Positions 1 to 64,000 of a DNA stretch of 64,000 bases are shown in pieces; positions within the stretch are counted from its first letter, which is position 1; the number at the start of each line of letters is the position of its first letter. A model generated the notes under the pieces. That model saw only the letters and a list, made by a program, of their open reading frames with translations. It was not told the DNA's origin and made no database searches. Location of the stretch: NCBI GenBank assembly GCA_963826235.1, contig CAWGWE010000002.1:626399-690398 (forward strand), written 5' to 3'. The stretch comes from Pyrinomonadaceae bacterium (GTDB lineage Bacteria > Acidobacteriota > Blastocatellia > Pyrinomonadales > Pyrinomonadaceae). Made by a program: the position numbers and the translations under genes.

Positions 1-187
1 CTCGGGGCACAATGAAGTTGCCAAGAAGGGCGTCAACGGAGGTACCGCCCCAACATAACCGGGCACCACCCTCCGAACGCCGGTTGCGAGCCTTGGTGAA
101 TAAGGATAACCTCTGGCCTTTTGTTGTTGTCTGAATGCGGGCCCGTGCAGCAAGCTACGAGTCGAACTGGTCGAAGAGGAGTTTGGA

Positions 188-1903
188 TTGGCTGCAAAAG
201 CAGAAGCAATTGTGACAGCGGGATTGAGGCCGGAGCTGTTCCCGCAACGTGGGGCCATCCTGGCCAGTCGCACACTCGTAATAGCAACACTGCTTTTGCT
301 GGTGTTCGCTGGATTCAGTTTGCGTGCGATCGGTCTCAGTACTGAAGGTTTGAGCGAAGACGAGCTCAATAAACTTAATGCCGTCTCAGACTATCGCCAG
401 AACGGGCTGACCGCGGCCAACGGTGAGCACCCGTTTCTGATGAAAGCCCTACAAACGGGAAGTCTCTTCCTGGCTGAAAAATGGAACAGCACTTCTTCTG
501 TGGCGGCGCGGGGCCACCTCCAGGTTTCACCGGAAACCGCCTTGAGACTGCCCGGCGCGATCTTTGGGGCGCTAACTGTAATTCTTATTTATCTTGTCGC
601 GGCGGAGCTGTTTGGAGCTGAAATAGCGTTGATAGCTGCTACGCTTTGGGCTTTTGATCCTCAGGCGATTGCTTTCAGTCGCGTCGCTAAGGAAGACACG
701 TTCCTGCTCTTCTTCTTTCTGCTGGCAAATATCTTTTGGCTACGGGGACAACGGGTGGCAGAAGGCAACACAAACAAGCGTCCGCAACCTTACTACTGGG
801 CCGCGGCGGCTTCCTGCGGCGCAATGCTCGCGTCGAAGTATTTGCCTTCTCTGCTCGTGGTTGGTCTTTCCTATTACTGGATCTTCCAGGCGATACCTGA
901 AACTCGCTGGCGCCTGGGCAAGAAACGTATGCTGCTTTTTCTGCTAATTATGACCAGCGTTTTTCTGTTGCTCAACCCTACGATTCTGCTGCCGGCAACT
1001 TGGCGGGAAATGGGAATCTTCGCCGGGCAGAAGCGGATAGGACACGACGGCTATGAATTTATGGGGTCGCTTTACAGCCACCGCATGACTGACTGGCTGA
1101 ATGGAATTCCCTGGTACTTCTACCTTGTCTTCATAGCGGTGAAACTGCCCTTATTAACCATCGCTGGTTTCATCGTCGGACTGCCGTTGCTCTTCCGACG
1201 AAAGATCGGCGACGGCCGCTACTTTCTTCTGTTTTGGTTATTTGTCTGGGTTATGAGCTTTATGTGGGCGGGCGGAAAGTTTACGCGCTATTTCACCGTT
1301 GTCTTGCCGGCAGTATTAATCACCTCTGCAATTGGGATTAATTTCGCCGGACGCTGGCTCGGTGCGAATTTGAAAAGCCTTTTTGCTGCGGAGGGCATAG
1401 CAGCATACGCGCGAGTCGCTTTGGTAGCGGTTGTCGTGGTGCTGTCGGTCGTAGCTTCAATCAATGCCTCGCCGCATTTTCGTTTGTATACGAACGTGCT
1501 TGGTGGCGGAATGGATCGGGCCGGATATTACTTTCCTCATGATGAGTTTTATGACGCCAGCATGCGCGACGCGATTTCTGAAGTAGCCCAGCGCGCCGCG
1601 CCGGGCGCGCGCGTCGCGAGTGAGAGTCCCATTCTTGCCGCTTATTACGCGGAGCGGATTAATCGCCAAGATCTGAATTGCGTCTCACTTTCCGATCCGG
1701 AAGCACTACGGCAATTGCAGAGGAGCGACTTCATCATTGATGCCCGAGGACGGCGTTATTTCAGTAACGATGCGTTGCTTTCGCAGTTGCGCCAGGCAGT
1801 CGTCCCGGCAATCACGGTTTCGCTCGGTGGCGTTCGCTCAGCGAATGTTTACCAGGTAGAAGATAAGGTGTTGAAAGTTCTGAATGATGCAACGGCTAGG
1901 TAA
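188..1903 (+). CDS. Polytopic membrane glycosyltransferase, GT-C fold (family 39 / ArnT-PMT-like)
   Basis: 571-aa ORF with a TTG start as given in the ORF track (start uncertain). It has more than 10 hydrophobic segments, an acidic first-loop motif 'LSEDELNKL' and a soluble C-terminal part. It resembles PMT_2/ArnT-type enzymes from memory. Confidence 0.5.
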   Translation: MAAKAEAIVTAGLRPELFPQRGAILASRTLVIATLLLLVFAGFSLRAIGLSTEGLSEDELNKLNAVSDYRQNGLTAANGEHPFLMKALQTGSLFLAEKWNSTSSVAARGHLQVSPETALRLPGAIFGALTVILIYLVAAELFGAEIALIAATLWAFDPQAIAFSRVAKEDTFLLFFFLLANIFWLRGQRVAEGNTNKRPQPYYWAAAASCGAMLASKYLPSLLVVGLSYYWIFQAIPETRWRLGKKRMLLFLLIMTSVFLLLNPTILLPATWREMGIFAGQKRIGHDGYEFMGSLYSHRMTDWLNGIPWYFYLVFIAVKLPLLTIAGFIVGLPLLFRRKIGDGRYFLLFWLFVWVMSFMWAGGKFTRYFTVVLPAVLITSAIGINFAGRWLGANLKSLFAAEGIAAYARVALVAVVVVLSVVASINASPHFRLYTNVLGGGMDRAGYYFPHDEFYDASMRDAISEVAQRAAPGARVASESPILAAYYAERINRQDLNCVSLSDPEALRQLQRSDFIIDARGRRYFSNDALLSQLRQAVVPAITVSLGGVRSANVYQVEDKVLKVLNDATAR

Positions 1904-1932
1904 TGCTGGGGAGGCGTGACCTCGCGACGTTT

Positions 1933-2168
1933 CACCGCCAAGGCGCCAAGAAACGCAGAGTACGCCAAGACAACTTCGTTAGAGCCGCGATCGGTACAGT
2001 ACGGGGGCGGTAGCTAACCGAATTCTGACTACCAAAAATCAAGTTCCGGAGCTGGTCGAGTAAGCACTCTAAATCCAGGTCTCAATCCCGATTGTGATAT
2101 CTCTTGAATGCGGTCGCTACCGCTCCGTACCGTACCGTTTGCGATCCCTGGCGCGCCTTGGCGGTTGA
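1933..2168. repeat. Nested two-family inverted repeat between convergent genes (families CGCCAAG and GTACAGTACGG/GCGGTAGC)
   Basis: The outer arms are 'caccgccaaggcgccaag' (1933-1970 run) and 'cttggcggtt' (2148-2168). The inner arms are 'gatcggtacagtacgggggcggtagc' (1989-2014) and 'gctaccgctccgtaccgtaccg..gatc' (2110-2146), which match at about 20 of 23 positions. Confidence 0.8.
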
Positions 2169-2186
2169 AGAGTTAAAAAGCACTTC

Positions 2187-3983
2187 CTACCTTCTGAGTT
2201 CCACCTCCACGGGTCTTGCATCAGTCTTGTTGTCGTAACCCTCAGGCCAGTTGGAGATGTTAATCCCATAGGCCCAGTCGGCTTCAGGAGTGACTGCCAA
2301 ACGAATTGTAAGCGGCAGGCCACGCATCGCCCTCAGTCTCACGAAGAAACCCTCGACACGCCATTCCTGAATCACGGGCTGCCCCTTCGGCTCAAGCGAA
2401 ATGAGTCGGGAACCACAGTCAACGCCGTTCACAAACAAAGTGACGCGGGTTTGAATGTCTTCTGGCCGTACATCCTCTGGTGGCACTGGCTGAATTCGCG
2501 CCCGCACAATGATCTGGCTGACGCGGCGGCGTTCCGCGCGTTCCGGAATCACATAATCAACCGCTCCCATGCCAAAGCCCCAGATGTAACCGGGACCGCT
2601 GCCGATCTTCTCAAAGCGAATGTCACTCGCCTGCTCCGGTTTAAATGAATAAAGAATCGATCGGTCCTCGCGCACAAACATCCGGGGAGCGTCAGCAGTT
2701 TCTCGGGACCAGGTAAACTGTCGTGGAATCAAATGGCGGCCAGCTTCGCTCAGTCGCGCAGAAGGTTCAGCTGCACGCAAGGCCGCAAAATTCCTGGCTG
2801 CATTTTGGATTTCAGAAAACAAAGCCTGGTCGCGCGCAGTTGTATAAGTAATGCCGAAACCTCTTTGCGTATCTGGCGTCAATATCCAGAACATCGCGCC
2901 GGCGGCTCCGGCGCGAAGATTCGCGTCAAAGAATTCCCTAAACCAATCTCTTTGGCTGAAGCCGTTGTATCCATTCGGTCCGATGCCGAATTCGCCGAGC
3001 ACCAGCGGCTTTGCCAGCGACAGAGCGGCGGCGGCCCGGTTATCGATGAACTCGCGCAGAGCCTGCGGACTCTCAACGAAGCTGTTTGCATCTTCGCGCG
3101 GGTAGTTGTGAACATCGCAGTAGTCGATTGTCTTCAGCCGGTGATCCGCGAGCCACTCGCGCCGCTCTACTGCAGTGCGGTAACCCCATGCGCCCGGTGT
3201 GATCAAATGATTGGCATCGAGAGACTTCAAGTAGCTGCTCATCTCGGCAATCCACGCCCGCCGCTCGTGCCACCTGCCCGTTGTTGCCTGTGCTTCATTC
3301 ATTAATTCCCAGCCCAGAATCGTGGGATCGTCGCGATAGAGAACACCGGTGACCGTGTTGCGCCGGGTCACAACCTTTTCTAGATGCTCGCGGTATAACC
3401 TCCGCGTGGTTTCGTTTGTGTAGAAAAGCATCGCGCGATGAGGATTGATGCCAAAAGGATAGCTGGTATCGGCAGCGTCATTGATTCCGGCCCAGCGCAA
3501 ATATTGAGTTACGCCGCCGGTATCGCGCCACCAGTTCGTCAGACAAAGCTGCACCCGTAGATTGTTCCGCTGCGCCTCAGCCAGCACACGATCGAGATGG
3601 ACAAACGACTCTTCGTTCCATTGACCGGGCGCCCAACGAAACGGATGCGTTCGCGGCCAGTCTGCAAAGTCAGCAAGTGGTCCAATATCGTCCGGCCCAC
3701 CCTCGCCAAATGCCCAAACGCGAACCACGCCCATTCCTGCCTGCGCGGCTTGTCTTAAAGTCTCGGGCATGGCAGCTCGATCTTCATCACGGTACATCAC
3801 GGCTACATTCGCGCCTACAAAACGAAATGGTTCGCCGTCGATCAAGAAACGACTGCGTTCTGTAGTGACAAAGCCTTTCGCAACAGCCGGTGAAGCTTTG
3901 GGCGACCGCCAGCGCAAAAAGAAGAAGGCCGCGCTCACAAGTACCGCGAGCGCGGCGATTAGCAAAAGTCTCTTTGTCATCAA
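2187..3983 (-). CDS. Glycoside hydrolase family 5 (mannanase/cellulase-like) with extra C-terminal domain
   Basis: 598-aa ORF with an N-terminal signal/anchor 'MMTKRLLLIAALAVLVSAAFFF'. GH5 signatures are 'GWELMNEA' (acid/base Glu) and 'VLGEFG' (nucleophile Glu). The ~200-aa C-terminal region is of unknown type, and substrate specificity is not resolvable by eye. Confidence 0.7.
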   Translation of the reverse strand: MMTKRLLLIAALAVLVSAAFFFLRWRSPKASPAVAKGFVTTERSRFLIDGEPFRFVGANVAVMYRDEDRAAMPETLRQAAQAGMGVVRVWAFGEGGPDDIGPLADFADWPRTHPFRWAPGQWNEESFVHLDRVLAEAQRNNLRVQLCLTNWWRDTGGVTQYLRWAGINDAADTSYPFGINPHRAMLFYTNETTRRLYREHLEKVVTRRNTVTGVLYRDDPTILGWELMNEAQATTGRWHERRAWIAEMSSYLKSLDANHLITPGAWGYRTAVERREWLADHRLKTIDYCDVHNYPREDANSFVESPQALREFIDNRAAAALSLAKPLVLGEFGIGPNGYNGFSQRDWFREFFDANLRAGAAGAMFWILTPDTQRGFGITYTTARDQALFSEIQNAARNFAALRAAEPSARLSEAGRHLIPRQFTWSRETADAPRMFVREDRSILYSFKPEQASDIRFEKIGSGPGYIWGFGMGAVDYVIPERAERRRVSQIIVRARIQPVPPEDVRPEDIQTRVTLFVNGVDCGSRLISLEPKGQPVIQEWRVEGFFVRLRAMRGLPLTIRLAVTPEADWAYGINISNWPEGYDNKTDARPVEVELRR

Positions 3984-4002
3984 GGCGAAGTTGTGGGGAT
4001 CT

Positions 4003-4350
4003 TTAACGCGGATTCGTCAGCCGAATAAAACCCATGATGGCGCAGAGCGCTGCGATAATTACAAAGATATTGAAGAAGGTGAGCAGGTTAAATACCAGGT
4101 TGTTGTCCTTCGTCAACAAGCTATAACCCAGGGCGAGGAATTGCAGGTGGTACAAGATCAGGCTGACCGCACCAAACGAAAACCAGCGGGCGGACGAACC
4201 GAAAGCCTTCGCGCGCGCGAAGCCCAGCACCGCCGCAATCAACCACGCAACTGCGCCCAGGACCAGCATGCCCATCGTGACCGGGACAAAGTACGTCGGT
4301 TCGCGAAAAACTGTCTCTGTTTGTGCGAGCAGTACTATCGTTGCGATCAT
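4003..4350 (-). CDS. Hypothetical integral membrane protein (about 4 TM)
   Basis: 115-aa ORF that is almost entirely hydrophobic helices. No family recognised. Confidence 0.5.
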   Translation of the reverse strand: MIATIVLLAQTETVFREPTYFVPVTMGMLVLGAVAWLIAAVLGFARAKAFGSSARWFSFGAVSLILYHLQFLALGYSLLTKDNNLVFNLLTFFNIFVIIAALCAIMGFIRLTNPR

Positions 4351-4392
4351 CTAAGGATCATCTCCGTCTGGATTTTGATTCGATAACATACC

Positions 4393-4441
4393 AAGCGCCG
4401 TTTGCGCACTCGCTAACACGACCAGTGCGCAAACGGCGTTT
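4393..4441 (-). terminator. Strong hairpin between the two small membrane-protein genes (terminator/attenuator-like)
   Basis: A 14-bp perfect stem pairs gccgtttgcgcact (4397-4410) with agtgcgcaaacggc (4424-4437). It is extendable to about 18 bp and has a 13-nt loop. No clear U-tract follows. Confidence 0.35.
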
Positions 4442-4528
4442 GCAATTCGACTTTAACAGAAGTCACTCACACACTCATGCAGAAGGGTCCGGCACCGGCA
4501 GCCTCAAAAAGACATACCCCGAGTGCCA

Positions 4529-4747
4529 TTACTGAGTAATGTGAATTTCCTCTTCCTTGTTGACGTGTCCCAGAAAATATATCAGCCCGCAAACGAAAGC
4601 GATTACGGCAAGGCCCAGGGCCCACCAGAGGTGGCTGTGTCCGCCCTCTGCTTCCACAAACGTTACGAATTTATAGAAGTAAAAGATCGAGCCTGCCAAA
4701 GCCGCCAAACCAACGATCACGGCCAATATGTCTTTGATGCTTTTCAT
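4529..4747 (-). CDS. Hypothetical small membrane protein (2 TM)
   Basis: 72-aa ORF with two hydrophobic helices flanking 'EAEGGHSHLWW'. It is on the same strand as, and upstream of, 4003..4350. Confidence 0.45.
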   Translation of the reverse strand: MKSIKDILAVIVGLAALAGSIFYFYKFVTFVEAEGGHSHLWWALGLAVIAFVCGLIYFLGHVNKEEEIHITQ

Positions 4748-4850
4748 TTTGAACCTCCGGCCAATGAGTTGTTATGAAGGTTTCGGAAAAAGCCAATGTC
4801 CTATTAATGGGCTGCATGTTAACGCCTGCCCTCAAATTAAAGCAAGCCCA

Positions 4851-6893
4851 CTACTTTAGGATCTGGCGCCGATCTCCCACCCTTCTGGTAATTCGTTCAC
4901 GATCCAGAAACTCCAGGAGGGGAATCGCATACTTTCGCGAGACTCCCGCCAGCTCTTTGAAAGTGGCCACGTCGAGCGAGGGGTCGGACGGGTGTTTGAG
5001 GGCAAACTGCTGCAACGTCATGGTTAATTCAGCAAGGGGACGGCTATGAAAGTACAAATCTCCCTGGACGCGTACTAAAGTGCCCTGATCCAGCAGCAGT
5101 TGCAACAGTTTACGTGCATGCGTTTTTTGCGCTGGGGACACGCCCGCCGTTTGCAGCGCTTCGTCCAGAGTTGGCGGCTCCAGGCCCGCAAGCTCGTAGA
5201 GTGAATTCATGCGATCGCGCAGGGCGGCGTCGGGACCGGAAAGTTCAAGCACATGAGCACTCGTCCGAACCAGGTCCTTTTCCGACACTACTGACCCCGC
5301 GTTTTCCAGATCGGACAAGACTGTGCGGAAGACTTCGGCCGAGATATGGGCAAAGTGACGCTCGCGAAGTGTCTCGCGCGCCAAACCTCGTGACAGCGGC
5401 TCTCGCTTGTGATGTTCTTCTACTTCACTCAGCGCAGCCGCTTTGAGACTCGCATACCTGTTTTGATCCAGCAGCAGGCCGCTACAATCGACAATCATTC
5501 CTCGGTGGATCGCTTCATTCAGCGACGGAATCAAACGTCCGTCTTCCCAACCCGTGCGTGCCTTTAAATCTTCCTTCCGTTGTCCCAGGTCACCCGAGAT
5601 TGCAATCAGGACGGACAACTGAGCAGCGGGATCGTCCCCGGCGAGGATTGCCAAACCGTGGCGGACCTCTTCCAGGTCGCGCCCCCGATGTTTGCCGGCA
5701 AGTGGATCGAGAATCTCGCCCCCGGCAATCGTGATTGAAGGAGAGTAAGACCGCAGGATGAAGTGTTCACCCGTGACTGCAGCGATCGGTTTCTCCAAAC
5801 GTAGTTGCACTAGACCCGTGGCTCCCGGCGCAATTTGACCGCTGGATTCCAGCACTTGAATCCGCGCCAAAACCTCCGCGGCATGGATATGAAATCGGAC
5901 TCGTGCTCGCGATCGCAAGGCGCGCGGCGCCCCAGGAAGCACCGAAACTTTCACATCAAGTATCTGTGTACTGCGCAGACTCGAGACCGGAGCCAACAGC
6001 ATCCCGCGCTCGATCGCATTTGTGTCGATGCCTCCGAGGTTCACGGCTGTGCGCTGTCCCGCCCTCGCCTGGGCCACGGCGTTTCCATGGACTTGAACTC
6101 CTCGCGCTCGCACACGACTGTGACCAGGCAGCAGTTCAAGTTCCTCCCCTTCCCTGATCGTACCGGAGACGAGCGTCCCGGTGACGACCGCCCCAAATCC
6201 TTTCATCGCGAAGACGCGATCAACTGGCAGCCGCGGCAGGAGACCTTCGGCGCGCGCCGGCACTTGAAGACTCACCTCTTTTAGCGCTTGCTTTAATTGG
6301 TCGAGGCCGGAACCCGTTTTGGCGCTCACAGGAATAATCGGTGCTGACTCGAGAAATGAGCCGGTTACAAGTTCAGCGATCTCAGACTCTACCAACTCGA
6401 GAAGTTCCTCTTCGACTAGATCGGTCTTAGTAATTACGATCAGTCCCCGCTTGACGCCGAGCAGACGGCAAATGTCGAAATGTTCGCGGGTTTGCGGCAT
6501 CACGCCTTCGTCGGCAGCAATCACAAGGGCAACGACATCAATTCCGTGAGCTCCCGCGAGCATGTTTTTGACGAAGCGTTCGTGGCCCGGTACATCGACG
6601 AACCCAATTCGCACTCCGTCCAGATCCAGATCAGCAAAGCCCAGGTCAATCGTAATTCCGCGCCGCTTTTCTTCGGGTAGACGGTCCGGGTCGCGGCCTG
6701 TCAGCGCGCGCACCAGAGCACTCTTTCCATGATCGATGTGGCCGGCGGTTCCGATGATGACGGAAGCGAAGGTGTCGGGTGACGGGTGTCGGGTGACGGG
6801 CGTCCGGTGTCGGGTTTCAGGGGACAGGTGTCGGGTAACCGATGAACCGTGCTCGGATTCTGGATCTTTTACACCGTCAGCAGGCGATGTCAT
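4851..6893 (-). CDS. selB: Selenocysteine-specific translation elongation factor SelB
   Basis: 680-aa ORF with GTPase motifs '[11 protein letters not shown]', 'DVPGHERF' and 'TKTD'. It has a long winged-helix C-terminus ending '[21 protein letters not shown]'. A ~45-aa N-terminal extension ('[22 protein letters not shown]') is encoded by the GTGACGG repeat run. Its ATG overlaps the stop of the upstream ORF (ATGA at 6890-6893). Confidence 0.9.
6771..6840. repeat. GTGTCGG/GTGACGG heptamer run (inside the selB 5' end)
   Basis: The run reads 'ggtgtcgggtgacgggtgtcgggtgacgggcgtccggtgtcgggtttcaggggacaggtgtcgggtaacc'. An inverted partner lies at 7351-7396. Confidence 0.85.
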
Positions 6894-7265
6894 AGGCCGC
6901 TCAATTCAAAACGTGTTCGTAATGGGTTTCTGAGAGAGTAAAGTTGCCTTCCCAAAGAGTTAATCTCACCTAGCAGTTCTTTCAGCTCTGAAGGTTGAAC
7001 ATACTCAAGTCGGCCTTGCGAATTCCACTTGCGTTTCGATCCGGGCAGGGGATGCCTGAGCGATCGAGATATGGTGCAGATATTCTCGCAGATGATCTCT
7101 GGTATGCCCCTCCGCAACATTAGACGGAACCGAAACAATCGCCCTTTGTAGTTGGCTCATCAATCCGTAGGTTTCATGTTTTGGAAATTTCTGCGTGAGC
7201 CGATAGATCATCTCTACCAACTCCATTGCTTGTTGCCAGACTCTTAATTCGCGAAAGCTTTTCAT
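6890..7265 (-). pseudogene. Four-helix-bundle protein (23S rRNA intervening-sequence protein family), frame-disrupted
   Basis: ORF 7005..7313, trimmed to ATG 7265 (GGGAG RBS), reads 'MKSFRELRVWQQAMELVEMIYRLTQKFPKHETYGLMSQLQRAIVSVPSNVAEGH'. The family C-terminus 'RLEYVQPSELKELLGEINSLGRQLYSLRN' continues in ORF 6890..7138 in another frame. A 1-nt indel lies near GGCC 7012-7015. Confidence 0.65.
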
Positions 7266-7350
7266 GAGGATCTCCCTGGTGGTGAGGTTTGCGGGTTTGC
7301 CACGCAATTCCAATGAAGGTTAGTGGAAATCCCGATGCCAGTCCATGGGA

Positions 7351-7396
7351 CCCGTGACCCGTCACCCGGTGACCTGGCACCCGTCACCCGTCACCG
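7351..7396. repeat. CCGTCAC/CCGACAC heptamer run, inverse of 6771-6840
   Basis: The run reads 'cccgtgacccgtcacccggtgacctggcacccgtcacccgtcaccg'. It lies between the VWA gene stop and the four-helix-bundle gene. Confidence 0.85.
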
Positions 7397-7399
7397 CTC

Positions 7400-9604
7400 T
7401 TATTTAACCATTTCAAAATCGATCCATTGCGTGGCAGTGCGGTATTTTTCTTTTGCCAGCGGATCAGTGGCGATCACTTGAAAGACATACTCTCCCGGCT
7501 TCATCTCCGTTCCCAGCTGCATCGCACCGGCAACAGCCAGTCGCTTCAGGTCCGCTTGATTTGTCACGTCCAACGGTTTCACTTCTCCGCTGAAAATCTC
7601 TTGACCGTTGCGAAACAAGCGTACCTGCGTTTGCACGTTCGGTTTTCCGTTGGCAGCCAGTTGCGCGTTGTAGATTACGAATCCGTATTCCATGATCTGA
7701 CTGCGTTCAAAACGCCGGACCCCTACCCCCGCGCCGGGGGGAATAGATTCAGCCGAGTCTTCCGACGCGCCTTCCGGAGAGGCGTTCGACATTTTCTTGT
7801 CGAAACTTTCCCGTGTAGTGCCTTTCAGCAGGATTCCTGAAACCAGCAGCCGATTTTTTTTGATGTCAGGTACTTCAATAAATTGAGTCGCCGCTCCCAC
7901 GCGATCTGAACCGTTGTCGCGCAGTGCCGTACGCAATTGATAGGCTCCGGCCTTCTTGATGGGAACCATCAAGTTGTAGGTAAACCCGTGCTTCTTTACG
8001 ACCTCTAGTACCTTGCCCCTTAGTCTGATTGTCTGAGTGCGGCTTAGTTCATCAACGACCACACCATTGTCGCCAAATGTGATTGCCATAATATCGACGA
8101 CAACCTTTTCCCAATCGTCCTCCGCCTTAGTGAAAGTCAGGTCGCGACCGTCAATGTGAAGGAACGAGCGCATGACCGATCCGAACTTCGGATCGTTTGC
8201 GAAAAGGGACGTCAACCGCAAGCGAACACCGGCAGCTCCAAAGGGCGAAACAAGAGCGCCAACCATCCGTTGCACGGGCGTAAGGCTGGGCGGAATACGC
8301 TCCTCATCAGTAATCCCGTAAAAGCCGCTTCGCATTCGCACATTGAATTTGCCTTCGCGTTTAACTTTGAGTTTCAGTTTGTGGAATCTCCGGCGACCTG
8401 AAACCAAATCGAAAGTCGAATCGTCCGGCCGGTAGCCAATCAGGTAATAACCCTTCTGATCCTCTATCACCCGCTTAATGCCTTTATTCAAATCGTTGCT
8501 ATTGCGAATCGCAATGCCTCCCGTCTGTTGCGCTAGGTAGACTAGTCCTTGCTGAGAGTCGAAAAACGAACTACTGCGATCGCGTAAGCTCTGTTCCACC
8601 TGATCGGCATCCATCCCGAATGTGTTGTCGGACGCAGTTAGTCCGAAAACCGGCAAGCCCCGAGCATCCATCGTATAAATGACTACGGAGGCGCGGTTAG
8701 CCAGATCGGTCAAACTTCGCAGCCTGCTTAGAATGCGACTGCTGCGCGAGGGATTCGACGAGTTAAAGATCATGAGCCCGTCCGAGATTAATAAGACTGC
8801 CTTGCGCCCCGGCAATTCTCGCAGTCCACGAACGACGTAGTTAAGCGCGCCCAGGGTTCCCACCGCGAATAAGTCTTCGCGAAATTGATCAGCGTCTTCA
8901 CCGCGGGTTCGCTCAACCGTCAGATCATCCGTTCTGCGGTCTGCGAACGGGTCAGCCGCTATTGGCGCAAACGCAGAGATTCCGCCGCGCCCGTGAGGCG
9001 TCCATTTAACTTTCTCTACTGCTGCGTAAAGCTGTCGCTTATCCGAAGTGAACTGCTGCAGCGCCCCGATGCCACCGCTGGTGCGAATAATCGCTACTAA
9101 ATCATCGGGCTGCATTTGCTGATCGATGAACTTTTTCAGGGTCTCGCGCACGAAGTAAGTGCTTTCAAACGACAAGCCGAGGTCGTCGACAACGAGCGCC
9201 ATTGTGCGCCTTACTTGTTCTGGTCGTAACCGCACAGGAGGCAGAGGCGGTGCGGTTTTGTCGCCCGACGTTGCCGGTTGTGATCGCGTAACCTCGTTTG
9301 ATTCCAGTGAAATATAGGAAAGGTTTGTGATCTTTTGCGATTTGCCGTTCTCCAAAATGTCGAATTCTTCGGGACGAAGATCGGTGACCACTCGACCTTT
9401 GCTGTCGGTGACGACGGCATCGAGCTGAACCAGATTTGTGGTGATGCGAACCACGTCATCGTCGTCAGCCGTTTTAGGAGGCTGCTGCGCCGGCGCTGGA
9501 ACAGATTGTGAAGGTGATGCAGTTGGTGCAGGTTGTTGTTGCGCGAAAGCACCGAAAGAAAGTTGAGAGGTCAGTATCGCAGCGAGAAAGCGATGGTAAG
9601 TCAC
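7400..9604 (-). CDS. Secreted von Willebrand factor type A domain protein (acidobacterial VWFA-related architecture)
   Basis: 734-aa ORF with a GTG start. It has a signal peptide, a Pro/Gln-rich linker and a VWA core around 'ALVVDDLGLSFEST...LVAIIRTSGG'. The overall layout recalls TIGR03436 from memory. Confidence 0.7.
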   Translation of the reverse strand: MTYHRFLAAILTSQLSFGAFAQQQPAPTASPSQSVPAPAQQPPKTADDDDVVRITTNLVQLDAVVTDSKGRVVTDLRPEEFDILENGKSQKITNLSYISLESNEVTRSQPATSGDKTAPPLPPVRLRPEQVRRTMALVVDDLGLSFESTYFVRETLKKFIDQQMQPDDLVAIIRTSGGIGALQQFTSDKRQLYAAVEKVKWTPHGRGGISAFAPIAADPFADRRTDDLTVERTRGEDADQFREDLFAVGTLGALNYVVRGLRELPGRKAVLLISDGLMIFNSSNPSRSSRILSRLRSLTDLANRASVVIYTMDARGLPVFGLTASDNTFGMDADQVEQSLRDRSSSFFDSQQGLVYLAQQTGGIAIRNSNDLNKGIKRVIEDQKGYYLIGYRPDDSTFDLVSGRRRFHKLKLKVKREGKFNVRMRSGFYGITDEERIPPSLTPVQRMVGALVSPFGAAGVRLRLTSLFANDPKFGSVMRSFLHIDGRDLTFTKAEDDWEKVVVDIMAITFGDNGVVVDELSRTQTIRLRGKVLEVVKKHGFTYNLMVPIKKAGAYQLRTALRDNGSDRVGAATQFIEVPDIKKNRLLVSGILLKGTTRESFDKKMSNASPEGASEDSAESIPPGAGVGVRRFERSQIMEYGFVIYNAQLAANGKPNVQTQVRLFRNGQEIFSGEVKPLDVTNQADLKRLAVAGAMQLGTEMKPGEYVFQVIATDPLAKEKYRTATQWIDFEMVK

Positions 9605-9641
9605 GACAACACCCCTTGAGTTAGAATTTTATTGTTAGTCT

Positions 9642-10769
9642 TCACGGACGACTGAGAATCTCTTCATAGTAGTCGATGTATTGCGGAATGATGATGTCAG
9701 TACGGTAGCGTGTGATCGCTGACTCGCGTGCTTTCGCTCCCATTTCTTTTCTCAGCTTCGCATTTCCGACCAACCGTGTGGCATCCGCAGCCATTTTGGT
9801 GATGTCGCCAACCTCGCTAAGAAAACCAGTTTCGCCATCAGTAACCACCTCGGGAATACCTCCCACACGCGAGGCAATCACCGGCACTTCACAAGCCATC
9901 GCCTCCAAAGCCGCCAAACCAAATGATTCCTGCTCGGAAGGCAAAAGCAACAAATCCGCCGCCGAGAGATAGTCCACAATCTTAGGTTGCTTTCCCACGA
10001 AGGAACACTTTTCGGCAACGCCGAGACAACGCGCACGGTGTTCAGCATTCGTCCGCTCACTACCGTCGCCCACCATTATCAGCCGTGTATGATTGTGATT
10101 CTTAAAGACTCTGGCAAAAATTTCCACGCAATCTACCGGACGCTTTACCGGACGGAAGTTTGAAACGTGCGCCAGAAGAGTTTCACCGGCGGGCGCCAAC
10201 TCGCGGCGCAAAGTATCGACCTGATGTCTTTGATAATCGTGCTGACAGACAAAGTTCGGAATAACCTTGATGTCATCAAACTGAAAAATCTCTCTCGTAG
10301 CTTCTTTTAGGTACTGCGAAATAGCAGTAACGCCATCCGACTGCACAATTCCATAACGAGTGATGGGGAGATATGAACGGTCGGCGCCCACTAAAGTTAT
10401 ATCTGTACCATGCAGCGTGGTGATTACAGGTAGACGTCGCTTTGCTTTCAGAGACTCGCGGGCCAGAATCGCGCTGATGGAGTGTGGAATCGCATAGTGC
10501 ACGTGCAACAGATCGAGATTCTCTGTTTCCGCGACGGTCGACATTTTCGTCGCCAGCGCAAGCGTGTACGGCTGATGTTCAAAGAGCGGATACGACATCA
10601 TTTCCACTTCGTGGAAGTGGACCCGTTCACTCAGTTCAGTTAAGCGTGTGGGGAGGGCCGACGAAATGAAGTGGACTGTGTGACCGCGCTGTGCGAGTTC
10701 CTTACCCAGCTCAGAGCCAACGATCCCGCTGCCGCCATAAGTCGGATAGACTGTGATCCCAATGTTCAT
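9642..10769 (-). CDS. bshA: N-acetyl-alpha-D-glucosaminyl L-malate synthase (bacillithiol biosynthesis glycosyltransferase BshA)
   Basis: 375-aa GT4 enzyme, colinear with Bacillus BshA from memory. Matching stretches are 'GITVYPTYGGSGIVGSELGKELAQRGHTVHFI', 'LHVHYAIPH', 'TTLHGTDIT' and 'ESFGLAALEAMACEVPVIASRVGGIPEVV'. Confidence 0.8.
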   Translation of the reverse strand: MNIGITVYPTYGGSGIVGSELGKELAQRGHTVHFISSALPTRLTELSERVHFHEVEMMSYPLFEHQPYTLALATKMSTVAETENLDLLHVHYAIPHSISAILARESLKAKRRLPVITTLHGTDITLVGADRSYLPITRYGIVQSDGVTAISQYLKEATREIFQFDDIKVIPNFVCQHDYQRHQVDTLRRELAPAGETLLAHVSNFRPVKRPVDCVEIFARVFKNHNHTRLIMVGDGSERTNAEHRARCLGVAEKCSFVGKQPKIVDYLSAADLLLLPSEQESFGLAALEAMACEVPVIASRVGGIPEVVTDGETGFLSEVGDITKMAADATRLVGNAKLRKEMGAKARESAITRYRTDIIIPQYIDYYEEILSRP

Positions 10770-10921
10770 GAAGTCTTAGTTCTTCACGACCTCTCGCACA
10801 GGTTCTGTGGCTATCCGCTCTTGCTAAATAACCCAGACTTTTGAACCGTTGCCAAGCCGGAAGATTCGGAGACTAATTCGACTTCAAGTTACCAAGGACA
10901 AAGATCATTGTCCAAAAGGAA

Positions 10922-10950
10922 AGGCAGGCGACCCTCGCAATCGCCTGCCT
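10922..10950 (-). terminator. Orphan terminator-like hairpin in the bshA / nfu divergent spacer
   Basis: A 10-bp stem pairs aggcaggcga with tcgcctgcct around a 9-nt loop. On the minus strand it is followed by TTCCTTTTGG. No annotated minus-strand gene ends here. Confidence 0.3.
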
Positions 10951-11215
10951 CTATCTCAACTTGTCTCACCTGGTAAGGGTAGGGGCAAGTGAGGGACGGA
11001 GTATATGCCCGTCACTAATTTTTTTGCAAGAAATCTTGCATCGTTTTGAGATATTTTTTAATGGCGCGATTCACCGGAAAAAAGGCGCAGTTAACAAGGC
11101 GATTCCCGTGCCTCCTGCGCATAGTGCGACAACTCGCATATAATGGCTTCGAAATTAAGAATCGTAAGAATTTTCGCCTGATTGGCAGGCTTAAGCGAAC
11201 AAATGGAGATCAGAA

Positions 11216-11779
11216 ATGCCTAAGATTAGCGATATTGAAGAGACCCCAAATCCCAACGCTGTAAAGTTTATCCTCCGCGAAGCGGTCAGCAACGGCACGG
11301 CCAAGTCTTTTAGTTCGGCCAGCCAGGCAGCTAACGATCCCCTGGCCAAGGCCCTATTTGACGTGGGCAATGTCGTGTCGGTTTTTTACATGGATAAGAT
11401 GATTACCGTCGAAAAGGACGAAGCCGGCGATTGGGACGACTTGCTTCCGGTACTCGCGGTCCCGATCCGCGCCGCCGAGTCAGTCGGTGCAGCGGCGGGA
11501 GCAGCAGCGGCAGCGGCTATGGGAGGCTCCCTCGGAGCGATAACAAGTGATGATCCCCGACTCATGAAGATTAACGAGATTCTGGATGAGAAAGTACGTC
11601 CCGCATTGATGGGGGATGGTGGTTATCTGGAAATACTTGGACTCAAAGAACATACCTTGAGCATTCGTTACCAGGGCGCCTGCGGTAGTTGTCCCAGCTC
11701 GTTGACCGGAACGTTGATGGCGATTGAGGGCATGCTCAAACAGGAAGTGGATCCGGAGTTGGAAGTGGTGGCTGTATAG
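11216..11779 (+). CDS. NifU/Nfu-type iron-sulfur cluster assembly protein
   Basis: 187 aa. The N-terminus is Nfu_N-like ('[12 protein letters not shown]'), and the C-terminal NifU domain carries 'ACGSCPSS'. Confidence 0.75.
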
Positions 11780-11815
11780 AGGAGAAAACAACTTCGGGGG
11801 CTGGCTTTACCAAAC

Positions 11816-11850
11816 CCATTTTCCATTTATCATTTTCAATTTTTCATTGG
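11816..11850. repeat. TTTCCATT/TTTTCATT octamer run (AATGGAAA family), unpaired
   Basis: The run reads 'ccattttccatttatcattttcaatttttcattgg' and lies downstream of the Nfu gene. Confidence 0.8.
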
Positions 11851-11920
11851 ACTCCAAACCTCTTGAGCTCGACTCGATTAGCAGCATCGACTGAATTTCG
11901 CCACACGTGCTCTGCTTGAA

Positions 11921-12157
11921 TTGCAGGAGACGACGTTGCTGGCGGCTTGCGCCGCAGGCGGCCTCTTCAAACGTCCCTGTTACATTTCAGAAATCATCAC
12001 TCAGATGAATCTGATTGGCGTTGGTTCGCTGGCCATCGTCCTGCTCACGAGATTCTGGTTCGCCCGGACAGGATTAAGCGAACCAAATTTTCGGCCACGG
12101 CGTATCTCCAGTGAGCTTGTGTGCCTTTCCTTCCTCGGTGATCAGGAGAATCTGTAA
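11921..12157 (+). pseudogene. Possible remnant of an MlaE-type ABC permease N-terminus
   Basis: The 78-aa ORF contains 'FKRPCYISEIITQMNLIGVGSLAIVLLT', which resembles the conserved N-terminal MlaE motif (R.P...Q...IGV.SL.IV.LT). The similarity then stops. Weak, from memory only. Confidence 0.25.
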
Positions 12158-14073
12158 TGGTCGAATCCGCTCACAGTTTTCGCTTTCGAGTGGCCTTGGT
12201 AACTTTGGCGGTACTCGTGTATGCGCTCCCTTCAGTCGTAACCGCGCAGGTAAATCCGCCCGCGACAAAGCCGGCAAGGAAACCCGCTAAACCGGCTGCT
12301 AAGGGCGAGGAAGCCAATCCCCTCGCGCTGCAACGTCGCACCGTCGCTATTTCGCTGCTCACCTCGCTCGCTGAAGAGGCTCGCAGTTTCCAGGACCAGT
12401 CGTTGCGCGCGCGCGTGCAGATGCGCGCCGCAGATGCTCTCTGGGAATCTGATCCTGAAAAAGGCCGCGCGCTATTTCGTCGCGCCTGGGAAGCAGCGGA
12501 CACAGCCGACAAGGAAGCCTTTCGCCGTTATGCGGAAGAGCGGCAACGCATTTCCAGCTCGTCCGAACCGAATCGTCATTTGCAATCGCCGCCGGAGCTT
12601 CGCAATGAAGTGATGCGGCTGATCGCAAAACGAGACCGGGCACTGGCCGAAGAATTTCTGGGGCAACTTACCGACGACACTGCGCGCGATACCGCCAATC
12701 CGGCAGTTAATAACGCTAGTCCGGTTACGGCAGATCCGGAGTATCCGCCTCTCGCAGTCGTGCAACGTCTGCAACTCGCCAACCAGCTACTAAATGATGG
12801 CGACGTGGCGCGGGCCATTCAGTTTGCCGATCCGGTACTGGATCGGGTCACAACCCGCGGCATCTTGTTCCTCTCCTCTCTGCGAGAGAAAGACATGGCT
12901 GCTGCGGATCAGCGATTTGCCCTAATGCTGGCGAAGACAGTTGCCGATCCGACGTCGGATGCGGTAGGCGTCTCCGTGCTCTCGTCATATGTATTTACTC
13001 CGTTCCTTTACGTCATCGTTAGAGGCAACGGGCAGAACCACACAAGTCAATCGCGCGATCGGATTGTTCCACCGGAAGACTTTCCACCAGAGCTGCGCCG
13101 CAGTTTTCTGGTAGGCGCGGCGCAAATCCTCTTACGACCGCCGCAACCAGTTGATCAGGACCGCACTGTCGCCGGACGCAGAGGTTTGTATTTCACGATT
13201 GCCAGGTTGCTGCCACTGTACGAACAATACGAACCCGAGGCGGCGCCGGAACTGCGCGTACAGCTTTCATCACTCGCTGCAGACATTCCTGAGGACCTGC
13301 GCAGCGGCAATAACCGGCTCTTAACACGCGGATTAGTGGCTGAAGATCAGACGCGCGATGAGGGTAGTGAAACTTTGGAACGCGCCGATCGCGCAGCGGC
13401 CGGTGCTGAGCGCGACAACCTCTACGCTCGCGCTGCGTTGATAGCGGCACGGAAAGGAGATGCGACGGCGCGCGACCTGGTTGAGAAGATTGCCGAATCT
13501 GATCTCCGCAAGCGTGTCCGGGCACATGTTGACTTTACCCTCGTCAGCCGGGCAATTGATCGGAAAGATCCGCAGGAGGCGCTGCGCTTATTGGGCGCGG
13601 CCGAACTAAGCAATATCCACCGTGCCTGGGCTTTGTTAGAAGTCGCTGGTCTGCTGAAAAAGACCGATGCGACTCGGGCAGTTGAGGTTCTTAATGAGGC
13701 TACAGTCGTAGCCCGGAGAATCGGCGGCAGCGAGGTCGCTCGGCCCCAGGCAATGACGGGAGTGGCGACGCTAATGTTCGAAGTTGATCGCGGGCGAGTT
13801 TGGGAGGCTGTCCTGGAGGCAGTGAAAGCAGCAAATGCGGTTTCAGACTTTAAAGGAGAGGACGCGCAAATCGTTGCGCGCCTCGCGATAGGCCGTGGTG
13901 CTTCAACCAGCAACTTCACCGTTGAGAGTTTTAACTTGAATAAGGTCTTTGGGTCGCTGGCAAAAGAAGATCTCTATCGCGCGATTGAAACCGCGCGCAG
14001 CTTCTCTGCTGACGCTCCGAGAGCGTCGGCTTCGCTGGCTGTGGCGAAGGCGGTGCTGGAAACTAAGAACTAG
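12157..14073 (+). CDS. Hypothetical secreted alpha-helical protein
   Basis: 638-aa ORF with a signal peptide 'VALVTLAVLVYALPSVVTAQ', a Lys/Pro-rich linker, then Ala/Arg/Leu-rich helical-repeat-like sequence. No family recognised. Confidence 0.6.
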   Translation: MVESAHSFRFRVALVTLAVLVYALPSVVTAQVNPPATKPARKPAKPAAKGEEANPLALQRRTVAISLLTSLAEEARSFQDQSLRARVQMRAADALWESDPEKGRALFRRAWEAADTADKEAFRRYAEERQRISSSSEPNRHLQSPPELRNEVMRLIAKRDRALAEEFLGQLTDDTARDTANPAVNNASPVTADPEYPPLAVVQRLQLANQLLNDGDVARAIQFADPVLDRVTTRGILFLSSLREKDMAAADQRFALMLAKTVADPTSDAVGVSVLSSYVFTPFLYVIVRGNGQNHTSQSRDRIVPPEDFPPELRRSFLVGAAQILLRPPQPVDQDRTVAGRRGLYFTIARLLPLYEQYEPEAAPELRVQLSSLAADIPEDLRSGNNRLLTRGLVAEDQTRDEGSETLERADRAAAGAERDNLYARAALIAARKGDATARDLVEKIAESDLRKRVRAHVDFTLVSRAIDRKDPQEALRLLGAAELSNIHRAWALLEVAGLLKKTDATRAVEVLNEATVVARRIGGSEVARPQAMTGVATLMFEVDRGRVWEAVLEAVKAANAVSDFKGEDAQIVARLAIGRGASTSNFTVESFNLNKVFGSLAKEDLYRAIETARSFSADAPRASASLAVAKAVLETKN

Positions 14074-14079
14074 ATCGTC

Positions 14080-14189
14080 GAACTTAGAACTTTGTACGTT
14101 GTACTTTGATGCTGACCGTGCATGGAATGCCTTCGGTCAGTAAAACACTCCAGGCTCCCAAGGAACTCAAAGTACAAAGCACAAAGATC
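14080..14189. repeat. AGTACAAAG-family imperfect inverted repeat between convergent genes
   Basis: The left arm is 'gaacttagaactttgtacgttgtactttgatgctgaccg' and the right arm is 'cggtcag...ctcaaagtacaaagcacaaagatc'. The inner 7-bp stem pairs ctgaccg with cggtcag. Confidence 0.8.
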
Positions 14190-14197
14190 TATTAGTT

Positions 14198-14944
14198 TCA
14201 AGAATATATATTCATCGGTTGCGTCAGCAGTTCGATCGGATCGCTCACATTTAGCGCCTCACGCACGTAAAACGCCTCGCCCGCAGCCACTCCAATTAAC
14301 GATCCAAAGTAGCGCATGCGAAACTCGATTTCGTCCAGAAAGCCTGCCTCACTAATCCGCGTCTCCGGCTCCTGGGACTCTGCGTCATAGAACTGCGAGG
14401 CATGGGTCTTGATCGCCTGCATCTTGGCTTCGACAAAGTCAGAAACATCGACAATAAACGATGGCACCACCAGTCTCGAATAGAGCGAGTGCATGATTGC
14501 GGGCATCTTCACTGCCGGATAGCCGCCTTCGCTGTCGTATCGCAACATCGTTGCGAGGCGGGCCGCGTCTCGTACGATCCGAGCAGTGTTAGCGTGGTCG
14601 GGATGCGGATCGTCCCAGTGCGTGGTTAGTAAGATCTTCGGCTGGTACTGCCGGATAATGCGCACCACTGCGGTGCGCGACGCTTCATTTAGCCAAACAT
14701 GACCATCCGGCTGCTCCAAATTTAAACGTAAGTCTAACTTCATCGCTGCAGCGGCGGCCTCTGCCTCCGCCGCGCGAATTTCCTGCGTACCTCGCGTTCC
14801 CATTTCGCCGCGTGTCATGTCGACAACTGCGGTGCGGTATCCGAAATGTTTAAGTTTGAGGAGGGTACCAGCGACAGACAGTTCCGCATCGTCCGGATGT
14901 GAGAAGATCGCAATCGCGTCGAGCTGAACTTGTGAATCGCTCAT
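14198..14944 (-). CDS. bshB1: PIG-L/LmbE family deacetylase, probably bacillithiol biosynthesis deacetylase BshB1
   Basis: 248 aa with motifs 'AIFSHPDDAELSVAGT', 'MTRGEMGTRG' and 'HPDHANTA'. bshA lies 3.4 kb away. Confidence 0.65.
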   Translation of the reverse strand: MSDSQVQLDAIAIFSHPDDAELSVAGTLLKLKHFGYRTAVVDMTRGEMGTRGTQEIRAAEAEAAAAAMKLDLRLNLEQPDGHVWLNEASRTAVVRIIRQYQPKILLTTHWDDPHPDHANTARIVRDAARLATMLRYDSEGGYPAVKMPAIMHSLYSRLVVPSFIVDVSDFVEAKMQAIKTHASQFYDAESQEPETRISEAGFLDEIEFRMRYFGSLIGVAAGEAFYVREALNVSDPIELLTQPMNIYS

Positions 14945-14992
14945 CGTGCTTGAGGTTTAGCTGAACCAGGGTATTTGGTCAAGGAGAGTTGG

Positions 14993-15095
14993 ATTGCCGA
15001 TTGGCGATTGCCGATTTTCGATCTGGCTTTTGCTACGGGCCAATTGCCAATCGCCAATCGGCTATCGTGAATCGGCTATCACCAATCGGCAATCA
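14993..15095. repeat. GCCGATTG/GCCAATTG-family inverted repeat
   Basis: The sequence 'gccgattggcgattg' (14995-15009) is perfectly complementary to 'caatcgccaatcggc' (15048-15062). Further degenerate units flank both arms. Confidence 0.85.
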
Positions 15096-15126
15096 GCATT
15101 CGGTGTTATAGTCCCTCGCCCAAGCG

Positions 15127-15522
15127 ATGAAACGATTTCACCTTATCTTTGGCGGCGTGGTGATCTTCATCTTTATTCTCACGGGCCAGTACATGGACAA
15201 GTTTTTACAGCATCTCGCCGGCATGCCCGACGGACCACGCATGCTTTATCGCACGCGTCACATCTACATTCTGCTCTCCGGCTTACTCAATCTCGGGATC
15301 GGAACTTATTTCAGGCATGGCTGGTCTCGCTGGCGTCGCGTGTTGCAGCTCCTTGGTTCCGCGTTGATTGTGGCAGCGACCGCCTTGTTTATTGCTGGAT
15401 TTTTCTGGGAAGCAAAACTAGCGGACCTGGAAACGCCGTGGTCTGGTCAGGGAATCTACCTCCTAGCGTACGGCACCCTACTTCACTTTTTCAGTGGTCT
15501 AGGAAAGCAGCAGCGAAACTAA
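15127..15522 (+). CDS. Hypothetical membrane protein (4 TM)
   Basis: 131-aa hydrophobic ORF with an ATG start. It is preferred over the overlapping 240-aa ORF 14994..15716, which starts inside a repeat run. Confidence 0.5.
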   Translation: MKRFHLIFGGVVIFIFILTGQYMDKFLQHLAGMPDGPRMLYRTRHIYILLSGLLNLGIGTYFRHGWSRWRRVLQLLGSALIVAATALFIAGFFWEAKLADLETPWSGQGIYLLAYGTLLHFFSGLGKQQRN

Positions 15523-15548
15523 TAGTTCGCCCAGCTACTAAAAAAATG

Positions 15549-17267
15549 CTAACGCACCGCGGGGAACTGTCTGGTCTCCGACTGACGTTTGACGATCACA
15601 AGGGTGATGTCATCCGCGGCTTGAGTACCCTGCGAGAATTTTGTGAGGGCCGATTCGATTCGGTCGCGCACACCCGCCGCCGAAGCATCGATGTTTCGAG
15701 AAACGACTTCGTATAGACGCGTAGGCCCAAACTCTTCGCCTGAGGGACTCGCAGCCTCCGTCACGCCGTCGGAGTAGATCACCAACACGTCTCCTAATTG
15801 CAATTGCGTGCGGCCCTCTCGATATTCGGCATCGCGCTTAATTCCCAATGGCAATCCCCCGGAGGCAAGCTGTTCGACAGTTCCCGCAGAATGAACGATA
15901 AGCGGCGGATTATGGCCTGCATTCAAAAACGAAAGAGAACCCGAAGCAGGATCGAGCTCGGCGTAGAAGAGGGTGACGAATCGATTCGGAGGAATATTGT
16001 CCGCCAAATAGCGATTCACCGCCGAGATAGTTTCCACGAGGGTATCGTGCGAACCCGCCTGCGCATGGACGGCGGCATGAAGCGATGACATTAGAAGCGC
16101 TGCGGCAGTTCCCTTACCCGACACATCGCCAAGAGCAATCACCAAACGTCCATCGTCGCGCTTGATAAAATCGTAGTAGTCGCCGCCGATCTCGTAGCAG
16201 GGAAAACTAATTCCCTGTAGCTCGTAACCTGGAACTATGGGAGGAGCCGTTGGTTGAAAACGCTGCTGAATTTCCATCGCCAGCTGCAGCTCGCGCTCGA
16301 GGCGCTCTTGTTGCAGCTGCGCTTCCAGCAAGCGCGCGTTTTCCACGCGAATCGCGGCAACCGATGCCAGCGTCGTCAACAACTTCAAGTGATCTTCAGT
16401 AAAGCGTCCCTCGGCGATCGGCGAATCGGCATAGATGATGCCGAAGACTTTATCAGCCACACCCAATGGCACCGCCAACACCGAACGGATTCCCTGCAGT
16501 ACCACGGTGCCGCTGGCGAAGCGTGGATCGTGTTGCGCGTCGGAAGTGAGCACGGACTTGCCGCGTATTACTACCTCATCAAGCACATTTCGGCTGACAC
16601 GGATTTCGCCAACTTCGCCAACTCGATCGCGCAACCGAGCCACAGCTACTCGTAATTCCTGGCCACTATCTTCGCGCATCATCAGCAGGCAACGATCGGC
16701 GGGCACAGCCTCAAAGACGAGCGAGACGATTTGATCCAAAGTTTCATTAAGCGAAGCCGAGGCCAGGAGCGTGATGCCTACCTTGCTGATCAGCGCCAGT
16801 AAGTCGCCCTGCTTATTGGCGCGCGAAGCGACGATCTCTTCAGGCTTTGTGCGCGCTCCTTCGATAGCTTCGAGTAGTCCGGAAGTGGTGCGGTCACCGG
16901 AAGCGAGGGCGATGGTCGCCTCAGGAATCGAGCTGGTGTTATCGGTAATCATGGTGGCACCCATGCTTGAATTGTAGGTGCCATCATCGAAGACGATTTC
17001 CGTCTCTCCGATCTGGATGCGCCCGCCTGCTGTCAGCGCCACGGAGCCCTGCACGGTAAGGCCGTTATATAAGGTGCCGTTAGCCGAGCCCAGATCTTGC
17101 AGGAAATATTCATCGCCTTCCCGGCGCACTTCCGCGTGCACTCTTGACGCAAAAGGATCGGGAACGCACAGGTCATTGCGTGCGGAGCGACCGAGGGTGA
17201 TGCGCAAGCGTCCGAGCGGAAAATGGTCGGGAGGCCGGTCGGGAAATCTAACGATCAATTCAGCCAT
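15549..17267 (-). CDS. FHA-GAF-PP2C (SpoIIE-type) serine/threonine phosphatase
   Basis: 572 aa. The N-terminal FHA domain reads 'TLGRSARNDLCVPDPFASRVHAEV...GSANGTLYNG'. A central GAF-like region follows. The C-terminal PP2C domain has 'GGDYYDF', 'LGDVSGKG', 'DGVTEA' and 'DDITLVIV'. Confidence 0.8.
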   Translation of the reverse strand: MAELIVRFPDRPPDHFPLGRLRITLGRSARNDLCVPDPFASRVHAEVRREGDEYFLQDLGSANGTLYNGLTVQGSVALTAGGRIQIGETEIVFDDGTYNSSMGATMITDNTSSIPEATIALASGDRTTSGLLEAIEGARTKPEEIVASRANKQGDLLALISKVGITLLASASLNETLDQIVSLVFEAVPADRCLLMMREDSGQELRVAVARLRDRVGEVGEIRVSRNVLDEVVIRGKSVLTSDAQHDPRFASGTVVLQGIRSVLAVPLGVADKVFGIIYADSPIAEGRFTEDHLKLLTTLASVAAIRVENARLLEAQLQQERLERELQLAMEIQQRFQPTAPPIVPGYELQGISFPCYEIGGDYYDFIKRDDGRLVIALGDVSGKGTAAALLMSSLHAAVHAQAGSHDTLVETISAVNRYLADNIPPNRFVTLFYAELDPASGSLSFLNAGHNPPLIVHSAGTVEQLASGGLPLGIKRDAEYREGRTQLQLGDVLVIYSDGVTEAASPSGEEFGPTRLYEVVSRNIDASAAGVRDRIESALTKFSQGTQAADDITLVIVKRQSETRQFPAVR

Positions 17268-17320
17268 TATTTGAAACGATTCACTCTGGATTTAATTGGG
17301 ACAAGAGCGTTAATTATTCG

Positions 17321-17366
17321 AATTGCCGATGCCGATTGGCAATTGCCAATTGGAAATCGGCAATCT
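17321..17366. repeat. GCCAATTG-family palindromic run
   Basis: The run 'aattgccgatgccgattggcaattgccaattggaaatcggcaatct' is centred on the palindrome ggcaattgcc. It lies between the RDD gene and the phosphatase gene. Confidence 0.8.
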
Positions 17367-17367
17367 G

Positions 17368-17863
17368 CTAGGCACCGTCACGTACTACCACAGTGCCGGC
17401 AATCAAATCATGCAGCGCGCGACCTCGGGAACTAAAGATTGCGATCAGAAATCCTACGCCCAGGGTCAGAATAGACAGCGGATAACCGACGAAGTGCCGG
17501 AAAATGAGCGACTCCAATTCCGGGAACGTCGCCGTCGTGCTGTTCGATCCGCAGCCCCGTCGCCCACTTACCTATAGTTCGTCCGGTTAAGCCGGCGAGC
17601 ACTACATAATTGATCAAGGCTACTGCGAACGAAATCAAGACCCCAACAGTTTCAGCAGAATTTCCCGCCGTACGAGCGCCACCGCCAAACCAGCGAGCAA
17701 CGATTGTGCTGAAGGCCACGATTCCGACAAGCAGAATATAGTCGATCAAAGCCGCGCCACAGCGCAGAGAAAAGGGTGCGGGTTGACGCTCCACCAGTCC
17801 CCTACGAGGACGTTTTATCACCTCAGCCCGCTTGATCGCGGCTCCTTCAACTCGCGCAGTCAT
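17368..17863 (-). pseudogene. RDD family membrane protein, frame-disrupted
   Basis: ORF 17432..17863 has the RDD core 'RCGAALIDYILLVGIV'. The typical C-terminus 'ELESLIFRHFVGYPLSILTLGVGFLIAIFSSRGRALHDLIAGTVVVRDGA' is read in another frame down to the stop at 17368-17370. The frame change is at GGG 17522-17524. Confidence 0.65.
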
Positions 17864-17905
17864 TAAAATGGTTCAGTGGTCTTTATTGGCGGTTGGCAAC
17901 GGCGG

Positions 17906-18403
17906 TCATCCCAAAAGAAAATGAAGCGTCGTTTCGCCAAGGCGAAGTTTATCTCCGCTGTCCAAAACCCGGGGCTGGCGAGGCGCCAGCCTCACCGAAT
18001 CATTGATTACAGTTCCATTCACTGAGCCCAGATCTTCGACCAGGAAGGTTTCGCCCTCCAACCAGATCCGCGCATGGCGCCGCGAGACTTTGGTCTCGAC
18101 ATCAAAACGAGAAAGATCGATTTCCGGAAAAATGTTCGAGTGCGGATCAGCGCGCCCGACGAGATTGTTGTCCTTCTTCAAAATGAAGGAAGCATCAAGC
18201 TCCGTAGTGCCGGCGACCACGAGTTTCGCCGTGGGCCGTGGCACTCGCAGGGTCGAACTGGATCCCACGCCAGCCAGGGGTTGCCGCGCGCCACAATGGG
18301 CGCAAAATACGTCGTCGGCTGCGATCCTGCCGCCGCAAAAGCCACAGTAGACCGTTTGCACTTGCACGGTCTCGCTGCCGAGTTGCGTTGGCAGGCATCC
18401 CAT
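17906..18403 (-). CDS. Zinc-ribbon + FHA domain protein
   Basis: 165 aa with a 'YCGFCGG...FCAHCG' zinc ribbon followed by FHA ('LVGRADP', 'VSRRHARI', 'GSVNGTVIN'). The start is uncertain because the kinase ORF overlaps it by 209 nt. It may be the C-terminal part of the kinase. Confidence 0.7.
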   Translation of the reverse strand: MGCLPTQLGSETVQVQTVYCGFCGGRIAADDVFCAHCGARQPLAGVGSSSTLRVPRPTAKLVVAGTTELDASFILKKDNNLVGRADPHSNIFPEIDLSRFDVETKVSRRHARIWLEGETFLVEDLGSVNGTVINDSVRLAPRQPRVLDSGDKLRLGETTLHFLLG

Positions 18404-19433
18404 AACTGACGCGGCCCGCCATCAAGTTCTCAAGATGAGTTGCGAGCGCGTCGCGCAATTCACCTGCCGTGGCAAAGCGATCCTCGGGTTTGTATTCGAC
18501 GGCGCGCATCAGTATCTGTTCAAACTCACTCGAGATTGAAGGAACGATCTGGCGCGGCCGCGGGTTCTTGTTAAAGTCAAAAATTAGCAGTGGGTTGTCC
18601 TGAGGATCAGCACCGGTTAACAGATGAAAGAGAGTCGCGCCCAGGCTATAGACATCCGAGCGGGGCTCAACGCGTCCGGCAAACAGCTCCGGCGGCGCAT
18701 AACCCATCGTGCCTACTGCGGTGACCCCTTTCTCTTCCTGCTTAACCCAACGCGCGATGCCAAAGTCGATCAGCATCACTCTTCCCGTATTGCCGTCGAT
18801 CATTAGGTTCGCCGGCTTCAGATCACGATAGATGATCTGCTTGGGACGAGTGTGCAGATATTGCAGCACGTCCGCCGCCTGCATGCCCCAATCCGTCACG
18901 GTTTTCTCGTCGATGCGGCCGCCGGGCGCGTTACGCAGGCGCGATGCCAGGTCGCCTCCCGAGATGTACTTCATCACCAGATAGAAACGGCTTAGCCCTT
19001 CGTCGTAGAAATAGTCGTAGATCGTGGGAATCGAAGGATGCTCAAGTGCGGTCAGCAGCAGCGACTCGCGTTTGAAGTCGCCGATAGCTTTTTCATGCTG
19101 CAATGGATCGAGATGAGCCTCGACCATTTCTTTGACAGCGCGTGAGGCATCGCCAAGATTCCGATCCTTAGCGAGATAGACCGCGCCCATGCCCCCGCCA
19201 CCGATACGCCGCGTGATCTCATAGCGCCCGGTCAAGACGGTGCCGGGTTCCAGTTGCTTGATTGTCGGTTGATGTCCCCCTGTAGTGCCTTTGTGATGTG
19301 TCCTGGTGGAGCTGGCTGGAGGAAAGTCGCCCGTTCTAGAACCGCCGAGCGACTCCGAGGAGATCGGAGCGTCCTCAAGTGTAGTCGGTTGTTCGTCGTA
19401 GGCCGGAGCACTAGGAGCAGGTGCATTAGGCAC
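18195..19433 (-). CDS. Hanks-type serine/threonine protein kinase
   Basis: 412-aa ORF with a GTG start and motifs 'GGGGMGAVYLA', 'AVKEM', 'YRDLKPANLMI', 'DFGIA' and 'GTMGYAPPE'. The last ~70 codons (18195-18403) are Arg-rich, overlap the FHA gene and are probably not genuine. Confidence 0.8.
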   Translation of the reverse strand: MPNAPAPSAPAYDEQPTTLEDAPISSESLGGSRTGDFPPASSTRTHHKGTTGGHQPTIKQLEPGTVLTGRYEITRRIGGGGMGAVYLAKDRNLGDASRAVKEMVEAHLDPLQHEKAIGDFKRESLLLTALEHPSIPTIYDYFYDEGLSRFYLVMKYISGGDLASRLRNAPGGRIDEKTVTDWGMQAADVLQYLHTRPKQIIYRDLKPANLMIDGNTGRVMLIDFGIARWVKQEEKGVTAVGTMGYAPPELFAGRVEPRSDVYSLGATLFHLLTGADPQDNPLLIFDFNKNPRPRQIVPSISSEFEQILMRAVEYKPEDRFATAGELRDALATHLENLMAGRVSYGMPANATRQRDRASANGLLWLLRRQDRSRRRILRPLWRAATPGWRGIQFDPASATAHGETRGRRHYGA

Positions 19434-19435
19434 AA

Positions 19436-19693
19436 CTACACTAGCCGGAGACGATTAGCCGCAGGTTCACTAACCGCAGGCGCACTCGCCGCAGCCTTGC
19501 TCAGTTCGCCTGTCTGTTTGTCAGGCACTGGCGCCTCGACATTTTCCAGCGTTTCTTGTTCCTGCTCTTCGCCCATTTCAAGATTGGCAGCTTTCGCTGA
19601 AGGTTGTGCCGCTACCGGCTGTTGCGTGCCGCAGGCTCCACAAAAGTGTTCGCCCGCACCAACCGCAACTCCACACTCAACACACTTAGCCAT
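19436..19693 (-). CDS. Small zinc-ribbon protein
   Basis: 85 aa with 'CVECG...FCGACG' followed by an acidic/Ala-rich tail. Its stop lies 2 nt before the kinase start codon. Confidence 0.55.
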   Translation of the reverse strand: MAKCVECGVAVGAGEHFCGACGTQQPVAAQPSAKAANLEMGEEQEQETLENVEAPVPDKQTGELSKAAASAPAVSEPAANRLRLV

Positions 19694-19715
19694 TTTCGAG
19701 GGGGTTCCAACAAAA

Positions 19716-20276
19716 CTATTTGGCGACGTGGAATCGTAGGAAGGTCTTCCCTACGATTATCTCATCTCCGTCTTTAAGGGGATGTCGCTGGCCGGGTTCT
19801 AATCGCCTGCCGCGATTCACAAAGGTTCCATTCGTCGAACCTTGATCTTCGAGAAAATACAGTCCGTCCTGGAGGACGATGCGCGCGTGCCGCCGCGAAA
19901 CTTTGGCCTCGGGATCGTCAGCATCAAGATCGACGTCCGGGAAAATTCCGCCGTCAGCGTCCCAACGGCCGATCTGGGATTCACCGTCGGTAAGCGTAAA
20001 CTTCTTTCCTACGGAACGTCCCCGTTCCAGTTCCAACCAGGCGTGGGGTTTGTTCGACGAGTTTAGGGAATGGGACAAGTTAAGTCCCGCACTGGAATTG
20101 GCAGCAAACTCGGGTTGTTTGCTAGCCGCGCTGGCGCCATTATTTCCTTCGCTGTCTGCCACGCCGTTGCCGCCGGGTTTGGCGGCCCGAAAGTTTGGCC
20201 TGAGCGGAGCGCCGCACTCGTCGCAATACTGCGAGCTGTCAGCGTTTTCAGCTTTGCACCTTTCACAACTAATCAT
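19716..20276 (-). CDS. Zinc-ribbon + FHA domain protein
   Basis: ORF 19716..20318 trimmed to ATG 20276 ('MISCERCKAEN...YCDECG'). The C-terminal FHA domain has 'IGRWD', 'VSRRHARI' and 'GSTNGTFVN'. Confidence 0.7.
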   Translation of the reverse strand: MISCERCKAENADSSQYCDECGAPLRPNFRAAKPGGNGVADSEGNNGASAASKQPEFAANSSAGLNLSHSLNSSNKPHAWLELERGRSVGKKFTLTDGESQIGRWDADGGIFPDVDLDADDPEAKVSRRHARIVLQDGLYFLEDQGSTNGTFVNRGRRLEPGQRHPLKDGDEIIVGKTFLRFHVAK

Positions 20277-20750
20277 CTTTTCGGCGATCCTGAACTGCGG
20301 AAAGAAGGTGGATTTCAATAATTGAAGCCAACCGGACTAGTTAAGCGGTAATTATTCTAACGCAAAGTGGCGGACTCGCCAACGCTACTTCGATCCGGCC
20401 CCGTTGGGTTGGGTAAGTCTGAGGATGGATTGCCGAAGTCTAATTACCATTTGGCGATTCCTCACCGCTGGAGGCAGAGTCTCTCACGCAGCTGAGTGCC
20501 CCGTTGTGTAAGGCCGTGGTAGCTTCATCCGCAAACCAGCGCCGAGCCTTGCAGCAACAGCCGCCAAAATATCGGCACCGCCTGCAGAGCTTCCTTTGGC
20601 CAATCAGGCTTATATGCTCATATTTGAAACCGTTTCGTGTTTTTTGACGTAAATGCTTGTCGAACCCGGGTTTGTAATTAATACCTATCCGTGCAGAATT
20701 ATTGAATTTGACGGTATTCCAGCGAAAACAATCTGTAGAAGGATTAAATC

Positions 20751-22266
20751 ATGGCTTTAAGTCGTAAGAAGAAAATCATTATCGCGGTGTCCGCCGTGGC
20801 GGTCCTGGGCATCATCATCATCGTTAGCGTTTTTGCGAGCCGCAAAGAAGAGTCAGAGGTAACTACGGTTAAGATCGATGTCAGACCCGAGCTTCGCCAA
20901 ACCGTGACAGCCTCAGGCGAAGTGCGGCCCATTCGGTACATCAAGCTGACCAGCGAAGTTCAAGGACGAATCGAAGAGATCTACGTCAATGCTGGCGACA
21001 TCGTCACGCGAGGCAAGCCTCTCGTGCAGCATCGATCCCACGCAGCTACAATCGAACCAGGAAGCGCAGTGGGCCGCAGCGCAGGCTTCAATTAGTGACG
21101 TGCAATCGGCACGCAATGCTGTCTCTTCTGCCCAACAGGGCCTGGTCGTCGCTGAAGCCGCTGTTGCCCAGGCGCGCCAGCAATTGGTGGCGGTACAAAA
21201 TTCTGTTGAGCGGGCCCAGGTAGATTTGAATACGGCGCAACGCGAATTGAAACGCAACGCTGACTTGATCGAAGCCGGCGTGGCTTCTCGCTTAGAGTAT
21301 GACACCGCGCGCGATCGTTTTGACCAGGCCAAGATTGCGCTCGACACAGCCAAAGCAAATCTGGAGTCGCAGAGGATCGCCGTAAAGGAAGCTATGGAGC
21401 GCGCTAACCAGCAACGGATCGCCGTCGGCGATGCGCGCACCGGAATCAAGACTTCCGAAATGCGTGCCAGCCAGCAACAAGCCTTGTTGCGTGGCCAATC
21501 AAGCCAGCGTTCGAAAGCAACCCAGCTTTCACCTCTGAACGGCGTCATTGCCGACATCCCGGCGCGCGTCGGTGAGTTTGCCGTGGCCGGGCTCTCAACC
21601 ACTTCGCTGATGACGATTGCCGACATGTCAACGATCAACGTTGAAGTCAATGTCGACGAAACTGAAATCTCCAATGTTGAGGTAGGGCAGCCGGTGAAAG
21701 TTAAAGTGGACGCTCTTGGTGAGAAGGAGATCGCTGCCGTAGTGACGCAAAAGAATCCCCTCGCTGTCTCCAAGTCTGATACGCAGGGTGGACTCTCCGC
21801 GCGCGTAAATGTTCAGGAAGCAAAAGAGTTCAAAGTTACCGTCGAGCTTAAAGACTTACCGGACGAAGTTCGCAACAGTCTGCGGCCGGGAATGAGCGCG
21901 ACGGCTACAATTACAACCGAAGTTAAGAACAACGTCGTTGCTGTTCCGCTCGAATCGATTGTCGAGAAGGCGCCCACTGCCTCGCCCTCTCCCGCTGCAA
22001 CAATTGCCGGCACCGTCCCTAATCCGCCCTCCACAGAGAAACCAAAGAACCTCAAAGGCGTCTACGTCATCGAGGGATCTAAAGTACGATTCATCGAAGT
22101 AACAACCGGAATCACTGGTGAAGCCGACATCGAGGTTACCAGCGGGGTGCAAGCGGGTATGGAAATTGTTCGCGGACCTAGCCGCGTTCTCAAGACTCTG
22201 AAAGACGGAATGTCTGTAAAACGTCAGGAAAGAAAGCCCGGCGGCAACGCCAACGAGGCCAGCTAA
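20751..22266 (+). pseudogene. HlyD/MacA-type periplasmic efflux adaptor, frame-disrupted
   Basis: ORF 20751..21095 has a signal anchor and 'VQGRIEEIYVNAGDIVTRGKPLVQ'. ORF 20989..22266 begins 'IDPTQLQSNQEAQ' and continues with a long coiled coil and beta-barrel part. Together they are two halves of one adaptor. The frame changes at about 21030. Confidence 0.75.
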
Positions 22267-23027
22267 TGAGCGACGCCACACTTACTACCCCAGTGATGGA
22301 TCCGGTCGTGCAGCCGAGTGTCACGAGCGCGCAACACACTCCGAATGCGCTCATCTCGATGCGCGACATTTGGAAGACCTATCAGATGGGAACCGAAGCA
22401 GTGCACGCCTTGCACGGGGTGTCGTTTGACGTTCACAAAGGTGAATACATCGCCATCATCGGACCTTCTGGTTCCGGCAAATCGACGTTGATGAATTTGA
22501 TTGGCTGCCTCGACACCCCGTCCAAGGGCGAGTACTGGTTGAACAATAAGAACGTCTCGGAAATGGACGACGACGAACTCGCCCGCATTCGCAACCAGGA
22601 AGTCGGGTTCGTGTTTCAGACCTTTAACCTGTTGGCGCGCGCTACCGCGCTTCATAATGTCGAGCTGCCACTAATCTACGGTGGCATCTCGTCGTCACAG
22701 CGGCACGAGATGGCAAAGAAGGCGCTTGGCTCAGTCGATCTCACAGACCGGATGATGCACCGCCCCAACGAACTGTCGGGCGGACAAAGACAACGCGTTG
22801 CGATTGCGCGCGCACTTGTGAACCATCCATCGATCCTGCTCGCTGACGAACCTACGGGCGCGCTCGATACTCACACCAGCATGGAGATAATGGATCTTTT
22901 CGAACGCCTCCACTCCGAAGGCAACACGATTATTCTGGTTACACACGAGCACGACATTGCTGCCCGCGCTCATCGCATCCTCTCAATTCGCGACGGACTG
23001 ATCGAAAAAGACGAAAAGATCAGATAG
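22266..23027 (+). CDS. ABC transporter ATP-binding protein (MacB/LolD type)
   Basis: 253 aa with Walker A 'GPSGSGKST', signature 'LSGGQRQR' and Walker B '[12 protein letters not shown]'. Its start overlaps the adaptor stop (TAATG). Confidence 0.85.
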
Positions 23028-23049
23028 GGATCCAGGCGATGATTGGGGC

Positions 23050-24426
23050 GTGGTGGCTCTGATGAAACGCGATCAGCCCGATGAGATCACTGCAAACGAG
23101 GTGCCTGATAGCTCACGTCGTTCGTTCGGTTCAGCCAGGCGTTTCGCAGCTCCGCGCAAATCCAGTCTGCTCGGCCTCTTCCGTATCACCGCTCTCTGGG
23201 AAGCTTTCCTCGTAGCCACGTCCAGTCTCCGCACCAACAAACTCCGCACGGCACTAACACTGATGGGCATAGTGGTCGGCGTTACAGCAGTGATTGCCGT
23301 CGTCACGATCATCAAAGGTCTCGACAAGACCGTCGCGCAAACTTTCTCGTCGCAGGGTTCGACGGTTTTCACGATTTCGAAAAAGCCGGCGATTATTAAA
23401 TCGCGGGAAGAGTTTGTCACCTTCAATAAACGCAAGGACGTTACCGACGAAGACGCCGAGGCAATCGCGCGGCTTTGCTCGGTCTGTTGGCGTGTCGGCA
23501 TCGCGGCCAATGCTGTGGAAACGGTCAAGCGTGCCGATCAAAAAGCCGAAAACGTGCGCATCCGTGGCGTAACTCCGCTCACGATGTTTGAGATCGACGG
23601 TGTCTCGATTGATGCCGGCCGCATCTGGACTGACGGCGAAGGTCAATCCGGACGTGCTGTTGCAGTAGCGGGCCCGGACCTGCTGAAGAACCTGTTTGGC
23701 GATGCGCCTGCGGATCGCGCGGTGGGCCAGGAGATTCGGATTGCCGGGCGGCCATACACAGTGATTGGCGTGCTGGAGCCGCTCGGCTCCATTTTTGGTT
23801 TCTCGCGCGACAACGTTGTCTACATCCCTTACTCGGCTTATCAACAATCGTTTGGCGCGCGTAGCTCGATTGTTGCGTTCATACAAGTGCCCAGCGCCGA
23901 ACAATTGGAAGCCGCCGAAGATCAGGTGCGCACTATTATGCTGAACCGGCGCGGCAAAATGTTCGGCGACGACGGTGATGAGGGATTTTCATTAGAGACC
24001 CAGGATGTGTTTCTCGATCTTTATGGGCAAGCAACTTCCAACATCTACATCGTAACGATTGGGGTTGCGGCCATTTCACTTGTGGTGGGAGGCATCGTGG
24101 TAATGAATATCATGCTCGTCTCCGTCACCGAACGCACCAAGGAAATCGGGATTCGCAAAGCTATTGGGGCACGACGAAAAGATATTCTCGCGCAGTTTCT
24201 AATTGAGGCTGTAACGGTAACGGCAATTGGAGGCGCGCTCGGTGTGATAACTGGTTTTGGTTTGGCTTACATCATCGCTTCACTGATTGGTTTTCCCCTG
24301 TTGGTGAGTGTGGCCTCAGCAGTTTTAGGGGTTGGTGTTTCATCGGTGGTGGGAATTATCAGCGGGTTGTGGCCCGCCTGGCGCGCAGCGAAACTCGATC
24401 CGATTGAAGCTCTGCGAGCGGAGTAA
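23050..24426 (+). CDS. ABC transporter permease, MacB-like (MacB_PCD + FtsX), paralog 1
   Basis: 458-aa ORF with a GTG start (alternative ATG at 23062). It contains 'LRTNKLRTALTLMGIVVGV' and the FtsX core 'MNIMLVSVTERTKEIGIRKAIGA', and ends 'LDPIEALRAE'. Confidence 0.8.
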   Translation: MVALMKRDQPDEITANEVPDSSRRSFGSARRFAAPRKSSLLGLFRITALWEAFLVATSSLRTNKLRTALTLMGIVVGVTAVIAVVTIIKGLDKTVAQTFSSQGSTVFTISKKPAIIKSREEFVTFNKRKDVTDEDAEAIARLCSVCWRVGIAANAVETVKRADQKAENVRIRGVTPLTMFEIDGVSIDAGRIWTDGEGQSGRAVAVAGPDLLKNLFGDAPADRAVGQEIRIAGRPYTVIGVLEPLGSIFGFSRDNVVYIPYSAYQQSFGARSSIVAFIQVPSAEQLEAAEDQVRTIMLNRRGKMFGDDGDEGFSLETQDVFLDLYGQATSNIYIVTIGVAAISLVVGGIVVMNIMLVSVTERTKEIGIRKAIGARRKDILAQFLIEAVTVTAIGGALGVITGFGLAYIIASLIGFPLLVSVASAVLGVGVSSVVGIISGLWPAWRAAKLDPIEALRAE

Positions 24427-24430
24427 CATC

Positions 24431-24526
24431 ATTGGCGATTGCCAATTGCCGATTGCCAATTTTTAAGTGCAATAGATACTAGTCAGCTTCAAAGGTGCGC
24501 CAATTGGCAATTGGCAATTGGCAATT
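24431..24526. repeat. GCCAATTG-family inverted repeat between permease paralogs 1 and 2
   Basis: The left arm is 'attggcgattgccaattgccgattgccaattt' and the right arm is 'gccaattggcaattggcaattggcaatt' (perfect 8-nt period). Confidence 0.85.
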
Positions 24527-24532
24527 AATCTA

Positions 24533-25774
24533 ATGCGTTTAGACGACGTAAAAGAATCTTCACTGATGGCGCTCGACACGCTGCGAGCGAATAAGCTGCG
24601 CTCGTCGCTGACGATCCTCGGTGTCAGTGTCGGCGTCGTCACCATCATCTTCATGGTTTCGATCATACAGGGGCTGAATCGCGCTTTTGCCGATCAGATT
24701 GAATCGCTCGGCTCGAACACAATTTTTGTTTCTAAGTTTGAACCCAGTTTCGGACGACCACCCAATCCCGAAGAAGTTCATCGCAAAGACCTGACCATGG
24801 ATGATGCGGAAGCTTTGCGTCGCGAGGCCCCCTCCATCGCTGGGGTCTCGCCGATCCATCGGATGATTGCAGCAACGGCTCGTTATCAGGACAGACAGAC
24901 CGATACGCCGATTCTTTTAGGAGTGACGCCCTATTACGAGTTTGTGCACAGCCAGTACGTCGCGAGCGGACGATTCATCGGAGACATCGAGATGCAGGAC
25001 CGCGCCAACGTCTGCGTCCTCGGCGTCGATGTGATGCGCGCGCTTTTCCCTTACGAGAATGCGGTCGACAAGGAGATTAGAATTAACGGCAATCCTTATC
25101 GAGTGATCGGTGTGATGGAACCGCTCGGCAATTTCTTTGGCCAGTCGCGCGACAATACCATCTTCATGCCAATTTCCACGTTCGATAAATACTATCCCGA
25201 TCAACCATTCCCTCAGGTGGTGTTTTTTATTATCGTTCGCCCGCACTCGCGCGCCCACGTGAAGTCAGCGATGGATGAGATAAGCGACATCCTGCGCCGC
25301 CGCCGCCGCGTTCCGCAAAACGCGCCGAACAATTTTGGTGTCTCATCACAGGATTCCTTGTTGGACATTTACAATCAACTGACCGGCGCGACTGCACTGG
25401 TTCTGACTGCAATCTCCTTTGTGGCGTTGATGATTGGAGGTATCGGCGTCATGAACATCATGCTGGTCTCTGTTACCGAGCGCACTAAAGAAATTGGCAT
25501 TCGCAAAGCTGTGGGTGCTACAAAATTCAACATCCTTTCGCAGTTTCTGATTGAAGCGGTCGTGTTGACGGCGATTGGCGGACTTGCAGGTTTGATCGTT
25601 GGGGAGATTGCCAGCCTGCTGATGAACCGGTATTCGCCGCTCCCTGCTTATGTTCCGCTCTGGGCCATCGCCATGGGAATCGGAATTTCAGCTGCGGTGG
25701 GGATTGTGTTTGGGCTCTGGCCCGCATGGAAAGCAGCACGCCTGGATCCGATTGAGGCGTTGCGGTGGGAATAG
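24533..25774 (+). CDS. ABC transporter permease, MacB-like, paralog 2
   Basis: ORF 24518..25774 trimmed to ATG 24533, because the TTG at 24518 lies inside the GCCAATTG repeat. It contains 'LRANKLRSSLTILGVSVGV' and 'MNIMLVSVTERTKEIGIRKAVGA', and ends 'LDPIEALRWE'. Confidence 0.8.
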   Translation: MRLDDVKESSLMALDTLRANKLRSSLTILGVSVGVVTIIFMVSIIQGLNRAFADQIESLGSNTIFVSKFEPSFGRPPNPEEVHRKDLTMDDAEALRREAPSIAGVSPIHRMIAATARYQDRQTDTPILLGVTPYYEFVHSQYVASGRFIGDIEMQDRANVCVLGVDVMRALFPYENAVDKEIRINGNPYRVIGVMEPLGNFFGQSRDNTIFMPISTFDKYYPDQPFPQVVFFIIVRPHSRAHVKSAMDEISDILRRRRRVPQNAPNNFGVSSQDSLLDIYNQLTGATALVLTAISFVALMIGGIGVMNIMLVSVTERTKEIGIRKAVGATKFNILSQFLIEAVVLTAIGGLAGLIVGEIASLLMNRYSPLPAYVPLWAIAMGIGISAAVGIVFGLWPAWKAARLDPIEALRWE

Positions 25775-25937
25775 ATCGGTCTCAAGTTTCAGGTCTCAAG
25801 TCTCAGGTCTCAACTGATCTGCACTTTGAACTTGGTGCTTTGTACTTTGTTCGCTACCGGCACTCGGAGGGTCGACGCGCTTCACCTCCCAGCTCAAAAT
25901 ACAAAGCTCGAAGTACAAAGTTCTAAGTTCAAAAACC
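25774..25937. repeat. GGTCTCA run followed by AGTACAAAG-family inverted repeat, between permease paralogs 2 and 3
   Basis: The run 'gatcggtctcaagtttcaggtctcaagtctcaggtctcaactgatc' comes first. It is followed by 'actttgaacttggtgctttgtactttg' paired with 'caaagctcgaagtacaaagttctaagttcaaa'. Confidence 0.85.
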
Positions 25938-25988
25938 AGGGCCCCTATAGAGAAACCCTTAACGTTTCTGACCCGTATTAACTAAACC

Positions 25989-27227
25989 TTGAAATTTATC
26001 GAGACATTGAAGCTGGCTGTCGCGGCAATTTGGGCACATAAGCTGCGCTCAGTATTGACATTGCTCGGCATGATTATTGGAGTTATGGCCGTCGTGGTCG
26101 TCTATTCCCTCATCCAGGGCTTCAATACCTATGTTGATGAAAAGATTGCCGGCATTGGGGCCAAGTCGTTCAACGTGCAGCGCTTCAATCCTCTCGAAGA
26201 CTTTAAAGATACAGATACGATCGCGGCCGCTCAGCGTCGCAACAAAGATCTGACGATGGAGGATTTCGAGTATTTGCAGGAGCGCGCGACCTTGATTGGA
26301 AAACTCGGCGCGCGCGCGCGTGGCACACCATCCGAGATTAAGCGCGGGGATCAAACGCTTGAGGACGTCTTTGTGTCCGGCGCCACGGCTGCCATTGCCG
26401 ACATCGAAAATCGCGACATCGCCGACGGCAGATTTCTTGTCCAAGCCGAAGACGATGCCGCTCAGCGCGTCGCCTATCTTGGCGCCGACGTTGCCACGAA
26501 ACTTTTTCCGGCAGGGAATCCTTTGAATCAGGAAATCTCGATCAGGGGCATTCCCTATCGCGTGATCGGAGTCGAGGTCGCCCGCGGCACTGTCTTCGGA
26601 ATTCCACAGGACAACTTCGTGCTAATTCCTTTGAAGACCTATGCCAACAATTTTGGTGGTCTGATTCGGCAGCGCTCGCTCTACTTTGTAGCCACTTCTA
26701 AAACTGACGACACGTTTAACGACGCAGTTGATGAGGCGCGTTTCCTGATGCGAGTGCGCCGTAAACTTGGAGCTAATGAGAAAGACAACTTTGGCATCGT
26801 TACACCCGATGCCATCACCGGACTTCGCGACCGTCTCTTTGGCACAATCTTCATTGTCGCTATCGCGGTTCCCAGTATCGCTCTGCTCGTTGGCGCCATC
26901 GTTATCATGAACATCATGCTGGTGTCGGTCACGGAGCGCACCAAGGAGATTGGCGTCCGTAAATCGCTCGGAGCTCGCCAGATGGATATCCTCAAGCAAT
27001 TTTTGGTTGAAGCTGTCACACTCTCGGCAATCGGTGGTCTGGTGGGAGTTTCTATCGCCTGGATTATTGGACGAGTGCTGACCGCAGTTTTCTTCCCAAC
27101 GTCGCTTTCCCTCGGAGCAATAGCGATTGCAGTTGGCGTATCCATGGCGGTCGGCGTTGCTGCTGGCGTCTTCCCGGCATGGAAAGCTGCGCGGCTCGAT
27201 CCGATAGAAGCGTTACGGGCGGAATAG
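25989..27227 (+). CDS. ABC transporter permease, MacB-like, paralog 3
   Basis: 412 aa with a TTG start. It contains 'HKLRSVLTLLGMIIGV' and 'MNIMLVSVTERTKEIGVRKSLGA', and ends 'LDPIEALRAE'. Confidence 0.8.
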   Translation: MKFIETLKLAVAAIWAHKLRSVLTLLGMIIGVMAVVVVYSLIQGFNTYVDEKIAGIGAKSFNVQRFNPLEDFKDTDTIAAAQRRNKDLTMEDFEYLQERATLIGKLGARARGTPSEIKRGDQTLEDVFVSGATAAIADIENRDIADGRFLVQAEDDAAQRVAYLGADVATKLFPAGNPLNQEISIRGIPYRVIGVEVARGTVFGIPQDNFVLIPLKTYANNFGGLIRQRSLYFVATSKTDDTFNDAVDEARFLMRVRRKLGANEKDNFGIVTPDAITGLRDRLFGTIFIVAIAVPSIALLVGAIVIMNIMLVSVTERTKEIGVRKSLGARQMDILKQFLVEAVTLSAIGGLVGVSIAWIIGRVLTAVFFPTSLSLGAIAIAVGVSMAVGVAAGVFPAWKAARLDPIEALRAE

Positions 27228-27234
27228 AAGCGAA

Positions 27235-27416
27235 TTTTGAACTTGGAACTTGGAACTTAGAAGCTCGAGCTTAAGGCTTTCACCATTTCGAGATGCCACG
27301 GCGAACAAAGTTCCAAGTTCAATGTTCTAAGTACAAAGGTCAAGCTCTAAGTACAAAGTTCAAATTACCAAGTTCTGAGGACAAAGTTGTAAATAGAAAG
27401 TTCTAAGTTCAAAACC
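27235..27416. repeat. AGTTCCAAG/AGTACAAAG-family inverted repeat between permease paralogs 3 and 4
   Basis: The left arm is 'ttttgaacttggaacttggaacttagaagctcgagctt'. The right side is a 110-nt run 'acaaagttccaagttcaatgttctaagtacaaaggtcaagctctaagtacaaagttcaaa...gttctaagttcaaaacc'. Confidence 0.85.
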
Positions 27417-27433
27417 GAGTACGCTAAAAAACA

Positions 27434-28690
27434 ATGACGATCTTACGAAGCGATATCTACGAAAACCTGCGGATGGCGCTTTCGACCCTCCTGGCGAACA
27501 AGCTTCGTTCGTTTCTCACCGTGTTCGGCGTCGTGATCGGAGTTATCACCGTCATGTTGATTGCCTCGATTATCAGCGGCATCGACGTGTCGGTGAAAAA
27601 GGAAGTCGAGTCGTTTGGCACGCGCTCCATCTTCATCAGCAAATACAATCCCGGCATCCACGTAGGACGCATGTCACGCGAAGAGAGGATGCGTAAGGAA
27701 CTTACGTACGACGACGCCGTTGCCCTGCAAAGTCTGCCGGCCGTCGAGATCTCAGTTCCCTTCCTCGACATTACGAACAACTTCTTCGGACAGAAACTGC
27801 TGGTTTCAGGCGGCGGCAAAACTACGGCGGGTGTGGCCTTACAGGGAACGCTTCCTGAATTCGAGCGAGCGGGAACACAAGTGATTTCCGAAGGACGTTT
27901 CTTTACTCAATCGGAAAATGACACTAAGCAAGAAGTCTGCGTCATCGGATCGAAAGTGGCGGACGATTTCTTTCCTTTTGGATCGCCAATTGAACAAACT
28001 ATCAAGATTGGTGCTGACGACTTTCGCGTCGTGGGCGTATTGCAGAAGCGGGAACAGTTTTTGATCAGCGGCGGCAGTGACGATCAGAACAACGTTATCT
28101 ATTTGCCTTACGAGATCGCCAGAAAGTTGAAGCCGAACGCCGACGATGTTTACATCCTGGCCGTAGCCAGACCGGGAATGATGGATGAAGCGAAGGATCA
28201 GGTGCGCGACATGTTGCGCGTGAGGCGACAGGTTCAATTCGCGGCGCCCGATAATTTTGGAATGGAGACGGCGGAAAGCATTCTCGACAACTTCCGCTCA
28301 ATCACGGCCGGCCTGGCGATAGCCATGGTTGTGATTTCATCGGTGGGCCTGATGGTGGGTGGCATCGGCGTGATGAACATCATGCTGGTGTCGGTGACCG
28401 AACGCACGCGCGAGATTGGTGTGCGCAAAGCAATTGGCGCCAAACGAAGCGACATCATGTGGCAGTTCCTGATCGAGGCAGCGACACTGACAGGCATTGG
28501 CGGCATCGTAGGTCTCTCAATTGGCTGGCTGCTGACTTTGTTATTGAGCCTGTTACTTCCTTCATATGTGCCGCTCTGGGCGCCCATTGGTGGACTGGTG
28601 GCGAGTGTGGGGATTGGTTTGATCTTTGGACTCTGGCCCGCGTGGAAAGCGGCCCGGCTCGATCCCATCGAATCGCTTAGGTACGAGTGA
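27434..28690 (+). CDS. ABC transporter permease, MacB-like, paralog 4
   Basis: 418 aa with an ATG start. It contains 'LLANKLRSFLTVFGVVIGV' and 'MNIMLVSVTERTREIGVRKAIGA', and ends 'LDPIESLRYE'. Confidence 0.8.
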   Translation: MTILRSDIYENLRMALSTLLANKLRSFLTVFGVVIGVITVMLIASIISGIDVSVKKEVESFGTRSIFISKYNPGIHVGRMSREERMRKELTYDDAVALQSLPAVEISVPFLDITNNFFGQKLLVSGGGKTTAGVALQGTLPEFERAGTQVISEGRFFTQSENDTKQEVCVIGSKVADDFFPFGSPIEQTIKIGADDFRVVGVLQKREQFLISGGSDDQNNVIYLPYEIARKLKPNADDVYILAVARPGMMDEAKDQVRDMLRVRRQVQFAAPDNFGMETAESILDNFRSITAGLAIAMVVISSVGLMVGGIGVMNIMLVSVTERTREIGVRKAIGAKRSDIMWQFLIEAATLTGIGGIVGLSIGWLLTLLLSLLLPSYVPLWAPIGGLVASVGIGLIFGLWPAWKAARLDPIESLRYE

Positions 28691-28707
28691 TCGGCTATAC
28701 CCAAAAC

Positions 28708-28834
28708 AACCGCCAAGCCGCCAATAAGCGCCAAAGACGCCAGGACTGTCTACAACAACCGCCATCTGTCGGTCCCCGGAGGGGACAATTATGAACCTTG
28801 CGTTCTCTGCGCTCTTGAGCGGCTTGGCGGTCTC
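28708..28834. repeat. CGCCAAG-family inverted repeat with inner hairpin
   Basis: The arm 'aaccgccaagccgccaataagcgccaaagacgccaggac' pairs with 'gagcggcttggcggtctc'. The inner hairpin gtcccc-gga-ggggac lies at 28772-28786. Confidence 0.8.
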
Positions 28835-28850
28835 TTAGTGGTCCCTTTCC

Positions 28851-29888
28851 TTAGCTAATGAAGCTGGGGAAGAGCGCTGCCATGGTCATCACGAAAAGCA
28901 GGCCAATCACCCAGAAAAGGATGGCTGTGCCCCAGGCCGCGCCCTTGCTTACTTTCTGACCGCCGTGCTTCAGCCCAGTCGCCTTTAACCACAACCCATA
29001 AAACGAAAGAAGTCCGAACGCACTCGCAAGTACGAACAGCACCGGATGCTCAGCGGGTGTAAACAATATTCCCAGGTTGTCCTGGACCAACGTCTCCTGG
29101 CCCATGATGGGATGGATGTCGTCAATATCTTTGATGTACAGCAGCGGCAAACTGATGAGTTTCTGAATTACGACGATCGGAATATACGCGTAAACTATTA
29201 CGCAGAACGATTGCCAGAAATTGATGCGCCCGCCAAACACCAAAACGCCGAGCATGAAAAGGGCTCCAAGAACGCTCAAGAACACGAAGGTGCCAACGAC
29301 GCTCTTTATGGCGGTTCCGACTCGCTGCACCGGATTCTTCGCCTGTTCCAAACCTTGTTCACGCGTGCGCTCAACGGCATCGGCGGGAATCATCGGAGTT
29401 TGGGCCATTTTTTCGGCAGTGAAGTTAACAATACGCTCTGGGGTGAGCCGCTGCTGAAACGCCACCGCATAGATAATGTTTAAACTGCAAATTACGAGCA
29501 ACCCGGCGAGCCATCTGGGATGCGATCGCAAATTATTGAAAACGCGAATTGGTTCGTAAAAGACGCCGGCAATTCTTTCGAACGCAGACATCGGAGGCGG
29601 AGCGTCTGGGCCAGTTTTTGGCAAGCGAATAAAGCTAAACGCAAACAGGAGTACACCCCAGAAACAAACCGCGCCGCCGGTCTGTAGACCACCGGCAATA
29701 AATCCGGCGATCCCGCCAATAACAATTAAGAGCCCAAGCGCAAACAAAATAATCGCGGGCTTGCGCAAGTAGAGCGGCCGCGGCGCAGGTTCTTCAGTTA
29801 GAGGTGGCGGCGTTGGCGGCGGTGGCGGTGAAAAAGGTTCACCTGGCAACGCGGCATTCGACTGGGGGTTCATATCGCTCATTAGCAT
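28851..29888 (-). CDS. Yip1-domain family membrane protein
   Basis: 345 aa with a Pro-rich N-terminus, 2 TM segments, then a Yip1/DUF1282-like five-TM core ('FYEPIRVFNNLRSHPRW...'). Confidence 0.55.
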   Translation of the reverse strand: MLMSDMNPQSNAALPGEPFSPPPPPTPPPLTEEPAPRPLYLRKPAIILFALGLLIVIGGIAGFIAGGLQTGGAVCFWGVLLFAFSFIRLPKTGPDAPPPMSAFERIAGVFYEPIRVFNNLRSHPRWLAGLLVICSLNIIYAVAFQQRLTPERIVNFTAEKMAQTPMIPADAVERTREQGLEQAKNPVQRVGTAIKSVVGTFVFLSVLGALFMLGVLVFGGRINFWQSFCVIVYAYIPIVVIQKLISLPLLYIKDIDDIHPIMGQETLVQDNLGILFTPAEHPVLFVLASAFGLLSFYGLWLKATGLKHGGQKVSKGAAWGTAILFWVIGLLFVMTMAALFPSFIS

Positions 29889-29989
29889 TTCCTCCTGGAG
29901 TGAGAGGACGGGGAGATTCGCTTCCGTCCGCGATAGTGTATTCGGCTGGTTAGCCTCACGGTCGTTGCTTGATACGTCGTTAATAAAGT

Positions 29990-32408
<2,419 letters not shown>

Positions 32409-33310
32409 ATCGAAACAAAACGGCCATCCCTGATCGCCGGAATGAATTTGATTTGTCGCGCAGCGCCAATCGCTCGTTCGTTCAGACCATCTGGCAAACC
32501 ACTGAGAAGTCTTATATTGGTAACTTCCCCGGACGCTGAAAAAATTGCGCGCAGCACTACCGTTCCCATTGTCTGACTCGCACGCGCGGCCTCTGTATAG
32601 GAGGGTTCGGGCTTCGAAAGAACCCGCGTTTTTTGTGTTACGTCGCGTCCTGTAAAAGGCTGGGATGCAGCTTCGGTGCTAATCCCGGTTGAAGCTATTG
32701 ATTGCGCTTCGCCCGGACCCTCTGAAATGACATTACCTTCAGTTGAACGCTCGAAACTGATCGATTCAAAAAACTTCGGCAAATTGGTCTCCGGGTCAAC
32801 GAGCGTCGAACTATACGCGGAGAAAACATAAGTCCGATTCTTTGAGGCAAGGAATTGGGTTACGCCTCTAAGCGTCGCGTCTTCAAAAGCATATTCTTTC
32901 CCCTCGACGGCAGGCGTTTTGAGGCTTCTTTTAAATTGGCTGTTTGAAGGCACGCCGAGCGATTCGATGAATTGGTCAAGTGATTGTTTGGTCTCAAAAA
33001 CTCGGATTAAGTACGCGACGCCGCCGTAATACGCACCGATAATGTGATGCAAGTGACTACCTGATGGTCTCAATTTATACTCACGCTTGTAACTACTTAA
33101 GGCTGGCGCTGCCGGTAGCAGGACAGAGAATTCCCCATCTTTAAGTCTGAAACGGTTCCATTCGCCCGTAGGGCGAGCAGCGGCAGCATCCGTTGTTTGC
33201 CCTCGGGAAACACCTACAATGCTTACCAAGAGAAATGCTAGCGATAGCAGTATGAATAGCGTTCGCCATGCTGTGCGTCTCGCAAAATCTTTCATCCCAA
33301 CCTCCAATTC

Positions 33311-34253
33311 TTACAGTCCCAGCTTGTCCATCTTCGCATTCTCGTATTCGCTATCTTCGCCGGGATAGCGCAGCAGTTTGTCGAACTTGCCGGTCTCTTT
33401 CGCGAGCGCCCAGATAATGCTTTCACCAGCAGGCACGATGTTAGGCGTTGCAGAAAACACCGGGTCCTTGAAAGCATCAGCGGCGTCGATCAGTTTCCAG
33501 CCTTTCTCCTGGAACATGTCGAGCAGATCGCCGAGGAACAACGCGTTAAGTAGATTGTAGTGCATCAGAATCGTGTGCTTGACCGGGCGTCCTAAGACTT
33601 TGCGAGCGAGATCGTCGTAATAAAGCGAACGCTCCCACATGTGGCTGAGATAGAAATCGCGATAAGGCCCGACATCAGCGGCTGGATCTTTCGCGAGGCG
33701 CGCGCTCAGACGACCTTCGACTGCCCAATCTGAAGCATCGATCGTGACGTGACCGATTCGGTAGCCTTTCTCTTTGAGATGTTTCGCACCGCGTCGCGCT
33801 CGACGGCAGACTCACCTTCCTTCAAGAACGGAAAGCGGAAACTCTTTTGAAACTGCGGGAAAAAGATTTGAGTAGCTCGTCACACTTCTCGATGTCCGCA
33901 GAAAATTCCTCCGGTGTCACCTTGCTACTATTTAAATCCTTGTGCGAGTAAGAGTGGTTCCCAATCAAATGGCCGGCGCGATCCCATTCTTTTAATAGCT
34001 CTTTTCCCTTGTCATTGTCAGCGAATCTGCATGTTACAAAAAGCGCTGCCTTGAGATTGCCGTGTGTGCGCAACGCGGCCAGCAAGGCCCCGTTCCGCTG
34101 ATCTGGATCCAGCTTGACGGATTTGTTCCAGTTAAAGTCGTCAATCGTGATGGCGATCTCTGGACGAACTTTTGCTGATGTGGTCAGCGACTGGGCTAAG
34201 CCGATTCCCAGTGCACTGAACCCGAGTGCGCAAGTAAATTCTCTTCTGTTCAT
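33311..34253 (-). pseudogene. Polysaccharide deacetylase (NodB/CE4 family), two frame changes
   Basis: ORF 33822..34319 trimmed to ATG 34253 (RBS GAGGTGAGG) has the leader 'MNRREFTCALGFSALGIGLA' and motifs 'ITIDDF' and 'GNHSYSH'. 'FRFPFLKEG' is in a second frame. 'HLKEKGYRIGHVTIDASDWAVEG...YLSHMWERS' (ORF 33311..33640) is in a third. The shifts lie at the A-run 33860-33864 and near 33780-33790. Confidence 0.65.
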
Positions 34254-34263
34254 CCTCACCTCA

Positions 34264-35874
34264 TTAAACGGTGGCCGATTCGCGATACTCACCCCAAACC
34301 GTTCGCAAGCGATTACCAATCTCGCCGACAGTTACATACGCCGCAACGCAGTTCAGAATGCGTGGTAACAAGTTTTCTGTTCCCCGAGCTGCTTCTTCCA
34401 ATTTTGCGAGGGCGTGATCAGCGGCAGCAGCATCGCGCCGCGCACGCACTGCACGAACTCGCTCTATCTGCGCGCGCTCAACATCCGCATTCACTCTCAA
34501 GATTGGTACGGCCGGTTCTTCGCCCACTTGATACTTGTTGACGCCAACGACGATTGCGTCGCCGCTTTCAATCGCCCGCTGATACCGATAGGCCGACTCC
34601 TGTATTTCGCGTTGCACGTAACCTGACTCGATCGCGCGCAGCATGCCACCAAGCGCATCAATCTTATCGAGATACTCGTTTGCCTTAGTTTCGATTTCAG
34701 TAGTCAGCTGTTCGATAGCGTAGGAACCAGCAAAGGGATCCGCGGTATCAGCCACGCCGGATTCGTTCGCAATTACCTGCTGCGTGCGCAGGGCAATCTG
34801 CGCGGCCTGCTCTGTAGGCAACGCCAACGCTTCATCCATCGCATTCGTATGCAGCGACTGCGTGCCGCCAAGAACAGCTGCGAGTGCCTGAATGGTAGTG
34901 CGGACAATGTTTACTTCGGGTTGCTGCGCCGTCAGGGTCGAACCCGCAGTCTGGGTGTGAAACCGCAGCATTAGAGACCTGGGGTCGCTCGCCTTGAATC
35001 GCTCGCGCATGGTGCGGGCCCAGAGTCGCCGCGCGGCGCGAAACTTGGCAATCTCTTCCAACAGGTTGTTGTGTGAGTTGAAAAAGAATGAGATGCGCGG
35101 CGCAAAGTCGTCCACTGCGAGGCCAGCTTGTAAAGCCGCGTCAACGTAAGTGATGCCGTCAGCAAGAGTGAAAGCGACTTCCTGAACAGCGGTCGAGCCG
35201 GCCTCTCGAATGTGATAGCCGCTAATCGAGATCGTGTTCCAATTCGGGACCTCGCGCGCGCAGAAAGCAAAAGTGTCAGTCACCAGCCGCAGCGAAGGGG
35301 CCGGAGGATAGATGTAAGTGCCGCGTGCAATGTATTCCTTGAGAATGTCGTTCTGGAGCGTCCCTTTGAGTTTGTCGAAACTAACTTTCTGTTGCCGGGC
35401 TACTGCCAGATAGAGACAAAGCAATGTCGAGGCAGTCGCGTTGATAGTCATCGAAGTCGAGACTGTATCGAGGGGAATTTCGTCAAAGAGGCGCGCCATG
35501 TCGTCGAGGGAATCGATCGCCACACCAACTTTTCCCACCTCGCCGGTCGCGAGTGGATCGTCTGAATCCAAACCGATCTGGGTAGGCAGATCGAAAGCTA
35601 CCGAGAGTCCGGTTGTTCCCTGCGCCAGCAAAAATTTGTAACGGGCGTTTGATTCTTCAGCGGAGGCGTAACCCGCATATTGCCGCATGGTCCAGAAGCG
35701 GCGGCGATACATGTTGGGATAGATGCCGCGGGTGTAGGGAAACTCACCAGGCGCGCCGAGATCCCGATCATAGTCGAGTGGCGTTGTGTTCTCAGGGTTG
35801 AAGTCGGCCGGCAGCTCGATTCCTGATGAGGTTTCAAAGCGTTCGCGACGTTCGCTGTCTGTCTTCGCTGCCAT
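34264..35874 (-). CDS. Methylmalonyl-CoA mutase family large (substrate-binding) subunit, without B12-binding domain
   Basis: 536 aa with '[25 protein letters not shown]', '[14 protein letters not shown]' and '[12 protein letters not shown]'. It ends before the cobalamin-binding module. Confidence 0.85.
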
Positions 35875-35911
35875 TTGTCGCTAGTTTATCAGGAAAATAG
35901 GTGCTGGGTGG

Positions 35912-35988
35912 AAAGTCCGATGTCCTAAGTCCTGAGTTCAACGTCCGTTATCCCAATTGACATTGGACTTTGGACAACGGACATTGGG
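35912..35988. repeat. GGACATT/GGACTTT-family imperfect inverted repeat
   Basis: The arm 'aaagtccgatgtcctaagtcctgagttcaacgtccgtt' faces 'ttgacattggactttggacaacggacattggg'. Confidence 0.7.
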
Positions 35989-35994
35989 CTACTT

Positions 35995-37161
35995 ATGCAA
36001 ACCGTCACCGTCAAAAAACGCGGCGCGGATCGCCTGCGCCAGGGACATCTGTGGATCTATCGGAGCGATGTGTTTGACGCGGCTGATGCATCCGGGGGTA
36101 GCGTGGTTGAAATCAAAGATCAAAAAGGAAACTTTGTCGGTCAGGCTCTCTTCAGCAATTCTTCAGAAATCACTTTGCGTCTCCTTACCCAGACTCACGA
36201 GCGCATTGATCGAGAATGGTGGCGACGTCGCCTCCAAACCGCTGCGGCCCGGCGTTCGAAAATTGGCGAGGACACCAATGCCTACCGCCTCGTTTACTCC
36301 GAAGGGGACCTTCTGCCTTCGTTAATCATCGACCGCTACGACGATGTCTTTGTGATGCAGAATCTCGCGCAAGGCACGGAAGCAATAAAAGAAACTCTCG
36401 TTGAATTGCTGGTCGAGGAATTCGCACCACGTGCGGTGATTGAAAGAAACGACGTCAAGGTGCGCTCGTTTGAAGGGCTTCAATCGGTTACCGGAACACT
36501 ATTCGGTACTGCCCCGGAAGAGCTGCAAATCCTGCAGCACGGATTGCGGTTCCTCGTAGCGCCGCTCTCGGGACAGAAAACCGGGTCATTTCTTGATCAG
36601 CGAGAGAATCGTTTGGCTGCACGCGACCTCGCGCGCGGGCGTGGCCTGGACTGTTTCACCTTCAACGGTGCGTTCGCATTGCACCTCGCCGCCAAATGCG
36701 AAACCGTTACCGGCGTCGATATCTCGGCAGACGCGCTTGCGATCGCGCGCCGCAACGCAGAACTCAACGGCATCACTAACGTTGAGTTTCACGAAGCGAA
36801 TGTCTTCGACGCGTTAAGAGAGTTGGAACAAGCCGGCGAACATTTCGACACGATCGTCCTGGATCCGCCCGCCTTCGCCAAGAATCGCGCGAGTGTGAAG
36901 GCCGCCGCGCGTGGCTATAAGGAAATCAACCTGCGGGCTTTGAAACTACTGAACCCGGGCGGCGTGCTCGTCACCTGCACCTGTTCCTACCACATGTCAG
37001 AAGGAATGTTTTTGGAGTTGCTGGCTGCAGCGGCCAATGATGCTCACCGCCGGGTGCAGATTATCGAGAAGCGCACGCAGGCCAGCGACCATCCAATCCT
37101 GCTCGGAATGCCGGAGACTTACTATTTGAAGTGTGTGATCGTGCGCCTGGTCGAGTGCTGA
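35995..37161 (+). CDS. rlmI: Class I SAM-dependent rRNA methyltransferase (RlmI-like, PUA + MTase)
   Basis: 388 aa with 'RLRQGHLWIYRSDV', 'QKTGSFLDQRENR' and 'VLDPPAF', plus the C-terminal 'THPILL'-type region 'DHPILLGMPETYYLK'. Confidence 0.7.
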   Translation: MQTVTVKKRGADRLRQGHLWIYRSDVFDAADASGGSVVEIKDQKGNFVGQALFSNSSEITLRLLTQTHERIDREWWRRRLQTAAARRSKIGEDTNAYRLVYSEGDLLPSLIIDRYDDVFVMQNLAQGTEAIKETLVELLVEEFAPRAVIERNDVKVRSFEGLQSVTGTLFGTAPEELQILQHGLRFLVAPLSGQKTGSFLDQRENRLAARDLARGRGLDCFTFNGAFALHLAAKCETVTGVDISADALAIARRNAELNGITNVEFHEANVFDALRELEQAGEHFDTIVLDPPAFAKNRASVKAAARGYKEINLRALKLLNPGGVLVTCTCSYHMSEGMFLELLAAAANDAHRRVQIIEKRTQASDHPILLGMPETYYLKCVIVRLVEC

Positions 37162-37170
37162 TCCAGCTCG

Positions 37171-37701
37171 CTAACTGACTTTGGGCGCGATGCGAAAGGA
37201 TGAGAAAAACCGGTTGCCGTTCGGAATGCTTTCTTGTCCCTGTGGGTAAACGTAGGTGAGTATGTAGGGCCGTTTGCCTACGATGAAGACCCTGGCCTTG
37301 AAAATGAACTGCCTATCCCCAGCCAGGAACTCACCCGTGTAGTCCAATCCCTGATAAGTCCCCAAAATAATTTTGTTAGAAGTGAGAAGTTTGCCCTTCA
37401 CAGCCTTCACAAAGTTGTCCCGGTTCGCTTCCAGCTCCTTGTTCGTGTTGAAAACGAAGCTTGGTTCGTAATCTACCCAGCCGATGAGGTACAGCTGGCC
37501 GGCGACGTTAGCCGTATACATAGTCGAGGTGTAGGAGGGATAAGGAGTCGCGGTAGACTTTTTCTCTTCAGTGGGTTGTTTCGGAAGCGATACCGAGAAA
37601 TTTCCTGCCGTCGAATTGAACTTCACCCAATCCCCAGTCTGAAATCCTGAAGCAATACTGAGGACAAACAACATCAGGCACAGTGCGGGAAAGGTTTTCA
37701 T
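37171..37701 (-). CDS. Hypothetical secreted protein
   Basis: 176 aa with signal peptide 'MKTFPALCLMLFVLSIASG'. No family recognised. Confidence 0.5.
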   Translation of the reverse strand: MKTFPALCLMLFVLSIASGFQTGDWVKFNSTAGNFSVSLPKQPTEEKKSTATPYPSYTSTMYTANVAGQLYLIGWVDYEPSFVFNTNKELEANRDNFVKAVKGKLLTSNKIILGTYQGLDYTGEFLAGDRQFIFKARVFIVGKRPYILTYVYPQGQESIPNGNRFFSSFRIAPKVS

Positions 37702-37731
37702 AGGGGCGGCTCTTCGTCTTTTAACGGTGGA

Positions 37732-39439
37732 TTAACTGCGGGTGCTGCCGCCGCGCACGCTCTCGGCGAGGCGCTTGGCATCGGGCAGGGCTTCGAGCGC
37801 ACGCAGGACCTGCGGATCACTATCCAATAACACGCGGGCTCCGGCATCGTTGGAAAAGGCCGCGGTGACAATCTCTTCGCGAAGTCGCAGCTTCACAAAA
37901 TCCAGTTCTTCGTCAATCTGCGCGGGCGTCAACTGGGATTCCGCATCGAGTCGGACCCAGCTGCGAAACGCTTCCAGGACACGATCGCTGATGGCGAAGT
38001 CCGAAGCTTTTGGATTTCGTCCGTACTGCACCTTATCTACTTTGAACGTCTCCAATCCGGGAATCAGACCGGCTGCCAGGAGGCGCGTGAATTGGAAGGC
38101 GGATTCCGCGACTCTCGCGCGCTGCGGCGTGAAGGTCAAAGGCTTCTGCTCAATATCAGGACTGATACCGCCACCACCATAGAAGACCCGTCCCGCCATT
38201 GTCTTCACTGCTGGCCCGGTATGCGACATAGCCACTGGGCTAACTGCGCCGGCGGGGAACGGCGCCGTTTGCACCAGCGGGCGGAGCGATCGGTTTATTT
38301 TCTTCTTCGTTGTGCTTGACGAAGTAGTCGTAAAACGAACCACTCGCATATTCGCGTTGCAGCGAGCGACCGAAAGGCGTGTAGTAGCGTGCGGTTGTTA
38401 AGGTTAGTCCAGTATTGAAGGGCAGTTGATAGACACGTTGTACCAGGCCCTTCCCGAAACTTGTTTCGCCGACCACTAGACCGCGGTCATGATCCTGAAT
38501 CGCGCCCGCAACGATCTCTGAAGCTGACGCCGTGCCGCGATTGATCAGCACAACGAGAGGTACATCTTCCGGTTCGGAGCCACTTGATTTGTAAACAATG
38601 GGTTCGTTGTAATCGCCTCGGCCTTTCACCGAAACAACTACCTGACCGCGCGGCAGGAACTCGCTGGACACGTCGATCGCCTGTTCAAGCAAGCCGCCTG
38701 GGTTCCCGCGCAGATCCAGAATCAATTGGCGCATGCCCTGCGTTTTTAGTTTCGTGATCGCTTCGCGCAACTCTTCGCCGGTTGTGTGTTGGAATCCGCC
38801 GGTCAAACCGATGTAGCCGGTCCCCGGTCGCACCATGTACGCATTTCGAATCGAAGGGAGTGGCACCGCATCGCGGACAAGGGTGAAATCAAGTGGCGCC
38901 TCCGAACCGGCGCGATCAACTTTGATTGTTACTGGCTTGCCTAAAGCCCCGCGCACGTTCTTAGAGACTTGTTCGCTCGACCAGTCGCGCGCGTCCTTGC
39001 CGTCGACTTCCAAGATCCGATCGCCATATCGCAGTCCCAGGCGAGCTGCCGGAGTGTTCTCCACCGCGGACTGAATATAAACACCGTCGCGGTGCTGCAC
39101 GATCGTCACACCAATGCCGTAGAAGCGTGAATCTTGATCCTCTTTCAGCTTCTTGAATTCGTTGTAGGGAAAGTAAGTTGAGTGGGGATCGAGAGTAGTG
39201 AGCATCCCCTGCACCGCGGCTTGAGTCGCCTTCTCGTAATCAATTTCGCCAACGTAATTGGAAGAAACAGTACTTACGGCCTCGTTGTAATCTTTTTCAA
39301 TCTCTTCTGCGGGACGATCACTCACGGGTCCGCCGATTGCCACGGTGCGGCGCAGGCGCTTGGAAGTACCTAGCGTCCCGCCCAGAACTGCGGTCACAAG
39401 AATCAGCGCACCCGCAATGATGATGAATTTCTTTGCCAT
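37732..39439 (-). pseudogene. S41 family carboxyl-terminal processing peptidase, frame-disrupted
   Basis: ORF 38240..39439 has a signal anchor, a PDZ domain ('GIGVTI...GDRILEVDG') and the S41 core ('RGNPGGLL', 'INRGTASASEIVAGA'). ORF 37732..38349 contains 'RVFYGGGGISPDI'. The two join across a 1-nt indel at GGGG 38254-38257. Confidence 0.75.
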
Positions 39440-39587
39440 TTCGATTTCAGTCGGATTAGATGCCGCAATCGCAATTTCGATAGTCGCGACCGTAGAAATA
39501 TTAGCACAGTGTCAGCCGATCTTCCCTGACAGTCCGGGCTCTCTCGCTATGATATATTGCCATTTAGACTATTTATTCTGATAACGA

Positions 39588-40410
39588 ATGCAGGCTCTTG
39601 TTTCCATCGTCGTTCCGGCCTACAACGAAGGCACCCGGCTGCGAGAGTCGCTCCCCAGGATTCTCGCTTATCTGAACCAGGAGTTCGCCAGTTCCGAATT
39701 AATCGTAGTTGATGACGGATCGACAGATAACACAGCGGAAGTTGCCCGCGAGTCTTTGGCAAATTCCGGCGACGTGCGACACCGGAGTCCTCAGTTACAA
39801 ACAGAATCTGGGCAAAGGCCGGGCAGTGCGGCTGGGCTTGCTCGCCTCACGCGGTGACGTGGCGCTGTTTACCGACGCCGATCTTTCGACGCCAATCACC
39901 GAGACGCCGAAACTGATAACACCTATCGTCAACGGCGAGTGCGATCTGACATTTGGTTCGCGCGCCCTCGATCGCGGACTGATTGGCGTCCATCAACCCT
40001 GGCGCCGCGAGCAGGGAGGAAGAGTATTCAATCTCGCCGTCCGGCTGGCGACGCGACTGCCTTTCTGGGACACTCAGTGCGGCTTCAAAGCGTTTCGCAT
40101 GCAGGTTTGCCGGCCCCTGATTGAAGGCGCAACCATCGATCGCTTTGGATTTGATGTCGAGCTCATTTACCTGGCGTACCGCGCTGGGCTGCGACTACGC
40201 GAAGTGCCGGTGCGTTGGGACCATTACGAAGGTAGCAAGGTGAATGTGTTCAGCGACAGCTTTAAGATGTTGAGCGAAGTTGGATTGATTCGACAGCAGG
40301 CGCGCCGCGGAGTTTATGATCAGGCGATCCGCGCTGCGCGGACTGAACCAGTAGGCGTAGTCAGTAGTCAGGAAACAGGCGTCAGCAGTCAGTTGCTTAG
40401 TTGTCAGTAG
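39588..40410 (+). pseudogene. Family 2 glycosyltransferase (dolichyl/polyprenyl-phosphate sugar transferase-like), frame-disrupted
   Basis: ORF 39588..39857 contains 'VSIVVPAYNEG' and 'LIVVDDGSTDNT'. ORF 39709..40410 contains 'NLGKGRAVRLG', 'FTDADLSTP' and 'QCGFKAF'. The frame changes at about 39776-39782. The last ~20 codons ('VVSSQETGVSSQLLSCQ') are encoded by the GTCAGTA repeat. Confidence 0.7.
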
Positions 40411-40536
40411 TGTTAGTGGCGGTGGTCGTCCGCATGGCGTACAAAAGAGCCGGAACACACAAAGAACCGAATCCTTCGACTGACGACTGACGACTGACCA
40501 CTGACTATTGACACTAACCACTGACCACTGACTATT
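40351..40536. repeat. GTCAGTA-family inverted repeat (about 60-nt arms)
   Basis: The left arm is 'gtaggcgtagtcagtagtcaggaaacaggcgtcagcagtcagttgcttagttgtcagtagtgttagtgg'. The right arm is 'cgactgacgactgacgactgaccactgactattgacactaaccactgaccactgactatt'. Confidence 0.85.
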
Positions 40537-40564
40537 AAAGATAAATAAATGGAAAAGGCTAAGA

Positions 40565-41347
40565 ATGACTGCCCGCCTAAACGTAAACATCGATCACGTA
40601 GCCACAGTGCGCCAGGCGCGGCGTGCTCCTGAACCAAGCACCGTGGCGGCGGCAATGATCTGTGAACAAGCAGGAGCTGACGGCATTACCGTCCACCTGC
40701 GCGGTGATCGGCGTCATATTCAGGATCAGGATCTGCCGATCCTGCGTCGCTCAATTTCTACTTATCTCAACCTGGAGATGGCCGCGACTGAAGAGATGCT
40801 AAAGATCGCTCTCGATGCGCGGCCCGATGCTGTCTCACTTGTCGCGGAAAATCCAAACGAGATTACAACCGAAGGTGGTCTTAACGTCGTAGAAAACATT
40901 GCCATCGTACGCGCTGCTGTCAGTAAGCTACGACAAGCGAACATTCTTACCAGTCTCTTTATCGATCCGGATCCGCGGCAGATCGAAGCCGCGCATGATA
41001 TTGGAGCGCAACAAGTGGAGTTATGTACCGCCGCTTACGCTGAGGCAACGTTGGGCGCACGCGGCATTCACGGGGAAGGCGCCAGCGCTGCGGCTAAAGA
41101 GTTAAGAAGATTGCGCGACGGCGCGGGCTTGGCCGCGCAGTATGGTTTGCTCGTGGCAGCCGGACATGGACTCACCTATCGAAACGTGGGCGCGGTCGCA
41201 ACCATTACGGAGATAACCGAATTCAACATCGGTCATAACATCATTGCGCGATCGATTTTTGTGGGACTGGAGCGTGCCGTACGCGAAATGAAAGAGGTAA
41301 TCGCCAAAGGAGGCCAACGAAACGGGGCGCGGCCGAAGTCATTTTAA
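40565..41347 (+). CDS. pdxJ: Pyridoxine 5'-phosphate synthase
   Basis: 260 aa with 'LNVNIDHVATVRQAR', 'ITVHLRGDRRHI' and 'AAGHGLTYRNV'. Confidence 0.85.
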   Translation: MTARLNVNIDHVATVRQARRAPEPSTVAAAMICEQAGADGITVHLRGDRRHIQDQDLPILRRSISTYLNLEMAATEEMLKIALDARPDAVSLVAENPNEITTEGGLNVVENIAIVRAAVSKLRQANILTSLFIDPDPRQIEAAHDIGAQQVELCTAAYAEATLGARGIHGEGASAAAKELRRLRDGAGLAAQYGLLVAAGHGLTYRNVGAVATITEITEFNIGHNIIARSIFVGLERAVREMKEVIAKGGQRNGARPKSF

Positions 41348-41382
41348 AGCAGGGCAGCTCTCACCCGGCTTTTTGATTTTCC

Positions 41383-41417
41383 TAAAAAATAAAGGGCGCC
41401 TGCGAAGGGGCGCCCTT
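41383..41417 (-). terminator. Rho-independent terminator after atpC (between convergent pdxJ and atpC)
   Basis: The 9-bp GC-rich stem pairs aagggcgcc (41392-41400) with ggcgccctt (41409-41417). On the minus strand it is followed by a TTATTTTTT tract (complement of 41383-41391). Confidence 0.6.
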
Positions 41418-41438
41418 ACGATTTCGTAACAGGACAAA

Positions 41439-41849
41439 CTAGCTCTTACCCGAAGCCAGTTGCACCCGAACTTGCGCGCGCTCCAAATCAACTCGCGCTT
41501 GTTCAAGTTCCTCTTCGGTGCCAGTCCAGGCGTTTAATTGTTTCTCCACTCGCTCTCGAGTAGAACGCGCCTGGGTAGCGTCAATCTCTTCAGGACGTTC
41601 CGCGATTTCTGCCAGCACCGAGACGTGATCGTCTCTCACTTCAACAAAACCACCCGAAACATGCAGCTGCGATGTTCTGCCGTCTTTGGTATAGGAAAGG
41701 ACGCCTGTCTTCAGTTGCGAGATGAGGGGCGTGTGTCCGGGCAGAATGCCTAACTCACCATTCAAGCCGGGAATAGTGGTTGTGTCCACTGCTTCGGAAA
41801 GCACCCGCCGTTCGGGTGTCACGACATCGAGTTGTAACTGTTGCGCCAT
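41439..41849 (-). CDS. atpC: F0F1 ATP synthase subunit epsilon
   Basis: 136 aa beginning 'LQLDVVTPERRVLSEAVDTTTIPGLNGELGILPGHTPLI'. It lies directly downstream of atpD. Confidence 0.85.
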   Translation of the reverse strand: MAQQLQLDVVTPERRVLSEAVDTTTIPGLNGELGILPGHTPLISQLKTGVLSYTKDGRTSQLHVSGGFVEVRDDHVSVLAEIAERPEEIDATQARSTRERVEKQLNAWTGTEEELEQARVDLERAQVRVQLASGKS

Positions 41850-41857
41850 AATGAACT

Positions 41858-43483
<1,626 letters not shown>

Positions 43484-43570
43484 TTACGAGCCCCGAGCAG
43501 GGCAAAAATTGGGTTGGATAAAAGCCAGTCAAGATAACATGAGCAACGAAGATGCGGCAAATATCGCAAT

Positions 43571-43809
43571 TAGTCAGTAGTCAGTGGTCAGTAGTCGGTG
43601 GTCAATGGGAATCAAAGTTGGATTAACGGCGAACGGTCGAAGTGAGACCGCACACTCGTTTGCAGATCTTTGTAATGCTTCTTCCCTTGGCTTCCCTGGC
43701 GCTTCTTGGCGGCTTGGCGGTTTCCTCCTGCCTTCAAATGACAAATGGAAAATGTTCTTATTGAAGACGTGAGACCTGAGACCTGAGACCTGAGACTCGA
43801 AACTTGATC
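43571..43809. repeat. Mosaic of four unpaired repeat-family runs
   Basis: The four runs are the GTCAGTA run (43571-43608), the CTTGGCG run (43684-43726), the AATGACAA/AATGGAAA run (43734-43758) and the GAGACCT run (43769-43809). Confidence 0.8.
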
Positions 43810-44085
43810 CTACGACTTGTCGTTTTCTTCCGAGTCAATCCTAATTTTCATCCGCTGCAGGATCTGGACATCTTCTTCAGTCAGATTCAACCCCGCATCG
43901 CTTTCGTCAGTCTCATCCGTGTGAGGACGAAGGCCAATTTCGAGACGCAGCGTTAATTCCATTTCGTAGCCGGCATCGCGCAAGCGCTCGATTGCTTCCG
44001 CAACCTTAGTGGAGTTTTCGACGGACTCGTTGATAGCCGTTCCAATGTCTCGCACAATCTCTTTAGCTTGATCGTCAATTTCCAA
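43810..44085 (-). CDS. Hypothetical small acidic protein
   Basis: 91-aa ORF with a TTG start, highly acidic. No family recognised. Confidence 0.35.
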   Translation of the reverse strand: MEIDDQAKEIVRDIGTAINESVENSTKVAEAIERLRDAGYEMELTLRLEIGLRPHTDETDESDAGLNLTEEDVQILQRMKIRIDSEENDKS

Positions 44086-44193
44086 AGTTCGTTGACCTTC
44101 CCCTTAAAAGATTTTGTCCCGCCGCCCCATCAATGGCATGCTACGCCACCCGGTAAAACATGGTCAATCTGGATACTTTCGTTACCGCTAAGC

Positions 44194-44222
44194 TTGAATT
44201 AGCATCTAGCGTCAACTATCTT
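44194..44222 (+). promoter_or_regulatory. Candidate sigma70-type promoter upstream of the Sec-peroxiredoxin gene
   Basis: TTGAAT (44194-44199), a 17-nt spacer, then TATCTT (44217-44222), about 47 nt upstream of ATG 44269. Pattern match only. Confidence 0.25.
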
Positions 44223-44268
44223 GGGGACACCCCCATTTTGATCAGCGAAACGAAGGAGGAATTCTCTA

Positions 44269-44733
44269 ATGCCTGAAGTTGGAGATTTGGCCCCTGATTT
44301 CGAGCTGCCAAGTAATCTTGAAAAAGGTAAGAAAGTAAGGCTCTCAGATTTTCGGGGAAAGAAAAATGTGGTGATGGCTTTCTATCCGCTTGCCTGGACA
44401 CCCGTGTGAACCGCACAAATGCCGGCGTACGAGGCCGACCTCGAACGCTTTGAAGGCTACAATGCCCAGGTCCTGGGCATCTCGGTTGATAGCGTCCCGT
44501 GTAATGCAGCATGGGCCAAGAGTCTCGGAGGACTTTCATACGATCTGTTAAGCGACTTCGAACCGAAAGGTGAAGTGGCCCGGCTCTTTGGCGCTTACAG
44601 GCAAAAGGATGGAATTAGCGAGCGAGCAATATTCATCGTGGATAAGGAAGGCAAACTCGCCTTCAAGGATATCCATGACATTTCCGATCAACCAGACAAC
44701 GAAGAACTCTTTGAAGTCCTGCGAAAATTGTGA
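44269..44733 (+). CDS. AhpE/Bcp-like peroxiredoxin with selenocysteine at the peroxidatic position (in-frame TGA 44407-44409)
   Basis: ATG 44269 is preceded by AGGAGGA. The translation reads '[15 protein letters not shown]...[32 protein letters not shown]', continuing in the same frame as ORF 44419..44733. The TGA replaces the Cys of the Prx motif 'FPLAFTxxC'. A hairpin lies 16 nt downstream. Confidence 0.8.
44425..44448 (+). promoter_or_regulatory. Candidate SECIS hairpin for UGA 44407
   Basis: In 'gcgtacgaggccgacctcgaacgc', gcgt pairs with acgc and cgagg pairs with cctcg, with an A-A mismatch between the two stems and loop ccga. The hairpin starts 16 nt after the UGA. Not verified by folding. 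Confidence 0.3.
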
Positions 44734-44740
44734 ACCGAAG

Positions 44741-44821
44741 CCTCAAGTCCCAGAATCTCAAGTCTCAAGTTTGCATCGTGATTAACTGGGAACTTGGAAC
44801 CTGAGACTTGGGACTTGAGAC
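44741..44821. repeat. GAGACTT-family inverted repeat between the two selenoprotein genes
   Basis: The arm 'cctcaagtcccagaatctcaagtctcaagttt' faces 'gggaacttggaacctgagacttgggacttgagac'. Confidence 0.85.
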
Positions 44822-44828
44822 TAAGGTC

Positions 44829-45557
44829 ATGACCATTGCTCGAAAGTGCGTTCCATTCACACCATTCGACGGCGAGTTAGCGAAAAGCACTATCGCAATC
44901 GTCAGCGCGGGAGGCGTCCATAGAAAAGATCAGGAGCCTTTCAATATCTCAGACGAGCTCGGCGATCTAACCTTTCGAGTCTTTGCGGAAGACGTCGATT
45001 CGAGCGACCTGAAAGTTACCCATCATCACTACGACCATTCCGACGCTGATCAGGACATCAACGTAGTCTTTCCCATTGACGTTTTAAGAGACTTAGAAAC
45101 CGAAGGCTTCATTCGCGACGTTGCTAAAAAGCACATTGGCTACATGGGCTACACGATGCAGCTCAAAGCAATGTACGAAGGGACGGCGCGCGAGATTGCG
45201 AATGAAATCGATAAAGGCTCCCGCGCCGACGCTGTGATTCTAACTGGCGGTTGACCGAGCGTTTGTCACCGCACGGTCGTCGCGGTTCAACGAGAGATTG
45301 AGATGAAAGGGATTCCCACGGTTTTGATTACAGTAAGTCCCGAAGTTTCAGCCCAAATGCGGCCGCCGCGAGCGTTGTATCCAAAAGGCTTCAAAATTGG
45401 TAACAGTCTCGGAAAACCAGGAATGCGCGAACTACAGAAGGCCGTTCTGCGAGACGCCTTAACACTGCTAACGGTTGATACGCGACCCGGGTCAATCGTC
45501 ACCCACGACTTTCCCGATTACGGCGAATATCACGAACCACCGCACGTCAGAAAGTAA
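44829..45557 (+). CDS. Short GrdB-family (glycine/sarcosine/betaine/proline reductase component B-like) selenoprotein, in-frame TGA 45252-45254
   Basis: ORF 44808..45254 (trimmed to ATG 44829) and ORF 45303..45557 are in the same frame. 'FPIDVLRDLETEGFI' and 'ADAVILTGG-U-PSVCHRTVVAVQREIEMKGIPTV' parallel GrdB 'VDAVILTST-U-GTCTRCGATMVKEIERAGIPVV' from memory. Confidence 0.8.
45268..45286 (+). promoter_or_regulatory. Candidate SECIS hairpin for UGA 45252
   Basis: In 'accgcacggtcgtcgcggt', accgc pairs with gcggt around a 9-nt loop containing GGU. The hairpin starts 13 nt after the UGA. Not verified by folding. Confidence 0.3.
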
Positions 45558-45568
45558 CTACTGAACCA

Positions 45569-46684
45569 GTGATGCAGAAAACAATCGGAATTCTGACAGG
45601 TGGCGGAGACGCGCCAGGTTTGAATGCCGTAATTCGTGCTGTCGTGAAAACTGCGACTGGGGAATTTGGCATGCGCGTGGTGGGAATCGAAGACGGGTTT
45701 GAAGGACTGCTCGGCGAGACGATGACTCGCACGCTTTCGCACGGTGAAGTGCGCGGTCTCTTGCCGCGCGGTGGCACTATCTTAGGCACGCGTAACCGGG
45801 GAAAGTTTGTAGAACACTCCGCGCCCGGCGTCTCGTCCACTTCCGAAACAGTCTACAAGGAAGCCGTTGCGAATATCGAAAAGCTCGGCATCAGTGCTCT
45901 GCTGGTTCTTGGCGGCGAAGGCACCTTAACCATCGGCGCTGAATTCGATCGGCGTGGAGTTCCGGTTGTCGGCGTGCCGAAAACAATCGACAACGATCTC
46001 GCTTGCACGGAACTGACATTCGGCTTCGTCACGGCCCTGGATATCGCCACAGAGGCCCTTGACCGGTTGCACACGACAGCAGAGTCACACGACCGCGTCA
46101 TGATTTTAGAAGTTATGGGCCGGAACGCCGGATGGATAGCACTGCACTCCGGGATCGCAGGAGGCGCTGACGTCATTCTGATTCCTGAGATTCCTTTCTC
46201 TATGGAGTCGGTGGCCAGGAAGGTTCGCGCGCGAGAAGAAGGTGGCTCAAATTTCAGCATCATTGTTGCAGCTGAAGGAGCGATCGAGACTGGCCATCAA
46301 CAAATTTTTCAGGACAGCGGAGATTTGCAGCATGCACCTCGACTCGGCGGCATCGGTCAGTACTGCCGAAGCCAACTTGAGGAGCTCACCGGAAAGGAGA
46401 CCCGTTGCGTGGTCCTGGGTCATTTGCAGCGCGGGGGGCGGCCCAATGCTTTCGATCGCATGCTGGCAACCACCTATGGAGCCTGCGCCGTACGAGCTTT
46501 TGCTGAGGGAAAACATGGGGTGATGGTGGCGTTGCAGGCTGGCGACGTGGTGACGGTGCCTATCTCGGAAGCGGTGGCAAATGTGAAAACAGTCCCCCCG
46601 AATGGCCAAATGGTGACTACGGCCCGCGATACGGGAATCTCATTTGGCGCTCCGGATGAGGCCAAGTATCACCGTTTGGTCTAG
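45569..46684 (+). CDS. pfkA: ATP-dependent 6-phosphofructokinase
   Basis: 371 aa with 'GILTGGGDAPGLNAVIRAVV', 'GGEGT', 'PKTIDNDL' and 'MGRNAG'. Confidence 0.85.
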   Translation: MMQKTIGILTGGGDAPGLNAVIRAVVKTATGEFGMRVVGIEDGFEGLLGETMTRTLSHGEVRGLLPRGGTILGTRNRGKFVEHSAPGVSSTSETVYKEAVANIEKLGISALLVLGGEGTLTIGAEFDRRGVPVVGVPKTIDNDLACTELTFGFVTALDIATEALDRLHTTAESHDRVMILEVMGRNAGWIALHSGIAGGADVILIPEIPFSMESVARKVRAREEGGSNFSIIVAAEGAIETGHQQIFQDSGDLQHAPRLGGIGQYCRSQLEELTGKETRCVVLGHLQRGGRPNAFDRMLATTYGACAVRAFAEGKHGVMVALQAGDVVTVPISEAVANVKTVPPNGQMVTTARDTGISFGAPDEAKYHRLV

Positions 46685-46702
46685 AATACGGCCTACAGTT
46701 AA

Positions 46703-47194
46703 TTGGGGAGATGTTCGTTGGCCACTGACATAAAGCAAAAACTTCAGACCGAACTTGACGGCCTTGAAGCCGAGTTGCGGATTCACCTGCCGAAAGAAAT
46801 CAAGCGCGCGCTCGAGTTTGGCGACTTGCGCGAGAACTCGGAGTATCACGCTGCGCTCGATCGGCAGAACATGGTTAAAGCGCGCATCATGGAGCTGCGC
46901 CAACGCATCAGCGAGATCTCTTCAATTGACGTCAGCAAGGTTCCTCGCGATAAAGCATCATACGGCTCGACTTTAATTCTTTATGACGGCGAGCGCGACG
47001 AGGAAGTCACTTATCGACTTGTTACTCCGGAAGAGAGTGATCCCCAGCAAGGTTTTATTTCGACCACTTCGCCTGTGGGTCGCAGTTTGATGGGCAAACA
47101 GGCGGGCGATGAAGTTGTGGTGCGGACACCAGCGGGTGCTCGTAACTTTGAAATTCGTAGACTCACAACGATTCACGACTCGCAGCCTGAATAG
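46703..47194 (+). CDS. greA: Transcription elongation factor GreA
   Basis: 163 aa with a TTG start. It has a coiled-coil N-terminus containing 'GDLRENSEYHAA', and a C-terminal domain with 'GSTLILYD' and 'ISTTSPVGRSLMGKQAGDEV'. Confidence 0.85.
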   Translation: MGRCSLATDIKQKLQTELDGLEAELRIHLPKEIKRALEFGDLRENSEYHAALDRQNMVKARIMELRQRISEISSIDVSKVPRDKASYGSTLILYDGERDEEVTYRLVTPEESDPQQGFISTTSPVGRSLMGKQAGDEVVVRTPAGARNFEIRRLTTIHDSQPE

Positions 47195-47205
47195 CAAAGG
47201 AACTG

Positions 47206-48066
47206 GTGATGGCTTTGCTCGTCCCGTTAATTCTGGGACTCTTGCTCGTTTCCACTCGGCAAATTCCCGCCGTACCCCTACTTCTGACAACACCGCAAGC
47301 GGTTCATAAATCACCCGCGCAACAGGAAGCAATAAAGGAGTTGAATCAGGCCGCGCGAGCTTACCGCGAAGGAAACCTCGCCGAGGCCCAACAGCACTCT
47401 GAAAAAGCGTTAGCTCTAGATCCCTCGAGCCGGGTTGCTCCTCAGTTCATTGCTCGTTGCATCCACGCTCAATACAGACCTGGTGACGGAAGTGAAGAAA
47501 ATCTCGCTCGAGCGCGAGAGGCAATCGAGGCCTATAAACGGATTCTGGATACGGATCCTCAGCATGAAGAATCCTATCAAGCAGTTGCGTTTCTGCTTGG
47601 AGAGCTAAAGGAGGAACAACTTCAGCGAGAATGGATATTGCGCCGCGCTTACGACCCAGGCAGCTCTTCAGAGAAACGCGCCGAGGCGTTTGTGGTGCTG
47701 GCCAGCAGAGCTTGGGATTGCTCGTTCAAAATAACTGAGTCACCAGTCACTAAAACGGCGATAGCCTCGAAAAGGGGTTCGCCAAAAATTCGCTACGTGA
47801 AACCAAAAGATCTGGCTCAGTTTGAAAAGGCCAACCGTTGTGCCGCGAATGGCCTCGAGATGATCGACATGGCGGTCATGTTGGACCCTGAAAGTGAAAT
47901 GGCATGGCCTTATAAAGCGCAACTTTTGATTGAATTATCCAAACTTGCTGACATGGACAATAACCGCCGGCTGAAAGCTGAATACGATAAGCAGGCTGAG
48001 CGGGCTCAGGCTACCGCTGCGGAACTGGTAGATCGGAAGGGCGCAGGTTCCCCTAACAAACCTTGA
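47206..48066 (+). CDS. Hypothetical TPR-like protein with N-terminal anchor
   Basis: 286 aa with the hydrophobic N-terminus 'MMALLVPLILGLLLV' and TPR-like helices ('YREGNLAEAQQHSEKALALDPSS'). Confidence 0.5.
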   Translation: MMALLVPLILGLLLVSTRQIPAVPLLLTTPQAVHKSPAQQEAIKELNQAARAYREGNLAEAQQHSEKALALDPSSRVAPQFIARCIHAQYRPGDGSEENLARAREAIEAYKRILDTDPQHEESYQAVAFLLGELKEEQLQREWILRRAYDPGSSSEKRAEAFVVLASRAWDCSFKITESPVTKTAIASKRGSPKIRYVKPKDLAQFEKANRCAANGLEMIDMAVMLDPESEMAWPYKAQLLIELSKLADMDNNRRLKAEYDKQAERAQATAAELVDRKGAGSPNKP

Positions 48067-48159
48067 CAGTGCTGATCGCCCTACCTACAATTCGCCGCTT
48101 ATCGGCAGGCTTTTGCTGGCCCGGAAATAAGGGAACACCAAAGGAGAGTTAGCAATCTA

Positions 48160-48879
48160 ATGTTTGTGGACGGTATCGGTCGCGGCGCCCAACGAATCAT
48201 CGATGCGATGGTCCGCTGGCTGGCTGTCGGGCATATCAATCCGAACATACTGACCTTGATCGGCGTTTCCCTGAATGTGGGTTGCGGCCTGCTGTTTGGC
48301 TTTGGCGAATTCTTCTGGGCCGGTATCGTACTGATAATCGCCAATCTTTTTGACATGCTGGACGGCCAGGTGGCCCGCTTGTCGGGCCGCGTCACCAGGT
48401 TTGGCGGGTTCCTGGATTCGTCGCTGGACCGCCTCTCTGACATGGTGGTTTTTGTTGGTCTAATGGTCTTTTATGCGCGGGATACGCCGTTTCATTCGAC
48501 CTTAAACGTTTTTCTCGCCGGCGCCGGACTAATGGGCTCAGTTATGGTAAGCTACGCCAGCGCCCGGGCGGAAAGTTTAATTCCCAAATGTGATGTTGGC
48601 TTTCTCAGGCGCCCGGAGCGAGTGGTTCTCTTTATTATTGGCGCTTTAAGCACTCATCCAGGTTCAAACAATTTTTTTGCTAATCGGATGCCGGCGGTCC
48701 TTTGGGTTTTGGCCGTGGGTTCATATTGGACGTTCGCGCACCGCATGTACCACACGTGGCGGGAACTTAACAAAGTCGCAGCTGAAGCTGAGAAAAAGAG
48801 CGCCACAGCCTCGCTTTCTGCATCTAACACCGGCTCGGATCGACGAGCTGAGCAGCCGCTAACACATAAAGCAGGTTGA
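48160..48879 (+). CDS. CDP-alcohol phosphatidyltransferase family protein
   Basis: 239 aa. The signature D-x2-DG-x2-AR...G-x3-D-x3-D is seen as 'DMLDGQVARLSGRVTRFGGFLDSSLDRLSD'. Confidence 0.8.
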   Translation: MFVDGIGRGAQRIIDAMVRWLAVGHINPNILTLIGVSLNVGCGLLFGFGEFFWAGIVLIIANLFDMLDGQVARLSGRVTRFGGFLDSSLDRLSDMVVFVGLMVFYARDTPFHSTLNVFLAGAGLMGSVMVSYASARAESLIPKCDVGFLRRPERVVLFIIGALSTHPGSNNFFANRMPAVLWVLAVGSYWTFAHRMYHTWRELNKVAAEAEKKSATASLSASNTGSDRRAEQPLTHKAG

Positions 48880-49841
48880 ACCGAGACCCGATTATGGTGA
48901 CGCAAGAACTTAGACACATTACTCCGAGTTTAAGCAAAAAGTTGATGACGATTTGCCCGTGCTGTGGTTATAAGTTCGCGGGATCGCTGGCAGTCGGTTG
49001 TGAAAGCTGCGGCGCGCAATCCGTGGGCGAAGCACTTCCCCGCCCCGAAAAAGAACTCCCCGCTTTTGGGCGCTCTTTGTTGCTCACCGTGGCCGGCTCG
49101 TTGATGCTGATTGCTTTCTTGACTCAGACAATCATCGCCCTGGTGCAGAAGGCTTCATCTTCGATCACCTTTTGGAGTGTCGTGGCCGCAGCAGAAACTG
49201 CAGCCTGGCGTTTGAAGTGGATTGCGATTCCGGTAACGATTTTGGTTCTCTGGGCCGGGCGAAAACTTTACCGCTCGATATTCGACGAGCCGTCACGTTT
49301 TTGCGGTCTGCGATATGCCCGCGCCGGCTTGTTAACCTCGATTCTGGTTCCCGCGCTTGTCTTGCTGCTGATTGGAGTGACAGTACCCGAACGTTTGCGC
49401 AACCGGCAACGAGCCATTGACGCCGGTGTTCACGCGCAAGGCTACACTATTGACCGCGCGCTGCTTGAGTACCGCATTCAGTTTGGAACGTTGCCAACCG
49501 ACTTGAAAGATCTTACCCGCCTGCCAGATAAAGATGGTTCGATCGCTGCTGCTTTGGCGGGAGTCGACGTCACTGGCTACAAGGCCACTGCTGACCTGGC
49601 GGCGTTGCCGGCAAAGAAACGTCCAGCTTTGCGCGGCGCCGTGATCATGAATGCTTCAATCAATTCCGCAACTGACGATCTGCCTTCCGAAGGTGTCTCC
49701 TTCACCAATTACGAATTGCCGCTCGCGGGCCAGGACAAGTTATTCGGCACCGAAGACGACTTCATCGTTCGCGATGGAGTGATCACGAAAGCTTCGGAGG
49801 TTGTCCGTCGCACTGGTGGTGCAAAAACCGCACGCCCCTAG
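48876..49841 (+). CDS. Hypothetical zinc-ribbon membrane protein
   Basis: 321-aa ORF with a TTG start (alternative ATG at 48894). It has a 'CPCCGYKF...CESCG' ribbon, 3-4 TM segments and a soluble C-terminus. Confidence 0.5.
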   Translation: MNRDPIMVTQELRHITPSLSKKLMTICPCCGYKFAGSLAVGCESCGAQSVGEALPRPEKELPAFGRSLLLTVAGSLMLIAFLTQTIIALVQKASSSITFWSVVAAAETAAWRLKWIAIPVTILVLWAGRKLYRSIFDEPSRFCGLRYARAGLLTSILVPALVLLLIGVTVPERLRNRQRAIDAGVHAQGYTIDRALLEYRIQFGTLPTDLKDLTRLPDKDGSIAAALAGVDVTGYKATADLAALPAKKRPALRGAVIMNASINSATDDLPSEGVSFTNYELPLAGQDKLFGTEDDFIVRDGVITKASEVVRRTGGAKTARP

Positions 49842-49849
49842 CGCAATAC

Positions 49850-49976
49850 TTATTTTCCATTTCTCATTTCTAATCTTTCATTTCTTTTTCAGTCGGCAGC
49901 CAGTCACTCGGTTGTCAGCAGTCACAAACCTGGTGTTAACTACCCAGGTTCCACTGACCACTGACGACTGACTACG
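49850..49976. repeat. TTTCCATT run plus GTCAGTA-family inverted repeat
   Basis: The run 'ttattttccatttctcatttctaatctttcatttctttttc' comes first. Then 'agtcggcagccagtcactcggttgtcagcagtcac' faces 'ccactgaccactgacgactgactacg'. The inner stem pairs aacctgg with ccaggtt. Confidence 0.8.
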
Positions 49977-49988
49977 CCGCTTCGACCC

Positions 49989-51548
49989 TTGTTCAAAAAG
50001 ATCCTAATCGCCAATCGAGGGGAAATCGCGATTCGCATCATTCGCGCTTGTCGTGATCTGCAAATCGCAACAGTCGCGGTTTATTCCGAAGCTGACGCGG
50101 GCGCGCTCCACGTCAAGTTCGCCGACGAGGCCGCCTGCATTGGTCCTCCACCCTCAAATCAAAGTTATTTGAATATAGAAGCAATCATCGCAGCAGCGGC
50201 AGAGACGAAAGCTGAAGCGATCCATCCCGGCTACGGCTTTCTGGCTGAGAATCCTGAATTCGCGCGTGTTGTCAGCACCGCCGGTTTAGTTTTCATTGGC
50301 CCGCACGCCGAAGCGATGGAGGTGATGGGTTCGAAGACTTCGGCGCGCAAAGCCGCTGTTTCCGCGGGAGTCGCCATCGTGCCGGGTACTGTTGAAGCGT
50401 TAACTTCTTTTGCCGACGCAAGCGTTACGGCGGAAAAGTTTGGCTATCCAGTGATGTTGAAAGCCTCAGCAGGCGGTGGCGGCAAGGGCATGCGTCTCGT
50501 GACGACTGCAGCGGAATTGCAATCGGCTTTCGATACTGCGCAATCAGAGGCAGCCGGGGCTTTCGGAGACTCAGCACTCTATTTGGAAAAGGCGATCCAG
50601 CGGCCGCGTCATATCGAGATCCAGGTCTTTGCAGACACTCAGGGCAACGTTGTTCACCTCGGCGAGCGCGAATGTTCAATCCAGCGTCGCCATCAAAAAG
50701 TCATTGAGGAATGTCCTTCGCCGATTAACGATTCCGGTCTGCGTGAGCGCATGGGCTCCGCCGCCGTGAAGATTGCTCGGGCAGTTAATTACACCGGCGC
50801 TGGCACGGTGGAATTTCTGGTAGCCGATGCAACGCGAGAATTTTATTTTCTGGAGATGAATACGCGTTTGCAGGTCGAACATCCAGTTACCGAATTAGTG
50901 ACCGGGATTGATCTGGTGCGGGAACAAATCAAAGTAGCAGCCGGCGCAACTCTTTCATTCAACCAGGAGGATATCTTTTGGCGCGGCCACGCCATTGAAT
51001 GTCGCGTCTACGCTGAAGATCCCGAGAACAATTTCTTTCCCTCGCCGGGCCGGATCACAACTTTGCAAACTCCGTCGGGTCCCGGCGTCCGTGATGACAG
51101 CGGCGTCGATGCTGATTCGGAAGTTTCGATTCACTACGACCCGATGATCTCGAAACTTGCAGCCTGGGGACGCGACCGCGACGAAGCGATCGATCGCCTG
51201 CGCCGAGCGCTTGATGAATATCATGTTGGCGGTATTAAGACGACGCTGCCATTCTTTCGCCAGATCGTGCGCGACGAAGAATTCGTTGCCGGCAAACTCG
51301 ATACTGGTTTTATTGGAAGATTTCAGGAGCGGCAGCGGAACGAACTTAAATCTAAACCGCAAACAGAGCTGGTCGACATGGCTTTGATTGCCGGAGCTCT
51401 CCACTACCTGCAGTCGCAGAAACGTGCTGGGCAGAACCACAACGATGAAGTTGTTCAGAATCGTTGGAAGATGATGGGACGCGAAATTGGGCTTAACGCG
51501 CGCCGAACAATCGAGCGCGGGGCAGTTCGTGGAGATGCGGCGAAATGA
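49989..51548 (+). CDS. accC: Biotin carboxylase subunit of an acyl-CoA carboxylase
   Basis: 519 aa with a TTG start and motifs 'KILIANRGEIAIRIIRA', 'GGGGKGMR' and 'EMNTRLQVEHPVTE'. It has a ~70-aa C-terminal extension relative to typical AccC. Confidence 0.85.
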   Translation: MFKKILIANRGEIAIRIIRACRDLQIATVAVYSEADAGALHVKFADEAACIGPPPSNQSYLNIEAIIAAAAETKAEAIHPGYGFLAENPEFARVVSTAGLVFIGPHAEAMEVMGSKTSARKAAVSAGVAIVPGTVEALTSFADASVTAEKFGYPVMLKASAGGGGKGMRLVTTAAELQSAFDTAQSEAAGAFGDSALYLEKAIQRPRHIEIQVFADTQGNVVHLGERECSIQRRHQKVIEECPSPINDSGLRERMGSAAVKIARAVNYTGAGTVEFLVADATREFYFLEMNTRLQVEHPVTELVTGIDLVREQIKVAAGATLSFNQEDIFWRGHAIECRVYAEDPENNFFPSPGRITTLQTPSGPGVRDDSGVDADSEVSIHYDPMISKLAAWGRDRDEAIDRLRRALDEYHVGGIKTTLPFFRQIVRDEEFVAGKLDTGFIGRFQERQRNELKSKPQTELVDMALIAGALHYLQSQKRAGQNHNDEVVQNRWKMMGREIGLNARRTIERGAVRGDAAK

Positions 51549-52051
51549 TCAAACTTCAAGGTGAGATCAACGCCGAGCGACACGATTTGCGGCTGCGGCG
51601 CGAAGTCGAGCTGGTTTCCGCCGAAGTTGATGGGCGCTCCTACTCTCTCGAGGTTCACAATCCCGCGTCTGGAGTGTTTCTACTGCGCAGCGGCACCAAT
51701 GTTTTCCATTGCCGCGTTGAGGCTGGAGGGAAACTGGAAGTTCTCAACGTGAGTTTGCGTGGCAGAGACTACGCGATTCAACTTATTGATCCGAAGCGGC
51801 TACGCGGTTCGCAAAGTTCTGGCGCACACGATCACGGGGCAGTGCAAATTGTCGCCTCGATGCCCGGCAAGGTTGTGCGCCTGTTGGTGGAGGTAGGCTC
51901 GCAGGTAGAAGCCGGTGCTGGGATCGTCGTCGTTGAAGCAATGAAGATGCAAAATGAAATGAAGTCACCGAAGGCTGGTGTTGTCACTTCCCTGAGTGCT
52001 ACCGCCGGCGCGACTGTTAATGCGGGAGATGTTTTGGCGGAGATTGAATAA
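51545..52051 (+). CDS. Biotin carboxyl carrier / biotinyl-domain protein
   Basis: 168 aa with C-terminal 'VVVEAMKMQNEM' (the biotinyl-Lys motif). Its start overlaps the accC stop (ATGA). Confidence 0.8.
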   Translation: MIKLQGEINAERHDLRLRREVELVSAEVDGRSYSLEVHNPASGVFLLRSGTNVFHCRVEAGGKLEVLNVSLRGRDYAIQLIDPKRLRGSQSSGAHDHGAVQIVASMPGKVVRLLVEVGSQVEAGAGIVVVEAMKMQNEMKSPKAGVVTSLSATAGATVNAGDVLAEIE

Positions 52052-52190
52052 GGTATGAGGAGAGAGGGATGAAGGATGAAAGTACAGATACAACGTCGAA
52101 TCTTTCTTTTTCACTGAATAGTGATTCGACTCTTCGCTCCGGGAAAGCCGATTTTGTCCGCTCATCCCTCATCCCTCAGCCCTCCTCCCT
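52052..52190. repeat. GGGATGA-family inverted repeat
   Basis: The arm 'ggtatgaggagagagggatgaaggatgaaag' faces 'gctcatccctcatccctcagccctcctccc'. The inner stem pairs tcgaatc with gattcga. Confidence 0.85.
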
Positions 52191-52911
52191 TCAAAGGCTC
52201 TCCCCCTCTCGAATCCTGCTCTGGGACATTGACGGCACCTTGATCCGCTCGGCGCGTACCGGCGCATTCAAGGACTACACCATTCCCATGCTGGAAAAAG
52301 TCTTTGGAACCGCGGGAAGACTTGGCGAGATGCAAGTCTCAGGAATGACAGATCTGCAAATCGTCGCCGAGGCTCTGCGCGATGAGGGTTTCACTCACGA
52401 AGACGTCCACCAGCGCATCGATCTTGTGCGCGAGCGTTACATGGAGGAGATGAAGCGCGCCACCGGAAACGGCGAAGAGTTTTTTGAGCTCTTACCCGGC
52501 GTCCGGGAAACACTTGAAGCGATCGCGGCGGAACCTCGCTACCGTTCCGCCTTGCTTACCGGCAACATCGAGCCCGCAGCCTATCTGAAAATGGAGTTGA
52601 TGGGTCTGAGTGAATTCTTCGACCTGCCTGGCGCCTTTGGCGACGAGTCGCACAATCGAAACGATCTACCGGAACTTGCCGCCGCACGAATCAGGGAACA
52701 TCTCGCAGTGGACTTCGAACCGCATCAGTTTATTGTCATCGGTGATACGCCCAACGACATCGCCTGCGCCAAACACTTCGGCGCCCGCTCGCTTGCTGTG
52801 GGCACCGGCCGACTCTACAGCACTAAAGATCTGCTGGCCTGCGATCCCGATGCGTTCATTCCGAATCTTTCTGATTCAATTCAGGTATTAAAGGTCTTGC
52901 ATGAATTGTGA
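52069..52911 (+). CDS. HAD superfamily hydrolase
   Basis: 280-aa ORF with HAD motifs 'LLWDIDGTLI', 'LLTGN' and 'GDTPNDI'. The first ~45 codons are encoded by the GGGATGA repeat pair and the spacer between its two arms, so the true start is uncertain. No canonical start codon lies close to the DxDGT motif. Confidence 0.7.
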   Translation: MKDESTDTTSNLSFSLNSDSTLRSGKADFVRSSLIPQPSSLQRLSPSRILLWDIDGTLIRSARTGAFKDYTIPMLEKVFGTAGRLGEMQVSGMTDLQIVAEALRDEGFTHEDVHQRIDLVRERYMEEMKRATGNGEEFFELLPGVRETLEAIAAEPRYRSALLTGNIEPAAYLKMELMGLSEFFDLPGAFGDESHNRNDLPELAAARIREHLAVDFEPHQFIVIGDTPNDIACAKHFGARSLAVGTGRLYSTKDLLACDPDAFIPNLSDSIQVLKVLHEL

Positions 52912-52914
52912 GTC

Positions 52915-54063
52915 TTAATCGAGAGGTTCGGGTTCTTCGCTTTCTGCGGCGTGAGGGTCGGGAAATGCGGCGCCAATCGGGACAAACCAAACCTCGACAC
53001 CGCTCACCCCGACTTCGGCAGGTCCCGGGTTGATCACAAAAATGCGGTGCTCCTTGATTCCGTTCTTCTCGATCAGTTCAGCCTTCCATTTCTCCACCAG
53101 CTTCACCTCGTCAACCTTCGTAGGTACTGGATCGTAGGCTTCACCTGTAGGAAGCTCCGAGCGAATGATAAAACAGATTCTTAGTTGGCTATCCGCATGC
53201 AATGTATCAACGATGTCTTGTAAAACGCGACCCGCATTTTTCACATCGGCCAGAAAGAAAGTGTCAATCAATGCCAATTGCACTGCTTCCTTTGGTGTTC
53301 GCTCCGGCTTCGCCTCCTTAACTGGTGGTGGTGCATCGGCGGGCAAGATCCAGTGTTGTAGCTTGACCTGCCCATATTCATCCTTCCTTCGTTTTGCCGC
53401 ACCGCCGAAGATGATCTTTATACGCCCTGCGTCAATACCTCTTGCTTTCAGTGTCTCCGCTTGTAGGTTCGCACCTCGGCGCCAACTTCCCGGGGTCGCT
53501 GTTTCGAGATTAAAGGCAACCAGATAGCCCACGCTCCGTTGCTGATTAAGGAGGACATCAGCAAACGCTGCTAGTTCGTAATCACCAAAGCCCGGATCAC
53601 AGCATTCGTCGTAGCTGCCAAAGGAATCACCAATGCTGGACTCAAACATTTTTCCTGAAAAGGGTTTAAGCGTGCTGTTGTACCGCCTGGGTGTAGGCAG
53701 AGCAACACCTGAGGGCAGAATCCAAAGCTGGACGTATACATCGAAAGGGTTTTTATAACGTCCCGCATAGATGGTTTGAACGCGAGCAGGCTCAATCCCG
53801 CGTGAATTGACCAGGTAGTCTTTCGCAACTTTGATAAGAAACTGGCCCGTTCCGCCCCCTTCACCCTCCGGCCCATAGGCGACGATATAAGCCAGGTGAT
53901 ACGGCTCATTCATCAAAGCAATGGCAAAGTTGTCTAGACGAGCCGACGCGTCCTCCGCATTGATAGGGCCGAAGCTGTCGAACACCCTCGTCTTTTGCTG
54001 AGCTAAACCAAGGCTGAGGAGAAATGGGATCGAAACCAGACCTAATAACAGATGCCGTTTCAT
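52915..54063 (-). CDS. Hypothetical secreted protein with three internal ~100-aa repeats
   Basis: 382 aa with a signal peptide. Three modules each end in a similar pattern: 'YLVNSRGIEPARVQTIYAG..VYVQLWILPSG', 'TLKARGIDAGRIKIIFGG..VKLQHWILPAD' and 'ELIEKNGIKEHRIFVINPG..VEVWFVPIG'. Confidence 0.55.
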   Translation of the reverse strand: MKRHLLLGLVSIPFLLSLGLAQQKTRVFDSFGPINAEDASARLDNFAIALMNEPYHLAYIVAYGPEGEGGGTGQFLIKVAKDYLVNSRGIEPARVQTIYAGRYKNPFDVYVQLWILPSGVALPTPRRYNSTLKPFSGKMFESSIGDSFGSYDECCDPGFGDYELAAFADVLLNQQRSVGYLVAFNLETATPGSWRRGANLQAETLKARGIDAGRIKIIFGGAAKRRKDEYGQVKLQHWILPADAPPPVKEAKPERTPKEAVQLALIDTFFLADVKNAGRVLQDIVDTLHADSQLRICFIIRSELPTGEAYDPVPTKVDEVKLVEKWKAELIEKNGIKEHRIFVINPGPAEVGVSGVEVWFVPIGAAFPDPHAAESEEPEPLD

Positions 54064-54123
54064 TCTGAAATGAATCTAGCAGATATGAGTTAAGGATTCG
54101 AGGCTTCCTACAATCCCAGCGTT

Positions 54124-54609
54124 TCAAACCGGTCGGCGCTTCTTCTTGTAAATCGCTTTCACCGTCGAAACAACGCTCCGCGATTTTCCACCCATCGAAA
54201 TTGTCTCGCCCAGCTTTCGAGCATCAGCGCGCGCGAGAGCGAGCGCCCGCCTCAGAAACAAACGAATCTCGGGTCGCGACAGGTCGTCTTGATCCTTAAG
54301 CGACAGGTGCCGAATCCGTTTTCCGCTTCCTAGTAGAGCGTTTTCCGGGTCGTCCAATGAAGCGCCTTCGTTAAAGCCGAGATTCACGCTACGTGTGTAA
54401 ACAGCTATATGACAAATGCCGTCGCTAAACCGCTCGCTCGAGCCGTAACCAATCGCGACTGCGCTGTAAGCGTCGTAGATATTTTCATGACAAGGAGCAA
54501 GTTCGTCGATCACAATCTCGCGCAGGTTCAAAGCGAGCTTTTGAATCCCACGTTCGTAGGGCTTGAGAAACTTGATCAGTTCGGCTGGGGGTTTGGCAGG
54601 CATGGTCAT
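54124..54609 (-). CDS. DUF1801 (YdhG-like) domain protein
   Basis: ORF 54124..54951 trimmed to ATG 54609 ('MTMPAKPPAELIKFL'), because the upstream part overlaps the GNAT gene. The pattern 'IYDAYSAVAIGYG...HIAVYTRSVNLGFNEGASLDDP' resembles DUF1801. Confidence 0.45.
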   Translation of the reverse strand: MTMPAKPPAELIKFLKPYERGIQKLALNLREIVIDELAPCHENIYDAYSAVAIGYGSSERFSDGICHIAVYTRSVNLGFNEGASLDDPENALLGSGKRIRHLSLKDQDDLSRPEIRLFLRRALALARADARKLGETISMGGKSRSVVSTVKAIYKKKRRPV

Positions 54610-54682
54610 CGAATCATTGGTGATTGGGGAATTGGGTGAGTGGCTGATTTTGAATAGAAGCAATGACTCAACCCTGACTGTG

Positions 54683-55243
54683 TCACCTGCCGTTTCGTTT
54701 CCACTCGGGACGAAGCAAGCCATAAAACAAGGCGTCCTGAATTTCTCCGCCAACTTCCCAACGCTCTCGCAAGAATCCCTCTCGCTGAAAACCAAGCCGC
54801 TCCAGCGTCTGGATCGACGCCTCGTTTCGCGGATCAACGTCGGCTTCGAGGCGTCGCAAGTCGAGCGTTTCAAATGCATAGGCAAGCAATGCCTGAAGCG
54901 CTTCGTGCATGTAGCCCTGGCCCCAATGCCGGCGCCCGAGCGCGTAACCAACCTCGGCCCGGCGATTAGTGAAATCGAGGTTGTATAAAGTGGTGGTCCC
55001 GATCAGGTGGTTGTCTGCGCGTCGCGCCACGCCCCACTTCAGCATGACTTGTTGCGCAAAGCTGTCATGGATTTCATTGACCAGTTCCAGAGCCCCTGCG
55101 CGATCCGTTAGTGGCGGCGTACTCCAGTAACGCATCACCTCAACATTCGAAAAGACTTCAAACATCGCGTCAACATCATCTAATGAAATCCGCCGCAGTG
55201 TGAGCCTCGTCGTCGTAATTGTCGGAAAGGTTTGCCAGTCCAT
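54683..55243 (-). CDS. GNAT family N-acetyltransferase (RimJ/RimL-like)
   Basis: 186 aa with 'TTRLTLRRISLDDVDAMFEVFSNVEVMRYW' and 'LGRRHWGQGYMHEALQALLAYAFE'. Confidence 0.75.
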   Translation of the reverse strand: MDWQTFPTITTTRLTLRRISLDDVDAMFEVFSNVEVMRYWSTPPLTDRAGALELVNEIHDSFAQQVMLKWGVARRADNHLIGTTTLYNLDFTNRRAEVGYALGRRHWGQGYMHEALQALLAYAFETLDLRRLEADVDPRNEASIQTLERLGFQREGFLRERWEVGGEIQDALFYGLLRPEWKRNGR

Positions 55244-55273
55244 CGGGGCCGGATTGTAACATCATCGGAATTG

Positions 55274-55608
55274 TCGATAGCCAATTGCCGATTGCCGATT
55301 GGGACTTGTGGGGCTGAATGATGTCCAATGGTCAAAGCCCCTGGCTTCAGCGCGAACAAACTGCGCTTTTTTGACGTTGGACATTGAACTTTGGACGGCT
55401 TCCGTTCCTCGGTTATCTTTCGTTAAGAAACCAACTTCGATGCGCGAGCACATTCGCCATTACAGTACAGGGGCGTTAGCGACCGCTGCCGCTTGCCGAT
55501 TGAGGATTGCCAATTAGTCTCTAGCCAGGTTCCAATCGGAAATCGGCAATTGGAAATTGGCAATGTTAGCGGTCGCTACCGATGCCGTGCCGTACCGAGT
55601 GCCGTTGC
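55274..55608. repeat. Composite of three repeat families in one divergent spacer
   Basis: The GCCAATTG run lies at 55274-55302 and the GGACATT pair at 55316-55397. A two-family composite hairpin spans 55457-55608. Its left half is 'cattacagtacaggggcgttagcgaccgctgccgcttgccgattgaggattgccaatt'. Its right half is 'ccaatcggaaatcggcaattggaaattggcaatgttagcggtcgctaccg..gtaccg'. Confidence 0.8.
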
Positions 55609-55778
55609 AACGATTTGTGAACTCCTCGATCGGATTTTAGCGACCGGCCTATCGCGTGCCTGTCAGCTGTTTCATAAAGAAGATCATCACTCGTTCCGAA
55701 GGTATTAATCAGTCGCGAACTGGCGGTATAGGTAGACTAGAGACCATGCAGCAAAATAAGAATCTTGAGGTAAGCATC

Positions 55779-56288
55779 ATGAAAACAATTGTTGGGCGTC
55801 ATGTCCTTATCGTTATCTTCGTGGCCGGGCTGTTATCGATTCCAACTACGAGCGCCGAAGCCCAAACCCCGACGGCCACGCCGGCACCGACAATCTCTGA
55901 TTTGAGTTGGTTAGCCGGCGATTGGCAGACCGCGGCAGGTGGACGATCACAAACTGATGAACATTGGACTCACCCATCGGGCGCTTCAATGCTCGGCTTG
56001 AGTCGCACGGTCGCAGGGGGACGCACCTACGAGTTTGAATACTTAAGAATTGAACAAAGACAGGACGGGATCTACTACGTCGCTCATCCCAAGGCTCGCT
56101 GCCCGGGAACTGATTTTAAACTGACGAGCGTGACGACCACCGAGGCGGTTTTCGAAAACCCGGCCCATGATTTTCCCAAGCGCATCACTTACCATAAGAC
56201 TGCGGCAGGCTCACTCGTCGCCAGCGTCGACGGCGGCCCCGGCAGCAAGGGCTTTACGTTCACATATCTGCCCATGAAAAAAGGCTGA
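55779..56288 (+). CDS. Hypothetical secreted protein (lipocalin-like DUF, 'FENPAHDFPKRITY' type)
   Basis: ORF 55656..56288 trimmed to ATG 55779 (GAGG RBS). It has a signal peptide ending 'TSAEAQ', and contains 'LSWLAGDWQ' and 'FENPAHDFPKRITY'. Confidence 0.55.
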   Translation: MKTIVGRHVLIVIFVAGLLSIPTTSAEAQTPTATPAPTISDLSWLAGDWQTAAGGRSQTDEHWTHPSGASMLGLSRTVAGGRTYEFEYLRIEQRQDGIYYVAHPKARCPGTDFKLTSVTTTEAVFENPAHDFPKRITYHKTAAGSLVASVDGGPGSKGFTFTYLPMKKG

Positions 56289-56359
56289 ACTTTGAGCTCT
56301 GTACTTTGAGCTTTGGGTTTGTTAGGGGAACGAAGAACAGAGTACTAAGTTCGAAGATC
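56287..56359. repeat. AGTACAAAG-family run pair between convergent genes
   Basis: The run 'gaactttgagctctgtactttgagctttgggtttgtt' faces 'gaacgaagaacagagtactaagttcgaagatc'. Complementarity is only partial. Confidence 0.6.
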
Positions 56360-57026
56360 ATTTCTGCTTGTAAAGCTCCGGCAGCTGCTTCCGCAGATTT
56401 TCTACCTTCGGCATGTCGTGGATGACTATGTAGGGCTCGTTGGGGTGCTGGGCCAGATAATCCTGATGATAATCCTCCGCATCATAGAACGTCTCAAGCG
56501 GTGCCACCTGGGTGACGATGGGCTGGCTGAAAACCTTCACCCGATCAAGTTGCTTGATATAGGACTCGGCAATTACCTTCTGTTCTTCATTCGCATAAAA
56601 GATTGCCGAACGATACTGGGTGCCGCGGTCCGGTCCCTGGCGATTTAGCTCAGTCGGATTATGAGCTACGGAAAAGAAAACTTTGAGCAGTTGTCCGTAA
56701 GTTACTTGAGACGGATCGTACGTAACCTGCACTGACTCCGCGTGCCCTGTCGTTCCTGAACTAACCTTACGGTAATCGGCCGAGGCCGCATCGCCGCCCG
56801 CATATCCAGATCTCGCGTCGCTAACGCCCTTCACATGTTGGAAGACAGCTTCGATTCCCCAAAAACATCCGCCCGCAAGTACCGCTTTTTGTTCACCCTT
56901 CGACTTTGCCAACGGAGCATCAACTTCCGGATCCGGAAGCGGCGTAGACGACGCGTCCGCAGTACTGCAAGCGAAAGTAAAACCGACAAGAATCAGTAGA
57001 GAGCCTAAGAGAATTAGGGCATGCAT
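56358..57026 (-). CDS. msrA: Peptide-methionine (S)-S-oxide reductase MsrA, exported/lipoprotein form
   Basis: 222 aa with the leader 'LLILVGFTFAC' and the active-site motif 'GGCFWGIEAVF' (Cys, not Sec). Confidence 0.85.
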   Translation of the reverse strand: MHALILLGSLLILVGFTFACSTADASSTPLPDPEVDAPLAKSKGEQKAVLAGGCFWGIEAVFQHVKGVSDARSGYAGGDAASADYRKVSSGTTGHAESVQVTYDPSQVTYGQLLKVFFSVAHNPTELNRQGPDRGTQYRSAIFYANEEQKVIAESYIKQLDRVKVFSQPIVTQVAPLETFYDAEDYHQDYLAQHPNEPYIVIHDMPKVENLRKQLPELYKQK

Positions 57027-57177
57027 AAGATTAGTTCCTTATCTTCAGGTCAAATTATAGATTGGGTCGCTGACGAAAATGGTAACTGTCGCGTTATAAC
57101 TTGTCGAGAAAGGAAAAAGCGCTCCACGAAACCACATGAAACGCTTCGTGCAATTTCGTGCAGTCGTCGATCGTCAA

Positions 57178-57239
57178 CTCGGTACAGTACGGGAGCGGTC
57201 GCTCGATCCGGTCCGCCACGATCCGGTCCGCCACGATCC
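57178..57239. repeat. GTACAGTACGG/GCGGTCGC unit followed by 15-nt direct repeat
   Basis: The unit 'ctcggtacagtacgggagcggtcgctc' is followed by 'gatccggtccgccac' twice plus a partial third copy (57205-57239). Confidence 0.75.
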
Positions 57240-57269
57240 CATTCCACCCGCTATCTTAGGTTCATGGCG

Positions 57270-57980
57270 TCAGCTCAACATCTCCTGCACCAGCCGATCG
57301 ACGTGTATCCGCGTCGTATCAAAAAACCGGATTCCATTGTGCTGGCCGTCCGTGAATGTCTGCGGACTAAGTAGCAGAGGCAACTCTGTCCCGCCGAGGA
57401 TTATGCCGTCAATGTCCTCTCGCTGCTTCAGCTCGTCGGCAATGCTGAGAATCCGATCTCTGGTCTCAGGCAGAAAGATGTCATTCAGTAGTTCACCCAT
57501 GTATTTCTCATGAATAAATTTCTGTTCCTCATCATTAGGCGTAATTAATTGAATTCCGGCGCGCGAAAATACGTCGGGGTAGAACCGGCCCTGCATCGTG
57601 AAGCGAGTTCCGAAGAGTCCGATCTTCTTGAAACCAAACTGTTGCACGCGCGCGCACGTTGCTTCCACGATACTGATTAGCGGCAAGCTTGAGCGCCGCT
57701 GCAACTCGTCGAAAACAATGTGAGGGGTATTAGAAGCGAGCGCACCAAAGTCGGCCCCTGCTTGCACCAGAACCTCGATCTCTTTAATTAATCCGTCCGC
57801 AAATTGTTCCAGGTTATTAGCATTAATCCATTCGAGATACTGCTGCAGGTTGATGCTGTTGACGATGAATGCTGGATAGGCGCGTTTGGGATTCTGCTCC
57901 CGATAGGACGAAATTATTAGTCGATAATATTCAATCGTCGACTCTGGACCGATGCCGCCTATGAGACCGAGGGTTTTCAT
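57270..57980 (-). CDS. Aspartate/glutamate racemase family protein (atypical catalytic positions)
   Basis: ORF 57270..58037 trimmed to ATG 57980 ('MKTLGLIGGIGPESTIEYY'). The upstream codons 'MENDKWKMF' come from the AATGGAAA repeat. The motifs read 'ASNTPH' and 'ILGGTELP' where the family usually has 'CNTAH' and 'GCTE'. Confidence 0.7.
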   Translation of the reverse strand: MKTLGLIGGIGPESTIEYYRLIISSYREQNPKRAYPAFIVNSINLQQYLEWINANNLEQFADGLIKEIEVLVQAGADFGALASNTPHIVFDELQRRSSLPLISIVEATCARVQQFGFKKIGLFGTRFTMQGRFYPDVFSRAGIQLITPNDEEQKFIHEKYMGELLNDIFLPETRDRILSIADELKQREDIDGIILGGTELPLLLSPQTFTDGQHNGIRFFDTTRIHVDRLVQEMLS

Positions 57981-58013
57981 GGTGGAAGGATACCCTAAAG
58001 ATGTGATTGAGAA

Positions 58014-58272
<259 letters not shown>

Positions 58273-58283
<11 letters not shown>

Positions 58284-60159
58284 TATTGACTCTTTAATCG
58301 TTAAGTTTCACACTCCTCCCGAGGTTGGGCCTTCTCATCACCGCTGCTGTATGTATGAGAAGTTCAAAGAATTAGACGGCACACATCCCTGGCGGGAAGT
58401 AAGCCCTGATGGTTTTATCGACTATCGTGCTCGCTACCGGCCGAAGGGCCGTGTTCTTTACTTCAACTTCCCGCTCGCCAGGGAACTGGAACTGATCCCG
58501 CTCGATCATCCTCGCCTCATCACGAAAGACCTCGAGCAAGCCATCCTCGAAACTTTCTCGCTGCAAATAATCAACGAATACGATCTAAAGCTGGGCAAGA
58601 AGTATCCTGCGAAAACGGTGAAAGCGCGCCCTTACATGGCGACCCGTTATCTGCAAACCCAGCATCGCAATAAACAAGGTAAGACTTCCGGAGACGGCAG
58701 GAGCATTTGGAATGGCTGCTTGCAGACCTCTAACCTGATTTTCGATATCTCGAGTCGCGGAACGGGCGCGACGATGCTTAGTCCGGGCGCCCAGCAATCT
58801 GATGGCGCTGTTAAGACTGGCGACGAAAGCTATGGCTATTCTTCAGGCCTTGCGGAGCTTGATGAAATGGTGGGCAGCGCGGTCATGTCAGAAATTTTTT
58901 ACCGGCAAGGGATTCCCACCGAGCGTTGTCTGGCCGTGATTGGCTTTACCGATGGCAGCGCAATCGGAGTCAGAAGCGCGCCGAATCTCATCCGGCCAGC
59001 GCACATCTTTCGATACCTCAAACAGGGCCGTCATGCAGAACTCAAGGCGTCGGTCGATTACTTCATTAAGCGAGAAGTTGAGAACCATTTTTGGAAGGTG
59101 CCGCTCGCGGGCGCGGCAAAGTATCAGCGAGCTCTGAATTACCTGGCACGCTCATATGGGAAGATGGCAGCTTTGCTTGAAGAAGAATACATCTTTAACT
59201 GGTTGGCGTGGGACGGAGACAACATGCTGGCAAGCGGTGCGATCCTCGATTACGGATCAATCAGGCAATTTGCCGCCAAGCACGATAAGTATCGCTTCAA
59301 GGATGTGGATCGCTATTCGGCTTCGCTTGCGGAGCAACGCTACTGGGCCCGTCTGATCGTTCAGACGTTTGCGCAGGCGATGGATTTCATTTGTTCTGGT
59401 AAGAAACGCAATCTGCGTGAGTTCAAAACTGCGGAAGCTCTGCTGGCGTTCGATTCTGCTTTCGCAGATGAGAGTGACTACCGCATCCTGTGGCGGATCG
59501 GGTGCAGTCCTCAGCAAATTAATGAGCTGCTAAAAAGCGCACGCGAAGAAGTCAAACAGTTTCACAAATCCCTGACTTATTTTGAGGATCTTAAGGTCGC
59601 GCGCGGCATCGAAAAGCTGCCTGACGGTTTTACCCACAAGCCAGTGTTTCTCATTCGCAACCTATTAAGACAAATGCCCGCATACTACCTGGCACAGAGT
59701 CTGAACCGTGAAGATGATGAGACCGCTTACATGCCGGACGATATCTTCCTGCGTGTCATGGCTGGTTCTTATGTCGGACAAAGAGACTTGAAGTTAACCC
59801 CATCTCGTCGGGCCCACGTTAGGAATTTTCAGCAATGCTACTTGCGGTTGATTGGCTCCCTGGGCCAGCCATTCGAGGAAATCTTAAGAACACTTCAGGA
59901 TCGTTCAGCCGTCATCAACCATCGACATCGCCTAACGGGGGACGCGCTCATTTTCATCATCGAGGAAGTGATTGCTATCAAAGGCAGGATTAAGGTTAAC
60001 GGTCTGCAGGAGGCGCTCGACGCCTTCATCGATTCCCAGGTGTTGGTTCCGGGCAGTTGGCAGCCGGTAGCGCCGGAGCAGTTAAAGCACCGCACACTAA
60101 AATCGCGCTTGCTACTGACAATTCAGGAGAACCTCGAAACGTTCAAAGAATCGATCTGA
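58273..60159 (+). CDS. Divergent SelO/YdiU-like (UPF0061) pseudokinase-fold protein
   Basis: 628 aa. Against E. coli YdiU from memory: 'SGDGRSIWNG...FDISSRGTGAT' aligns with 'LGDGRGILLG...WHLKGAGLTP'. 'AVMSEIFYRQGIPTERCLAVIG' aligns with '[20 protein letters not shown]'. 'NWLAWDGDNMLASGAILDYGSIRQF' aligns with '[23 protein letters not shown]'. Confidence 0.6.
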
Positions 60160-60488
60160 ATCACCTCTCTGATCCTTGCTTCCTGCCGCGTTGTTGCTGA
60201 TTATCGCAGTGCGCTTGTACAATCCCGCCAACTCCCCTTGCCACTCCCGGCGCAACTATAATTTCCTGTCATAAATTTGAAGACAGCTGTGTTTATTCGT
60301 TGAATAGTTCTGATTTTTCAGATGCGTTGAGTGCGGTGGCAAGCGCAGCGCGACACCGCTTTGGATTTTTTGGAGCGCCTCTCCAACATTCAGGTGGGGT
60401 AGTAAGCGGCTTACCGCACGGCATGCGGCCAAGCCGCGCGACGGTTGTCCAATCCTAAGTTGCTCTCAGAAATTGTTTGGAGGTTTCG

Positions 60489-62669
60489 ATGAAAAGATTT
60501 TCGCTCGCGATCACGCTCGCACTATTGTTGAGCATTACCTTTTGTGCCCAGCCCGCCGTTTTGGCGCAAGTCGCCAATCCCACTAACGGAAGTTATCAGG
60601 GAGGGGGAAAGTACGAGAAACAGATTCGGCTCTTCGAAGAGTTTGCCCGGAAACAAATGAGTCTCGACAAAACGGTCGGGCTGACCATTGGGTTCATGAA
60701 GGATGACTTTGTGTGGGTGAAAGGTTATGGCTACGCCGACCTCGAGAATAAGTCGCCGGCCAAGCCTGAATCGGCTTACCGCCTCGCTTCAGTGACAAAG
60801 CCTATGACTGCATTTGCTGTCCTGCAGCTAGTCGAAAAAGGAAAGATCGATCTCGATGCCGAAGTTCAAACCTACGTGCCTTACTTTCCGAAGAAGCAGT
60901 GGCCCGTCACCGTCCGTCAGGTGCTGGGACATCTCGGAGGCATCAGCCACTACAAAAATCCTACCAACGAGTTGCACATCAAAGAGCGGCGCTCGACGCG
61001 TGAATCGATTGCGATCTTTGAAAATTTTGATCTCGTAGCGGAACCGGGCACGCGCTACAGCTATTCGAGCTACGGCTACAACCTGCTGGGCGCGATCATC
61101 GAAGCCGCGAGCGGCATGTCGTATGGCGAATACATGCGCCAAAACATTTGGCAGCCACTCGGCATGATGAACACGCGCATGGATGATCCTCTCGACGTAA
61201 TTCCGAATCGCGTGCGCGGGTATCAACTTCTAAACGGGCAAGTGAAGAATTCGGAGTTCATCGATATCAGTAGTCGCTTCGCCGCAGGCGGCACGCGTTC
61301 CACCATTCCTGATCTGCTTAAGTTTGCGAAGGGAGTCATGGAAGGGAAATTACTAAAGCCTGACATGATGAACGTAATGGCGACCTCCATGAGCACGCGC
61401 GCTGGTCGTCTGACGAACTATGGTTTGGGATGGGAGACGACGCCCTACAACGGACGCTACATGCTGGTGCACTCCGGCGGGCAACAAGAGACGCGCACGT
61501 TGCTCTATATCCTTCCGGCCCGGAAAATGGCCCTCGCAGTTGGTGTCAATTTTGAAGGTTCAAATCCCGGTGTTTACCTTGATCGACTCTTTCAACTCGT
61601 GAGCGGCGCGCCGCTTGTATTAAACGTTTACTCCCCTGACAAAGCGAAAGCTGCCGCTGCGGAGGCGATCAAAGCAACTTTTGATTTCGGCCTGTCTGAT
61701 TTTGAGCGTACGCAAAAATCATTGCCTGCGGGTGATAAAGAACTGGTCGAGGCGTTTGCCGCTTTCAACAGTTTGGTCAATCCTGAAACGCTCAAAGCGC
61801 CTGATACCTTAACGAAGATACGTCAGGGTGCACATCCAGCTGCGAAACAGGCTTTCACAAAAATCGGCGCCTTCATGGCCCAGCAGCTGTGGGATAAGAA
61901 AGGCGCATCCGGTCTCGAACAGTACGCCGCACAGGGTGGCCTCGCATTTTTCCAGGACTACATCACGCTTTCCAAGTCTGGCTCTGCGATACCGAAAGAG
62001 CTCCAGTTTAATGAGCCGTTTGCGGCGCTTGTCACGGAAATGGCCCGCGACTGGAACAAGTCAAACACGGATTATGTGAGGCAGTTTTGGCTGACGCCTG
62101 ACGCTGACATCGAAGCGGTCGCTAAAACTTTGCGGCAGAGTTTCGCTGGGGCCTCTGTTTACCCCAACCTGGTTGATGATTTTTTTAATGTGACGCGGCA
62201 GGCTGTGTTGAGTAAAGATAGCGCCCGGGCCCTGAAGACAAGTCAACTGGCAGTTGAGCTATATCCTGAATCGTCTGGAGCGAATTTCATCGAAGGCATT
62301 TCCTGGTTAGTGAACAAGGACTCAGCCCGCGGAGCTGCTGCACTCAAGAAGGCGGCGACGCTCAACCCAACGCCGGGCGGACCAGCAAGCGCTGGCGGTT
62401 TGAACAACATCGCCTATCAGCTCGCCGGAGTGGGAATGGTAGACGAGGCGATGGCAATTCTGCAGACCGCGATCGAGATGTATCCGCAGGAAGCAAATCT
62501 CTACGACAGTCTGGGCGAGTTTCAACTGAAGAAGGGTGATAAGGCGAAGGCGCTCGCTTCTTATCAAAAGGCGCTCGCGACTAACCCTGAGTTCGGCAAT
62601 GCGGCGGCAGCAAAAGAGATCGTGAAGAAGCTAACTGAGGAACTTGCTGCGAATCCAAGTACACCTTAA
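60489..62669 (+). CDS. Serine hydrolase (class C beta-lactamase/PBP-like) with C-terminal helical and TPR region
   Basis: ORF 60477..62669 trimmed to ATG 60489 (GGAGG RBS). It has a signal peptide and the active-site motif 'ASVTKPMTA' (SxxK). The C-terminal ~330 aa are helical with TPR-like repeats ('MYPQEANLYDSLGEFQLKKGDKAKALASYQKALATNP'). Confidence 0.75.
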   Translation: MKRFSLAITLALLLSITFCAQPAVLAQVANPTNGSYQGGGKYEKQIRLFEEFARKQMSLDKTVGLTIGFMKDDFVWVKGYGYADLENKSPAKPESAYRLASVTKPMTAFAVLQLVEKGKIDLDAEVQTYVPYFPKKQWPVTVRQVLGHLGGISHYKNPTNELHIKERRSTRESIAIFENFDLVAEPGTRYSYSSYGYNLLGAIIEAASGMSYGEYMRQNIWQPLGMMNTRMDDPLDVIPNRVRGYQLLNGQVKNSEFIDISSRFAAGGTRSTIPDLLKFAKGVMEGKLLKPDMMNVMATSMSTRAGRLTNYGLGWETTPYNGRYMLVHSGGQQETRTLLYILPARKMALAVGVNFEGSNPGVYLDRLFQLVSGAPLVLNVYSPDKAKAAAAEAIKATFDFGLSDFERTQKSLPAGDKELVEAFAAFNSLVNPETLKAPDTLTKIRQGAHPAAKQAFTKIGAFMAQQLWDKKGASGLEQYAAQGGLAFFQDYITLSKSGSAIPKELQFNEPFAALVTEMARDWNKSNTDYVRQFWLTPDADIEAVAKTLRQSFAGASVYPNLVDDFFNVTRQAVLSKDSARALKTSQLAVELYPESSGANFIEGISWLVNKDSARGAAALKKAATLNPTPGGPASAGGLNNIAYQLAGVGMVDEAMAILQTAIEMYPQEANLYDSLGEFQLKKGDKAKALASYQKALATNPEFGNAAAAKEIVKKLTEELAANPSTP

Positions 62670-62701
62670 CTTCCAATGTCCAATGTCCGAATGTCCAATG
62701 C
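62670..62701. repeat. CCAATGTC octamer run (GGACATT family), unpaired
   Basis: The run 'cttccaatgtccaatgtccgaatgtccaatgc' lies immediately after the serine-hydrolase stop codon. Confidence 0.8.
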
Positions 62702-62803
62702 TGTGTTCGGTGCTGGGCTTTGCCCTTGTATTCAACTCTATTGAGTTTGCGGTTTGGGAGGGGGCTTGCTCCCGCCTCATGTGCCTGCATTGTTTCAGCG
62801 CGT

Positions 62804-63901
62804 TCACGGACAGTGGGCGTAAGGCGGTGGTCCTCCAGGAAGCAGCGAACGATTCAGTAGTCGCAGTCGATAAAAATTTAGCCGGTCATTTGTTAGCGCG
62901 TAGGTTACGTCCGTTTGAGCCGGCCGCATGTACAGAGACGCCGGTGAGTCTGTAAGAGTCGCGGCGGGATCCCCTTGCACGCCTTTCCAGGTTGCCTTGG
63001 AGACTGGTCCTGTAAAGAGCGACGGATCGATTACTTGCTCACTGTGACAAAAGAACCACTTTCTAACGCAAATCGTCGGCGCCACGTGCCATCCCCAATC
63101 TACAAAACAATTTGGATTGTTCCTGGTAAGCGTGTGGAGCCAGCCATCGATCCAAACTTTTTCGCAGTGCACTCCCTCGGCAATCATCAATCGGCACATC
63201 TCATGGGCCCGGGCCCAGCAGCCGTCATCGGGATAGAGGAAGGGAATGCACGGCGGCGGAATAGCAATTGGGTGACACGTTGTGGCCGCGCACATGTCAA
63301 ACATTCGTTTGGCCCGTTTCACTGAAACACACCGAAACAGACAGTAGAACCAGTGCCAAAATCCCCGCCTCCTGAGTTGAGTAGGGGGACCGGGCTCGCC
63401 GCCAGTCCCGCGTGGCAGCTCACCTGTGTAGCGACGCACATCGATGATTTCGTGTGAGTCTGTTTCCGTAACAATCTGCCAACTCTTCTCACCAATGGCG
63501 GCCTTCAAAGTTTCCTGCAATTGATTGAAATCCGGGCTGTCACGTCTCAGAACCAGGCGAGCGTGAGACATGCTCAGCGACACTTCCACATCGCCGCTCG
63601 AACTTTCCCTCATATCCAGTATCTGACTCACTAGCGGAATGAGGAGCAGGACGATTCCCCGGTTGGCGGGGTCGATTTCCAGGTATACAGGTGAGCGCAT
63701 CTGGCGCAACTTCTCAAGGATCTCGAGCAGTCCTGGTGCGCGTTCGCTTGGGTATAAGCGAACCGATTGCTCATCACCACGCTCGCCGGTGATCTGGATC
63801 GAAAAGCCATCCGGTGAAACGCGAAACATCTCAGCCCCAGACTTTTCAACTGGTGGATCGATGCGGGAAATCAGGCCAACAATGGCATTTGGATTTGGCA
63901 T
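62804..63901 (-). CDS. Protein-glutamine glutaminase-like cysteine deamidase with unknown N-terminal domain, no signal peptide
   Basis: 365 aa. The C-terminal half parallels Chryseobacterium protein-glutaminase from memory. 'CIPFLYPDDGCWARAHEMCRLM' aligns with 'CITFRYPVDGCYARAHKMRQIL'. 'VDWGWHVAP' aligns with 'VAWSYHVAI'. 'VIDPSLFTGPVSKATW' aligns with 'IIDPSLFSSGPVTDTAW'. The Cys/His/Asp triad positions are kept. Confidence 0.7.
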   Translation of the reverse strand: MPNPNAIVGLISRIDPPVEKSGAEMFRVSPDGFSIQITGERGDEQSVRLYPSERAPGLLEILEKLRQMRSPVYLEIDPANRGIVLLLIPLVSQILDMRESSSGDVEVSLSMSHARLVLRRDSPDFNQLQETLKAAIGEKSWQIVTETDSHEIIDVRRYTGELPRGTGGEPGPPTQLRRRGFWHWFYCLFRCVSVKRAKRMFDMCAATTCHPIAIPPPCIPFLYPDDGCWARAHEMCRLMIAEGVHCEKVWIDGWLHTLTRNNPNCFVDWGWHVAPTICVRKWFFCHSEQVIDPSLFTGPVSKATWKGVQGDPAATLTDSPASLYMRPAQTDVTYALTNDRLNFYRLRLLNRSLLPGGPPPYAHCP

Positions 63902-64000
63902 TGAGTTTTCCTTTCTGACCTGGTCAGGACTAGTGCCGGAAACGAGAACGCGAGGTTAGCAAAAATGAATCGCGAGGCGTGTCGGGACCTATTATTGGTA

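Follow-up and report, generated by a model that had tools for sequence, protein, structure and literature searches.

What are the short tandem runs that recur in the spacers of this DNA, and why are they mostly arranged as inverted pairs? The window, that is, the whole stretch of 64 kb that was analysed, carries host genes whose affiliation and nearest relatives are Acidobacteriota/Pyrinomonadaceae. The host is a soil acidobacterium. A preliminary description had reported at least ten families of 7-8-nt tandem runs in about 23 intergenic spacers, recurring by family across the window. The reported positions were accurate: 38 of 41 intervals hold at least two unit copies (at most one mismatch) and the other three (2148-2168, 28817-28834, 31301-31316) hold one copy and represent short partner arms. 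The number of spacers was also reproduced, with 20 spacers carrying arrays and three further ones carrying only non-7-periodic A/B elements or an I hairpin, and the same units were found at several loci. Two of the families had to be redefined. C to J are eight true heptamer families, with distinct unit sequences dispersed over many intergenic sites of the window, whereas A and B are dispersed elements of 39 nt and 25 nt with 92% identical copies.

The period is strict. The window contains 36-39 tandem arrays with a 7-nt, often 14-nt, period. Self-match runs, defined as 21-nt windows with at least 15 matches, numbered 36 at lag 7 and 24 at lag 14; lags of 3-6 and 8-13 yielded just 0-4 runs and block shuffles none. 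Independently of this count, Tandem Repeats Finder detected period-7/14 arrays at the listed intervals, some with higher-order units of period 14/28. The 39 arrays amount to 1,777 nt or 21% of the 8.5 kb of non-coding DNA in the window. All 39 are located in spacers or artefactually extended ORF ends, none is intragenic, and at least one array is present in 20 of the 37 spacers of at least 50 nt. Occupied are five of nine divergent spacers and also sites inside operons (atpD-atpC, opp), and several arrays start within a few nucleotides of a stop codon (14080, 25776, 27235, 56286, 62670). The exclusively non-coding location is a property of the arrays; single heptamer words are merely 2.5-10 times enriched outside genes. 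An assembly artefact, considered in the preliminary description, is unlikely because the same arrays occur in related genomes and independent assemblies of these relatives are 100% identical through the arrays. This identity indicates that the arrays are not hypermutable.

Table 1. Heptamer arrays, hairpins and associated features of the window. Fold z-scores are against shuffles; two values refer to the two strands.
Feature	Position	Strand	Details
Nested palindrome, convergent spacer	1933..2168		A 1933-1970, B 1989-2014, ~95-nt centre, B' 2110-2146, A' 2148-2168; z -4.2/-6.2; A-A' and B-B' pairing in the MFE structure; copies of A and B with 92% identity at other loci
C array (GGTGTCG/GGTGACG, ~9 units)	6758..6836		Minus-strand reading: C-rich 3' arm of the IVP cassette
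PF05635 '23S rRNA intervening-sequence protein'/four-helix-bundle gene	7005..7313	-	Pfam E 9e-27
C array	7350..7395		Minus-strand reading: G-rich 5' arm of the IVP cassette
D array, unpaired	11816..11850		Matches the 32-mer of 31024 and 58014 with 94% identity
E hairpin, convergent spacer	14080..14191		Arms 14085-14109/14167-14191, 88% complementary; z -5.4/-5.7; spacer not alignable with orthologous spacer in L081
F hairpin, divergent spacer	14992..15103		Arms 87-88% complementary; z -4.1/-6.9; 28-nt (4x7) indel relative to orthologous F hairpin in L081
F short hairpin	17321..17366		Orthologous F array exists in L081
F hairpin between co-directional MacB/FtsX permease paralogues	24431..24526		Arms 96% complementary; z -3.9/-3.6
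G array, unpaired, then E hairpin	25776..25937		G 25776-25813, E 25820-25937
E hairpin, long right arm (~15 units)	27235..27416		Tandem Repeats Finder period 7/28
A-element hairpin, convergent spacer	28708..28834		Arms 28709-28744/28796-28831, 75% complementary; z -3.9/-5.0
Giant nested palindrome between two opp-type ABC ATPase genes	31023..31316		Outer D arms 31023-31056, 31301-31316; 51-nt arms, 92% complementary
J hairpin, divergent spacer	35908..35990		z -4.3/-3.7
H hairpin	40349..40546		Left arm read through as last ~20 codons of ORF 39709-40410
I (GGGATGA) hairpin inside operon, between atpD and atpC	41858..41945		z -5.1/-7.7; atpC by Pfam
Four unpaired arrays/elements in series	43571..43809		H 43571-43608, A' 43684-43726, D 43734-43758, G 43765-43809
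G hairpin	44738..44822
D array, unpaired, and H hairpin, just upstream of accC	49850..49976		D 49850-49890, H 49891-49976; z -5.0/-5.1
I hairpin downstream of accC-accB pair	52050..52191		Arms 76% complementary
F, J and B arms combined in 704-nt divergent spacer	55270..55608		Inverted arm pairs I2, I20, I21
E hairpin filling 69-nt convergent spacer	56286..56359		z -4.9
Single B element	57178..57204		92% identical to 1991-2015
Nested palindrome, divergent spacer	58011..58284		Order D, A (unpaired), E, loop, E', D'; 83% complementarity between the D arms over 201 nt; D 32-mer 100% identical to 31024-31055; A 39-mer 92% identical to 1934-1972
J array, unpaired, immediately 3' of stop codon	62670..62701

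Inverted pairing had been described for most loci and is indeed frequent, though several arrays are unpaired. Among neighbouring arrays with matching unit consensus in the window and its relatives, 18 are inverted and one is direct. The arm pairs in the inverted-repeat listing of the window are 73-96% complementary. Most array-bearing spacers fold much better than shuffled controls, with z-scores of -3 to -7 on both strands for ten of them and -15 for 31034-31316. The spacer 43466-43809, whose four arrays (H, A, D, G) lack partners, has no folding advantage over shuffles (z +1.5/+0.3), and single, partnerless runs are present at 11816-11850, 62670-62701 and 57178-57204. Families nest inside one another, as had been noticed, in the order A-B-loop-B'-A' at 1933-2168 and D-A-E-loop-E'-D' at 58011-58284. 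The loops between arms of the same family are unrelated, and only the arms and the unit vocabulary are common to the loci. The runs therefore differ from a single-consensus REP or MITE family, in agreement with the preliminary description.

Co-evolution of the arms, a check suggested in the preliminary description, was detected in some families. The test was positive for the C-type cassettes (p=0.0003) and family F (p=0.04), whereas family E gave a negative result (p=0.7). An arm of an E hairpin fits other E hairpins no worse than its own partner, so some complementarity may originate only from the shared consensus. The arm polarity of H and E is consistent across genomes, and a D-like family is reversed in the relative L002. 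The lengths of the two arms vary independently of each other.

The arrays are copied within the window and replaced between species. The D 32-mer is identical in 32 of 32 positions at 31024 and 58014, 27 kb apart, and 94% identical at 11817. An A 39-mer (92%), a B 25-mer (92%) and an H 27-mer (89%) are also repeated at other loci. The identity of specific imperfect arrays at distant loci indicates that sequence was copied between spacers. The alignment of the window with L081 (84-88% nucleotide identity) breaks exactly at the array spacers. At orthologous sites of species with 85% identity, complete hairpins have been exchanged for others. Growth and shrinkage by slippage occur in steps of 7, 14 or 28 nt. 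Array density is 5.6 per 10 kb here versus 0-0.5 in L004, L009 and L065, a roughly tenfold range among relatives, and the same unit vocabulary is present in different genera. No target-site duplications were evident at filled versus differently filled orthologous sites, and no transposase, RAYT or other mobilising gene was seen among about 40 of 58 ORFs scanned in these 64 kb of the genome. Together with the unrelated loops, this leaves a classical whole-element transposition unsupported. The spacer upstream of accC carries arrays of differing families in 6/11 genomes (the window and 5/10 relatives), and family F persists at two orthologous sites in the window and L081. Both observations could reflect function rather than neutrality.

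Family C has a gene. The C-type arrays are conserved, co-evolving arms of a cassette around a PF05635 gene, which is located in the loop between the two C arrays. The arms are 73-83% complementary across 555 nt. The gene is C-terminally truncated by a frameshift, with the remainder in another frame of the three-frame translation; full-length homologues have 118 aa and 72-92% identity. The same arm type surrounds orthologous and paralogous PF05635 genes in L084, L086, L088 and L089. Flanking heptamer arrays were found at 69 of 71 metagenomic PF05635 loci, on both sides in 51, and array density was 16-fold higher near the gene. Terminal inverted repeats that can form a long stem enclose the ORF at 51-57 of the 71 loci. 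The 5' arm was G-rich in 58/58 cassettes, on both strands. Arm type tracks the protein clade in part, and units vary within clades (cluster 16). Conservation of the cassette at the VWA-selB site extends to VWA identities as low as 57%; this site has C arms and the gene in the window versus a J hairpin in the two closest relatives. Plasmids of cyanobacteria and Azospirillum have the same arrangement of PF05635 gene and arrays. PF05635 is homologous to Avd, a nucleic-acid-associated DGR factor and reverse-transcriptase accessory factor, and structure 2GSC has five chains. Of the ten families, only C, and perhaps I, is tied to the PF05635 cassette.

The heptamer arrays are not a new kind of element. 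With their head-to-tail 7-nt units they belong to the heptanucleotide STRR/long-SSR class, which has been described in cyanobacteria, Xanthomonas, Beggiatoaceae and Bacteroidetes. The earlier statement that no ordinary annotation explains the pattern is not supported, since the class and even its inverted pairs in Xanthomonas are described; a match to a known repeat family had been named in the preliminary description as a refutation. New are the phylum, Acidobacteriota, which is not mentioned in the literature found on heptamer repeats, and the nested, multi-family hairpin form. The unit sequences resemble cyanobacterial STRR1-3 (GTCAGTA/GTCAGTG, ACAAATG and GGGATGA types). The restriction to (heterocystous) cyanobacteria in the original STRR definition does not hold for this host. 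In many bacteria, long SSRs are most often built of heptamers (Mrazek 2007). Cyanobacterial STRR of Calothrix/Nostoc and heptamer long SSRs (Mrazek 2007) are likewise 7-nt tandems of several unrelated families, strictly intergenic and dispersed. The window arrays differ in being short and imperfect, in alternating two unit variants and in forming mostly inverted pairs or nested palindromes; in Nostoc, just 'a few' G-rich arrays are paired (PMC4692102). The GGGAATC repeats of Xanthomonas are intergenic, with 70-75 convergent (inverted) pairs per genome, and keep their position while their length varies between species (Rehm et al. 2015, PMC4692102). They are one G-rich family studied as a G-quadruplex former, whereas the window has about ten families, mostly not G-rich. 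Xanthomonas also has a heptamer array abutting a PF05635 gene (XCC0516), a link not drawn in PMC4692102. The TAACTGA repeats of Beggiatoaceae, Cyanobacteria and Bacteroidetes are intergenic direct heptamers with a patchy distribution suggesting horizontal spread (MacGregor 2015, PMC4679880). They comprise one unit, inverted in 1/170 and located directly upstream of start codons, in contrast to the many, mostly inverted families in all spacer types of the window.

REP/BIME and REPIN elements are similar in being short extragenic palindromes in many spacers, including intra-operon sites, in their doublet or hairpin form and in being dispensable and lineage-specific. These elements affect mRNA stability. 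REP families have one consensus, an imperfect palindrome of 20-40 nt with a conserved tetranucleotide head and no internal periodicity, whereas the arms in the window are periodic arrays of variable number that share only a unit vocabulary. MITEs are characterised by whole-element homology, terminal inverted repeats and target-site duplications; here just the arms are common to the loci, and the centres are unique. A doublet of REPIN-like appearance is seen at 31079-31281, where two inverted copies of Acido-Lenti-1 (RF01687) are located inside the D arms at 31083-31128(-) and 31232-31277(+). They score 46.8 and 45.8 bits, above the Rfam gathering threshold of 37, and cover just the inner arms of 31023-31316, not the heptamer arrays. 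Comparable in architecture are the 23S rRNA intervening sequences (IVS) with S23p/PF05635 ORF of Leptospira and Coxiella, in which the ORF also lies in the loop of a long terminal-inverted-repeat stem. Within the window, this architecture was found at 6758-7395 only, and most hairpins are without an ORF. The location differs as well: the window cassette, with arms of 6-10 heptamer units each, lies between the protein-coding genes VWA and selB and not in helix 9, 25 or 45 of the 23S rRNA. In Coxiella, the 5' arm of the IVS terminal stem contains tandem heptamers, the copy number is strain-variable and RNase III cuts at the first repeat (PMC4990558).

With moderate confidence, the arrays are interpreted as lineage-specific, largely dispensable palindromic repeats that are not purpose-built terminators and whose transcripts would contain IVS-like dsRNA stems. 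In an element, 4-15 imperfect 7-nt units form an array that is followed by a short unique loop and then by the complementary array. Newer elements are located inside the loops of older ones, which produces the nested palindromes. Once transcribed, the 20-60-bp stems would provide dsRNA of the kind cleaved by RNase III and may act as intercistronic processing or stability sites, be it incidentally or because this function was acquired later. The RNase III proposal rests on family C, in which the PF05635 cassette with co-evolving arms has the architecture of the Coxiella 23S IVS; for the A/T-rich families D, E, F and H it would be an extrapolation.

It is rather doubtful that the hairpins are selected regulatory RNAs, kept because the flanking genes need them as factor-dependent or U-tract-less terminators, 3'-end stabilisers or intercistronic insulators, with heptamer arrays as handy 'slippery' stems that tolerate register shifts. 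The strong folding on both strands, the many arrays beginning a few nucleotides from a stop codon, the position between cistrons of unequal stoichiometry (atpD/atpC) and the co-evolving arms of family F and of the C cassettes would all fit such a role. However, T tails were not found behind the array hairpins, terminator-like sites are not enriched (24 found versus 24.8 expected; 17 versus 24.5) and a wobble test of the mismatches revealed no sense-strand G:U bias (4 sense-compatible versus 11 antisense-compatible). A classical terminator is present after atpC. Divergent spacers are occupied although no transcript ends there, and relatives lack arrays in the same spacers: only 8 nt separate atpD from atpC in L065, which, like L004 and L009, has hardly any arrays. 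Even the recurrence upstream of accC, with its differing families, is no higher than the background occupancy of ~50%. The missing T tract, the lack of site enrichment and the arrays in divergent spacers argue against intrinsic (Rho-independent) terminators, and the terminator or insulator function suggested in the preliminary description is weak, also in view of the intra-operon sites. Protein platforms, with a footprint of ~7 nt per monomer and the hairpin being secondary, are quite unlikely. A cold-shock/S1-type binder or an Avd-like pentameric PF05635 protein would then impose its DNA or RNA specificity on period and families. Every family keeps the strict period of 7 regardless of its unit sequence, one CspB protein binds per heptamer and S1/Csp/CsrA binding was proposed for TAACTGA arrays (PMC4679880). 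PF05635 genes are nearly always located within heptamer arrays, arm type partly follows the protein clade, and the Avd homology and five chains of 2GSC also speak for this reading. Against this stand ten unrelated units in one genome with one (truncated) PF05635 gene in 64 kb, the variation of units within protein clades and a Coxiella S23p protein that appears not to be made in vivo (PMC4990558).

Two further explanations address the origin of the arrays. Ordinary microsatellites, arising by independent slippage in permissive non-coding DNA with a polymerase-set 7-nt preference (Mrazek) and without dispersal or selection, are very improbable. The abundance of heptamers among long SSRs, indels in multiples of 7 and the period-14/28 structure agree with slippage. 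Identical imperfect 32-mers 27 kb apart, the 18:1 excess of inverted neighbours, a unit vocabulary common to different genera, G-rich-first cassettes conserved around one gene family across phyla and the lack of hypermutability do not. Slippage as the sole explanation is already contradicted. A local templated mechanism generating both arms, as proposed in the preliminary description, is possible. Break-healing scars have little probability: at a double-strand break, a templated reverse-transcriptase- or primase-like activity would extend both 3' ends with repeats specific to one family, fill-in and joining would give unit-X-first inverted arms around captured sequence, and repeated breakage at the tip would produce nested palindromes. 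The fixed arm polarity (G-rich 5' arms; H and E), independently differing arm lengths, unique loops, nested architecture and the homology of PF05635 to Avd are in line with it. This argument is purely architectural; polarity is equally explained by common descent and is opposite for the D-like family in L002. We know of no enzyme of this repeat-adding kind, and none was found.

A wider reading is speculative and, in our view, unlikely. Heptanucleotide arrays across bacteria (STRR and relatives) could be the arms of one unrecognised IVS-like cassette class around an Avd-like PF05635 four-helix-bundle gene. The form with the ORF would be autonomous or founding, its protein would act on its own G-rich arms by binding, processing or copying, and ORF-less hairpins would be non-autonomous derivatives or by-products. 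If true, this would assign both a gene and a mechanism to the 35-year-old STRR puzzle and make it directly accessible to experiment.

Some gene boundaries meet the arrays. The array at 6758-6836 sits within the only in-frame 5' extension of selB. ORF 39709-40410 has a C-terminal extension relative to its orthologues, and the gene after the hairpin at 52050-52191 has its true start at ~52204 according to orthologue lengths and Pfam.

The repeats of the window are best explained as lineage-specific palindromic elements of the class of short tandemly repeated repetitive heptanucleotides (STRR). Tandem Repeats Finder detected dozens of arrays with a period of 7 nt, many of them scoring higher at period 14. 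A lag analysis (21-nt window, at least 15 self-matches) yielded 36 self-match runs for lag 7, 24 for lag 14 and 0-4 for each other lag from 3 to 13; block shuffles gave zero runs. At a slightly lower threshold, 39 arrays add up to 1,777 nt or 21% of the non-coding DNA of the window and occur in 20 of the 37 spacers with a length of 50 nt or more. None of the 39 lies truly inside a gene, in agreement with the preliminary description, which had placed the motif runs in intergenic spacers. Its intervals were largely recovered, with at least two copies of the stated unit in 38 of 41. Families A and B, taken there for heptamer runs, are instead dispersed elements of 39 nt (A) and 25 nt (B). The concern that the runs are assembly artefacts was dispelled by the relatives, whose independent assemblies are identical throughout their arrays. 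The arrays are thus neither artefacts nor hypermutable.

The window has a G+C content of 54% and its genes include selB, accC, BshA and an acidobacterial VWA-domain protein. Among the genomes scanned, one for each species, the nearest relatives were metagenome-assembled genomes of Pyrinomonadaceae/Blastocatellia with AccC identities of 72-79%. Orthologues of a 638-aa protein of the window are graded from 90% identity down and all belong to Pyrinomonadaceae. Both observations identify the host as a subdivision-4 acidobacterium. A 21-kb stretch of a Terriglobia MAG (L015) has 16 period-7 arrays of the type CGACCAT/CGACAAT/AACCGAN. Heptamer arrays are therefore not confined to Blastocatellia, as L015 belongs to another acidobacterial class.

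Intergenic heptamer repeats, known since 1990, are a tool for the fingerprinting of cyanobacteria. To our knowledge, neither their origin nor their function is agreed on. In many bacteria, heptanucleotides are the most frequent type of long simple-sequence repeat; the description from Calothrix named them STRR. In Xanthomonas there are about 185 GGGAATC arrays, 70-75 as inverted pairs (PMC4692102), and TAACTGA arrays are present in Beggiatoaceae, cyanobacteria and some Bacteroidetes (PMC4679880). Nostoc arrays near recF and recO influence reporter expression. The cited literature on heptamer repeats does not mention Acidobacteria and settles no function. The preliminary description had itself named a match to a described repeat family as counter-evidence, and the runs do match this known heptanucleotide class. 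The arrays differ from the described class in phylum and in their organisation as nested hairpins of several families. The class is now found in Acidobacteriota, at a density filling a fifth of the non-coding DNA, and its natural form in this lineage is the nested hairpin and not the simple array.

Of the pairs of neighbouring arrays within one family, counted in the window and its relatives, 18 are inverted and one is direct. The arm pairs found by repeat search are 23-39 nt long with a complementarity of 73-96%. Against dinucleotide shuffles, the folding z-scores of ten spacers with arrays are -3 to -7 for either strand. The described pairing as inverted repeats stands in general and fails in spacer 43466-43809, which has four unpaired arrays and folds no better than chance. 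The nesting of families inside one another was confirmed at several spacers, where nested palindromes are formed (Table). The Acido-Lenti-1 pair is located between two opp-type ABC ATPase genes, within outer D heptamer arms. It appears to be a REPIN-like doublet, not a free-standing sRNA gene. Seven relatives, with 140 kb of sequence in total, gave no Acido-Lenti-1 copy, and an Rfam search of seven related loci had no match. A purine- or G-first polarity rule for hairpins without an ORF had no support (9 versus 5). A perfect 15-nt tandem repeat at 57204-57239, CGATCCGGTCCGCCA in 2.4 copies, directly follows a B element and has no relation to the heptamer families, and the divergent spacer 4351-4522 has a strong predicted structure (z -6.5, plus strand) without heptamer arrays. 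Near the latter, a 72-aa gene is annotated on the opposite strand in relatives.

Table. Palindromic features and PF05635 gene of the window; a prime marks the opposite orientation of an array or element.
Feature	Position	Remark
Nested palindrome A-B-centre-B'-A'	1933-2168	
PF05635 '23S rRNA intervening-sequence protein' ORF (four-helix bundle, Avd-like)	7005-7313	Between C arrays 555 nt apart
Nested palindrome, D arms enclosing two inverted Acido-Lenti-1 copies	31023-31316	
Acido-Lenti-1 (RF01687), two copies	31079-31281	Inverted, 101 nt apart, 51-nt arms 92% complementary
Nested palindrome D-A-E-loop-E'-D'	58011-58284	

The evidence on terminators and other selected RNA structures is mostly against them. 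Terminators had been suggested in the preliminary description; as the main role they were rejected, because terminator-like sites are not enriched, the array hairpins have no T tails and arrays occupy 5 of 9 divergent spacers of the window. A textbook terminator is present 3' of atpC. Arrays are also found inside operons, that is, between the two opp ATPase genes and in the atpD-atpC spacer, which has 8 nt in the relative L065. Selection at the RNA level on the sense strand is unsupported: stem mismatches compatible with G:U pairing number 4 for the sense and 11 for the antisense strand, and the minimum free energies of sense and antisense show no trend. Upstream of accC, the spacer is occupied by arrays in 6 of 11 genomes, and the family differs from one to the next. 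This occupancy is not above the background of ~50%, and positional conservation was rejected. Selected regulatory hairpins have a lower probability than repeat elements of the STRR class. The same holds for platforms binding a protein with a 7-nt footprint and for templated repeat addition at breaks.

The turnover of the arrays is visible in relatives. The window and the related stretch L081 (GCA_041750995.1) are collinear over 20 kb with 84-88% nucleotide identity, and the alignment breaks exactly at the spacers with arrays. Family F is kept at two sites, with flanks ~90% identical and a different order and number of units; the orthologous arrays show one clean 28-nt (4x7) indel. Since repeat registers can slide, the local alignment of F arms was replaced by own-versus-cross arm tests. 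Where the family is not kept between relatives, the whole hairpin is swapped: the VWA-selB spacer holds C arrays in the window, and both of the closest relatives have a J-type hairpin there. Positions 31024 and 58014 share one 32-nt D array without a mismatch, a copy with 94% identity is at 11817, and copies of A, B and H arrays at distant loci are 89-92% identical. This recurrence of imperfect arrays at distant loci makes slippage alone insufficient. Mobile copies of whole elements, as for MITEs, were ruled out by the unrelated loop sequences between same-family arms. The window and some relatives have 5-6 arrays per 10 kb, other relatives 0-0.5. Four tandem paralogous MacB_PCD/FtsX permease genes (23050-28690, ~70% nucleotide identity in conserved blocks) are accompanied by another hairpin family in each spacer, three between the genes and one after the last (F; G+E; E; A), which indicates an independent refilling since the duplications. 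In the best-supported reading, arrays grow by slippage, are copied or replaced between spacers, and become nested when new ones arise inside the loops of earlier ones.

The 446-nt divergent spacer between BshA and the NifU-like gene (10770-11215) is free of arrays; its conservation is ~85-90% in L081 and in a second related stretch, L083. It includes a perfect stem, GGCAGGCGACCCTCGCAATCGCCTGCC, has no Rfam match and may be a conserved regulatory region or a small RNA. The two closest relatives have an extra gene for 565-631 aa between the NifU-like and the 638-aa genes (L081 8027-9922). The window has instead a 377-nt spacer with a D array (11780-12156), and homology is back ~100 nt before the next start. 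From this comparison, it looks like a gene loss in the window.

One sub-class is tightly coupled to a gene. The PF05635 gene between the C arrays is frameshift-truncated, with the conserved C-terminal helix LEYVQPSELKELLGEINSLGRQLYSLRN out of frame with the N-terminal 86 residues; the break concerns the ORF and region 6890-7004. Full-length homologues with 72-79% protein identity and the same C-type arms are present at the same VWA-selB site in relatives with a VWA identity of only 57-64%. A recent insertion in the window was ruled out by this synteny; the two closest relatives are without the cassette. One homologue with C-type arms was found in a different operon. Arm co-evolution, a test proposed in the preliminary description, was observed for C-type cassettes: each 5' arm resembles its own 3' arm more closely than the 3' arms of other cassettes (23.5 versus 20.3, permutation p=0.0003). 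It was not observed for family E, whose arms fit other E hairpins just as well as their partner arm.

A metagenome scan provided 80 homologous PF05635 loci; the analysis used the 71 that extend 100 nt or more beyond the gene in both directions. A period-7 array is located within 160 nt of the gene in 69 loci, on both sides in 51, and the flanks show inverted complementarity in 57. The neighbourhood of the gene has 4.45 arrays per kb, versus 0.27 elsewhere. The arms have 5-10 units of the form G3-5N2-4, and in 58 of 58 cassettes the G-rich arm is the upstream one. The loci represent at least 22 distinct genomic contexts. Random insertion of the gene into pre-existing hairpins was ruled out by the constant arm form and the invariable order, G-rich arm first; the genomes also hold A/T-rich families. 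The coupling extends to four further phyla. Only 40 of 72,556 plasmids, mostly of Nostocales, carry a homologue. Flanking arrays were present at 13 of 16 plasmid loci examined, with G-rich-first inverted pairs at 8, including one Azospirillum. The plasmid genes are often wedged inside operons, e.g., cas6|cas4 and cas10|cmr3. Judged by gene order, those of cyanobacterial plasmids appear to behave as 'intervening' cassettes. On four such plasmids (L172, L175, L178 and L171), PF05635 and heptamer arms are located within cas6-cas4, cas10-cmr3 and ribonucleotide-reductase subunit pairs.

We found no literature linking PF05635 genes to heptamer arrays in general. The solved homologue 2GSC is Xanthomonas XCC0516, whose start codon is covered by a GGGAATC array according to a published supplementary table (PMC4692102). 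In the intervening sequence of Coxiella 23S rRNA, the S23p ORF follows two or three tandem heptamers, which are part of the terminal stem; the first of these heptamers is the site of RNase III cleavage (PMC4990558). The PF05635 coupling thus ties the repeats to an element with experimentally shown RNase III processing, and the question of the purpose of STRR becomes testable. Transcribed arrays would form long imperfect double-stranded RNA. By analogy to the PF05635 cassette and rRNA intervening sequences, we infer that RNase III would process this RNA in the window. The analogy comes from family C, perhaps also the G-rich family I, and would have to extend to the A/T-rich families.

Arrays with ATG or without stops probably mislead ORF callers. 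Arrays with an ATG in every unit give starts in all three frames. Mis-extended ORFs of the window are selB, a GT2 gene and a HAD hydrolase gene. In the minus-strand region 6771-6893, no start codon in the selB frame lies downstream of the C array. The sole start of selB is the ATG at 6893, which places the array within a 41-aa N-terminal extension with 7-aa periodicity; orthologues begin at a conserved TSVI motif. Translation of selB either begins at a non-canonical start or includes the C array. The GT2-type glycosyltransferase ORF 39709-40410 is without the N-terminal ~60 residues of its orthologues and is possibly a pseudogene or frameshifted. Its last ~20 codons come from an H array, at the position of the orthologues' stop codon. 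The ORFs 58273, 31033(-) and 58037(-) all appear to begin with 'MEN…', because the D unit contains ATGGAAAAT. ORF 52069 was called from inside an I array, and orthologues point to a start near 52204.
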